From Phoronis australis (Eukaryota; Animalia; Phoronida), in NCBI GenBank assembly GCA_002633005.1, contig NMRA01000855.1, forward strand, positions 5,129-69,128: a DNA stretch of 64,000 nucleotides, in the 5' to 3' direction. Both the position numbers and the translations under genes were made by a program. Below, piece after piece: positions 1-64,000 of the stretch; within the stretch, counting starts at the first letter, position 1, and each line of letters starts with the position of its first letter. Below the pieces are notes generated by a model. It searched no databases. It was not told the origin of the DNA and was given only the letters and a program-made list of their open reading frames with translations.

Positions 1-178
1 GATGCCAGCTGACTTAATCTCTGTGAAATCAGTTTAATAACCATAGATTATGAAACAAAAACCTGTTCCTATTAGGAAAATAATTTCACAATTTGATCCT
101 CACTGTCTGGAAACACCTCTTTCTAACCACTTATTTTTCTAGAATTTCAATAAATATGGTTTCGAACTAGAGAATATA

Positions 179-1569
179 CCGTAATCGCCGTAATAACCGC
201 CCAGGGCGCTTAGAAAAGTTCTGTTCAGGGGGCGCTTATTATAAACCCAAGCCATTGAAACCCGGTCTCTGAAACGGGTCAAATCGGAAGCTAAGATTCA
301 TCAAATTTACGATCTGTGACGTATCTGTATTCCATGAATGACTTCCAACAAAACTGTGGTGCATTGCTATCAAACTTTGCTGCAAAACTACTATCATTTT
401 ATAGAAAATTGTGCTGAAATTCCAGGGCGAAAACTCGCCGACAAACTGCCTCAAAATCGCCGTCTTCGATATGGCGACATCAATGCTTGAATAAAAATAG
501 TTTCGACTCGAGCAAATTACCTGAAATCCTCATTAAGTTTTCTAAGTAGCTTCCCTAAGATTTTTTTTTTTTAAGTTTCCGTGGAGTCGGGATCACAAAT
601 CTGCTGATATCGTGCCATCTATATGTATGACTGGCAACATGAAAAAAATGTCTGAAGGAATGTGTGTTCTTGTCACGTGACGTTTCTTTTTGAAGTTGTC
701 TGCATTTGTGAGTAAGCGAGTTCATTTGCCAGAGCAGAGACCGTCTTTTGGCCAGAGCCACGCATTCTAACGAGCTAGATGTGCAATGTATCTGAAGAAA
801 TTTGCACAAGCAGTAGGCCTAAACCAGAGCGTGTTTCATTCAGCACTTGCCGGTCTCATGTGCTAAAAACGTTCGACATTTGTCTCGGTAAGGCCCATAT
901 TAGTCGCCGTGTAGCTGGATGCGTACGTAACTATCTGACAGTTATTTTGCGGTGTAAGGGTGTGTAAGCATTGACTGTCAGTTGTCATCTGATCGGATAT
1001 TCGGCTTAAAAACACCAATTATGGTTAATCAAACAATCCATCTAAAAAATAACGCAAACGTGTTTTATAGTATTAGAAATTGTCGGAAATTAGTGCCAAT
1101 ATTCATTTCTTAACGATGCTATGCTACCCGTTTCATGAATGGATAGTTCCCGACTAATGCCTTTGATGACAGGTTCATATGTAGCGCGCGCTTTCTGGCC
1201 ACGTGCGTTTAACACCGACTTATCTTTATTTATGAGACAGTCGATGTGTCTACTGAAAGGTCAAACCATAGTGGGACACGGTCGTCGCGAGACTAGCAAT
1301 GCTATTGCGTTCTTTATGAAGCGCTGCGTTACCTTGAAGTGTATAGTCACGGCTAAATACAAACGTAGCAGTGCCGCTGGTGGTCTAGAAGACCCGTGCG
1401 GAAATTTTTCGATAAACTGAAGACGTTACTGTAGCCGAGTTTTAGGACTGTAGGTACGTCATTTTTCGCATGTACACGTTCATGGACTGGGCGCTTATTT
1501 CAGCTAAGTGTTAAAACGCGTGGGGGGGGGCGCTTATAGGGGCATGGGCGGTTCTTACGGTGAATACGG
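179..1569 (+). mobile_element. Non-autonomous Tc1/mariner-superfamily (Tc2/pogo-like) element, copy 1
   Basis: TIR CCGTAATCGCCGTAATAACCGCCC at 179, and GGGCGGTTCTTACGGTGAATACGG ending at 1569. TA on the left, CA (mutated TA) on the right. The whole element recurs inverted at 39325-40705. No transposase ORF. Confidence 0.85.
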
Positions 1570-2152
1570 CAAGGCGTTTATAATGATGCAAAATTTAGAC
1601 AATCGTGAGCAAAAAACTCAAGAGGCAATAAGAATCAAAGTCAAACTTTCTCCTAGGCCTTAGCAGGAACTGTCAAGCTGGACTATAAGTTACCTTTTTT
1701 TCTGGTGCGACACGACACCAAGAGAACTGATTTCAAGGATCACCTGAAGGGGTCAAATTTTTCAACAAATTCAGCATTCAAGAAGCCAGTTGTCTTGACA
1801 ACATGAGGAATATCGCGAATTTAAGCTACATTTTGCCCCGTTTAGCTGGTTTTGAGATGAAAATCGAATTGGTCTTTTTACTCTCAAAAAACCGGTCTTG
1901 TAATATACCTTTCCATGATAAAATTCTCTTTCCATTACCTACAACAACATCGTGACTGAAGAAAACACTTAAGGGTTTATTGGGGTTGGCCAACCCTTAA
2001 ACTGGAAATTTGAAAATGGCGCATTAGCACATTTCCTGCGACTTGGGCAGGTAATGGAAATGGCATCTTTACAGCTTTAAGTTTCATTATTAATGTCCAG
2101 TTTATGGTAGTTTCTGTCAATATCACATTTCATTGCAGACATCACAAAGAAG

Positions 2153-2282
2153 ATGAAAATGAGGCTAAGCGAGGTTTGCTTTGTGCTATTTGTGGTCCTG
2201 GGATGTATATCAGCCTACACACTACGAGACTTGTTTCAAGCTCTTGAAGACAAAGAGAACGAAAAGAAAAGCCAAGCAGAAG
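2153..2282 (+). CDS. Neuropeptide-like precursor A, coding exon 1 (signal peptide)
   Basis: Acceptor TTTCATTGCAG ends at 2138 and ATG is at 2153. Encodes MKMRLSEVCFVLFVVLGCISA (signal-peptide-like), then YTLRDLFQALEDKENEKKSQAE. Donor AG|GTAATT at 2282/2283, phase 1. Confidence 0.85.
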
Positions 2283-3181
2283 GTAATTGTAACAGAAGTC
2301 TGAGACCCTCCAAGCATTTACCAAACGTTCCTTGACTGGATTCAACATATGGTGTACCAGCTGCATTGGAAATTTTGTAATGCTCATCACACTAATAGTT
2401 ACTTCTATGATTATTTTTGTACAATAGTGAAGTAAGGTTACGTAGGGCCACATCGACACGTCTGTGTATTTATCCAAATACCTGTAAAAATATAGATTTC
2501 AAGTTAGTAAACGTACAGTATGTACATTTTGAAAGTAGAAAGCCTGTACAATTTGATTTTCAATTTTACAGCAATCTCCCATTAATTGGGCCACTTCACC
2601 AAGCCTTTTAAATAAAATTAAGCAAAGAAAGAAATGTACATGTGTAACAAATTAACGGTAACAAAAACATAACCAAATCTGGTTTGATATAAATGTCCAA
2701 GATAGTATCTTGAAAAAGCTGTTACAGTTTTCAAAATTATTTCGTTTTCCTTTCATACAACTCTGGATTTTTTCAGAAAATTCATAAAAATCACATCTAT
2801 TAATAGATGCTCAAGCAAAACTGAAACACTTGGAAATTGTTTTATAAAACAGTGCATGAAGCCAAGTACATGAAGGTTTCCTGTGAATTCAATAGACCAT
2901 TTATGAGTTGTGATATTAGCATTGGATACTTTCCCATGATCCTACAACACCTTCAAAAAAAAATCTTATAACTGAATCCCATCACTAAGCTGCTCCTTTT
3001 GAAAACTCGTTTTCACTAACAGAAATGTAATGATTATGGAAGATGTAACTAACAGTAACATGTATTTACCTTCACACCAAAAGGTAAGTTGAATCAATCA
3101 ATCAAGCAAATACTTAGAAGTTCAACAAGTGTACAAGTGCTTGAAAACTTTCAGCCACTGCTCTTCATTTTGTACTTTCAG

Positions 3182-3681
3182 CCGAGGTCAAGAAAGACAC
3201 TATTCCAGAACAATCAAATGTTAGTGGTAAGAATGACAATAGAGAAAAAGAACTTCTAGAAAAATTGTTGAAGTTACTTGAAGACAGGAAGAAGGCAAAA
3301 CAAGTTCTGATCAACAACAATGACTTGAAGAAAACTGTGACTGAGAAAAAGACAGTGACGCAACAGAAAGCGCTTAACAACAGGGACCAGTACTTTTCAC
3401 CAAGTCAGGACGTTCCGCAAGTCCGAAATTTTGGGTACTACCCGTGGAAGTTAAGACCTCAAGGCGTACCCCAAAAAGGATCGAATTTACAGCAGAAGCG
3501 AAATTGGGGAAAGTATGGGCGTGAGCTGCAGAACCTGAAAAGTAATGCGAACAGGGCATTCGGACCATCTGGCCTGGACTATAATCAAAGATATATAGAC
3601 GCATATGACAGAGATTATATAAGAAAGATGATTTATGAAGAAATAGAGAGATTGTTCTTTAGATCTAAGGATCGGCAATAG
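3182..3681 (+). CDS. Neuropeptide-like precursor A, coding exon 2 (N[FW]G peptides)
   Basis: Acceptor TTTTGTACTTTCAG ends at 3181. The phase-1 join is in frame with ORF 3265-3681. Contains R-NFGYYP, KR-NWGKY-GR, R-AFGPSG and the C-terminal IRKMIYEEIERLFFRSKDRQ. Spliced CDS is 630 nt (209 aa). Confidence 0.85.
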
Positions 3682-5691
3682 AGAGTATTACACAGCTAAG
3701 AATTGAATTAAAATCGACAATCAAAATACAAAAATTATTTTTGTAATTTCAAAAGCTAAGTTCTTTCAAGACCATAGCGAATTGGACACAGTCCAGTACT
3801 TTTGGAATTAATGTATTTTTCTTTACAAGCTTGGCTTTGAGGCATGTTTCCATTTTATATGCTTTAGCCAGATCTCAGAGATGTCTGCTGTTTAACAGAT
3901 CAAACTAAGAGCAGGCAGCTTTATGTCGAAACCTGACTTTCCGGAGGTCAACTTTATCAGAGGATGCATGAAAAACAGTACAATGTAGATATGTTCAAAG
4001 TGATCCATTCAGGATGTGAGGCTTGATCACTGTTTCACACTTTCGCCATAGAAATGTATGAGTGCAGAGGTCAGACGTCAAGGCAATGAACTAGACAGGT
4101 AGTAAGATTTTTTTAACTGAACATTATATAGAGTCAGTCATCGATTATCTTAAAGCAGAAAAGCCCATGTATTAGGTAGACCGGTAAGTCTCCCAATTCT
4201 TACATTATACCTGGTGTTGGGTAGAAGTCACGTACAGGGGTCCAGCACTTGAAAAACAGTTTTCTCTGAATTAAGTAGGTACCAAACTGGTTCTCAAAAT
4301 GCAGACACCTGTGAGTGACTTGTTGCCAACTGTTGTATATTTCTGACTCATGGGCGTGTACTCTCCTCAGAAACCTTTTTGGTGATTCCTAGATTTAAGA
4401 ACAATTAATGAGTATTTTTCAGTTATTTTGCACAAAATAATTCCCTACTGACCAGTTCTTCAAAGAGCAGCCGTGATACAACAGGTGCACGCATCAAGCC
4501 AGTTTTGGAGGTACAGCAATTCTTCAAGTGTTTAGCACATACTATGGCCAGCAAGTGAAATTCTATTTTGTCAAATTTCTCCACGGAAATCGTGGTTTGT
4601 ACTGTAACTGGTGGTGAATTTCCAATATTTTCAGCGCGACCAGCCTTTGAAGATTGGAAAAATGGCAATGTTGGCAAATATTTTTGTGGGGAAAGAGAGG
4701 AGAATTACCAATTCATAACATACATCAAGTTGTATCCACACTTAACTCTACCAGATTGCCATGGTGTTAGATTTTAATGGTGCCATATTAGTCAGAACTT
4801 TGATGTTCCACTAAGGCTCATGTGTATTACCGTAAACATTCGGGTTAACGCCCTGGGTGGTTGAATTGGCAAACCCAAAAAATCGGGGGTGGGCGGTTAA
4901 CCAGACATGGGCGCTTAAAAGTGAAATTTCAAGAAATCCAGAGTGGATGGTTAACGGAACATGGGCGCTTATTACGACACGCAACCGCCCTGGGCGGTTA
5001 ATCTTACCTCGTGATCTATGTCCCCGCACCACACAGAAACTCGGAAGGCGTAGCACTGTTCAAAGAGCGCTATCGTCATGTCGCCAAATGACGGGAAAAA
5101 TGTCATAAAACCGGATGATCCCAACAAAGGTTCTGGTGCCCTCAGATTAGTTATTCACAATTAAATTTACAGAATTGCTGAGTAATAGCCCCGTGCCGTC
5201 CTGCGGTCTTGTTACTTTGCCCTGTAGAGTGCAGACGACCAGAGACCTGGCAGCCTCTACGAGGATTGCAACTATTTCAAGATCTGACCTTGCTAAAGTG
5301 TGCGAGTGCAAGCTTCATGTGCTACAGAGGTCATAACAGACATCAAATTTATGGTTACAGTCTCGTACTAGCTGTCAAGTTCATAGTCAGAGAGCAGTTT
5401 CAAAATTAGTTGTAATAAAAGTTTGAAAAACTTAATTCAGATGTTTTTTTGTGTTTGGGATGTTTATAGTCGACACTTTCAGCGTATGGTTCTAGGGCTA
5501 GCAGCTTTATCTCGATCGCCCGGCATTGCTCACTTGCCGATGCGCCAAACATGCTCGGCAAAGAAGTAGGCATAAGACAAGAATCGGGGTTAAGCGGCCG
5601 TGAGCCACTTGTCAAACAGGAATAAAATTTCGAGCCAAGGCATAAATATGTAATAAAACGACACAAAACAGCGTTTTCAATTCATTCTTAA

Positions 5692-6794
5692 CCCTTTCAA
5701 CACCGCAGACCGCTTAAGCGGTCTCTGAAACTTACCTCCATTCAACGCTGTGGACCGCTTTATCGGTCTCACCATACGCCGAACTTCCAAGCAACAGAAT
5801 ATTTGATTGGTTGATTACGGGAATTCTTTTGTGTACGTCACAAATTTAAATATACCCTTACCTTCATTTCTAACAGCTTTTCTGATTCGTTGCTGAGATG
5901 TAACGGGAGTTATTGAAGGGGTTTCTAAGAATTGAGATCGACTCGCGAAAACAAAATGTCGGCCGACGGCGATTCAGACGTAAGCTTTTCAAATGACGAA
6001 ATTGGCAAAAATGTGTATGCTTTTTACTTAATTAATATACAAGATAATCCAAAAAGGAATTCTTATATATCTGGCCAGATTTTGTTAATTATTAAGACAA
6101 AGAAGTTGAATTACATGGCTTTGAACCGGAGGAAAACTTTACAGGTCGCGAATTTCGCAATTGGGTCAAACAAACGCCGTTGAACTCCGACAACTTCGCA
6201 AATTTTCTGAAAAATGTGGAGTCTTCTAGAGTGTACGATGGTTCTGATAAGCAAGTTGAGTACTTTAAAAATTTCTATATTGATGAAATATTAGGTGAAA
6301 TTGTCAGGGTAATTAATTTGAACGCCCAAACGAAGCGCGAGTCACAACCGGAAGTGGACAAATTTGAATTGTTGAATTTAACGTTCGCCTAATTTAAGTC
6401 ACTTTATGGCCTTCAAATGTAAATAGAAGATGTGAAATATGATCGAAAATGTATCTTAAGAAAGAAATTTTACTGAAGAATATTGACGACACTCACTCAT
6501 AAATCATTTTTATTCTTTAAACGATACATTGAATTTGCAAATTGGCAAACAAACACCGGCATTTCAGGTGTTACTTACCTGCATCAGGTGAGAGACTGAG
6601 ATTTTTTACTTTTGGTGAAATTGTAGATAAAGTTCATTCTGTTCTCTACATTTTGGTGTATTACACTTTGAAATTCAATGATAAATGGATTGTTTATGGA
6701 ATTTTGAAAACAAGCACCTCAGTTCAGCCCATGTGTGCTAAGTTACTTGGGGTTCAGGGACACAATGGCCGACAGTTACTTGGAGTTGAAAGGG
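5692..6794 (+). mobile_element. Internally deleted piggyBac element with transposase N-terminal relic
   Basis: TTAA|CCCTTTCAACACC ... GGAGTTGAAAGGG|TTAA (TSDs at 5688-5691 and 6795-6798). The relic peptide YFKNFYIDEILGEIVRVINLNAQTKR (ORF 6180-6392) resembles the PGBD N-terminal F..F.+.DE++..IV..TN.YA motif. Confidence 0.8.
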
Positions 6795-7414
6795 TTAAAC
6801 GATCACCTTACCAAACTTCGTGGTGGAAAAACATTTATTTTTCATGCAAGATGTCCAGATTATCCTATTTATATCAATTGCAATATCACACTGCAGCACT
6901 GTTCGGTCCCGCTGTTAGCGACCAATGTCTCAGTTGGCTGACAATCGTGACTTGGAAATGCTTTCAAGTACACATAGTGTACCTAATTATCGGACGGAAC
7001 CTAAATATCGGACATTTCATAGAATCTTACTTGAAGCATAATCTGAGAATTAAATGACACCAATTTTTGTTCCGTTGTAATGCATTCAATGTCCAGATTT
7101 CATTTTATGGATAATTTTGTTGCAAATGGACCTGGGTTCTAGCAGCATATATGTCAAAACACTCGAGCTGAAATTTGGCGACAAGGTGCCCGCGGCCATT
7201 ACATGGTTAGTCAGTTTTCCGCGGTGTGGCATATGGAGAACCATGGTGTCCGATATTTAGGTTCTCCGAAGGTTTGGTTGTTGTGTTTTTTGAAGATCAG
7301 TCGGAACATAAATGTGGCTTTCAGTGACAAGATATAGTAACAGAACAATTCCGTGAAGGTAAATCTTTATTTCAGAAAAGAATTTACAACAATCCGTAGT
7401 ATTTTCAATTAAAT

Positions 7415-9420
7415 ACAAGAGCAACGCGGAGCGTTGAAATGCGCCCACAATTGCACCGCATACGGTATCCTTCTAGGGTTGTTTATTGGTACCATAAAGT
7501 GGCCAGTAGAGGGCATACTTTGCAAAATGGAAAGGCATGGTCATTGTCTCCTCAATAGGCTAGGGGCAAAATGTGAGTAATCTTCATAATACAAGCACAT
7601 CCTATACACCAGTTGCTTAAAGCACCACAGAAACATAGAATTAAAAACAAATTTACCAACATACGAGATTAGCACAGCATTAGAATGCCAGAAACAAATT
7701 TCTACTTGGAACTTTTCCTTCACAGTCACGAAGTAACACAAAGTATACACCTGAAGACCTATGAAAATACAGAGGTCAATGTAAAATACTAAAATTGCCA
7801 CTAGAGGCAAATACTAAAATTGCCACTAGAGGCATACCGGTAATCAGAATCATCCTAAAGTCGTCATCGTCCGTTGTCAACATCACATAAATACACTTGC
7901 TAAATTTAGTAAAGATCCTGCAAACGGTTTGGGAGATACAGCCATGGGCGCAAAAAAACAAAACTGCCACTAGGAGGCGCCACAGTAGTCCAAATCGTCT
8001 GAAAATCATTGTCAGCTGTCTTCCTTATAGTAAGCACATACACGCCAATTTTCACAATCATCCTTTGAGCGGTTTGGTTGATAGAGGGGTGGACGCAAAA
8101 ATACAGACTCGAAAACAGTAAAAATGGCCACTAGGTGGCGCAAACTACGTCGAATCCATCTGAAAACAGTAGGATAGCGTCATCTCACTAATAGGTGCCT
8201 ACATACCAAATTTCATGAAAATCCGTTCAATACTTTTGAAGATACAAAGGTAAGCGTAAAAAACTAAAATTGCCACTAGGGGGCACACCGGTAGTCGGAT
8301 CCGACCAAAAGTCGTCATCTTCCGTTGTTAACATCATATAAATATACTTACACAATTTGTAAAGATCCTGCGAACGGTTTAGGAGATACAGCCATAGGCG
8401 CAAAAAAACAAAACTGCCACTAGGAGGCGCCACAGTAGTCGAAATCGTCGGAAAATCATCGTCAACCATCCTCTACATAGTAAGCATATACATGCCAATT
8501 TTCACAATCATCCTTTGAGCGGTTTGGTTGATAGAGGGGTGGACGCACAAAAACAGACTCGAAAACACTAAAAATGGCCACTAGGTGGCGCAAACTATGT
8601 CGAATCCATCTGAAAACGGGAGGATAGCGTCATCTCACTAATAGGTGCCTACATACCAAATTTCATGAAAATCCAATAAGGACTTGTGAAGATACAAAGG
8701 TAAGCGTAAAAAAATTAAAATTGCCACTAGGGGGCACACCGGTAGTCGGATCCGTCCAAAAGTCGTCATCTTCCGTTGTTAACATCATATAAATATACTT
8801 ACACAATTTCGTAAAGATCCTGCGAACGGTTTAGGAGATACAGCCATAGGCGCAAAAAAAAAAAAACTGCCACTAGGAGGCGCCACAGTAGTCGAAATCG
8901 TCGGAAAATCATCGTCAACCGTCCTCTACATAGTAAGCACATACATGCCAATTTTCACAATCATCCTTTGAGCGGTTTGGTTGATAGAGGGGTGGAAGCA
9001 CAAAAACAGACTCGAAAACAGTAAAAATGGCCACTAGGTGGCGCAAACTATGTCGAATCCATCCGAAAACGGCAGGATAGCGTCATCTCACTACTAGGTG
9101 CCTACATACCAAATTTCATGAAAATCCGTTCAGGACTTTTGAAGATACAAAGGTAAGCGTAAAAAACTAAAATTGCCACTAGGGGGCACACCGGTAGTCG
9201 GATCCGTCCGAAAGTTCGCACATGCCGTCCCATTCATGAATGGAACATATGTGCCAAATTTCATGAACGTATGTCAAAGGGTTTTGGAGATAGAGCAGCG
9301 GACGCCGGACGCCAGACGCCGGACGCCAGACGCCGGACGCCGCCCGGACGGACGGACGGACGGACGGACGGACGGAGATGACGGCATAATGCGTCCACAT
9401 ATAAATATGTGGGCGCATAA
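7415..9420 (-). mobile_element. Helentron-associated non-autonomous element (HINE; DINE-1/pearl-like) with internal tandem array, copy 1
   Basis: Subterminal IR ATGCGCCCAC/GTGGGCGCAT, terminal hairpin CAACGCGGAGCGTTG, and a (GACG)n microsatellite at about 9300-9375. Three ~451-bp internal units start at 7821, 8271 and 8722 and end at about 9173. Confidence 0.8.
7821..9190 (+). repeat. ~451-bp tandem repeat x3, each made of three ~150-bp subunits headed by GCCACTAG(G/A)NGGC
   Basis: TGCCACTAG anchors at 7821, 8271, 8722 and 9174 (spacing 450, 451, 452). Confidence 0.9.
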
Positions 9421-11937
9421 TAATACAAAATGTGCCAAAACGTCCGATAATTAGGTCACTTGACTGTAATATACCGGTAACGGCCTCTTTCAATATGCGT
9501 GTAGTTTTTTATGGCGAAAGACAGCGGCGGGATTCAACACACATGTAGGGCCTACGTGTGACTCACCTGTCAATCACATGTTGGTGTCAAGGTAACATGC
9601 ACTCCAAAGTGTGGGAACTTGTGTGCACCACTACAAAGTCACACATCAAAAGAGAATAGCGACAGTCCTAAGTAACAAAAACGGGCGTGAATATGTACTT
9701 TTAAGCTGTTGTTATGAAAGACCCAGTTCTTTACGACATTCCTCCGTTGCCAATGTTCTCCAAAACTGCGATGTCAAGTCTATTACGATATTTCCCGGCT
9801 CGATACTCCCTAAGCCCATGCCCGTAGCTAGCTGTGTGAATCTCCTATCCACCATCGCCAATTTTCAGTCAGTCTAAGTCGTAGATATTTTCAGATTCGA
9901 ATAGTAAGAATTTTTGTTCAGGCTAAACCACCGACTCGGAGGCCCAGCGTCGTTGCACTCATTGTGATCATCAATCTTTTTCTAAGTCAGGGAATCGCGA
10001 GTTTTCTTAGCAATGGGCGCTAAATCTTCATTCTTTAAAAGACGGGTATGGACGCTTAACTGAGAGGTGGGCGCTTAACTGGAAATCTTCAAAAATCGCA
10101 AGGGGGAGCGCTTAACCGAGCAGAGGGCGGTTAAATCGAAAATCCACCTAAAGTAGGGGGTGGGCGGTTAACTGAGCATGGACGTTAACCCGAACGTTTA
10201 CAGTACATGTATGCAACAACACAGAAATCTAAATGAAACTTCAAGCAGTAACAAGATTGGGTACAGCAGTACATTTTTTGGTTTATCATACCCTGAAGCT
10301 TAAGGTACACGTCTACCACCGTTGATTTTTTCATTGCATTGACCATGATATTTCTTAAGACACATCATTCAATAGTACTAGGATTGTGAGATACTTGAGA
10401 CCACATCATTCAATGCCTTGTGAGTTAAAATACTTTTAGAAGTTTTGTACATTAGTTTCCGCTACGTGCGTGGATATATTGGGACAAAATTTTGTACCTA
10501 TGAATGACGTTTGGGTGAGGGAGTGTCTCCTTCGAACAGCGACATACCAGCTGTCAAAAATGAAGGCTTGTGTCGTTTTAATAATCTAGAGATTGAAGGC
10601 TCATACCTGAGACATAATTCCTTGTGTACTGACAGTACAGAATTTATAGTTCAAACACAAAGTTGTCTACTATTTAGGTTTTTTTTTTGAAATATATATT
10701 TAAGCCTGAAGTGATACTTTTCAAAAATGGCAGTAAAGTGACAAAGACATGACAGCACACTAATTATAAACTAGAAAGATTATTTTAACGGCGTAACAAT
10801 AATGGACTCTGCGCGTGCGTATTGCTGGATTTGTTTTGGGAATACTGACAGCAACCCGTTTACCAACATGAAAAAAAATTCTTTAAAATTGTAGGAGAAA
10901 TTACATGTTAATATTTTGATGACCTTTCCGCTAATTGAACTCTTCCGATGCATTATGAACCCCGATCAGGGAATAATTGTAAACTCGATTTAAAGTGTGG
11001 TTAATCATAAGAATCACAGATGTTTTACCTTAAGCACTTTAGAATACAAAATGAATGAATTGGTCAAACTTTCAGAAGAAAAAATGCACCTAACGACCCC
11101 AAAGGTGCACCAAATGACCTGAAAATTTAGAATTGAAACTCAATCGCATTTAGTACAGATATTAATTTTGAAGTCTCTAGCTCAAAATTTTAGTTTGCAC
11201 TCAATGACCTTTGACCTATTTTTTCTGATTGGTTTGGCCTATTGCGTAGTAAAGTAGGGTGTTCAACTGGCATGTTGACTTACACTAGTGTGCTGAAATT
11301 AAAAAGAATTCCTTGAAAAATGTAGGAGATATAAAATTTTGAACGTTAGATGACCTTTGAACTAATTGACCCAATCCGGTACATTATAAGCGTCTTTAGG
11401 AGAATTGTTGCAAAGCCCATGAAAGGTGTGTAATGCTGAGAATCACAGCTGTCTAACGGTATACTTGGTAAATGAAAAGGACAAATTTTCAGAAGAAAAA
11501 TGCACCTAATGACCCCATGGTTGCACTAAATGACCTGAAACTTTGTACTTCGAATTGAATTAGACGTACCAATCAGACTTGTGAATTTGAAGTGTCCAGC
11601 TCAAAATTTTAATTTGCACCTAATGACCTTTGACCTGTTTTATCTGATTGGATGATTTGATTACTTAGAAAAGTAATTTTTTAAATTGTCATGTTGACTT
11701 ATACCTGTGTACCGAATTTGAAAAAGATAGCTTTAAAACTGAAGGAGTAGCATTTTCAAAATTATATGACCTTTGCACCAAACGACCTTTTTGCGGTGCA
11801 ATATGGAATATGATTATATAACGAATCAAAATTTATGTACTGTCAAAATTCATATGCTGAATTTAAAGAATGTACCTGCACCCAATTTGGAGTTATTAAG
11901 CCTCAAAGTTGTTCGGAAGAAGAATAAGAATAAGAAT

Positions 11938-14581
11938 GAAAGCGCTCCGAGGAGCGAAACTTGGCGAAATTAACCAAAAAGATGACGATAAAGATGATGA
12001 CGAAGATGACCAATATGACGACGATGGTGGCGAGGATGAACAAAAGAAGTATTAATAACATACACAGGACGAACGTAGAAGTCCGAAATCAGTAAGAAAA
12101 AGGCTACAATCTTGAGCGACACTTGACGAAATTAACGGAAAAGACGACGACGGAGATGATGACGAAGATGATGACGAATATGATGATGGTGGTGGCGATG
12201 ATGAACAACATCACAACATTCATATGACGAACTTAGATGTCATAAATCTATAAGAAATAGGCTACAGTCTAGTTCAATAGAAGATAAATCAACATCAATG
12301 CAGCAAGAGCGCTCAACAAAGGAACAGCATTATCAGAAAATCTCAAATAACTCAAAAAGTAGACGTCCTAGGGAAAAATGGAAAACATCTTCTGAAAGAC
12401 CGTTCAAATTTCTATCTAAACTGATGGTATCGCCTAATTCCGTAAATTTTTCGAAAAAAATGAAATTTTGCGTATTTTTTTTAAGAAATTCAAAGTCAAA
12501 TAACTCGAAAACGGTAAGTCTGAGAGAAAAATTGTTACAGGCCATTTGAAAGAATATACTTCAAAGAATCCACATGCAAATAATCACGTCTTTTTCTCTT
12601 CCCGTTTAAAATCGCACTCCAGCACGACTGAAAATGGGTCAACATGCGCCAGATCCGCCATCTTGAAAGCAACTTCCGTTTTTTTGGCTTTGTATAATAG
12701 CATGTCATAAGAAACTAATACCTGTAAAAATTCGAAGGAATTGGTCTTATAATGCGCCCTCTACAGGAGAAAACGTTTTAGGCCAAAATCGAGGTGCGCA
12801 TGCGCTATCGCCGATATTTCCGCCATCTTTAACCGGAAGTAAACAATTTCTGGTATACTTGTAGAAAACTTACAGTCCATTTACTGTGCCGATTCTTAGC
12901 CTTTTACGTAAAAAATTGTAGCTTCCAGAAGCATTTGAACCTTTAAATGAAAACAAAATGGCCGCCACAGCCGCCATCTTGGATCCGATTTTGACGAAAA
13001 ACAATAAGCTTCCAGTACTTCCGGAAGTACGTGTTATGTGTAAATTTCGTGATGATCGGACGAAAATTGCGACCTGTATCGTGCGAACAAACAAAAAAAC
13101 GAGAGCGCTCGGAAGAGCGACACTTGGCGGAATTAATCGAAAAGACGACGAACACGATATCATTCATGTGACTAGCGAAGAAATCGAATTGAGAGCATGC
13201 AATCAACTACAATAAAGAATGAAAGCCCGTTCAAAACTCTATCTAAAGTGGTAGTTTGGCAAACACGATAACATTCATGTGACTAGCGAAGAAATCAAAT
13301 AGAGAGCATACAATCAACTACAATAAAGAACAATAGATGGCGCAACATGACGGTCCAGTCTGCAGTAGGACAGTGCTGGCTGGGTCAGTCTGGGTCAACT
13401 AGGCATAACCAAAATAAAGTGAACTGAATGCCAGCCAGCTGTTTGCTTGTATAAGTGAACGAAGGAACAACGGTATCCGAAAATCTCGAATAATTCAAAA
13501 GTAGACGTTGTAGCGCAAAATGGAAAATATCTTCTGAAAGCCCGTCCACAACTCTACGTACTTTGATAGAGCATACAATCAACTACAATAAAGAACAATA
13601 GATAGCGCAACATTACGGACGAGGCATGCTTTGCAGTAGGACAGTGCTGGCTAGGTCAGTCTGGGTCAACTAGGCATAACCAAAACAAAGTGAGCTGAAA
13701 GCCAGCCAGCTGCGTGTGACCGAAGGAACAACGGTATCCGAAAATTTCGAATAATTGAAAAAGTAGACGTCGTAGCGCAAAATGGAAAATATCTCCTGAA
13801 AGCGTGTTAAAAACTCTATCTAAAGTGGTAGTTTGGCAAAAATCAAAAAAATTTTCAAGAAAATTAAAAATTTGCCGTTTTTTTTTGAAATTCAAAGTCA
13901 AATAACTCGAAAACGGTAAGTCTGAGAAATACGCTCTCGCAGACTTTTTGAAAGGCCATACTTCAAAAATTCACGTCATTTGCTCTTCCCATAAAAAATG
14001 CGACACCAGAGCGATTGAAACCGTGTGAACATGCCCCACACCCGCCATCTTGAAAGTGATTTCCGGTTCAATAATTTTTTATAAAAGCTTATTAAACTCA
14101 ACAAACACGTGACCAGTTTGAAAGTAATTGGTTAGCAAATACGCCCTCTACAGGAGAAAACGTTTTTGGCCATATTTCGGGGTGCGCATGCGCCACGTCC
14201 AATATTTCCGCCATCTTTAACCGGAAGTCAAAGATTTTCTGCACAATTGTAGCACACGCGTTCTAGTATATTCGTACCGATTTTCAGCCATGTAGATCGA
14301 AAAATGCGGCCTCTACGAGTATTTGACTGTGAAATCGGATACATAATGGTCGCCACGTCCGCCATTTTGTATCCGATCATGACCACAAACAATAGCGTTC
14401 TAGCAGTTCCCGATCTACACGTTGTGTGCAAATTTCGTGAAAATCGGACGAAAATTGCGACCTGTAGAGAGCGAACAAAAAAAAAACTTGCTGTCAGACC
14501 AACATACTTGGCGGAATTCCCAGAATTCCGCCAAGTAACAAAAAAAACTTACTAGAAGAGCAACATACTTCGCCAAGTAAT
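11938..14581 (-). mobile_element. HINE-type element (GCCATCTTG family), middle member of the nest
   Basis: Hairpin CGCTCCGAGGAGCG followed by subTIR ACTTGGCGAA on the left; ACTTCGCCAAGTAATAA on the right. Confidence 0.6.
13098..14540 (-). mobile_element. HINE-type element, innermost member of the nest
   Basis: AACGAGAGCGCTCGGAAGAGCGACACTTGGCGGAATT on the left; palindrome ACTTGGCGGAATTCCCAGAATTCCGCCAAGT on the right. Its core (~13735-14480) is homologous to ~12330-13095. Confidence 0.65.
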
Positions 14582-15347
14582 AAGAATAAAATTGAAGAAA
14601 ACCCAGGAACAACAGTACTCTGCGCTTGCACGCGCAAAGTAATAAATGTGCCGTGTTTTAAGACATGAGTTCCACACAAAAATTCAAAAATTTATATAAG
14701 TTTATGATTGAAACTCGATTCTTAACAAGTTTTTTGATAAACATTAAAAAAGGCTTTATGAAGGTTGACGAATACCTATAAGATTTTTTCACATAATGTT
14801 AACTTGAAAATTATTCTTAATAATGTATCTACTTCATATTAATAATATGTGAATTTTCATGCATGTCACCCAGTCACAGTGAAGACGTGTATAAAGATTA
14901 AGATCTTATATGTTTAGAAATCTTTTAACTCAAAAATAAAACAAGGTTTTAACCAAGAAAAATTTTGATGTACAAGTCAAGCTGTCAACAAAGCTAATTA
15001 CTGACTTTCTAAAACCGCTCTGAGGTGGTGGCGTATAACAACTATTATTAAAATCTCTTGGTCGGAGAATAGACCGACCGAAATGTCGTGCCATTGTAAA
15101 TAGACCAGAGGTCGGTGTAAATAGACCAAAAGATTTTAATAACAGAAGGTAATTATTTCAACATTACTTTGAAAGAAATGAGGAAAAAGAATGAGTTGTC
15201 AACGCCAACACGAATAAAATAGTGAGAGCACCAGAAGACCTCGAGTCACTTCTAACCAAACACTAATTTACATATTATTCAAGAGTTAATGATTGTAATG
15301 GTCACTTTTAGGCATACTGAGTCGATAAAGCTGGAAGTCGAATATTG

Positions 15348-15578
15348 TAGTTCCTCACTAGTTTTGTACAAAAACATTTGGCAAAATCATCATTTTTCAA
15401 AGGCCAGTAACTTTGCTACAAATAATGGAAACTTAAGAAAATCTTGTTTTTGACATCTTCACAATACAAACCTAGCTAGTAAAAACTTCATATTTTCCTT
15501 ACCTTTATTTTTGCGGAAAAATTTGACAAAATAGAATTTCAATTGTCAGCCATATAGTGTGCAGTTCGTGAAGAATCA
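15348..15578. repeat. ~230-bp dispersed MITE-like repeat (other copies ~25618-25812, ~30015-30252, ~46788-47030)
   Basis: Shared blocks CATTTTTCAAAG..AACTTTGCTACAAA, GACAAAATAGAATTTC and terminal GTGAAGAAT. Confidence 0.55.
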
Positions 15579-17612
15579 TCATACATCTAGACAGTGCACT
15601 GTTACTCTGAGGTGCAAAATGTTAATCAATATGCAATAGTTTTTTCTACAACTTATGAATCGAAATGTCAAGTATGCCAGCCGTAAAGTCTTTTTTCCAC
15701 AAATATTATGCAAATCATGTATACTACGGTACTATGTGTTTGTTCAGTTGCTCTTCCTTGACTATTTACTGAGCATGCTTGTGTATTAACGTCTCTTTAT
15801 CACTTATAAATGCTGGTAAAGAGTGCAAAGGTGTAGATAATAAATATACCACCAATACTAAATCTTTTATCGTGACATGGCACTGGGAAATAACAATGCA
15901 TGATGCAGGCTACATGAGCACACGAGGTACATCATTAGTGCAAAGGTCATATATTTGCCAAAAAAATTTGTTTTCACATCTACTAGTTGTCAATGAATAC
16001 AACTGCCTTTTGTTTAGGGTAGCAATAGGAGCATTAAATGACCCTTGGGTTTGACAAGCCGTTCTGTCTAATACCTGCCAGCGTTTTCATAAGCACTTTC
16101 ACCAGTAGTAAAAACAACGTTTTAATGTTAAGTTACCTTTCCGAGTCATAGTTTACAGAAACCACTAGCTTTCAGTCTCATTTCACGATCTTCGCTGGGT
16201 GAAATGGCGGGTAATTGGGGCCTCGCCTGTGTCTGTTTCGTCATCATTGTCATGTGTGACCTCTGGCGTTGCAACCAGCGGCTTACTTTAAAGGACACAT
16301 ATACGCTGCGAGGTGTAAGATGCCCTTACTCTATTGCCCCATCAAATAATTAATGGAAGAGTGTGTAAGTGTTTTGACATCAATTTTTGCTCAAAACCAA
16401 CTCGACTTGTGAGGAGATGAACTAACCGCTGGTGAAAATTACTCTTTTGTAGACAGCTCTTTGTCTGGCTAAAACGCTAATGAGAACGCCATTGAAAGTG
16501 CTAGCATTGTCATCACTCACGTAGAATTAGATTACAGCAGTTTGTAATTCATGTGGCAAGCTGATCCTGGCATTTTATACCACTGGAGTTAAACACAAGC
16601 ATATACATGCAATTAATCTGCGGAAAATTTTAAGCCAAAACCACCAAAAACGAACTATTTACTCTGACTAACTTCTAGACTCAAAACTTAAAATTGCTCT
16701 AAACCGGTCCGTCCAAGAAGCCAACTTTTAATTTACACCACATACTTAGTGTTATTAAATTGGTCTCGACTTGTTCCTAACTGAACTCAGAAGAGAAGTG
16801 ACTTGAGAGTATTGGCAACACCAGTTTCATAACGGTAGGGGTCTAAATCAACAGTCAGTTTTTGTGATGGTGGATGGGTTTATAGCCGCTTTGAGATAGA
16901 CAGCGGCGACCCCTTTAGGTATAGTCAGAGATGCAATGGCTTTTACTTTTTCATTAGGAAAGAAGATAGCTTACCGAAAGCTACAGGATAACTTCTAGTG
17001 TCAAAAAGCTTCGCCAACTGACAAAGCAACTCGTATGCTGTTATTAAGCTGGTAACTTACATACAAGTCGCGAATGGAATTTCAATACTGTCGACTTTGA
17101 TTTTAATTGAGGTCTTTGCTAATTTGGTCTGCACGGCAAACAAGTGAGGTCGTAACTTAATAAAATATTTATTTTTATTCAAATTCATTAGGTCATGTGA
17201 TGTGGCCTATGGGTGGCCTGCACACCAGGCTTTAAAATGTTTGCGATTTATATTTCCACACCAGTTTATATTTACACATTCATATAACAAACAAGAACAT
17301 TTGTTAAAATAAATGCCACATTTCCATTTTTCGAAATTACACTCCTTCACTAAAACACCATGTATGGTTTGATGGTAGCTACACAATACAAGAGCAACAC
17401 AGAGCATTCATAAGCACCACAGAGTGAATCATACAGCACTGACTATAAGCAATGATTACTACACAATCTCCCAAGAGGTGAGCAATACTAGTCAACGTAA
17501 AATAGCCTATGAGGAGAGTAAAACAAGTCGTACAAAAAATTAATTTTTCAGAAATTAATTAAGCAGATTAATAACAAGATGTGTGTTAAACAATTGCATC
17601 AAAAACCACACA

Positions 17613-17992
17613 GCACCCTCCTGTGGCATTTGTCCAAAATTTAATTGGTGTTGTCTTATCCGCAATAAAAGCAAGAATTAATGCTTAAGTTCACAAAGAA
17701 CCCTCAAGCAGTATAAGCAGAGAGCTACATGTAAGGCACACCAAAAAGTTGTTTCCAAGAATATAAAATAATCAGGCACCCTCCTGTGGCATTTGTCCAA
17801 AATTTAATTGGCGTTGTCTTATCCGCAATAAAAACTAGTGTTTAACTTCACAAAGAACCCTCAAGCAGTATAGGCAGAGAGCTACATGTAAGGCACACCA
17901 AAAAGTTGTTTCCAAGAATATAAAATAATCAGGCACCCTCCTGTGGCATTTGTCCAAAATTTAATTGGCGTTGTCTTATCCGCAATAAAAAC
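17613..17992. repeat. ~160-bp tandem repeat, ~2.4 copies, ending at an assembly N
   Basis: GCACCCTCCTGTGGCATTTGTCCAAAATTTAATTGG at 17613, 17776 and 17933; single n at 17993. Confidence 0.85.
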
Positions 17993-18069
17993 NATTACAC
18001 ACTGCCTTTGACATGACTCAACACTTGAGAAAAAACAACACAAAAGTTTTTGAGTCATTACCTTTTTCT

Positions 18070-19773
18070 AACAAGAGCAACGCGGAGCATTCAAATGCAT
18101 CCACGAATGCACCACAAATGGGGTGCGTCTAGCCTTGATTATTTGCATCAGAAAAATAGCCACTAGATGGCACAAAATGTCCAGTACTTCTAAAAGCGGG
18201 AAGTGCTATCTAAGAAGCTATCTAGAAAACTATTTACCAAATTTCATAAAAATCTATCAAGGAATTTCAGAGAAACAAAAGAAACGTAAAAAAATGAAAT
18301 TGCCACTAGGAGGCACAGCATTCCTTGGATCTGCCTAAAAGTCGTCTTTTTCTGTTGTTAGCTTCATATAGATACCCTCACTAAATTTAATAAAAAATCT
18401 GGAGTGGGTTTAGGAGATATACCTATGGGCACAAAACAAAACAAAACTATCACCACGAGCCACCACAGTAGTTCAAGTCATCGCCAACCGTCCTCTTCAC
18501 ACTGAGAACATATACGCCATCTTTCAAAATCACGATCCTTAGAATGGATTGGTTGATAGAGGATGGACTCAAAAACAGCAAAAACAGCCACTAGGTGGTG
18601 CAAAATTCCTCGATTTCATCCGAAAACGGGAGGTAGCGTTATCTCACCAATATTCGCCTATATTCCAAATTCTATGAAAATCCATTGAGGACTTTTGAAG
18701 AAACAGACTGAGGTAAATGTAAAAAACTAAAATTGCCACTAGGGGGGCACACAGGTAGTCAGATCTGTTCGAAAGTTGTGGTCATCTGTTGTCAATATCA
18801 TCTAAATACATTTAGTAAAGATTCTGCCAACGGTTTAGGAGATACAGCTACGGCCACCAAAAAACTGCCACTAGGAGGCGCCACAGTGATCAAGAACATC
18901 AGAAAATCATCATGAGCAGTCCTCTTCATAATAAGAACATGTATGCCAATTTTCACAATCATCCTTAGAGCGGTTTGGTAGATAGAGGGGTGGACGACAA
19001 CAAACAGATTCAAAAACAGTAAAAATGGTCACTAGGTGGCGCAAACTACATCAAATCCATTCCAAAACTGAATGCCTATAAGCCACATTTTATGAAAATC
19101 CGTGGAGGACCTTTGAAGAAACAGCGGTCTGTAAAAAAACTAAAATTGCCAATAGGGGGCACACCGGTAATCAGATCTATCTGAAAATCGTCGTCTATTG
19201 TCAACATTATATAAATACACTTGCTAACTATACTAAAGATCCTGCAAACTGTTTAGGAGATATAGCCATTGGTGCAAAAAAACAAAACTGCCAGTAGGAG
19301 GCACCACAGTAGTAAAAGTTGTCAGAAAATCATGTTGGCCGTCCTCTTTATAGTAAGAACATACACGCAATTTTCACAATCATCCTTAAAGCGATTTGGT
19401 TGACAGAGGGGTGGACACCAAAAAAACAGACTAAAAAAGAGTGGCCACTAGGTGGCGCAAACTACATCAAATCCATCCGAAATCAGGATGATAGCGTTAT
19501 CTAACTAATAGATGTATACATGCCAAATTTTATGGAAATACCTTGAGGACTTTTGAAGATACAGACTCGGGGAAAACGTAAAAAACTAAAACACCGGTAG
19601 TCGGATCCGTCCGAAGGTTCCCTCATGCCATCCCATCTAAGAAAGGACACGTGCAAAATTTCATGAACATACGTCAAACGGTTTTGGAGACAGAGCAGCG
19701 GAAGGACGCCGCCCGGACTGACACACGGGGAAGATGGCATAATATGTCCACATATAAATATGTGGGCGCATGA
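18070..19773 (-). mobile_element. HINE with GCCACTAG tandem array, copy 2 (more diverged)
   Basis: Same ends as 7415-9420 (AACAAGAGCAACGCGGAGC... and ...GTCCACATATAAATATGTGGGCGCAT) and three degenerate ~430-450-bp units. Confidence 0.8.
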
Positions 19774-21559
19774 AAATGATTTTTCAAAAAGCACTTTTCC
19801 TTGAATCTTTTTTCAACATATGCTGTGCTCTAAAACACTTCCTATGATCTACTTCAAAGTTGTCAGATCAGTAAAGAAGTGTAAAAACAAAGCCATTATT
19901 AGTACCTTTCTATTCTAACACTTGGTTCTAGTCTCTTATTGCAGACATAGATATTCTAAGGGCAAGTCTGGAGCCAGGTGAACTTATGGTAACTTATCAT
20001 TACTTAAGGTTATGCAAGACCATACAGGCAAGTCTGTACATTGGGACAAACATCCATCAAACTAAAAAATTAAGTAAGGCTGCATATTTTCTGATGTTAG
20101 AAAGCCTGCAGAATTGTTTTACTTTAATCCAATGTGCCATTGATTAGGTCGTCAAGTGACCGTGTCTTCGCATTAAAGTTTAGGAAATAAGAAAGTTATG
20201 AAAAATAATGGTATGGATAGCATGACCAAATTCCCTTTTGATATAAATGATATTTAAATTTAATGATCATTGTTTTAATCTTAAACTTTTGAGTTTTTGT
20301 GTACATACAATAGCAGTCCTATTATTTGAAAACACTTCTGGCAAATTGAATCATATTGAAAACAACTGCAACACAGAGTTTTGGAGAACAGTCCATAACA
20401 TGAGACAACTCCTACACCAAGAGAGTCCAAGCCTTACTATGACTACCGTAAACCACCCCAATCGATTCACAAATTAATGCTCGTGACTTAGCCACGATAC
20501 TGAAGAAAACCTCTTAGCTAATTTTTGTTGTAATGCCTCAATTTTAAAAATTCGAAGATGGCTACTATTTATTTTTCAATTTTAAAAACCGTCACGTTGG
20601 TCGTTAGCCTAACTTATTGCTCATTTTTTACTTTGAAACATGTACGCTAAACAGGCGTGTTGGTTTATGACCACAGCTTTCTGATCCAGCACATTCAGCC
20701 AAGCCCATGAATAGTGACTAGCTCACTTCATTACGTGATGGCGCCATCAAGCCTTTGATGTGTCGAGGACTTTGCCGGATACTCTGGGGTACACACTGCA
20801 CTCTTTCTCATCCACTAGCGTGAAATCCAAGAAGATCGAATTTAAGATGTGGATTATGAGATTGTGCAAATAAGCAGAATTTACTGCAACTCTAAACAAA
20901 CATAACAAGGCAGCATAATGATCTTATTCATAACTATACCGTGAGTAACAGGAGACAGTCAGAGTGTTAAAGTTAGGGTTTCACTCAATGTCTGAAAATA
21001 GATCATTACAAAAACGGTTTCTTAAGAGACCAGTCCAGATATCACTTTTGTCCACTGTTAAGCGTTCATGTACTTTTGTCTGAATCGGGACTCAAAGGCC
21101 AATTATATTCCACAGATCAAAGACTTATTGAAACCATTCATCGACAGATACGTTTTATTGGATTTCTTCGGGTAAAATCATTCCAACTAAACATTTCATA
21201 GGAAATTCAATTTCAGAAGCAAAACAGTTTCAATCCAGGATACATAAAAAAGCTAAAGTAAATTTCTGAACTTAATCTAACCAAACATTGAGAGGGGTAG
21301 ACAGTGGAATTTACTTATACAAGCATTTTAAGACTTAATGGTCTGTCAGCTAAAGATGCAAAATGCACCCAAACATTCAATCATCTGCTGACATTTTTTC
21401 AGTGACCATAGTGAGTAACTATAAACCTGTGCCTTCCACCATAAAAACAACTTTTGACTTTGACCACTCACATTTATGAAATTGTTGTCAAGTGGTTCCC
21501 TTAGAAATCAAAACAGTGTTGTGATTTCTGTGCTCCGGAAAGAACTTGGCTGGCATAAA

Positions 21560-22200
21560 ACGAAAACAAAATATTTCAGAAAACTGTAAGGATTTTTGTG
21601 ACCTCTATCTAATAAAATGTGACCGTGTTATTTATATCGTTATTTTGCAGTCAAAACCTTTATTTTTTACAACATTTTACAAAGACACGGACATGTATAT
21701 CCGCACTCATTTACTAGGAAAACTCCAATTATTGCCCGGGTTTGCTTTTAAAGAATACTTTACCAAGTGGCCCAATCAATGTCAAGTTTAAAAAATTGTG
21801 TTAAATCATTTCTTACCGTTAATAGTCTCACACCTACTCTTACTACTAAATTAAGTTTATTGCCTGAAAAAGAAATTGCCGTTAACCAAGTGCGAGAGGG
21901 GTTGAACGTATATTCACAGACGTTCTATAACTTTGCCATTTCTTCTGATAAATGCACCTGTGGTGCAATTAATAGTGATGCTCTCTACTTGCTCTCATGC
22001 CCCATCTATAATCTTGAGTGTGAAAAGCTGTTTTGCAACCTGCAATCCAACGATCATATCTGGTTACATTTTCAAATTTTTAGTAACAGGCATGAAAAAG
22101 CTAGTTTTATATTACATGATTGTTTGTCTATATCACAATTTAAATCACGATTGTAATGCTTTACTACCTAGAAATCCTAGTGATTTTAAGTCATAACAAG
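21560..22200 (+). mobile_element. Degenerate 3' end of a CR1/Jockey-like non-LTR retrotransposon ORF2
   Basis: ORF 21767-22156 contains NQVREGLN...SDKCTCGAINSDALYLLSCPIYNLECEKLF. This matches the pattern of the C-terminal CxCG...H.LL.CP.Y...R..L zinc-knuckle-like tail, with the His lost. Boundaries are approximate. Confidence 0.5.
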
Positions 22201-22715
22201 GAATTGCAACAATATCTACACTGAGCTTTTTGGTTTGTTTTATGCTTTTCTATATTGTTCTCTTTTAAATGTTCTCCTTTATTACCTTAGGACTTTGTTC
22301 CTGTTTTTTTTGTTTTCTTTACTTTTGCCTGTTTTTTGTTTTCTTTACTTTTGGTGTTTTTGCTCAATATCATGTTTCACTTAAGGTAGGTGTATACACT
22401 GATCAAATCTCCAGGTTCCTAACTAAAATGAGTAAAAAGGGAGTTTTAACTAGTTAGATATGACTCTGAAAGTGACAAAAATCGAAAAAAAAAAGTTTTT
22501 TTGTGGTTCGTTTTTTAAAAAATCGTATTTTTTAATTTTCAAAAAATCCAATTTTACCTCGATTTTTTTTTCAAAATGCACAGGGATCATCATCAACTGT
22601 TTCCTTACGCAATATTCTACTTATCCATACCAAATATATGTACAAAATCATTATGATTTTGATTTTGTGGCATTTTTTGTGTGTAAGTTGGGGCAAGCAC
22701 GCCACTTTTTGTCAT

Positions 22716-22811
22716 NNNNNNNNNNNNNNNNNNNNNNNNNNNNNNNNNNNNNNNNNNNNNNNNNNNNNNNNNNNNNNNNNNNNNNNNNNNNNNNNNNNNN
22801 NNNNNNNNNNN
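22716..22811. other. Assembly gap (96 N)
   Basis: Run of n characters. Confidence 0.99.
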
Positions 22812-25800
22812 GATTCACTCCATTTCTATTTTGTATAAATTTTCGATTGGTTTTAGGTAAAAACATTATACTAACAAAAATAAGTCGGTGTGTCTTAAAA
22901 GGTCAAGACCTCCAACCCCGGGCCTCTGATATAGAAAGTAGTTACAAAGCCGAGGCGAGTTGAGAAAGGTAGATTCATTGTAATGTTTCTCGTTCAGTAT
23001 GTGGTATAAATAGATTATTACATCTTCTCAGACATTATCCCCCTTATCTAGAGCCCTCGTGGATTTTGTAGAATTCTCCAAAGTCCACTCTGGCTCTAGA
23101 TTACGGGGCGGGGGTTAACGACTTTGCCATGTAATAATCTATATTTATCTGTGCAGCAATAAAAAGACATGGTCATATGACCCAATTAATGGCAGATGAG
23201 TACATAGTCAAAAATCCCTGCATGTCTTTCAAAAAATATGTACTTTCACTGACTTGAAATCAACTGTTATGTAGGTGTAAGGCTAAATACATAGACATGC
23301 CAATAATGTCTTACATTACCTTAACTAGACTAAAGTTATGAACGCTCTCTGACGTAAGAGCTTAAACAACTAGCTGGTCATACCTGCAGACATTTTAATA
23401 ACAGGAATAATTGCCAAGTCTAAGATATTATTCATTTGGCATTCAAGGAAAATTATTCACTGTTGCTCTGGCCAACCAGTATAGGTGTACATTTTACGTG
23501 TTCATTTGAGAAGTAATCAGCTGTGCATTTGGTCACAGGTATGTTGATTAATGCCGTCGCCCCTTGCAGTCACAGCTAATTGAACGCCAGCATACAATTG
23601 GACGTGTACCTGAACACTGGATTCTTTTCCGTTTTTGCATAACACACGATGAACATGGAGCGTAGGCAGTTGGGAATCTAATGACATTGTTATGTGAATA
23701 GTTTTACAGAGTAGGCTGTTTGAAATACACAACACCCAATACCTGAGTGTAAAAGTATGATTTAAGTTTGAACAGCGTCATATCTTTATGCGTACTCCGG
23801 GAGGTGGGATATACCAAGACTGAGGAACAAAGACACAGTTACACCAATAATTACCTGGGCATTTATACAGGTAAGTAGTCAAAAGCATTAACAGTAGGAA
23901 TGGTCTCATTTACAGAGTCACTTATCCAGATATAGTCCTGAGCTGGGTTGCATAAAACTTCAAAGTTATACGCTGGATAAGTTTGATTGTTGCATGACAT
24001 CAGGAGCATTGTTCAACAATAACAACGTGACGCGTGATAATGCGACGTCATTGTTGCTATACGGCGTATAACTTTTAAGCAACTGGGCCCAGATGTCTTG
24101 GCGAGATAGTAGTTTGAAGACTTTCGCTGTTCACAGTTCATGTGAAAAAATGAGCCAACTTAAGTGGCGATGGCTAGAGTAGCGTCGTTGAGTCTTTCAA
24201 TAATGACAACCTATGTAAAAAAATGACGAGGCAATCTCTATTAGATCAGACCTCCAAAAACAAAAAATAACATTCACGAGCCAGGACTAATATGATTACG
24301 TGAAATATCTTTTTGACGATAGCTTTGCTTTATTCAGTTTCGTTAAGAGTGGTTATTTTGACTGCTTTTGACTCGGAGGAGTATATTTCAAGACAGTTTT
24401 TTTCAAATTGGGATACTGAAATTATATCCAAATGTAATACTTGTAAATATTATAACCAATTTATTTAATGGTTTACATAATAAATTTACCATGTTTGGCT
24501 TTACTTTTATGTATTCTATTTATATACTATATCTGTCCAGTAGCGCTGCCGGAGTATTTTCATTGAGAAACCAAAAAATCAAGGGTCCCTCGCTGAAAAT
24601 TGCCAACAAACGCCATGAGAGGCCTACCACACAATCAGTTTCAATGATGAGGTGGTTAGGATCTTTACAGGAATGTTGTTGAGTGACTTTTGTGAACAAT
24701 CCACACTACGGCTAGCAAACCACAACATTGACGAGATCTAGCCTGCCTCAGAGCATTGCCTGTGAACTAAACAAAAACCGCTTAATGTTACCAGATATTG
24801 TCAGATTCGTCACCAACATAAAAAATCTGTAGAGAATGGTCTTCAAACGAAAAAATCCACCCCCAATGAGCATTTTTTGTATTGATGTGACAAGTTCAGC
24901 CTATTACTAGCCCTGTCAGTGCATTGAAACCATAAGGTATCCCACATTTCATCTTTCCATCTTATGAGATTTCATGGTTATGCAAAGCATTTAAAAACAA
25001 GATCATTCCGCTATCAGTACTAGTGCATGTAAACCTGAAAGCGCCGCACTTTACGAAGAGAAGCCGCAACATAAGCACATAGAGTTAATACAATGCACAT
25101 ACATCGCGCTCGAAGGGCATGCCATAAAACTATAACCCGACTCTTTTAATAAAAGGGGTACAACATTTTACTCTGACACCAGAGGTCATTTGAAAGTTTT
25201 TTTAATTCAAGGACAAATATCATGCAAAACTAGTCACACTTGTGACTTCTAGCACAATGGCATTTATATGAAAAGTTGCGTCATAGAGCGTACAAATTTT
25301 ATTTACATTGTTTTACTCTTACAGTCTTTTTAACTACACAACTTCCTGAAATCAGTTTGAAAATTGTGAAAGCCGTGGTTAACAGAAGTTGTCCCTTCAA
25401 TAGGGTACATTCACCCCTCCAATTAGGTAGGTACAGCCTAGATAAGCAGAGCAGGGCTTAACAATGGTTAATGTCCTTCAGAGGCCTACTGTGTAATGTA
25501 CTATGGACAATATCATGCCCTGAAAATTATCATCATCACATGATGAATGATTGGAGGGGTTGGAGATGCTTGTTTACTTGAACAAATGATTCTAGTTTAT
25601 GTTGTAGTTAGGGAAACTATTCACTTATTTCACACCAAAATAGTTGCCAAAATCGTTATTTTCCATTTTTCAAAGGCTGGTTACTTTACTGCAAATAACA
25701 GAAAATTTACCAAAAAATGTTTTGAGACATGGTACAAACCATGCTAGTGATACAATAAAATTTTTTAATCTTTATTTTTGTGTAAAAATATGACAAAATA

Positions 25801-28800
25801 AAATTTCACTTGTGCTTTAAATAAGTGAATAACTACTTTAGGTCCAGCGACTTCACCTGCAAATGTCAAATACAACATGAGTGGACTCACGAGACAGCAG
25901 GCACTGTTTTGTAAGCCAGAGGTGTCCATGTATTTTGGGATCAGAGGCTTCCAGTAGATGGGCATTCATGAAGACAAGGAGGCTTTAAGGACCAGATAAA
26001 CTAGAAATGAACACAATGGGCTATCAAAAGAAATTTTTTTGATAATTTGGCAGAGGGCAATTAGCCCACTGTTGACGTCAACCAGACAGATGTGATATTT
26101 ACTAATTAATTTCTTAGTAGATGGTCTTTTCTTTAACGTAGATTAACATCACAATCCCAATCACTAAATGATCATTTTACACTGCATGTCAAACTCTCTT
26201 AAATAATAATCCAGCACTGCAAAATATTTTGTTTTAGCTGAGCTGAATATCAGCATGTTTATGTATAAAATTATTAGTAAACACAACACTATTTTCGGCT
26301 TATTGTGTAAACACCTTCACCAATTCATTTGGTTGGTCAATTATACAAACTTCAGGGATCTGAATGAACACATGTGTTGTGTGTGACACAACCTTGAAAG
26401 CTGTTAATAATGCCACTGTGGGGAGGTTTAGCAACAAACCAAAAGAATGTTTTACAAAGGCAATGATTGAAATCACTAATACATTAGCAAGTAATTGTAT
26501 GTTCAAACAAACTACAGCCTAGGGGAAGAATGGTTCACTGTTCAGGCTATAGTAACCTGGCCTGTTTCCTTTCAGTCAGCTGGGCTTGATTGCATTATAT
26601 ATATAAGTGGAGCCCCCACATTGGTTACACTGAGATAGAGACTTGTTGTTGACAAGGACAGAGCTTCTTCAGGTAAATCAAGGTAAGTGACAGGCAGCAA
26701 AAACAAGCTACAAATTTTGTTTCAACGCAATTACAGGTAGAATGAATCCTCGTCAACTTTCCTCTAGTATTAGAAACTGCTGATTTAAGGATTCTCCGGT
26801 TGAGTGAATAATTCATATAACGCTGTTTCACAGAAAAAGAAGGTGGAAGTTGTAGACGGTTGTAACAGAAACAATGCCCTATCATAACCACCTCTTTATT
26901 TTATAGAATTTACAAAAGCTTTCAATTTGGTAAAAGATCACTAATTAACGACAAAAATAGTTGCTAAAATTCCCCTATTGTCATTTCTAATGGTTTCTAA
27001 CGTGAATGCTCACAATTTCTCAAATAGTGATTGTCTGATGGTTCATGAAGCACCGGTGTGAAACTTCAAGCTGATCAAGCATTTATTTTGCATTACATAT
27101 CTGTTGAAGATGAAAAATGAAATTCCGCTTGTCCACCATATTGTGCTCTCAAGTGGTAAAGTTTTACCACAATTTACACAAGGACAATATACCACAGTTT
27201 ACAACCAATATTTACTAATTTACTGTAATGTAACTAATTTACTTGTTACTCCAATTTTGAAAAACATGAAGTCAATGTTTTTTGTTTAAACAATTCAGAA
27301 ATACCTTGAAGCAACACCAGTTATTAAGTGTTGGTCAAATTCTTCACCTCATGACACAGCATTGCAGACAAGTGAGATCTCATTTTGTCAAATTTCAGAA
27401 AAAAATTAACAAGAATTTCACTTCCCTGCTAGCCTAGTTTGTATGCGGGTACAGCTGTCTCGCAACACCATTTGGTAAAATGATGAGTATTTGCTGCAAT
27501 ATGCCTTTGCAATTTTACGACTCATTCATCGAAGAATTTTTGTAGTAGGACACTCCCAACTGTGAGTGAGTCTCAGATCAACAAAAAACAATGACCATTC
27601 TTTACTCTACTAGTTGTGCTGCTTATTGTAGACCCCAAGAAAAGACTGCACTTTAGTTTCATTTGTAAAGATCAACTATGAACAGTAACTCAACTGTACA
27701 TACAGTGCGCAACAAAAGCAATCACTCAAATTACCATTTCAGTGGCATGACTGCTTACTTGGTTAACTGGAAAATTACTGGTAATGACTATTATGGGGAC
27801 AAAATTATGATTACAGGACAAATACACTGACAATGAATTTGTCTTCAGCTCAGCTGTCACCACTGGAATTCGGGGTCATTTTGTTTAAATGCTTTTGACT
27901 GGTACTGTACCTACAACAAGAAAAATATACACCCCACAGAGTCAACACATAAAGTCCAATGTGTATTACCAAAACTATCAGTCAAAAATTATTAATGTTT
28001 CAAAACGTATTAGGGATGAGGTAAAACAAAATTGTGCAATTGCACACAATGGTGCGACCACTAGTGGTATTTGCAGGGGTGACCAACATAGACATGAAAC
28101 TAAATAATCTAATTTGTGAATAAAAACAAATCTGGCTAGAAAACACAGGTATAAGGAGGTCATGGCAACCAATAGGCCAGCCACAACAACAACTTTCTAC
28201 CCCAATGAACAACAGGCATGGCACATTTGTTAGCCAAGGTAGGTTAGGTGTATCTATAACTTGATATGACGGTGACCATTCATATGGCTTTGATCAGTAT
28301 CTGAAATCTTGCAAGTAATAAAAAAGTAAATGACATTGTCAAGCCACATAGAAACAATTAAGACCATGGATTGATCAAATATCGGGAGAGGCTTCTCCCT
28401 TAAAATGGGTACGTAGGGATGTGCTGCTTTTTTTGGGCCTCTGGGGTGGGTAATTTGGTTTGAGGTATTGTCGCGGTTAGGTATCTGTAAAAGTTACCTC
28501 TGCTCTATGGTTGCTGATACATTGCCGGGCACCTGACACAAAAGTGGCATTTTACAGGACTTATCATCTATCAAATGTTGTTGTTGGTAACGAGGATAGA
28601 AACCCATCACAGTCATGATGAGACAGATCTTATGACAATAAAAGACCAGATTTGATTTTCAAATCTTAACCAAGTAAATAAGGTGAAACTCAGTTTTAAA
28701 AACTTTAACGTCAACAGAACATAAAAAATTGTGGTGGTCTAACACAAAGGCGTTAGCTTTTTAGAGAACATCCATATGGAATTTGCCATCCCGCGGGCTA

Positions 28801-28806
28801 ACTCGT

Positions 28807-29068
28807 ATTGACAACGTGCCCGCAGGCATGTGCCAAAAATTGCCGAGAGACCCCGTATTGCAGGTGTCAGGTCCTATATCCTTTTGCGGGGAAGAGTTAT
28901 TTGCCTCGCCCCCTTTTGAAGGGTAGTTTTTTGTCTGTTCCACACCTCTTGCGGGGACAAATGGAAATTTAGGCGCCTACTGGGCTCCGCATGGGTCCTG
29001 CAAAACTTGCTGAAAAAGTACTACCTACCCGCAATTTTTGGTACACGCCTGCGGGCACCTTGTCAATA
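28807..29068. repeat. Foldback/MITE-like inverted repeat
   Basis: ATTGACAACGTGCCCGCAGGCATGTGCCAAAAATTGC (~28807-28843) is the near reverse complement of GCAATTTTTGGTACACGCCTGCGGGCACCTTGTCAAT (~29031-29067). Confidence 0.65.
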
Positions 29069-29444
29069 GGAGTGACCACCCTTCCTTCCCAGGTTTGTAG
29101 TATTATGCATACTACATTCCAGGAGTTGATAAACACTACTGGTATTACAGTTACAATAGGTAAATTGAGTCTTTATGTTATCTATTGTCACAATTTCTAA
29201 AAATAATGGTTTCCTTTTTTGTCACAGTTCCCCCTCGCGAAAGCTGGTTTTTCCATCTGGTCTTGATTACTTTGACTTTCACTAATTCAAGTACCACCCA
29301 GCAGACAAAACCTGGCAACTAAATCCAGTGCTAACACATCGGTTGTACTCGAGGATAACTTTTAGAGCAGAGTAGAGGTCAGTGGACATAACGCATATCT
29401 GACCTGCGTTGCCTCAGTGAGTGAAGGGGGCAGCTACATTTTCT

Positions 29445-29623
29445 TATTGGTTCGATATAAAAGCTCGTGCAGCAGAACGACATCCACTTTCACATGACAT
29501 TTACGAAAACACAGGAAAATAAAATGAACGAGCATCAGGACACCCCCCTACCAGTCGTTGACAAAGAACTGTAGAGTACAGTTCGAAATGTTCGAACTTC
29601 TAATCCCCGGTCTCCGAGTAAGT
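29445..29623 (+). promoter_or_regulatory. Candidate TATA promoter and non-coding first exon, possibly of precursor B
   Basis: ATTGG (reverse CCAAT) at ~29446, TATAAAAG at ~29456, then a consensus donor GA|GTAAGT at 29617/29618. The first coding exon of precursor B begins with an acceptor, so an upstream exon is required. Confidence 0.4.
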
Positions 29624-29771
29624 TGATTTTACTTATAAACAAATCTTCACCCAGACCATGAAAAAACCTTTTTCAATCGAATGATCATCAGTTGGGTGGA
29701 AAGCTAGTACTGCGCTGCACGTTTAACGCAAAAGAAATTAGGAACTCAAAAAGTTGTGTGTACGGGATTAT

Positions 29772-30014
29772 CTGGGTTTGGTATGACCATTGACAAAAAA
29801 GAGGAAAATTTTCCAAGTGATGTATAGTTCCGCAAATAAATAGGTGTGATAGAAATATTTATTGTGTTGTAAAATTTAACTGAAATAAATGTTTTTGCAT
29901 GAATAAAATGAAAAATCATGAAAAAAGAGAGGAAAAAAGAAGGAGCTGGAAACCAAATAAGAGGAAATCGAAACCAAACAGGAAATCCTCTTGAGAGGAA
30001 AGTTCCAAGCCCTG
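29772..30014. mobile_element. ~240-bp hAT-like MITE (other copies ~59772-60007 and 60213-60452)
   Basis: TIR-like CAGGGCTTGGAA...TTCCAAGCCCTG ends, with shared internal GACAAAAAAGAGGAA and GGAAATCGAAACCA. No intact 8-bp TSD seen. Confidence 0.6.
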
Positions 30015-33000
30015 AATTCTCCTCTTATTGTGCATGAAATAATTACCAAAATTGTCATTTTCCATTTTTCAAAGTTACATAACTTTGCTACAAACAGTGA
30101 AAATTCACCAAATGTTGTTTCATGATAACACCGCAGTACAAAGTAAGATAGTTATAGACTAAAATTTTCTTAATTTTCGTTTTTGTGAAGAAATTGGACA
30201 AAATAGAATTTCCCTTGCCGGCCATATTATGTGCAAAATTAAGTGAAGAATTACGGTACGGTAAAGTCGCTCGATTTTCGGACGGCCCGCCATTTTGGGA
30301 AAAGAACAAGTATTTCCGAAATGAGTTTTTCATAGTCCACGAAATTCCTACAAGGTCCAAAAACTGCTTTTCAATGATCCTCGAACTTCGGACAATGTCA
30401 TAAACATCGGATTTCTGTCCCGCGACTTTCAGACATGGAAAATTTTAGAAACCCTAATTTCGGACTGACGCAACTCTCCTGTCACTAACGTTCAATGGAT
30501 GATTACTTGTCTATAAGGATTGAATCCGAGAATTGGTATAACGAGCTCTGTAATTTTTTACCTAGTCCTGACAATGTCACGACCGCTACTCGATTGTCTT
30601 ACGTTTAGCTTGTGTTTGGCGTTGTATCTATGAAAAGAATCACCGAGTCCCGCATGACGAAAATTTCTGATGAAAATGGAAATCGGAAATACACCCAAGG
30701 TTGCAACTTTTCGTTGTAGCGTTATATGTGCTCTGGTTTAATTAGACAGTGCTGTTCGACTTCCGACTGTGACACTGAACTTGCACGCCTGACATCAAGT
30801 TGCGTATTTACGAAACTTTATTTTTAAAATGTCCTGGTCTTTGCAAATGCCCTTGCCAGTGGCTAAAATCTCCCGACGGCTTGTCCGGATGTTATCCTTT
30901 TTACGAAGGGAAATATTTTTACGGGCCCCCATACACAATACAGCCAAGTCTGCCCGTCGGATATCGAGCATTCAGGACATTCTTATGATTCTAAAAATAC
31001 TCATTGAAGCACACCGTTTGCAGTGCTATCGTGGGCACATTTCAACGCTCCGCGTTGCTCTTGTTGACAACTGTATTTATATCTACTTAACCCCTAATTG
31101 CAAGGTCACAATTTGGCGTGTATAGTCCTCTTTTAAACTCGACAACAATTGGACTAATGCTGTGCTTCCGAATGGAATTTTTTTTTCTCAAAAAAGTGTC
31201 ACGCCTGTTTCTATCTTTAGAGTTCCTGTGCGGATTTTCATTTAATTTTCCCGGACAGTGTTCTTAGAGAGAAGACATCTTGTTTTGGATAGATTCAATG
31301 TATTCTGTGCCATTTAACGACATTAAAACCACTACTGAAATTGCATTGTAGTCATGGGTGCATTTCAACGCTCCATTTAGCTCTTCTTTACAAGCAGCGG
31401 GTTCAATGAAATGTGGCGTGTGTTCAGTAGACGCTAGGACCTACGCTAAAACCTAGTCAAAAAGTCACGTGTTCTCATATAAAATGCACGACAATATCTC
31501 ACGTAATCTCGCGAAGTCTTGCTTTTTAGCGAGGTCCTAGCGTTACTGAACAGGAGCCTGGTTTAAAGTATCCAAGGCACCCCACTGTGTTGAGCTGGGT
31601 TAACCTAACAAAGAAACTATTGAATTGCTTCAATGGAACTGTGATCATGTGGGTACAATTGAGAAAGCACATGTTCTGATGGTCAGGAACCCTCTTTGTG
31701 CGTCGAATACGCAAGTCCAGCTTTTTATTGGGAAACATTGAAAAAGCACTTCGGGGCACTCTTTGTGCGTTGACAACGCAAACTCAACATTTTTTATTGA
31801 AAAAACACTTTTTTACAAAAGAGAATGAGTTGTCTGGAACGTTTCATGTGCGTCAACAATGCAAACCAAACCAACTCATTGGAAAGCCCATATTTGCCAC
31901 CAGGAACACTCTTTTTTCACAACGCAGCCCGACATTTCAAGTGAGATAGCGCATTTTTGAAAAAAATCCGTCACTTACCGAGAAAGGTTTTTGAGCATTG
32001 GCAATGCAAGCCAAATACTTCATATTGAGAAAGCACATTTTTGAAAAGAAATACCAACACTTGTTGGGAACATTCTTTGTGTGTTGACAACACACATTTC
32101 TTATTGGGAAAGCCAGTTTTTCAAAAATTAATGGCGCAGACCATTTGAGTCTCATTGACCAGGATGCTATCAAATGATCGAGACAGCAATCTTGATACTA
32201 CGACCCCTCATTGAAATAATGTACACCCAAATAATGTACACCCACGAAATTCGGACACGAGCAGAAACCCAAATTTGGATTCCGCCAAATTCGGACACCA
32301 CAAAAATGATGTTTCACGAGATTCGTCCAAAATTGATTTTTTTCTATAATTGTAATTAATTTTGAATGTCCAAAAATCGCGCGACTTTACCAGACATGTT
32401 ATGTGAGCATCAGCATCTAGAAGCGAAATTTCTAAAAAGTTGGAAATCTGATTTATTTTGTCCTTGGCCTAAATTGAGTTTCCTCAATGAGTTGTTCTAG
32501 TGAAGTAATTTGCTAAAGCTAAAATCTCTGTGGTAAAAGTAACAAAAGTATCGCATATGATATGAAATAAACATGTTGTGTTAGTTTGCCATGCATACCA
32601 ACACCTTCGGGCTCAACAGTAAAGTGATTGCTTTTGTCATTCTCCCATGTCTAAATTTGAATCTCTCATGAGAACTCCAGATACCTCACTTCTGAAATTC
32701 ATCCACTATGTTCTAAAGCGACAAGTTTAAACTATCCAGTCTGTAATGCACCTGACAATGTACTACCTTGTATATGTTATACTTTGGGCCTATGGCCATA
32801 TTTCAATAAAAATACACATAGAAATAAACAGCCCACAAGGATCATTAACACAAATTTATTTTCAGCTAAATACACCTCTGGTCATGATTCAATCCTATGT
32901 CAAAAATACAGCTATTAGTGAAAGTTTATCTCCATCGGAAATAATGAGAAATCAAGCCCGCCGTAACTAGGAGTAACCACAGTTATATTTAGCAGCAAAC

Positions 33001-35573
33001 TCTTCCTATTGCTAATAATATCCATGTACATCAACCTTAGACGTCATTTGTTGCCTTCCAAGCAATTTTTGAATAACTATTGAATTTAATCTATTCTAAA
33101 CTGCTAAAAGATTTCATGGAATACTTATTGCTGAAGGGATATATTCCATACCACAATAGGCATTAGTTGATTGAGACATAGTCAATTTAACCGCGCCATC
33201 AATGAAGCCAGCTAACAAGAGGTACTGACAGTCAATGAAGACCATTTTGTTTGGTTTATCAATGTTCAACTATAAAACCAGCTCCAACAGAAAATTCTGT
33301 ATGTAGAAAGCGACATGGTGAATTAACAGCACGTCACCATGAAATGTGGCAATAGAATGGTCAATTCCAAGTTTGTATTTTTGTAGTGAAATTTGATAAG
33401 CACATTGGTCCTTCTCAGAGCTAAATGCATGTTAAATGTTATCCATAAACCACACAATAAGTCATACAAGGAAAATTCAGGAGGTAGAAAACCATTGATT
33501 CAGCCTGAAAAATCTCATCATTGCAATAAATGCCAAGTTTCCAATACTAGTGTCAATGTTTTGAATTTAGCTTGCCTATGAAATTTCGGTGTTCAATAAG
33601 GTTTTAAACAATATCTGTTCAGTATTAAAAATTGGGAAGGTTTCTTATTGAATCATTCAATGGCAAGGCTTGCAGTCATCCTCCTCAAGATATACAAGCT
33701 CTGAATGACATGTTCTCACTGTTGAAAATGAGAGAAAGAGATTATTCAGACATAAGTAGGTCTTAAGACATGTACAAAATTTAATCCACTCTGAGGGGCT
33801 TGTAACCTCAACTTATCAAATTTGACATCCCATGACTAAACGTCTCTAACACAGGTGTTAAACCTATATAAAATATGAATGAATTTAATTTGGAAAAGAG
33901 TGTCTCAAACGGACAAGCACTAACAAATGGACCCAAGTCTTAGACATCAGAAGATAGAAATTTAGAGAAGCAAAACTGGTGCACAAAAGCCATCAATAGG
34001 CATCACTCAGAGTTCTTAGGTATTTTTGAAACATGCTCTGAGTCATACTCACAGACAGTAAAAATGAACTGGAAATATAAGTTGGTATAGTGTTTTCCAA
34101 GACACTCAAGGCCACTGCAATATTTCAGTCTTCTGCGAACAACCATAAGGGGTTCATCAACTTATGAACACATACAATTGGCAAATTTTTGGAAAATAAA
34201 TTTCTCAATTTTGTGATATTCAAATTTTTCTGCTTTTAGTAAATTCAAACTTGGCAAGCATTTGATACATCTCTTGCAGTATGCGTGATACTGGGGTATT
34301 ATTGTATACTGAAGCTTGCTGACAAACAAGGATTCATGCTAAATTTTATCCAATATAAATCTTGCAGCGACGTAATGAAAAACGCTTCATATCTAGATGG
34401 CAACGAGAGTAGCTGGTGCACAGCGTTATGCATACTTGTATGAGGATTTATTGCAGTGGAATTTCCAAACATTTGAATCTTTACATATCACTGTGTCGCA
34501 TACTGCCACAGTTGCCTGAAGGGGTATGCAAATGGTGTACACATACACTCTGTCTATAAACATCCATGAATGAATGAATGAATGACATTTCATTTTGTCC
34601 TTGTCACCTCAGACAGTCTTGAAAATGTGCACTCAAATCATGCGGCATTGTAGGTGAAAGCTGCGTTTTGCTGTATTTAGGCAACTAAATATCCAGAAAC
34701 CAAATCAGGCCTATTACTCTCATAAAATGGGTCTAATATTCCATATAATGATAGGTCTCTATTTCCGTTACTAACAATATCAAGACCCTTAAGTTGAGAA
34801 AATGCTTTAGAGTGTATTGGCTTGGTCAATCCTAACATTGCAAATTCAAATGTGGGACATGCACACATTGCCTGTGGGTGAAGCTGTCACCTTATTGGAC
34901 AACCATTCAAGATCACACAAGCATGGGAATGCTTTTATACCTCAAAAGGCTGTTGTTGACAGCTTAAACAGTGTCAAAATGACCAGTCTGAGCCGGGACT
35001 TTGAAAGTGAGTCAGGCAAAAGACCACAATGCGAATTACATCTTTCCTATATTGCACCATATTTATCTTCAAAATTTCAAAAGGTTTGTGAAATACAGCA
35101 CACTAATCCAAGACTCTGTATTCAAGAGGGCCCACATTTTATTACTGACCACCAGGGACATAATCTCTGATTGACCACTTGCATGGCAGGCTTTGCGTAA
35201 ACTAAGAATTTTATAGTAGAATCGTGCCACAGGATTGGTTAAGCTTCGAGTCCAGAGTCTTAATCAAATCAGAGATCCTCTGGACCCTGACAGCTGCTCA
35301 CCTGTGTGGGTGCATAGTTCACAACCAGAATGTATGGAATACATTTTTTTCAGCTGGCAGAATTGTTTCACTTAGCACTAGAAAGGTTATCCACAGTGAT
35401 GATTGATAATTACTTCTCTCTAATTCCCTTCCATGACGTCTTAAGTTTGGATACAAAACTCTGATAAGACTACACAAAATCACTACAGCCGTCAATGACT
35501 ATTTTAATATGGCAGTAAATCAATGAGTTAATATTCATCAGCACGCTCGTTTTCAATAATTTCCAGGTCCGAG

Positions 35574-35685
35574 ATGGTTACAGTGAAAATAGTCCTCCTT
35601 GTTCTATGTGGAGCAGTTCTTACTATGGCTAACTTCCACAATTTGAAGAGCAGTGACCATGACCAAGGCTATAGGCGATTATCAG
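35574..35685 (+). CDS. Neuropeptide-like precursor B, coding exon 1 (signal peptide)
   Basis: Acceptor TTTCCAG ends at 35566 and ATG is at 35574. Encodes MVTVKIVLLVLCGAVLTMA (signal-like), then NFHNLKSSDHDQGYRRLS. Donor CAG|GTAGG at 35685/35686, phase 1. Confidence 0.8.
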
Positions 35686-36042
35686 GTAGGGCAAAGTGTT
35701 ATAATGATAATGGGCCAGTGTACCTACTTTACAACACATATATGGTAAAGTTTCTTCAAATTTAAACACAGTATGGCAGCACAGTAAAATTTTATTTTAA
35801 CAAAAATTTTTAAAAGAGAACAAATTTACTTGATTATTTGAAAATGGATGTAATCAGCAAACACACGGTGAAATTTAGAACATTTCTGGCATACAATAAG
35901 CATTCAAAAATTACCATTTTGGCCAGTATTTGTGTTCAAAATGAGGAAGTTTTACCAGAATAGGGACTGTTGCAGCTAGAGTATACTTTAGCACAACTTT
36001 ACCTCAAACATTCCAAAATAACAGTTGAAAGGTCTTGAGAAA

Positions 36043-36212
36043 TTCATTCAAGACGCTTTGAAGATTAGGCATAATTATTTGTTTGTAAACTAGTCAGAAG
36101 TTGTCAGTTTTACCTTGAGTGTGTGCATTATATTATGTTATGGTCTTTAATTGTTATATGGTGACTGAGTAAGCCCATTGAGGCTGGGGGATGTGGTGAA
36201 TATTCTGTATTC
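36043..36212. repeat. Dispersed repeat; inverted copy at ~57842-58011
   Basis: TTACCTTGAGTGTGTGCATTATATTATGTTATGG and GGTGACTGAGTAAGCCCA occur reverse-complemented at about 57875-57946. Confidence 0.7.
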
Positions 36213-39200
36213 ACTGGCACCCTTATGTCATTATAACAAATACACTTTGCGTATGCTGTAACAATGCCTATTAGAGTAGTTTCCTCAACAAAAAATAATG
36301 GCCAAAACGGTATGTTTTTCCATTTTCCACTGCCTTGTTAAAAATACAGTTACAGTTCACTATTCCACCAGACGGTGTTCCACATAGAGAAAACTTAACC
36401 CTAAAAGGACATAACTACTGAAAACACCTGCGAATTTTGAAGGACAGAAAACCAAAAATTAAGGTAACTTTCTTCTATAAGTTTTAAGATCAACACAAAA
36501 GAGAAATTCAAAGTAGTGTGTATTCGTAACAATGCCTGTTGAAAACTGGAAACCTCTCCTGATCTTTGGTGAGTGGAAAACTGAAATTTGGTATGCTATT
36601 CCATCATAAGATTACCATGGATAGAAAAGAGAAATTCAAATAGCAAATGTTCAGTGTTTCATGTCGTCACCAGCAGTCCACCTGTTCTTGTTTTTCAAAG
36701 ATATTTTCATTTCAGAAGTTTTTGCTTTAATTAATTACAGCATCCAGTTCTGCTGAAATTCCAATCGTCACAAACCCCATTTTTATGAACTGCAATTATT
36801 GATCAGTTTTGGTTACTAACCTGCTACTGAGTCCTTTGGTTTTTGTGCAGTGAAATTCTGTGTGCACAGCTCAGGAGATTACAGTGCCGTTGTATTTCCT
36901 TAATTTAGAAGAATATAATACTGATCATTGAAATTTTTTTAATCACAATTCTTAACAAAAAAAAGGAAGAAACTTTACTTCAATCATTATTTGCTCAAAA
37001 TACATTGTTATTGACAAGCACATGATGAAATGTTGAGCATTTTTAACAATACTATTAACTGTGTTAGTGAATTCTGATTAATTTTATAATTATTTAGAAG
37101 AGAACCATTCATAGTTACTTGAGGACAAACCAAAACTCACATTTCAACCATAAATACTCCCTAAAGTTATATAGGACTAGCAAAAATGTCCAAATTTGGT
37201 CAATTTTGGAACATCACATCTCACATATGGCTGATAGGATTCATATGAAACTTTCAGGCGCCATGTTTTGTGCACTGTTCTCCAAAACACAGTTAGACAT
37301 TGTTTTTAAAATGTTCCACTTTTACATGAGGTCATCAAAGTAAGACTTATACAAAAATGAAACATTGCTTTTGAGATATAACCTTGAACATGTTTATCAA
37401 ACAAAATTTGGTTGTCTTATTAATATCGTTATTTGCTATGAAAGTATCTTTCACTTTTGTGATATGTTACTGTTAGATATCATCAAATGACCAAATTCAC
37501 CGCAGATTGGCAAACAGCCAACTAGGTATGCTAGTTTCAGAAATATTTTTATTGAGTTATGATCCATCATTTGCAGATATTTGGCTAAATACAAAATTGT
37601 CGATAAGGTCCTAGTACATAACATTTAAGCACAAAATACAGAATCATTTTTATGTCATATCATTCAATATCGCATGAAGTAGTTCCACACTAAAGAGACT
37701 AAACGACCATAATCAATGAAACATAATGTTGTAACACGAGGCATTCAAGTGGGCCACCTGGACAGTTAAATATCGAAACATAATATCACAGGAGAGGACA
37801 ATTAAACAATTCAGCAGCCAACTTGATTTCCACAACATGAATGTTTACCAGTTCATCTGTCCATCAACCCACTGGGCATACATTCCATTCATTGACAACT
37901 TAAATCAGGTGTAGAGAACATTCCAATACAAAATTGTGTATTACATCACTAACTCCATTGCAAGTTTTGTGGAAAGACCACGCACTAAGAACCATAAGCT
38001 AGCTGCACATGCATGGAAGACAGCTGTCACAGAGCAACTAGCACGTAACAGCTGATCGGGCACAAATGTATGTTTTAACACAACTGACACAGAGCAAATT
38101 GGCAGCCATTTTTGATGCCAGTTTGAGAAGTAGTGCGAGTTGCACTCAATCTGTTTCTCTTTCCGTTTCTGTGGTGACGTCAGAGGGTAGGCACCGGGAT
38201 AGTCTCTGGCCCTCCTCCACTCAATCAGTTGCTCCAGTTTCAACTACACGTCTAAACACAACTGGGGCACGGAGGAAAGGGACCATCTTTCAATGGGCTT
38301 GCGCAATAATGTAAATACAGGTGATCTGCTGGTATTCCACGTGGTTTGGGCGTTCGCTATTGGTTATGCGAGCATGCGCAGACAGTCTTCGTGTAAATGG
38401 CACAAGGTGACCCAGTTTGTGATCTAATGTTGTGTAAATGCGACTGAAATTGGAACAAGTCATTCCGTGACATTACTTGCACCTCGACAACTGTTCCCCG
38501 TGTAAAAACAGCAATCTATGACAGAAAGTAGCAGTCTTTAACAAATTCCTGAATTTATCCTTCAACATCGAAGTTATGCATTAGTAGGTGACAAAACGAC
38601 TCATGATTTGTTGAAATCATCAAGACTGGGTTTAGTATCCTTTTAAGAGAAGAAATTTATAACAATGATACATCACTAACTTTGACTGGATGTTGCTTGT
38701 AGGTATTTACACAAGTGCTACTTTCAGTAGAATGTTTGCTTTTGTAAATTGTGATTCCTGTAATTGCAGTCAAGAAGTTTTTCACAATACACTGAAAATT
38801 GTATGAACTGTTACATATACCAGCAAATGGGAATTCTACATAAAACGTGGGTGCTTATAGAGAACTTACAGCGATTTTAGAATGATGAATTTCCCCTAAG
38901 GATGGCTGGATACAAGCTGAACTTATTAATTTTAACTATCTATCACGATTAGGAATAACAGAGAATTTACAAGAACGTTAACAAGATAAAAACGCTATGC
39001 TGTTATGCATTTTGCTGCATTGACAAATCGATGAGATTACTTTTGATGTACTGTGGCTGCGGTATAATTTCATCAATTTAGGAAACATAGAAAACAAGGG
39101 AAATATACTTTCACTTTTAGTAAGTCTAGACAGTGGTGATGGCCAATAGTGAAATGTATCAAATAAACACAGAAAAATGAGGAACCCCAACTGGGAATCG

Positions 39201-39223
39201 AACCACAGGTCTCTAGATAACCA

Positions 39224-39298
39224 GTCCTTAGTAGCTCACTGGTAAGAGCGCTAGCCTGACAATCTAGAGAACTGTGGTTCGATTCCCAGTTGGGGTTC
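39224..39298 (+). mobile_element. tRNA-derived SINE head or tRNA pseudogene within a foldback
   Basis: A-box-like TAGCTCACTGGTAAGAGC, anticodon-arm-like CTAGCCTGACAATCTAG and B-box GGTTCGATTCCC. The acceptor and T stems are imperfect. The 3' part is mirrored by an inverted copy at 39149-39218. Confidence 0.65.
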
Positions 39299-39324
39299 CT
39301 GATTTTCTGTGTTTATTTGTTATA

Positions 39325-40705
39325 CCGTATTCGCCGTAATAACTGCCCATGCCCCTATAAGTGCCCCCCACGCGTTTTCAGACTTTGCTGAAATAAGCGC
39401 CCAGTCCATGAACGTGTACACGCGAACAATGACGTACATACAGTCCTAAAACTCGGCTACAGTAACATCTTCAATTTATTAAAAAAAAATTGCACGGGTC
39501 TTCAAGACCACCAGCGGCACTGCTACGGTTGTATTTATCTGTGACTTTACACATGAGAGTAACGCAGCGCTTCAAAAAGAACGCAACAGCGTTGCTACGC
39601 TCTCGCGACTACCACGTCCCACTATGGTCTGACTTTTCAGTAGACACATTGATCGACTGTCTCATGAATAAAAATAACTCGGTGTTAAACGCACGTGGCT
39701 ACATATCCATGAACCTGTCATCAAAGACATTAGTCGGGAACTATCCATTCATGAAACGGGTAGCATAGCATCAATAAGAAATGAATATTGGCACTAATTT
39801 CTGACAATTTCTAATACTATAAAACATGTTTGCATTATATTTGAGATGGATTGTTTGATTAACCATAATTGGTGTTTATAAGCCGAATATCCCATAAAAT
39901 GACAACTGACAGTGAATGCTTACACACCCTTACACCGAAAAATAACTGTCAGATAGTTACGTACGCATCAGCTACACGGCGACTAATATGGGCCTTACCG
40001 AGGCAAATGTCGAAAGTTTTTAGCACGAGACCGGCAAGTGCTGAATGAAACACACTCTGGTTTAAGCCTACTGCTTGTGCAAATTTCTTTAGACACATCT
40101 AGCTAGTTAGGTTGCGTGGCTCTGGCCAAAAGACGGTCTCTGCTTTGGCAAATGAACTCTGGTGACACGCACACACTCGCTTACTCGCAGACGAACTTCA
40201 AAACAAATGTCACGTGACAACAACATGTGTGTTCGTCCAGACATTTTTCTCGCCGTGTTGCCGATCATACATGTAGATGGCACGATGTTGCACAGATTTG
40301 TACTTAAACCTACCGTTAATCCATACTCCACGGGAACTTAAAAAATCTTGGAGACGCTGCTTATAAAACTTAATGAGGATTTCAGGTAATTTGCTGGAGT
40401 CGAAAAAATTTTTATTCAAGCATTGAAGTCGCTATATTGAAGACGGCAATTTCGAAGCAGTCAGTCGGCGAGTTTTTGCCCTGGGATTTCAGCACACTTT
40501 TCCTATAACATTTAGCAGCAAAGTTTGATAGCAATGCACCACAGTTTTGTTGAGTCTTTCATAGCTTACATATACGTCACAGAGCGTAAATTTGATGAAT
40601 CTTAGCTTCCGATTTCACCCGTTTCGGAGACTGGGCTTCAACCGCCTTGGGTTATAATAAGCGAACTTTTTTAAGCGCCCTGGGCGGTTATTACGGCGAA
40701 TACGG
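39325..40705 (-). mobile_element. Tc2/pogo-like non-autonomous element, copy 2 (inverted relative to 179-1569)
   Basis: TA|CCGTATTCGCCGTAATAACTGCCC ... GGGCGGTTATTACGGCGAATACGG|TA. The interior is the reverse complement of copy 1. Confidence 0.88.
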
Positions 40706-40919
40706 TACTTTCACTTTTAGAAACGTACATTACGTTAAGTGCAGGATGTGTTGTTTTCTAGTTCTATACCATAGGTTCTGTCAGACAATCTTTGTTAAAG
40801 TGAAAAAAGGTCAATTTTTGTAATTATTTTGTCTGAAATTGGTGAGATGTTACCATACAAGACTATAATACCATAATCTGTTTACACATTGTACTCTCAC
40901 TGTTTAATCATCTTTTCAG

Positions 40920-41090
40920 ATCAAGTGGAAAATTCAAAAACAAGTGATGACTATCTCATCCTAAAACTGAGACAACTCATAGACATCTTAAAAACTAAGC
41001 TTGAAAGAAATAAAGAGACTACAAAACGGCTTGAAGACATGCACTTAGACGAGGCTCGTCAGAAAAAGGAGGACTCCGAGCTTTCCAAAG
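40920..41090 (+). CDS. Neuropeptide-like precursor B, coding exon 2
   Basis: Acceptor TCTTTTCAG ends at 40919 and donor AAG|GTAACT is at 41090/41091. 171 nt, phase 1-1, open frame: DQVENSKTSDDYLILKLRQLIDILKTKLERNKETTKRLEDMHLDEARQKKEDSELSK. Confidence 0.75.
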
Positions 41091-41673
41091 GTAACTTATT
41101 GGGACCAATTACTTTAAACAGCAGGTTCTGTGGTATCTGTGTGAGACTTAAACAACACTTTGTGACACGCAGGATATATTCACTTTTCAATTATTCCAAG
41201 GAATATTTTAACTCATACCAGAGTTTTCGTCCACATTTTTTTCAGGACTGGCACTGAGCAGAACCTATACCTAAGAAAAGAATACATAGTGCCATTTTCT
41301 TTTGCCCTAAAACCTGGAAGTCCCAAACACACACGCTTGTCTCAAGATGCCATACTTTGCAGGATGTATGAGTGAATTAGCCCCAAACTGCTGATGTTTT
41401 GGCTAGCACATTTTTAGCCAGATCCGTTACATTAAAGGACACACATGCCAAAGGGATGGATCCCATTGTTATTTAAACAATTCATTACAGAGTGCCTCAA
41501 TACCAATACTTTAAATTCATTGTGGAGACTAACTAACATTTACATCATTCAAGTAAACCAAACATATTAGGATTTACAAGTTTTGTACAAGTCTCACATC
41601 TGTAGAGAATATATACAGCAAAATTCTGGGGCAATAAATCTTTAGGCATTACAGGGGATCCCAAAATTTTTAA

Positions 41674-43361
41674 AGGAGAATGCCACCTGATTTAATTAGT
41701 CCTTTTTGCCGTCTTAATTGGTCTATATCCACATTGCCACGCATACGGTCGACCTTACCTTGCCAAGAGGTGTCGCGTTAACCTGTGAAGAAGGTGAGAA
41801 ACGACGCTAGCAACGTCAGTGGTTCATCTGCAGAGTGAATGCCGATATGTTGCGGTGCATCGTTCCCGCTTGTCCGAACTATGCAGCTGCGAGGAAAGCG
41901 GGTACATCGGGTTTTTTCGACATCCTCGAGAGACAGAAATACTTAGGAAGTGGCTCGTGGTAGTGAAGAATGAAAAGTACGCTGTAAATAGCAAGTATGA
42001 GGCTGTGAAGCATCTCCGTGTCTGTAGCCTGCAGTCGTCGACAATGCCCGACGAATGCCGGCTTACCAAATAACTATCCAATCGATACGTTCTGTTGTCT
42101 GAGCTTGTTCACGGTGCCTCTCTAGTATTTCTTCATCACTGTATTCCTGTTCGAATTGATAGCCTGTGAAACTTAACGATCAACCTGCGAAGTCTTCGTA
42201 GGGATCGACTGATGAGCTCTGGTCTAAGTCGGGATTGTGAGTTGCCATGTTGATGTTTATTACTGAGCGTTCTGTTTCAAAGTGAATAATTCTCACCCTA
42301 ACCAATACTTATATAAAACTGAAACAAAGTCTGCCTCATTAGATGCAATTTGTAATGCCTTTCGAGTGTTCGTGAGTGCAAATGATTTGAGAAGCCAGCA
42401 ATGAATAAATCACTGCGTTACCAGCTTTAGGTGCAATAAAACTAATTGACAGGACACCGAGGCCGTGTGAGCTCATTCTAATTTAGCGTTTGCTGGCAGA
42501 AACTGTTGTGAAACAACTCATTCGATTTCCACCCCACGGCTTGGAGTTAGGGGAGTCTTTATTTACATTTACATTATAAAAATAATCATTGTCAATGAAC
42601 AACCTCTGCCCTGACGGTGCTGTGGCCAAAGCAGAACCTAAATTGGCGGCCCCCGACGAGTAAGTAGATTTGCAGTTTCGTGGGTAATTCACCAAAATAA
42701 TCACGTGCGCATTACTTTGGCTCACTAGTATAGTATTTTCATGACTGGAAGTTTAGTTTCCAACTCTGGCTGGTTTATGTTCGTAACGTCTGATCAGTTT
42801 GCGAGCCACTGGCCGGATAACGAGTCAATCCAGCCGGCCACAACGGGCCTAATCGGGCTCCGAGCCACTGGCCATAATAACAAGCATTTTGTGTGTTTAG
42901 AACTCAAAAAAATCACAAGTCTAAACAACACAGATCGGGGTTATCCTGTCTGTATCTCACGGATAATACTTGGAATTTGTCTCCGAACAGACCCAAACTC
43001 CTGCTACGGACCTTATTGGCCTGCCGAACTTTGGAGGCTATGGTGTGTCCAAATACCAATAAATCCGTAACAGCGAAATAAAACAACACGTTTTTATAAG
43101 AACTCGGTATATTTTTGAGGATTCTACATCGAAGTTTGATGATTTATTGGTGTTAAACGATAAATTTAAGCGATAAGCTGACACCAGTTACCAGTGCTGT
43201 TAACTAACAGATTGCGTGTGAAACCAATTACGTCATTGGATAATTTCGACACCTCCGTCTGCCGTCAGGTGTCGGTAACGCAACCGTACGTGCCGTTATG
43301 GAGTAGAACTACTCGATCTAAATTGATACAAATTAGGTTGTTTTTTGGGTGGCATGCTCCT
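41674..43361 (+). mobile_element. Kolobok-like DNA transposon relic with a frameshifted THAP domain
   Basis: TTAA|AGGAGAATGCCACC ... GGTGGCATGCTCCT|TTAA. From 41847: MLRCIVPACPN..., then after a frameshift GFFRHP.E.EILRKWL...LRVCSL, which fits the THAP C2CH pattern with the His lost. Confidence 0.75.
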
Positions 43362-44542
43362 TTAAGGAAAATATTCTGTGAGACTAGGAAATGGATTTGT
43401 TGTTAATTAGTGGTGTGTTTCATATTCCAGGAATTCGAAAGTTTAATTTTGGACTTTTGGCACCAAATACAAAAAGTTCTACTTCTCCAACCTGACAGAA
43501 AAAAATGTTCTATTGTTTTCTGCAGTGGAAGTTGTGTTCGATTTGAAATGGAATGAGAAGTTGTCATTATGACAAAATCCATTCATTTCATCACTTCTGT
43601 GATTTGGAAATGAAAGGTTTCAACCGCTGGAATATGCAAAATACCACTAGTTTCCAAGAAACCCATTCTCTCCTGTTCGCATTTCAGAGTATCCTTGTTA
43701 AAACTTTTAGTCATCCTGTACAATGGTGCACACAATTTTCTTGAATAATCGAGGATTCTGATAATGATACATTTTTAGTCACCTTATACATTCGTGTACA
43801 CAAGTTTCTTCAATAATCAAGGATTCTGATGATGCATTGCTCCAGAAGGTGAAAATATGGACATGGAAGATATTAAGAAGTTTTGATTCTTGATAGCAAA
43901 TGTAGACAGTCTTAAATATCTGATTATCTATTGTAATTGACTAGTGTAAATAGAGCTTGCGGATGTTGGAAAAGACAACAAAATCCCTTTTTGTTACATT
44001 ATGACGTTTAATACCCAAACGTGAATATTTAACGCCAGGTTCTTTCACTCAAATAATATTTTTAACTCTGCTGACACCAGAGTGTAGGAAATCCTATATT
44101 TTGCCTATTAATATAGCTCAATGTTTATTGCATCACACAACGCATGACATGGCAGAAAACTACATCAATTCACAGCAAAACGAAAGTTGGACACAACAAC
44201 AAAAATTTGCTGAAAAACTGCCCCCTGGAAGATTTCTCCAAACATGTTTTTAGAACATGAATGTTCGGATACTCAAGGTGGTTAAAAAGGGCAATAAAAT
44301 CCATCCCATCTGGCCTAGGCAGAGGCAGATAGGTTACTGAACACATAGACTATGAAACCCCTCACATTCCCACCAATGCAATGGGTGGAAAATCCCGAGA
44401 TTGGAACTAACTGTTCTTGGCCCCAAGTGGTACGAACGGAAATCTTTGAATTTAATTACAGAACATTTAATTGCAACAGCTACAAAGAACTTGCAAAGGT
44501 AACATTAATTTCTAAATTAAAACATCCTCGTCTGTATTCCAG

Positions 44543-44976
44543 AGAACACAGCTGAAGAGCCGGAGGACACAGCGAAGGCGGCCAGATTGAAAACCTTGCT
44601 GCAGAGTCTAGCTAAGAAAATGAACACCAACACCAATGACGGCAATGAATCTGAAGAAACGCCACCTAGTGAGAGAAACTTTGGACCACATGGTCAGGAA
44701 GAGAATGTTCATGATAAATTAGGTGCGAGAAACTTTGGACCAGCCGGAAAGGAAAATTTGCAGTCAGTGCACAAGAAGGGTAATTACGACTCGGAAACAA
44801 AAACAAGCGAAGGAGACGTCAACGAATCGCAAGAACGACAGAACTTTGGTCCAGCCAGATTGGCGGAAGCGGAAAATGCTGATGACAAGCGAAATTTTGG
44901 AACGTTTGGACGAAGCTTGAGACAGATGATTGACGAAGAACTAGAAAAGGTGATGCAGAGGAGAGGAATGAAATGA
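44543..44976 (+). CDS. Neuropeptide-like precursor B, coding exon 3 (NFG peptides)
   Basis: Acceptor TCTGTATTCCAG ends at 44542. The phase-1 join is in frame with ORF 44587-44976. Contains R-NFGPHG, R-NFGPA-GK, R-QNFGPA-R, KR-NFGTF-GR and C-terminal LRQMIDEELEKVMQRRGMK. Spliced CDS is 717 nt (238 aa). AATAAA at 45265 and 45619. Confidence 0.85.
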
Positions 44977-47900
44977 AAAGTTCAGTCCAATCAGTTTTAG
45001 TTTTTGTAATGAAATCGAGTCACCAATGTTTCTACTGATGGTAGGATGTGCAAAAACAATAATCAACGGCGGCCCGTTTTTTCCAGGGTCGTACGCACAT
45101 TCACAGATAAAGGGACATCATCGGCTTTCAATATCCCTTTCAGACAATTGCATTTTAGATGTTAATGAGCCAACAGATCATTTGATTGGTTTGTGACAAT
45201 TGATATCGAGTGCGGATATCCTTTACAGTATAACATATGCCAATTGGTTAACTTTTGTTCTGATAATAAACATAGCGAGGCTTTCACAAGCATGTGGCTA
45301 CAACTGCAGTAGCTCTGACCTGGTGTATGATCTTTGAGTTGATAAATCAGGCCCCAGGTGAAGATGTATCATATAGAACAATGGCTGACCACAAAGCACA
45401 TTAATGGCGACAAAAGAGCAAGTTGGAAGTCTGTAGCCAGGACAGTATCAACACTGAAAAAATTTCAAAAGTTAAACGTAAATTGGACAAGGTGAAAATA
45501 GACACTCTCGAAGAATTTTAATCAAATTTAAATGTAATGGCTGTTCAAATATGATTAGTTTAATGAATCAATATCAATGTACCGTCTAGCAAAAGTAAGG
45601 AGTAGTTACGACTTGTGAAATAAATTCAACTGTCTCATTTTGTGATTGATTTTGTCTTTGTTTCTTCAAATTACCATACAATATGGAGGAACATTGAAAT
45701 TTTATTTATCAAGCTTTTTAAGAAGAGTAAAGAAGAAGACAATTTTACTTCATTGTTTGGAAACTAATAGTATATAGTACATCTATCATCAGCAAACACT
45801 GTGTTTTTGAATAAGGAACTACGTTTTTAAGTCTGTGGGCCGTGTTGCTCAACTAGCCTGGCACCGACCAACTAAAATAAGGATGACGACCATATACCAT
45901 ATATAGCTACATGAACAGACAGCAAGACAATAGAGCCATCCCGTATTGTACAGTGATATAACTTTCCTTTGTCCTGGAGATAAGAAAGTGCATGGCCTAG
46001 TTTCGGAAATCGGGCACATTTTCGTGTCTCTCATTGATGTTGGGAAGTTGAAGAAATTCAGATCACACAATCATCCGCTGGTGTTTTTCCAATTTATCAT
46101 CAAATTTTTCACGCCAGAGTTGCAGCCCACAGTACAGCAAAAACACTTCGTTGGCATTGGAAGGACGAATTGAGTAATGCAACCGAGAAAAACTTGTTAA
46201 GAATCAGACAACAACAAATAATGCGTGAAATTCCAGTGGCACGAACGAGGCAGCAAATGTGCCTGACGAATGTTTACAGCATTGTGGGTAAATACAGCGA
46301 GACTCGATTGTTATTGCGTAATCTGGGACCGACCAAATTCTCTGTACCAAAAGAAATTCTTAGGAAATGACAGATAGTGAAATAAATATCACGTAATTAA
46401 TTTTAAAATTTACAATTAAATTACAGACCATTCAGTCAGTGACAATCTTTTGTGTTGTAAACTATACTTGTGCACATACATGGACACATTCATGGTCATA
46501 CTTAGACAATGGACATTGGTCATTTTGCTTCGACAATGGACATCATCATTTGTTCAGGTGAATATCTAGATGCGAAGAAATTATAAATCACCATTTCTGG
46601 AACATATGGTAAATGGTCATGCTGTTTTTGTGCAAAAGCAACGGCAGATAAAAGATAAATGAATCTTAAAAATATCGCATATGACGCAACTGGTGTTTAC
46701 CTGCAACCAGATACACGACCCAAGTGTATTAACAATATCCTGTTAAGACCACATCAGTCCCAATGGTGACAGGTTAGGACATACAGTAATTCTTTCGTTT
46801 TGCACAAAAATAATTCACAAAACGGCCATTTTTCAATTTTTCAACCACAGACTATCTTATGCAAATAATACGAACTTAACAAATATTGTTTTGGCCACAT
46901 CATATAGTACAAACTAATAACAGTTTAAGACTAAAATTATCTTAATCTTTGTTTTGGTTGAGAAATTCCAACAAAATAAGCCGGTCCACCACATTTGCAT
47001 ACTTAAGATATGAATAATTACTGTCAATGCACTGATGGCGCTGCAAAAATTATTGTTGTTTAGGACACAACGCCTTGTTTTAGCATCAATTTTAACTACG
47101 CAAACGTGAAAGCGCGGGTGTTCCAAACATACAGAACCATTAGTGGATTGGACAGATCACCTCGTTTTCAAGCACGATGGCGAATTCATGCATGTAGTGA
47201 ATTGAACGCGGCTACCTCGGCATCGTATACTCTACACAATACTGTAATATCACAATGGTAACAGAATGAAACAAAATTCTAATTGCCAAAACACCAGCGT
47301 TAGTCATGAAGACTGAAGAATTCCTAACAACTTCATTCCTCAATACCAGGAGCTAAGACATCATTCAAGACGAATACGCATGATCGGCTTATTGTATTGT
47401 TTGAAACTGAGACTACAAAAACACCTATTAGTACATATCAAGTACACCTATTTAGAACTGCTTAGGTAATACGGTTATTACCTTGGGACATCCTGTTTCA
47501 CACAATGGCGAGTGCTCATGGTTTTCGTTTAATTTTGCAACAAGTAGCAAAAACTTGAGTCATGAAATAAGACAAGACAGCATTAATTTTCCCCTTTCTA
47601 TGGTTTTACCGTTTTCAGAATGACCCAACAATGCAACACTCAATTAAACTTAAAATGTGAAATCATTTTTTAATTTTACACCTGTGTAATGAACTCTGGT
47701 GATTACAACATGGCACATCGTGAAAAATTTAACTAGTCAAATTTCTTGACACATAAAAATATTATGAAAACTGTAGTGTGTTTAAGCCTGGTTTGTAATG
47801 TGTGGATGTGATAAAATGAATATCAGCAACATTTCCAATATTTGCAGCAAAGTATTCAGCCTATGAAATGTAGACAAATTATCAATTGGCAATTACTTTT

Positions 47901-49082
47901 ATGCGACATCAGTGAAGAATTACGGTAATACTATTTTATATTCTATTTCCCTATCACTCACATTTTATAAATCACAGTTAAATCATTGTGTGCTCTACTG
48001 ATTGCTAGCTTGATTATATCTGCTAGAATTACAGGAAACTGACTGATTGCAAATAACTTCACATCACTGCCTTGTATTACAGTTAATGTCTACACCTGCC
48101 AAAAGGGTGCAGCACAATCTAAATAGGTTTAACAGACAAGGAGTGCAATCTGGACATTACTATAATTCTGTTACAATCAAGGCATTAGTGCCTACAATAT
48201 TTCATTTCATTAAATCTGAAATTAGTTGATATTCTATAGTTTAAAAGAAATTAACTCCATACATTTATTTGAGCACTCACGCATTTGTTTGTCAATCCTA
48301 AAAAGTTAACGGTAATTGATAAATTATCAGATTCATGCATCTCTTCAAGCCAAATGGCCATTTGAAAAATACTGAGAACAAAAACTTAACTAAAACAAAA
48401 CTATATCAGTGGAAATGATTACCAGATTCACTACAGAAATAAACAAACCAAAAGCCAAAAAGTAATAGCTATATAATATCTTACACACAAATCTGCGCAT
48501 TTAGCCAAATATCATCTAAACTATGCAAATTAACTGCACAAAAGTTTACATTTTTTGAAAGTAGAAAGATTCTACTTTGATTTTTAACTTTATGTCAATG
48601 TGTAATTAATAGGGTCACATGACCAAGTCTCCTAAGTAAAATTAAGCATGAATTGAATAAATAATCAACAGAATGTAGGCAATAGATTTTGACTGGTTAT
48701 GCATGCTGGGAGGATACGTCCTCACTTTTTGTGTAACTATGGTGATGTATCTGTAATCGTCTGCTTCAATTCAGCAAGATACCGGCTGTCGTAAACACAA
48801 GTTTTGATTTGCCACTTTGCATACGGCTTTGATGAAAACTTGAAGTAAAGCGCCATTGTTTTAACCTTTGAAACATATTTGTTGAGGAAGTGATATGAAA
48901 TGTACAGGTGATAAGAAATGTATTCATTTGGCTTGAAATATTTTGAGTTCTTAGAGTATAAATTCACCAAATCAAACCCAGCATCAGGAGTCACCAAAAA
49001 TGTCAGTTTCCAGCATTCAGAGTGGCTATGTGTGAGCTTACACTTACGATACTGTGGATCCATTTAAAATAGAACTTGCACG

Positions 49083-49345
49083 CTAATTCCTTATCTCTGT
49101 GATTGCTTGGTCAAATTTGTTAGAAAAACAACATGTGAATATGAAGTTTGTTGAAAACTGCCAAATGTTTTTAAGAACAAGTTTTGTGTCTAGTAAGTAT
49201 CCTGACGTGGAATTGGGGAATAACACTGCCTGATGTGAGCCCACGAGGTGTGTCATGAGTGCAAAGGTCACCTATTTGCAGAATTTTTGTTTTCGCATTT
49301 ATAAGTTGTCAATGAATACAACCGCACTTTGTTTTAGCATAGATG
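49083..49345. repeat. Dispersed repeat; inverted copy at ~52740-53050 and a fragment at ~15930-16020
   Basis: AAGTTGTCAATGAATACA and GGTCACCTATTTG occur reverse-complemented at about 52760-52820. Confidence 0.65.
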
Positions 49346-49734
49346 ATATTAAAAAGCATTGTCGTTTAGTTCCTGCTATACATTAGCATAGTTAGGAGCA
49401 TGTAAACACATCTTTAAATCAACCACTTTCCATGACTGTTATGTATTTAGGAATCAATTCGACCATAGAATACTTATCGAGTATCTTTGACTTGAGTTCC
49501 TTGGTTCAAAATGGATTCAAAGGTGTAAAGAAATAACGTGTATATGTATTCAACAAACATCACAGATGAATGAAAAGACGAGAGCATTCAGTAACATAGG
49601 GCCAGGCACCAGACTGCATGTCTTCGTACCGTACACAGGAGCTCAATACTGTATTGAGGTTAATTTATTTTTATCATGGACAAACTTTTGTGATGACATG
49701 TCATGCTGGTACATGTTAACAGGTTAGGTAAATC

Positions 49735-49846
49735 GGTAATGGTCTGATATAAGCGTGCCAGAATTTTGAGAACCAGTTTTCTCCACTAAATAACAGGCAT
49801 CAAACTGGTTCTCAAAATACGGGCACAAAATATCAGACTATTGCCA
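49735..49846. repeat. ~110-bp palindromic MITE (related fragments near 4240-4300 and 57515-57595)
   Basis: ATTTTGAGAACCAGTT ... AACTGGTTCTCAAAAT, with outer arms GTCTGATAT/ATATCAGAC. Confidence 0.6.
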
Positions 49847-50082
49847 GTAAATCTGTACCCAACTCGGCGTGATATCATTTATAAATAAATATTAGGTATT
49901 CAATACTTTGTAAAATACTGTCTGTGATATCTCTCTAAGCTGATTCAGAGAAGTAGGGAAAAAATTTAATGCATCTTGGCAGCTGAAATGAGCGACCACA
50001 AAAATAGGTTACCTCAAAGAAATAAATTTCTCGATATAACGTGCACCCCAATATTTTCCAAAATGTTACTTTTCCAAGCTCA

Positions 50083-52041
50083 GTTTTACACTTATCATTG
50101 ATTTAATCAGGTGAGACATGTATTTCTTTAATCAAGGCATCTTATCACTCATTTTAGCTGCCAAAATGCATGAAATTCAAAAACAGAACTTAATTTCAAC
50201 TATTATAATTTATACAAGAAATGTGAAGTCTCTTTGTTTTCTAAAAAGCTCACCATTAAGACCAACAAAAGCCATGGGTTACAGCACAGATACGCAAAAC
50301 AACAAAATATGACGAAAAATTCATAAGTAATATTTACATACTTATATCATCACAATTTTGTTGTATTACAAAGTTACAATCCAGGAATACTTCACTATCA
50401 TGTTATTCCTGTGCCCCAATGTAAGGTCACAAAGTGCACAGAAGTTTCCGCTCCCATTAGCTGTGCAACTGAAACCGGATCTTGGTGTTTTGCACAAGCA
50501 ATTGTTTTTGTTTGGTGTTGTCACCATGAAAACTATTCTCTGAAGCTGACCTGCAGCTGGCACCACCTTAGTGTCTGTCTAACCTGAATACGGGATGATG
50601 GTGATGGTTTACCAGCCAAGAAATGTTGCTGTGGTAACAAAACAGAGCTGAGAGCACAGGTGCACTTGAGGTTGTCTGCCAGATTGAGACCCATATAGTG
50701 AAATCTGGACAAATTCAGAAACATTTTGGGCAACTTAAAAATTATCATTTGGCCTCCCCCAACGGTAAAGTTCACATACGATTGAAAGTTATAATAATTA
50801 CAGCACGATTGTTTGCTACGGGTTTAAGCTCAAATTCTTCAAACATGTCATTTTATTTACTTGGTTCATATAAAGAGTATCTGAGTTCTAGCCATTTACA
50901 AAAACGTAGCATTGAAGCACTGTTAGCAAGAAAAACTAAAAAAAGAATTCCTTGAGACCATGCTTCACCGATGACCCACTGTCCCCCCTACTCTCCCTCC
51001 CCCTCCCACCTCCCTCTCCCTCCCTCCCTCCTTCCCTCCCTCCCCCCTCCCCCTGGTGCGTATTGAAACTGCAAAATGTAAAGCAGGTGACCAGAATGGT
51101 TCTGGAAGAAGGTGGATAAGTTGTAATNGTTTTACACTTATAGATTTAATCAGGTGAGACACGTATTTCTTTAATTAAGGCATCATGTCTTTGAGGTCAC
51201 TCATTTTAGTTGTCAAAATGCATGGAATTCAAAAACAGAACTTAATTTCAACTATTTTAATTTATACCAGAAATGTGAAGTCTCTTTGTTTTCTAAAAAA
51301 AGCTCACCATAAAGACCAACAAGAGCCATGGGTTACAGCACAGATATGCAAAACAACAAAATATGACGGAAAATTCATAAGTAATATCTACATACTTATA
51401 TCACCACAATTTTGTTGTATTACGAAGTTACAATCCAGGATTACTTCACTATCATGTTATTCCTGTGCCCCAATGTAAGGTCACCAAGTGCACAATAGTT
51501 TCCGCTCCCATTAGCTGTGCAACTGAAACCAGATCTTGGTGTTTTGCACAAGCAATTGTTTTTGTTTGGTGTTGTCACCGTGAAAACTACTCTCTGAAGC
51601 TGACCTGCAGCTGGCACCACCTTGGTGTCTGTCTAACCTGAATATGGGAGTGGTGGTGATGGTTTACCAGCCAAGAAATGTTGCTATGGTAACAAAACAG
51701 AGCTGAGAGCACTGGTGCACATGAGGTTGTCTGCCAGATTCAGACCAATACAGTGAAAACTGGACAAATTCTTCAAACATGTTATTTTATTTACTTGGTT
51801 CATATAAAGAATATCCGAGTTCTAGCCATTTACAAAAACGTAGCATTGAAGCACTGTTAGCTAGAAAAACTAAAAAAATAATTCCTTGAGAGCATGCCTC
51901 ACCCATAAAATAACCCACTGTCCCACCCACCCTCCCTCCCTCCCTGTCTCCCCCCTTCCCCCTCCCCTGGTGCGTATTGAAACTGCAAAATGTAAAGCAG
52001 GTGACCAGAATGGTTCTGGAAGAAGGTGGATAAGTTGTAAT
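50083..52041. repeat. ~1-kb direct duplication joined by a single N (probable haplotype artefact)
   Basis: Copy 1 is 50083-51127, the n is at 51128, and copy 2 is 51129-52041. The copies differ by SNPs and by a ~125-bp segment present only in copy 1. Confidence 0.85.
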
Positions 52042-54483
52042 GAATGCGCAGACAAATAAGCGAACCTTGCACTCAGAGAGAGGGAATCTGGCTATGGTTT
52101 GCTTCTATGGGTATTGGCAACTGACCAACGAAGATTTTGATAGCAAGGGCACCAGGTATTCATCCGGTATAAACCAAGCTGTTTGTCAAATTATTTACAG
52201 ACATGTTAGATATCTGTAAATACTCATTTACATCTGCAACTACTTATTTACAGACATGTTATATCTGTAAAGTTCTCAAACAGACTATCTAGGCACCCCG
52301 TCAAAACACTGGCACCATAATCAGCCAATAAAAGCACACATTTTGAACACACCCCAACTCAGTAGATCAGTAAGATGTCTTTAAAGTAGGAATAAAACAT
52401 CTGTTATTGCAGGTGATACAGGTACACCAGTCCACTGCAGCGTTTGAACTAGACAGTGCAACTCTCACCATCCCACATGCAGTAAAAATTCCTGAATTTG
52501 GGACAAAAATTTGCTAAAACCAACATTATTCTATTTCCAGAGGCTTACTTCGCGATTGGTGTAAATGCTCAAACTTTCACCAAAAATCATTTGGTGACAG
52601 CTTTAAAGTGAAAACCATGCCGACGATGTCAAAGTAAAAATTCTGTATAAGTACTGTTTATTGAGCACTTTAAAGATGTATTTGTATGCCGCTATGCTAA
52701 TGTATAGCAGAACTAAATTACAATGCTATTTTAACATAGTCTATGCTAAACAAAGAGCAGCTGTATTCATTGACAACTTGTAAATGCGAAACCATAAAAT
52801 TCTACAAATAGGTGACCTTGGCACTAATGACGGACCTTGGGGGTTCATGTAATCCGCTTTATGCAGTGTTATTCCCCAGCACCACGTCAGGATACCTTCT
52901 GGACACTGTTCAGTGATTTGCGAAAAATAATTTTCGCCACAAAACTCGTTCCAAAAACATTTGGCAACCTAGTACTTCATATTCTTATAGTCTATATATG
53001 TTGTGTTTTTACCGAATTTGGCCAAGCGATCACACAGATAAAGAATTAGCCTGCAAGTTTCACTTATAATAAAATGAAGTTTCGCATGTCGCAAACTAGA
53101 GGTTTTACTATAATCCTATTATATCAAAGCCAATTGTGTCAAAATATAAAGTTTCTTCTTTCAAAGCAAGGTCCTCATCGCAGTCTTATTTGTTTGTATT
53201 GTAAGTGAGGTCAGCCAGATTACAATGGCAACTGTAACTTAAACCAAGACGAGTAACTTGACAGGCCTAGCACCTTTTAAAATGTATATCATAACTACCA
53301 TCAGACAAAGTAATTGGAAAATGTAACCAATCAGAATAACAGCCTAGTGGTACATGGGCATGTTTTGGCCCATGCACCTGAATCCAAAATAATGCATTTT
53401 TGAAGCCCCTCGCATAATGGGGATTCACTTGGAGTTAGGAGCAACTATCCCCTGCATATATGGATATCTTAAACTGGCTGTCATTTGTGTTTTCTGTCCC
53501 TTCTCGTAACTTTTTATTCAGTTCTTAAGAAAAAAAAGTGAATAAATGTCCACCATTGTGCAAGAGATCAGTCAAGTTTCACTCATAAAAAATATTCTCC
53601 TTAGTTTTACCCAGATACATAGTTGTATGCACGTGATTCTGGAAATAGGCACAACTTAATGTATAAGACAAAATATGGAAAAAGATCAATTTCAGCACTA
53701 ATTTTTGTCTGTGGAAAGATTTTACATGGCTTGGGTTAAATTGCTGACTTTCTAGCAATTGACCCTCTACACGCCATCCCAAAATGTACAAAGTTAGAGG
53801 TGATATCTTGCCACTTTGTGTATTCTGTTCAGCCAATGCTTTGATCAGTATTTCATATCACTACATTTGGCAGTTTGGTACACACAGACAGTGAGTTGTA
53901 ATGTTCTGTCAAGAAAATTCAACCGATTGGATAAATATTTGTAAATGTGTGACATATGGCAACACCGTTTGCTATTTAACTCTTTAAAATTGCCCGACAT
54001 TCAAAAAGCACAAAGCAAAGTGATTTTTATAAACTTTACTGAATTAAAATTCTTCCATGAAAGAAGAGAAATCAATTTGAGGACTTTTCAAAACTGTCCT
54101 TAGCTGCTCTATTATACAGTGTGATTGCTACCAAAGGCTTTTTGCAACAGTTTTAGAACTGTGATAATGATGGTTATACAAGTTACAGATAACCAAACCT
54201 TTTGGGTAACCTCTACTCACTGATTATTCAAAGTTAACCCTATTTCAAGTTAACAGATATTTTTATTTTACTTCAGGAATTAACAGATTTTTTCAAAAAC
54301 AAAAAGATAATAGAAACAACATACCTAAACACACATCTAAACAATTTCCAAATGAAAGGCTTGTGAACACACATTTTGAGTTTCAACTTTTATACTAAGA
54401 CAATGTCTCGTATTTTTTGTAATATAAATTTTGTTAGCATGTATCATGAAACAGGAGCTGCTGTAGAGTCAAACATGTATTTG

Positions 54484-54610
54484 GGTCTTTGTAGATTATT
54501 CCATTCTATGAACCATCAAATCTGGCTCACATAGGGGTCTTTGTAGATTATTCCATTCTGTGAACCATCAAATCTGGCTCATGTAGATTATCCCACTCTG
54601 TGCACCATCA
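54484..54610. repeat. Short tandem repeat, ~51-bp unit, ~2.5 copies
   Basis: TGTAGATTATTCCATTCT(A/G)TGAACCATCAAATCTGGCTCA repeated. Confidence 0.75.
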
Positions 54611-57600
54611 CGTCTAGCTTGTCATAATGCTTTGGATAAATAGCTTCCAACGATGATATAATTTTTATTCAATTTTCTCAAAAAGTAAATTATGCATTGC
54701 TTAACACATTTCAGACATATATCTCACAAAAATGTTACAAACCATTGAGATTTTGGTTTCTGATCTTTCTCTTCTGTCAAATATGTAATCTATCCTTACA
54801 TATTTCCTATTTGTAATTTATCTGTATCTTTACAATATTCATTTCAGAAAATAGTGAATAACTTGGATATCACATCAACCTAACGCGGTTGCAGATAAAA
54901 AAATCAGTGTTTTCACTTCAATGTTGTTAAATTTAATGTGTTTGTTATTTTAACAATGCACATTGTCAAATATTCATTTCATGTTCCATTATTTTTGATA
55001 ATGGGTGACTATGGTGCCTGCTTTTATGTTTAATTACAGTTTTAAATTTGTTGAATTCTTTATCTTTTAAAAATCAAATTGAGCACATTGAATTTGTTCA
55101 ATGAACATTTGCTGACACCCCACAGAGAGGCCGCTTCCTGGCAGACCACATGAGTACTTTGTACTGCAAATTTCTCAAAAACTACATTATCAAGCAAGTT
55201 CTACCATATCTCTCCAAAGAAATAATCTTTTACTTATTTCTTGAAGTCATCAAAATTTCACCTAATGATGTTTTGTACCCGCTGTTAAGTGAAAACTGTT
55301 CTAAAACAGAAAGTTTCTAAATCTTTATTCAGCAGAACAGCACCTTTGACAACAAACTGTGTGCTCAATGCTAAATTGGTCAAATATTACTGCAAGAGCT
55401 CCAATGATGCCACAGAGGGTCACACTGCCCTATAATTGAGTCATGAGGTAAGACAGCAGAACTTGACACAAAGATTGAGGTTTTACTGATTCATTGTGGA
55501 ATACTTCACTAAAGACTGTATATCTTAAGATCAACAACATGTCAGCTGTTACTAAACTTTGTTTGGATGGTGTTTTACAAAGAATAAGAAACAATTCTGA
55601 CTACTTCATAAGATTGACCAGTTGAGAGTCTGTCCTAACTCTACATGTCATGGCTCTGGTTTTTAGAACAACTGTAACATTTGTGTAGTTTTTCGACCAC
55701 ATCAATAATTTGACACCCATGTTTTTTAAAACAGTGCCACACTGCTATTATGTCACTTTACCCAGCAATAATGAATTCTTTTTATAATTTAAGAAATGTT
55801 AATTTGATCACAGCTGTACAGCATTGTGTTCAGAAATGAGTACAATTTTTATACCTATATTTCTAGTTTATTGTAAGACCTTATCAACAAGTCTGTCAAT
55901 TTATCTAAATATCTTCAAAAAGAACATTTTAACTCAGTAAAAGTATGCATATTTTGAAAATTAAAAGCCTGTAGACTTTGATTTTTGTCTTTATAGCAAT
56001 CTGCCATTAATTGTGTCATGTGACCATGTGTTTCAGTAAAATTAACCGAAAAAGAAACTTTAGGTAAGGAAAACAACGGTGTTAAGAACATGGGAAAATT
56101 CTGTTTGATATAAATGTTCAAAATAAAATCACAAAAACGCTGGTTCCGTTTTAAATTATTACTTTTTTAGTTTGAAGAAAATTTCGATTTTTTCACATAA
56201 CATATTAGTCTTATTTTTATAGCCTCTCGTGCAAAAGTGGAATATTTTAAAAACAATTCGTAATAGCGTTTGGAGAATAGTGCATAAAGCATAGTATGTG
56301 AGAAATTTAATGTGAATTTGATCATTCGTTTCCCAGATATGATTTCCATAACCTTAAGTAACTTGCCAACATAAAATTCCAGTTTTCTACCAGCATGCTA
56401 AACAAGCGAACAATTGACGGAGCTCAGTCTTGTCTAGGTAACTGTTCTAAAACTTTCACAGCAACTGACTAACATGGGACCCTTTCGACAGGCACAGGTC
56501 CCCAATTTCTGGCAGGAGTGATCCAGTGAAGACTGGAAATACAATAAATAGCTGCAGACCAAATATAGTTGTTGAGAGCACCCCTACTGGAGTACAGACA
56601 GCAGATTAATCTCATTAGTTACTATGTACTACCACATGGCGAGGTAATCAAATCCAAATTCCCAGAATATTTCTGTCACTGCCAACACACGTTTTTACTA
56701 CGCCATGGCCTCAGGCACGCCTAGTAAACAGACTTCAAGTTCACCAGAATCCACGGACTGGTATGGAATTTCCTGCATGTAAAAATCTCATAAAGTTTCT
56801 TCAATCAACAACACAATGCAGTGGAAGAGGAAAATATAAATTTTACTATTTTTATAAAAATTTCAACAAAAGTAAATATTAGGAAGAAACTTTCCTTCCA
56901 CTGGAGTTTATACACACATGATGATAATCTTAAGTTTTAACAGTGCAGTGAGCTTCTGAACAATGGCAAGACTAAAAGTGACTACAGCTAAAGGCCAATA
57001 TCTCACATACCTAAAACTATAGCATTTTAACCTTTAGTGACAGAAATTCACTAAACATGCTATAAAATCCACCTTTTGGTCCAAGAAACATATTATAACT
57101 TAGACTATTTAATTGGCCGCAATCTGTTCCTTACACACAGATGAGAAGGGGTTTCTGGACTTGCCAAGACCTGCCAGTTCCTCATTTTTCTCGAACTACC
57201 TTCAAGGTGAAATCTCAAAAACGCTGATACAATCTTATAAAATATCATTTCATTTTCATTTTATGCAACATAAGATTTTTCATTAAAACCATCAAAGACC
57301 TATTTTGATGGTCCCTCATACAAAACTGGAACATTTTAAAAACAATTTCTATCACGTTTTGGAGAACAAGCATACAGCATAAAATCTGAAAGTTTCATGT
57401 GAATGCAATCAGCCATCTCTGAGATTCTGAGACACAATGTATTGAAGTTACGAAGTTCGCCAAATTTGTTTGTCAACTAATTTATACTTGGTGAAGATTG
57501 TCCATGAGGTTTCGTGTATTTTGAGAACCATTTTTTTCCAGTGAATATAATGGGCATCAAGTTTTTTCTCAAATCCAGGACACCGGTAAATGACTGTTAT

Positions 57601-58769
57601 CACATTACGCGTAGTAATTAGCTTCTCATTGAATCAAAACAACAAGACCGGCAACATAGAAATTGTGGCTACCAACATTCAGATGTAGTATCTGCATCAG
57701 CCTACATCACATCCACTGTTTGTAAATATGAGGGTATTAATCTCTTCAACTATCTTTTATTTTTGTTTATTTGTAGACATTTATTGTTGTTATTTATTAT
57801 AGTGATGTAAGGATGCTAGCGAATAACAAGTACGTAACATCAAATACAGAATATTCACCATACAGCCCAGTCTCAGTGGGCTTACTCAGTCACCTTATAA
57901 CAAAACCATACCCATAACATAATATAATGCACACACTCAAGGTAAATCTGACAACTATAGATTAGTTTACAAACAAATAATTACTTCTAAACTGCAAAGC
58001 ATCTTGCATGAACTTTTAATACACCTGGATTGCTCATTTTAAAATTAATTTTCCAGAAAAACAAGCGGAAAATAGCCCAAACACAATGTTGAAAACATTT
58101 TGACAACACCAGACATTTTGGCTTGAGTCCATGCTGACAATCATGAACATGTTGTTGGCCGGCATGAGAAACAAGTTCCCGCCAAATGAAATAGGATTGC
58201 CCATCTCAGCAGGTGATTTGCGAACTCATAATTGATCCTGTCTGCTTAAACTGGCGCTTAAAACTGGCGATAAACAGTTGGGTAAGTTCTTGTTATGGGA
58301 TTTACAGAGGCATCCAGACACTTTCACAAATGTCAAGATGAGTTTACAAACATTAAGTAATGTTTGCAAATGCCTACAAACCGTTGACCTCTGATTACAC
58401 TTGTAAAAAATTCAGGCTTGGTGCAGGGGGAAGTTTAACAGATTCATGAAATAATCCACAAAACTGAACTTAGGGATAATAACTGTTCGGTGGGTTGCAT
58501 TTTGCACTGGTGTTTTGCATTAAAGCAGACACGTTGCAAAAAATAAAAGCACACCATGTGAATGACCCTGTGGGAAATTGCTCAGTCTATCAAAATATTT
58601 ACATGCACTGACGTCTGACCTCTTGTGGTGACCAGCGTAAAAGTTGTAATTGGTTCTACAAAGGGCTCTAACCCAAGGGCTCTTGGAGAAGGAGATCCAG
58701 TTCAAACTAGTTTCAGCCGGATTGGCACCAGCAAGCAACTGGATTGCACCAGTGATGCAATTCCACATC

Positions 58770-58776
58770 TATAAAT
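58770..58776 (+). promoter_or_regulatory. TATA box of precursor C
   Basis: TATAAAT lies 134 nt upstream of the ATG, and no other ATG occurs from ~58800 to the start codon. A CRE-like TGACGTCT sits at 58609-58616. Confidence 0.55.
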
Positions 58777-58903
58777 ATGAGGCTTGATACAGAAAAGAGC
58801 ATTATTTCCACAGGAGCTCATCAAGGAAAGACAAACTCAACACTTTGACAGTGATCAAAGAGACTGCACTAGCAGACACCATCAGAGCTATAACAACAGC
58901 AAG

Positions 58904-58967
58904 ATGAAGGCAACAATTGTGGTTCTACTGTTGGTGGTGCTCATTGTGTCCACAAGCTGCAGATCAA
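58904..58967 (+). CDS. Cysteine-rich secreted peptide precursor C, exon 1 (signal peptide)
   Basis: ATG in good context (AAGATGA). Encodes MKATIVVLLLVVLIVSTSCRS. Consensus donor AA|GTAAGT at 58967/58968, phase 1. Confidence 0.85.
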
Positions 58968-59435
58968 GTAAGTACAAAATAAGAGTCAGAAAACTGAGAT
59001 GATAGTTGGTAACATGATGGTCAAGATTTATACATTCAGCAAATGACTTTGTCAGAACTTTCTGATTGTAACAAATTTTTCCAAGTTGTCTCCTTGTAGT
59101 AACGAAAAAAAATTGACTTGCACTTTTATGCTTGAAGAAAATTTGGATGAAAATTTGGTTTTCCATTGCCATAATATTTCATACTCCGTCTGGCTGCTTC
59201 TTAGCATTTGCTGCTCCTTGACCCAGGGAAACAATGTCAAACTGCGCAAGAGTCGCCAGAAGTTGGACAATGATGTCACGATAAGCAAATCTTAGAGCTC
59301 AAAATTTTCTTTCGCTTTTCTAAAGCTTCCCCATACTGCATCAATTAAACATACAGAGATTTCCAATGATATCTGTCTAATACTTTCGTGTATCCATAAA
59401 CTGACCTACAAGTTGTTCATTGTTTCTCTTTGTAG

Positions 59436-59599
59436 TAACGTGGCTAGATGACGATAGCGATAGGTTGGAACGACCACACGTCGTGGTGCGGTCCAGAAGG
59501 TTTTCCGGCAACCACAGCCCAGCCAGGCTAATGTGCTGCGCACTACAGGGTGGCGCATGTTGTGAAAATTTGTATAAGAGAAGACCCCAGGAATCATAG
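59436..59599 (+). CDS. Cysteine-rich secreted peptide precursor C, exon 2 (pro-region and CC-x6-CC mature peptide)
   Basis: Branch-point-like CTGAC at 59401 and acceptor TTTCTCTTTGTAG ending at 59435. The phase-1 join reads ITWLDDDSDRLERPHVVV-RSRR-FSGNHSPARLMCCALQGGACCENLY-KRR-PQES*. The exon is locally GC-richer. Total length 75 aa. Missed by the ORF track. Confidence 0.82.
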
Positions 59600-60212
59600 A
59601 GGTAAAATACACATGTGATGATTTCAATATGATAGTGTATAAAGAGAGGCAATTAAATACCTGCACCTAACCACAAGCGCGTTCCAAAAGCTTATAATTT
59701 TTTTGCATCATTAAATCCATTTTAGCAATGTCAGAACAGTTGTAGAGGAAATACTTTTTAAAGGTATAATTCAGGGCTCGTAATGGCCAATGACAAAAAA
59801 GAGGAACATTTTCCAGCCGATCTATCATTCCACAAATAAGTAGACTTGTGCAGGGAAATGTCTTTTGTAAAATTTAAGTGAAATAAAGGTTGCAATCAAT
59901 AGTCAAAATAATGACAAAAGAGACAAAAAAGAGGATACTGGAAATCAAATTAGTGGAAATCGAAACCAATAAAGAGAAAATCCCCACAAAAGATAAATTT
60001 CAAGCCCAATAATTGTTGAATAAGCAAGCTTGTAAATAGTGACCTGAATTTTACATTAAAATTACAATGAAAAATACTGCGAAGTATGGGATTACAATTG
60101 ATAATTATTATATTTCTCTTCCGACTCCAATTCATGACAATGGAAGTTGTTATGGCAAAAACAGAGTGGCACATAGAACACTACAACTGGAGGAGATTTA
60201 TATTTTAATGGT

Positions 60213-60452
60213 CAGGGCTTGGAATAACCAATGACAAAAAAGAGGAACATTTTCCAGATGATGTATTGCACTACAAATCAATAAAAACGTTCTTGTGTTT
60301 TAAAATTTAACTGCCAGAAACAATTTTGGCATGAATTGAGTCAAAATAATGATAGAAAAGAGACGAAAAAAGAGGAAACAGGAAATCAAATAAGTGGAAA
60401 TCGAAACCATAAAAGAGGATATCCTCTTAAAACAGGAAAATTCCAAACCCTG
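60213..60452. mobile_element. ~240-bp hAT-like MITE, best-preserved copy (degenerate neighbour at ~59772-60007)
   Basis: CAGGGCTTGGAAT...ATTCCAAACCCTG termini. Confidence 0.65.
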
Positions 60453-63400
60453 AAAGATCCTTTTTCCTTGGTTTTCGCCAATGTAGAACACAGACTGAGT
60501 TTCATCACAGATATTTGTTAGAAGACCAATGTTATAATTTCACTTGGTAAACTATAACATTGAACATGTCTAAATTTTTAGCAACATTTTCATTGTCCGA
60601 GTTTATAAAAAGTGGAGGCTTGTGTCATTCATCTGACCAGACATAACATTTCATGGTGCATGATCAGAAAATGAAAATATAAAATTAGAAAATTTTAAAA
60701 TTTTAAAACTTTGATGTCAAAAAGAAAGATTACTATTTGAGAGTATGATTTGGCTTCATAGGTTTGCATTATAACTGATTCTATGAGCGATAATCATTTT
60801 TCAGTAAAAAAAATTAAGCGTAAAGGACTTTTTCATAATACTCTGACATGATCAATAACTTTTCATTTATTTGCAAAAACACTTGACTCCTTTCAATTCA
60901 TAAATGAAATCGTGTTGCCTTGACAATAGAGAATAACAGACAATTTCCGCTCTTTTCAGACTGACCATTCCACAAGTAACAAAAGCGCATTGTACAAAGC
61001 AAGACTACCGTGCTTCTGTGTGTGACGGCATCGGCGAGGAAGGACATTCGCATGGGAGCATGGCAGATTTGGAAACACCTTTTATACTGCTTTATTTATT
61101 GAACTATTTATTTCACCAGTTGCTATGCATCCTGTGACTGTGTCCTGAGTTCAGGACAGGACGTAAATCCGTCCAAATGTAAACTAATTGTCTGTAAAGC
61201 ACAAGTTAGTTTTTATAAGCGTGGACTATTGTTCAACACTCGACTGATTGAACAAGATTCTGTCACAATTTGGTTCATATTGAACCCAGAGATGTGTACT
61301 CACAAGTCAGAGTCTGTCTGCTTTCCTTTGCTGACAAAGAAGCAGCCGAAACCATTCTCTTGTGTAACCTTAGACCAAGTCTTTTTGTCTGTAAATAATA
61401 AATTATTTTTACAGCATCTCTCTCTCTGTAATATGCAAAAACAACTTCATTATTGGGGTTTACATGCCGAGTTTGACACACTATTTCATCAAATGTGTTT
61501 AGTTAATTCTAGACTACAGTACCAATTCTACACCTACTCACATACAATCTGTAAAAGACTTTTTGTCTGTTGTCTATGTGCACATCTTATTTCTGAAACT
61601 TTTGTTTGTCATCCTTTGACGGAAACCAATTTTAGTATTAAATTGTTCAAGTGCAACAACATAACTAACTGCGGCAGGTCTGGCTCCAGGATTGGACTTG
61701 AAATTTAAACAATTCAAGTACAAAGTTAAAAGACAGCGGCTCTTTAAAAAATTCTACTTCACCAAACACAAAATAATATTTGTGCGTCACCTTGTATTAT
61801 ATGATGTTACTAATGCCCTTGAAAACTAATGCTTCCACGAACAAGGGAATCAACTAAGCAAGATATATAGCAGAGCCAGTCAGAGAACATTTGAACATCT
61901 TTATGTTTTGACTACACAACAGGTAGTAATAAACCACTTGAGGATTTGCAATCTTAGCTGAAAAGTGGGGCGATATTTCGATGCAACCAGCATGAGGTCT
62001 TACAAACATCAGATGAAATCCCATTGTACAATAACAGGTGAGCAACATGAAACCAAAGGAAGGGGAACAAGAATTCACCTTGGTTTCTTTGTCAAACAGG
62101 TCCAAGTGCCAAGGTAAATTGGAATACATGGTAAAAATATAGGCAACAAGGTGAGGTTTTACATGTCGCCAACAAAAGAAAAAAATAGACACTAGACACA
62201 CATTAAATTGAACAAAGCATTTTTCATACATCAAACACCCGGGATAACATGAAAAAACCTTTGCTTGAAGCAGTTTAGAGTAACTAGCAAATGACATGCA
62301 TGGAATCTTGTGTATTCACATGCAGCTGGTTAAAAAGGTTACACTGCCATTCAACAATGGGACAATCAGGACATGATGGCCTCCATTTCTGCAAATGATA
62401 GAACTAGGTGAATATAATTGATGACAAACAAAATCAACCATTTGAAAATCAACCACCATAGTATAAGAATTACATTCAGTGACATTCAACACCAGCAAGA
62501 CCTAGGTAACTGGAAAACCTTTCAAGGACAACAAACTCAAGCACACGGCTTCAACAACAACTTTAATTGCTTAACTAACAATAAAAACGGTTGTGCATCT
62601 GGTTCCACTTAGCAAACATTACAAAACATTCAAGGAAGGAGAGAAACATGCCACAAATAACCCAACACCATCCCAGGATACGGCCACATTGAAAATAACA
62701 TCAACCAACAGCTGGTAGTGACCTCTTTTGGTTGGTAAGTGATGCAGTTTGGGATGGGAATGCATGTTTCTATTCATGAATGGAAAAAACAGCAATACTG
62801 TGGAAACACAAGTTGAAATTGTTTCTAAGGAACATTGCCTCACACAATATGACAGCTATGCATGGACATGACATAATGACACGGTTGTAATACACAAGTC
62901 CATAGTTTCATCCACAATCTTGATTACTTTACTGGTGTGCATTTCTCATGTAAGAGTATGGCAGAGTAACACCTGTTAGAACTAATATTTCAGAAGTCGT
63001 GACAAGTGGGCGGAAGCCAAATTCATCCATACAGAAGCTTACCCTCATGCCCAAAAATGAAGGGTAATTAACCAGAAAGTTGGTAAGGAGGCTAAATCAT
63101 TCAACAAGAATTTTGCTGCCATAATTACCAATCATTTTTGTTGTTAACAGAACTTAAGCCTTCATGACGGGCAACCATATTTTGTCCGATTACTTTTGCA
63201 GTGTACAATATTTACGTCATCACATAAGAACTTTTGAGTCAAACGCTGATGATGTCACAGAAGATAATAAAGACCACAACAGTGACATCCACCACACCTA
63301 GGCTCCTTACCTGACAGTTTTGGGGGCCAGAACGTGGATATTTCATCACACAGTTTCCCTTCGTGAGCCATGGCTTCAATACTGGGGAGATCAAACTGAA

Positions 63401-64000
63401 ACACAAAAAGAGACCACCAGGTAAGGTTAGGTAACACCCTAGAACTAGCTTCGCTGGGAACATCACATCTCAGGGGACCTTTGCACTAATGACATACCTT
63501 GGGGGCTCAAGTAGCCAGCATCATGCAGTGTTATTCCCCAACACCTCAAAACTTGTTCTTAAAAACATTTGGCGATTTTCAACGTACTTCATATTCACAT
63601 GGTAGCTATATATAAAAGACGTCGAGACATATGGTGAGGCATTGCAAACGAAGCACACGATCACACTATCTTCTTTAGCGAGATTCTTGCATCTGTGATG
63701 CTTATCAGAGAGCAACAGACAATTTGTAAGGGTAGTGAAACGTGGTTACGTGGATGTACATTAGTTTTTGATATGTGTTATAGCACACCAGCACTTACAC
63801 AACATAGGACAGGGATGCAATGTCTCTATAACAATTGCGTGTGCGCCGTGCCCCTTTCTGAGTGCTGGGCCTTGCACTATGTTTGATTTTTAACCAGCTT
63901 TACTTTGGCTCCGTCTCATTCGGCTGCTGCTGTTCACTATCTACACTACTTTGAACGCGCGATATCCTACGGACAGACTTAGCTGTGGCCTATTGTGTAT

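Follow-up and report, generated by a model that had tools for sequence, protein, structure and literature searches.

Prohormone processing involves a PC1/3-type convertase, a carboxypeptidase and PAM (PMC9545775). Cleavage at a single Arg has been seen by mass spectrometry in a nemertean (PMC8557429). Several described systems resemble, each in some respect, the two precursor genes (A and B) that we report here. Members of the pedal-peptide/orcokinin type (nemertean-mollusc pedal peptide 3 and echinoderm PPLN2) share with the predicted A and B products a multi-copy secreted precursor, an N-terminal x-Phe-Gly and a mix of amidated and non-amidated peptides, but they are bounded by dibasic sites, are about 10-18 residues long and are alike along their length, whereas the A and B copies mostly follow one Arg and cease to resemble one another after residue 6 (PMC8557429, PMC6586643, PMC5656890). 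NG peptides (PMC6156427) are likewise predicted amidated pentapeptides from KR...G-basic sites, with an N-terminal Asn and a C-terminal aromatic residue; A and B differ in having Gly at position 3 rather than 2, no neurophysin and additional single-Arg NFGP copies. Cnidarian GPRGamide precursors (PMC7523074) contain NFGPxG-like stretches as A and B do, but in A and B the GPRG and the following GR are absent and the N-terminal flanks are basic, not acidic. Echinoderm AN peptides and crinoid PCNP1-20 (PMC9793003) are also lineage-restricted, share only a short N-terminal motif and have no known receptor; their motif is a different one.

Two spliced genes carry seven copies of a short motif

The window (the whole stretch of DNA that was analysed, 64,000 nucleotides) holds both genes on the + strand. 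The first-pass annotation had modelled them as spliced open reading frames, and we recovered both frames with GT-AG introns. The features of gene A are as follows:

2153-2282 and 3182-3681, + strand: coding sequence, 209-aa open frame, GT-AG intron
2139..2282, + strand: first coding exon; ATG at 2153, acceptor 14 nt upstream of the ATG, predicted signal peptide, phase-1 donor
2283..3181, + strand: intron, 899 nt, GT-AG, phase 1
3182..4470, + strand: last exon; stop at 3679-3681, 3'-UTR to at least about 4470 (stranded read depth, loose ends at 4471)
3406..3454, + strand: variable stretch; window form R-NFGYYP at 3427, second form with at least two R-NFGPQ copies instead
3427, 3502 and 3556, + strand: motif starts
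3427, inside the variable stretch, + strand: copy R-NFGYYP, single Arg
3496..3522, + strand: copy KR-NWGKY-GR, canonical; predicted amidated pentapeptide
3553..3573, + strand: copy R-AFGPSG, single Arg; Gly without a basic residue after it

Those of gene B are:

35574-35685, 40920-41090 and 44543-44976, + strand: coding sequence, 238-aa open frame, GT-AG introns
26600..26682 at least, + strand: non-coding first exon, missing from the first-pass model
35567..35685, + strand: first coding exon; ATG at 35574, acceptor 7 nt upstream, predicted signal peptide, phase-1 donor
40920..41090, + strand: internal exon, 171 nt, charged spacer; 3' junction seen in RNA
44543..45594, + strand: last exon; stop at 44974-44976, 3'-UTR to at least 45594 (X1 contig piece 44541-45594)
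44677, 44731, 44842 and 44893, + strand: motif starts
44674..44694, + strand: copy R-NFGPHG; Gly without a basic residue after it
44728..44751, + strand: copy R-NFGPA-GK; predicted amidated provided both single basic sites are cut
44836..44859, + strand: copy R-QNFGPA-R; no Gly, predicted pyroglutamyl, non-amidated peptide
44887..44913, + strand: copy KR-NFGTF-GR, canonical; predicted amidated pentapeptide

RNA evidence came from X1-X4, at most four samples from two studies; X1 was taken as RNA by guess, and the introns are missing from its contigs. Of the three coding junctions predicted earlier, two are present in RNA: 2282/3182 of gene A is spanned by one X1 contig and by reads from X2 (41), X3 (38) and X4 (89), and 41090/44543 of gene B by one X1 contig and a single X3 read. 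The third, 35685/40920, is not among the 15 of 74 joints listed; the X1 contig piece that covers the first coding exon of gene B (35565-35681) stops at 35681 with 37 letters over, which is compatible with this junction. One X1 contig revealed a new GT-AG junction in the 5'-UTR of gene B (26682/35567; short side 81 letters). For gene A, RNA pieces begin at 2137 and leave 210 upstream letters unmatched; these letters, assigned to a non-coding first exon, have no match within the 64-kb window. Over the gene A exons, the first mate lies on the minus strand in all raw-read pairs, which fits a + strand transcript, and intron bins are mostly empty. Given the junctions in X1 contigs and X2-X4 reads, spliced transcripts exist. 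In these runs of unstated tissue, gene A is well covered and gene B barely.

All seven motif copies reported by the first-pass annotation were found in place on the + strand. Gene A has three copies and gene B four, against shuffle means of 0.018 and 0.014 and a maximum of 2; because none of 100,000 shuffles reached the observed count for either protein, we rejected a chance origin. Every copy sits directly after Arg or Arg-Gln. Each gene has exactly one KR-N[FW]Gx[FY]-GR copy, and the other five come after a single Arg; four of these five read [NA]FGP. For three of the five single-Arg sites, the seven residues upstream contain no second basic residue. Our count of Gly at position 6 (5/7 copies) agreed with the earlier one, but the Gly is followed by a basic residue in only three copies. 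The proposed N[FW]G-x-x-amide family thus stands for three predicted amidated pentapeptides, and the full signal does not extend to the other four copies. Both proteins have one N-terminal hydrophobic stretch (mean hydropathy 2.6-3.3; signal peptides were judged by hydropathy only) and charged spacers, and Cys is absent after the signal region. Lone NWG matches at 38260 and, on the minus strand, at 56507 were dismissed as single copies outside the exon models. We also rejected the motif as an RNF-amide, which would require a cut between Gly and Pro.

A second form of gene A lacks the NFGYYP copy

Only one form of gene A has the NFGYYP copy: it is present in the window form, as the first-pass annotation had it, but other reads carry NFGPQ copies there (loose ends translated by eye). 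Loose ends lie behind 3405 in an X1 contig, 21 X3 reads and 46 X4 reads, and before 3455 in 27 X4 reads. At 3444, the window form is covered by 10 X2 reads, 12 X3 reads and no X4 reads. Since X2 and X3 reads cover NFGYYP, an assembly artefact was rejected. The second form is likely an allele rather than a third paralogue. Synonymous changes make up 10 of 20 among the changed codons listed, against 20-24% expected (p 0.003-0.01), and none of the changes listed alters the motif core. A putative C-terminal helix region holds six of the seven amino-acid differences between individuals listed for A.

Genes A and B are probably paralogous

We then compared the two genes with each other. Both open with a non-coding exon; the acceptor lies immediately upstream of the ATG, a phase-1 intron follows the signal exon, and every motif copy lies in the last exon. 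A local alignment of A and B scored 68, against a mean of 42 for 2,000 shuffles, five of which reach 68. With the motifs masked, the score was 38, against a shuffle mean of 40, and 1,271 of 2,000 shuffles reach 38; the last exons share no DNA similarity. The C-terminal 30 residues, a region picked after inspection, align better than 1,999 of 2,000 shuffles. The motif, the gene layout and the C-terminal helix make it probable that A and B are paralogous. The earlier proposal of paralogy finds support in these three points, but not in the masked comparison or in the DNA of the last exons.

Searches with single exons return no relatives

Relatives were sought with single exons as queries. For the last exon of gene A, none of 310 candidates was a match at E<=10, the best Atlas match (0.79) was unrelated, and the PDB gave one row with an E of 0.55. 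For the last exon of gene B, there was no match among 38 candidates at E<=1, none at E<=0.001 among 1.84 billion representatives and none from 157 pattern matches in metagenome contigs; Atlas gave no usable match and the PDB gave 0. Pfam returned no family at cut-off for seven pieces, last exons included, and no conserved gene was found among the 109 of 333 window ORFs scanned. Even the proteins of the window itself did not come back from these searches, so the libraries may cover the lineage poorly and these blanks are no proof of novelty. Among the papers listed for the motif strings, judged largely by title, none pointed to a matching neuropeptide family, a search that peptides printed only in figures escape, and RNFG, RNWG, NFGP and RAFG had 0 matches in seven supplement files on crinoid/echinoderm precursors (PMC9793003). 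The NFGT string had one match across two invertebrate peptidome studies.

Within what was searchable, the earlier statement that A and B belong to no named family held: tests against NG peptides, SALMFamides, kisspeptins and GPRGamides failed, and the pedal-peptide/orcokinin type is the nearest look-alike among named families. Kisspeptins are peptides of about 10-15 residues with an RF-amide-like ending. The predicted A and B products have five residues and no such ending, and kisspeptin was rejected. As in kisspeptin genes (PMC9400282), a phase-1 intron separates the signal exon from what follows in A and B; this likeness proves little, since phase-1 introns are common in secreted-protein genes. 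SALMFamide was rejected because no copy ends in LxF or FxF and because the A and B introns are phase 1, as opposed to the phase-0 intron after the SALMFamide signal exon (PMC9400282).

Predicted processing and alternative explanations

We favor the explanation that A and B are transcribed, spliced genes, likely old duplicates, and that they encode predicted secreted prohormones; on balance, we regard it as probable. Cleavage of these prohormones at basic residues would release short peptides starting with N[FW]G, which would most likely act as neuronal or endocrine signals and, by analogy, might do so via a GPCR. From established prohormone processing, the KR...GR copy of each precursor is predicted to yield one amidated pentapeptide, N-[FW]-G-x-[FY]-amide. 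The single-Arg [NA]FGP copies may, less securely, represent a second peptide type, in which NFGPA alone could undergo standard amidation; the other single-Arg copies would give longer, N-terminally conserved peptides or be trimmed back to Gly by a non-basic exopeptidase. Among other short peptides, achatin and NdWFamide have a D-residue at position 2.

Several lines of evidence favor this explanation: the open spliced frames, the RNA junctions, the repeats beyond chance, the common gene layout and the C-terminal alignment of A and B; the excess of synonymous changes, the unchanged motif cores and the further NFGP copies in the second form of A; and the monobasic Arg cleavage in a nemertean (PMC8557429). 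It is weakened by the lack of an orthologue in our searches, the Gly-basic signal in only 3/7 copies, the three single-Arg sites with no second basic residue close upstream, the loss of A/B similarity upon masking, the C-terminal and peptide-region variation of A and the uneven RNA coverage of the two genes. A far broader version is possible but doubtful. It holds that this is an unnamed neuropeptide family across a whole invertebrate lineage, with two peptide types per precursor, namely an N[FW]Gx[FY]-amide that parallels the NG peptides, together with several NFGPx peptides produced by single-Arg cutting and non-basic trimming. The number and sequence of active copies would vary among wild alleles, and the family would either supply the ligand that a clade of orphan receptors is missing or represent its phylum's lost pedal-peptide/orcokinin line.

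We consider it unlikely that A and B are divergent pedal-peptide/orcokinin-type precursors, whose products would be 14-23 residues long, N-terminally conserved (xFG...) and mostly non-amidated, the pentapeptide being an over-trim. In the four copies without a Gly-basic signal, the next dibasic or motif-Arg site does lie 14-23 residues on. A nemertean precursor beside pedal peptide 3 has KR-PFG[STGP] repeats and one AFGPV copy, and the C-terminal end of a Daphnia orcokinin is NFGTFA (both PMC8557429 supplement); sea cucumber PPLN2 peptides start with FG (PMC6586643), and peptides of this type were reportedly still to be found in hemichordates and chordates, possibly being too divergent to detect (PMC5656890). 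By inspection, five of the seven A/B copies have xFG[PT], comparable with the pedal peptide 3 start KR-xFG[STP], but KR precedes only one of those five. The echinoderm examples considered here span about 13-18 residues between dibasic sites and share a DP-hydrophobic core (PMC6586643, PMC5656890), whereas in the window forms of A and B KR precedes 2/7 copies, five copies follow one Arg, the sequence beyond position 6 consists of unrelated acidic/polar spacers, and there is no DP core. The likeness comes down to three residues and is weak.

It is quite unlikely that A and B are exocrine precursors (mucus, skin-gland, defence or venom) with neuropeptide-like processing, clustered with a third small cysteine-rich gene of secreted type. 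A structurally variable peptide region is equally typical of gland or defence peptides and of neuropeptides. The variation of this kind seen here, the many amino-acid differences between individuals, the absence of relatives in our searches and the good coverage of A in runs of unstated tissue would all suit such a role. So would a third gene, which lies 14 kb downstream, on the same strand, and encodes another predicted precursor of secreted type with a CC-x6-CC peptide. However, the evidence does not tie this third gene to A or B, the motif core is constant in all listed differences, synonymous changes are in excess, and predicted neuropeptides commonly include lineage-restricted precursors that belong to no assigned family (20 in crinoids; PMC9793003).

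A derivation from NG peptides (NPS/CCAP), with neurophysin lost and Gly shifted by one position, is very unlikely. NGFFFamide, NGFFYamide and NGIWYamide match the two canonical A/B products in length, N-terminal Asn and C-terminal aromatic amide, and neurophysin has also been lost from sea cucumber NG precursors (PMC6156427). Nevertheless, the Asn-Gly motif that defines NG peptides (PMC6156427) occurs in 0/7 copies, neurophysin is absent (Pfam gave nothing for the last exons at cut-off, and Cys is lacking after the signal region), and NG copies are tandem and dibasic, whereas five A/B copies are single-Arg. Lastly, that A and B are derived GPRGamide-type precursors of a cnidarian is extremely improbable: hexacorallian precursors contain NFGPRG-GR stretches similar to NFGPxG (PMC7523074 supplement), but none of the seven copies has GPRG followed by GR, all seven follow Arg whereas the residue before a cnidarian peptide is acidic or otherwise non-basic (PMC9545775), and 31 supplement files from a study of cnidarian peptides contained no match to the motif strings.

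Discussion

A and B are probably a new, lineage-restricted family of peptide precursors, but of a well-known type. Their interest is bounded by textbook precursor logic, and unassigned predicted precursors turn up by the dozen in newly examined taxa (PMC9793003). If confirmed, the family would offer a defined, testable ligand set (three predicted amides) suited to GPCR deorphanisation, in an animal whose peptide repertoire appears uncharted. Across ophiuroid species, copy number has been reported to be mostly constant (PMC5627052). The change of copy number and sequence within a species in gene A would, if confirmed, give a direct view of the evolution of a multi-copy precursor.

Predicted precursor structure and processing

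Genes A (coding exons 2153-2282 and 3182-3681, + strand) and B (35574-35685, 40920-41090, and 44543-44976, + strand) were proposed in a first-pass annotation to be tandem paralogs encoding an N[FW]G-x-x-amide neuropeptide family. Spliced by its exon models, with GT-AG introns in phase 1 throughout, they encode proteins of 209 aa (A) and 238 aa (B), and all seven motif copies lie where it placed them: NFGYYP (3427), NWGKY (3502), and AFGPSG (3556) in A; NFGPHG (44677), NFGPA (44731), QNFGPA (44842), and NFGTF (44893) in B. The pattern [KR]x?[NA][FW]G occurs three times in A and four times in B, and never more than twice in 100,000 shuffles per protein. Both carry one hydrophobic stretch at the N-terminus and long charged spacers, and beyond the signal region neither contains cysteine. 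By analogy, A and B appear to work like ordinary multi-copy proneuropeptide precursors.

Gly occupies position 6 in five of the seven copies, as counted earlier; only three have a basic residue after it. The proposed amide signal thus holds for these three, and the remaining four lack Gly-basic. Overall, the original observation is confirmed and its interpretation supported in part.

Exactly one copy per gene has the form KR-N[FW]Gx[FY]-GR, which under standard processing (PMC9545775) would yield NWGKY-amide from A and NFGTF-amide from B. The other five (four [NA]FGP and one NFGYY) each follow a single Arg, and among them only NFGPA is followed by Gly-Lys. A second basic residue lies nearby upstream (P5, P6) at two of these five sites, a context reported for monobasic cleavage (PMC8557429); the other three have none within seven residues upstream. 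For copies without Gly-basic, a further dibasic or motif-Arg site comes only 15-23 residues downstream. The basic residues that precede every copy suggest bilaterian-type processing (PMC9545775).

Transcription and a second form of A

Four sequencing runs were aligned to each gene, representing at most four samples from two studies: X1, contigs that skip introns and are presumed to be RNA, and the raw-read runs X2-X4. Two predicted junctions, 2282/3182 and 41090/44543, were recovered, and 35685/40920 is absent among the 15 joints listed of 74. The A junction is crossed by one X1 contig and by 41, 38, and 89 reads (X2, X3, and X4); first mates over A exons are all on the minus strand, which fits + strand RNA. 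An additional non-coding exon, not found in the window, is spliced onto A at 2139, and the 3'-UTR extends to about 4470. For B, an X1 contig and one X3 read cross 41090/44543, and an X1 contig reveals a new 5'-UTR junction, 26682/35567. A TATA-like run (26596-26607) lies at the edge of the non-coding first exon of B; the X1 contig seemingly reaches further upstream, leaving the start unfixed. Mean depth in the raw-read runs, of unstated tissue, was 0-1.4 over the last exon of B and 9-136 over A exons, with likeness thresholds that differed between the two genes.

Reads over A lose their match behind 3405 (X1 contig, 21 X3 reads, and 46 X4 reads), and the match is taken up again at 3455 (27 X4 reads). 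By eye, the first loose end translates to ...ER-NFGPQ; the second gives ...QLR-NFG, running into the window's PQG. Because the residues preceding these motifs differ, the second form has at least two copies, as read from the two loose ends. The window form is supported as well, 3444 being covered by 10 X2, 12 X3, and no X4 reads; its NFG-YYPWKLR-PQG looks like an NFGPQG copy split by seven codons. Given that the X1 contig is identical to 3180-3405 (0 differences), an allele is the simplest reading, and a nearly identical third gene could also produce this pattern. Over 3406-3454 the two forms have different numbers and sequences of peptide copies; both occur in X3, and X4 has almost solely the second.

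Among the 40 best-supported RNA-genome differences per table (of 179 and of 1,738), 21 coding positions in 20 codons differ. Ten codons are synonymous, versus 20-24% expected (p 0.003-0.01), and ten are not. No listed difference alters a motif core, and six of the seven listed A replacements fall within its last 28 residues.

Relationship of A and B

Full-length local alignment of A and B scores 68 (shuffle mean 42; reached by 5 of 2,000 shuffles). With motif cores masked, the score is 38 versus a shuffle mean of 40. The last 30 residues, a region picked after inspection, score 36 versus 18 (1 of 2,000 shuffles). No DNA similarity was detected between the last exons (159 versus mean 140, maximum 178; 300 shuffles). 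Both genes have a non-coding first exon, a phase-1 intron after the signal exon, and all motifs in the last exon, with the splice acceptor 14 nt (A) or 7 nt (B) upstream of the ATG. This common layout adds weight to paralogy. The proposed duplication is backed by layout, the motif-bearing alignment, and the C-terminal residues, and not by the masked score or DNA likeness; A and B are probably old duplicates. Among the ORFs scanned (109 of 333), no other gene was found between them. The window contains these repeats and relics:

159-1569 and 39325-40724: 1.4-kb element, two inverted copies, 84% identical
6096-6389, + strand: piggyBac-like transposon relic, by eye only, no Pfam match
7809-9376: tandem array of a 450-bp unit, 3.1 copies, 93%, with CGGA microsatellites at its end
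18152-19777: diverged copy of the 450-bp repeat (near 18-19.7 kb)
39157-39322: near-palindromic element, 80% self-complementary
41798-42070, + strand: THAP fragment, transposon relic (E 0.0003, below cut-off)

One copy of the 1.4-kb element lies 5' of the A coding exon and the other within the second intron of B. The near-palindromic element contains a tRNA-like sequence (39225-39297; Rfam 44.6 bits) and is probably tRNA-derived and repetitive.

Named families and alternative roles

Single-exon searches returned no protein relatives of A or B in any collection searched, weak blanks in that the window's own proteins were not returned either, and Pfam gave no family for the exon pieces. In the 3.85-million-character supplement of PMC8557429, no precursor repeats the motif among the places viewed for RNFG (5/5), RNWG (4/4), NFGP (3/3), RAFGP (5/5), NFGT (4/4), and QNFG (1/3). 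As controls, the sea urchin NGFFF precursor was present there and a hemichordate NG motif had no match, so its deuterostome coverage may be patchy. The supplements of PMC6188537 (one file) and PMC9793003 (seven files) held no motif matches; files 1-12 of PMC11087051 gave receptor or unrelated sequences only, and all 31 of its files lacked four longer strings. In the readable supplements of PMC7523074, NFGP occurs at three places, within GPRGamide or HIRamide-like precursors. NFG is absent from the main-text passages covered of PMC10508912, PMC4772807, PMC5627052, PMC6586643, PMC11868395, PMC9793003, PMC13554239, and PMC9545775.

Against family definitions from PMC9400282, PMC5656890, and PMC6156427, A and B most closely resemble pedal peptide 3 and PPLN2, in the N-terminal xFG; NG peptides, in length, an Asn start, and the predicted aromatic amide; and GPRGamide precursors, in the spacers of the latter. 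For every one of these, either A and B lack a defining feature or the comparison was indecisive. By the features tested, A and B are not NG, SALMFamide, kisspeptin, or GPRGamide members, and the earlier separation from the first three holds. There is a small but appreciable chance that a figure or paper beyond searchable text already names the family. A distant tie to pedal peptides, suggested by the shared xFG, is possible but unlikely.

An exocrine role is also possible but unlikely. It is favored by variability and by a third predicted secreted gene close by.

58814-58967 and 59436-59601, + strand: third predicted secreted precursor, 75 aa

This gene has an acceptor at 58814, an ATG at 58904, a hydrophobic N-terminus, a phase-1 intron, and an acidic pro-part, then an RSRR site, a CC-x6-CC peptide, and KRR, with a donor downstream of the stop. 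Pfam, PDB, and protein searches gave no relatives; its putative product could be a defence peptide, a toxin-like peptide, or a hormone. By eye, a second acceptor-like stretch at ~59090-59105 resembles the start of its exon 2, with a stop soon after, and is possibly a decayed duplicate exon.

For A and B, the reading as neuropeptide precursors outside the families compared would not be unusual: precursors without a family assignment are common in newly examined taxa.
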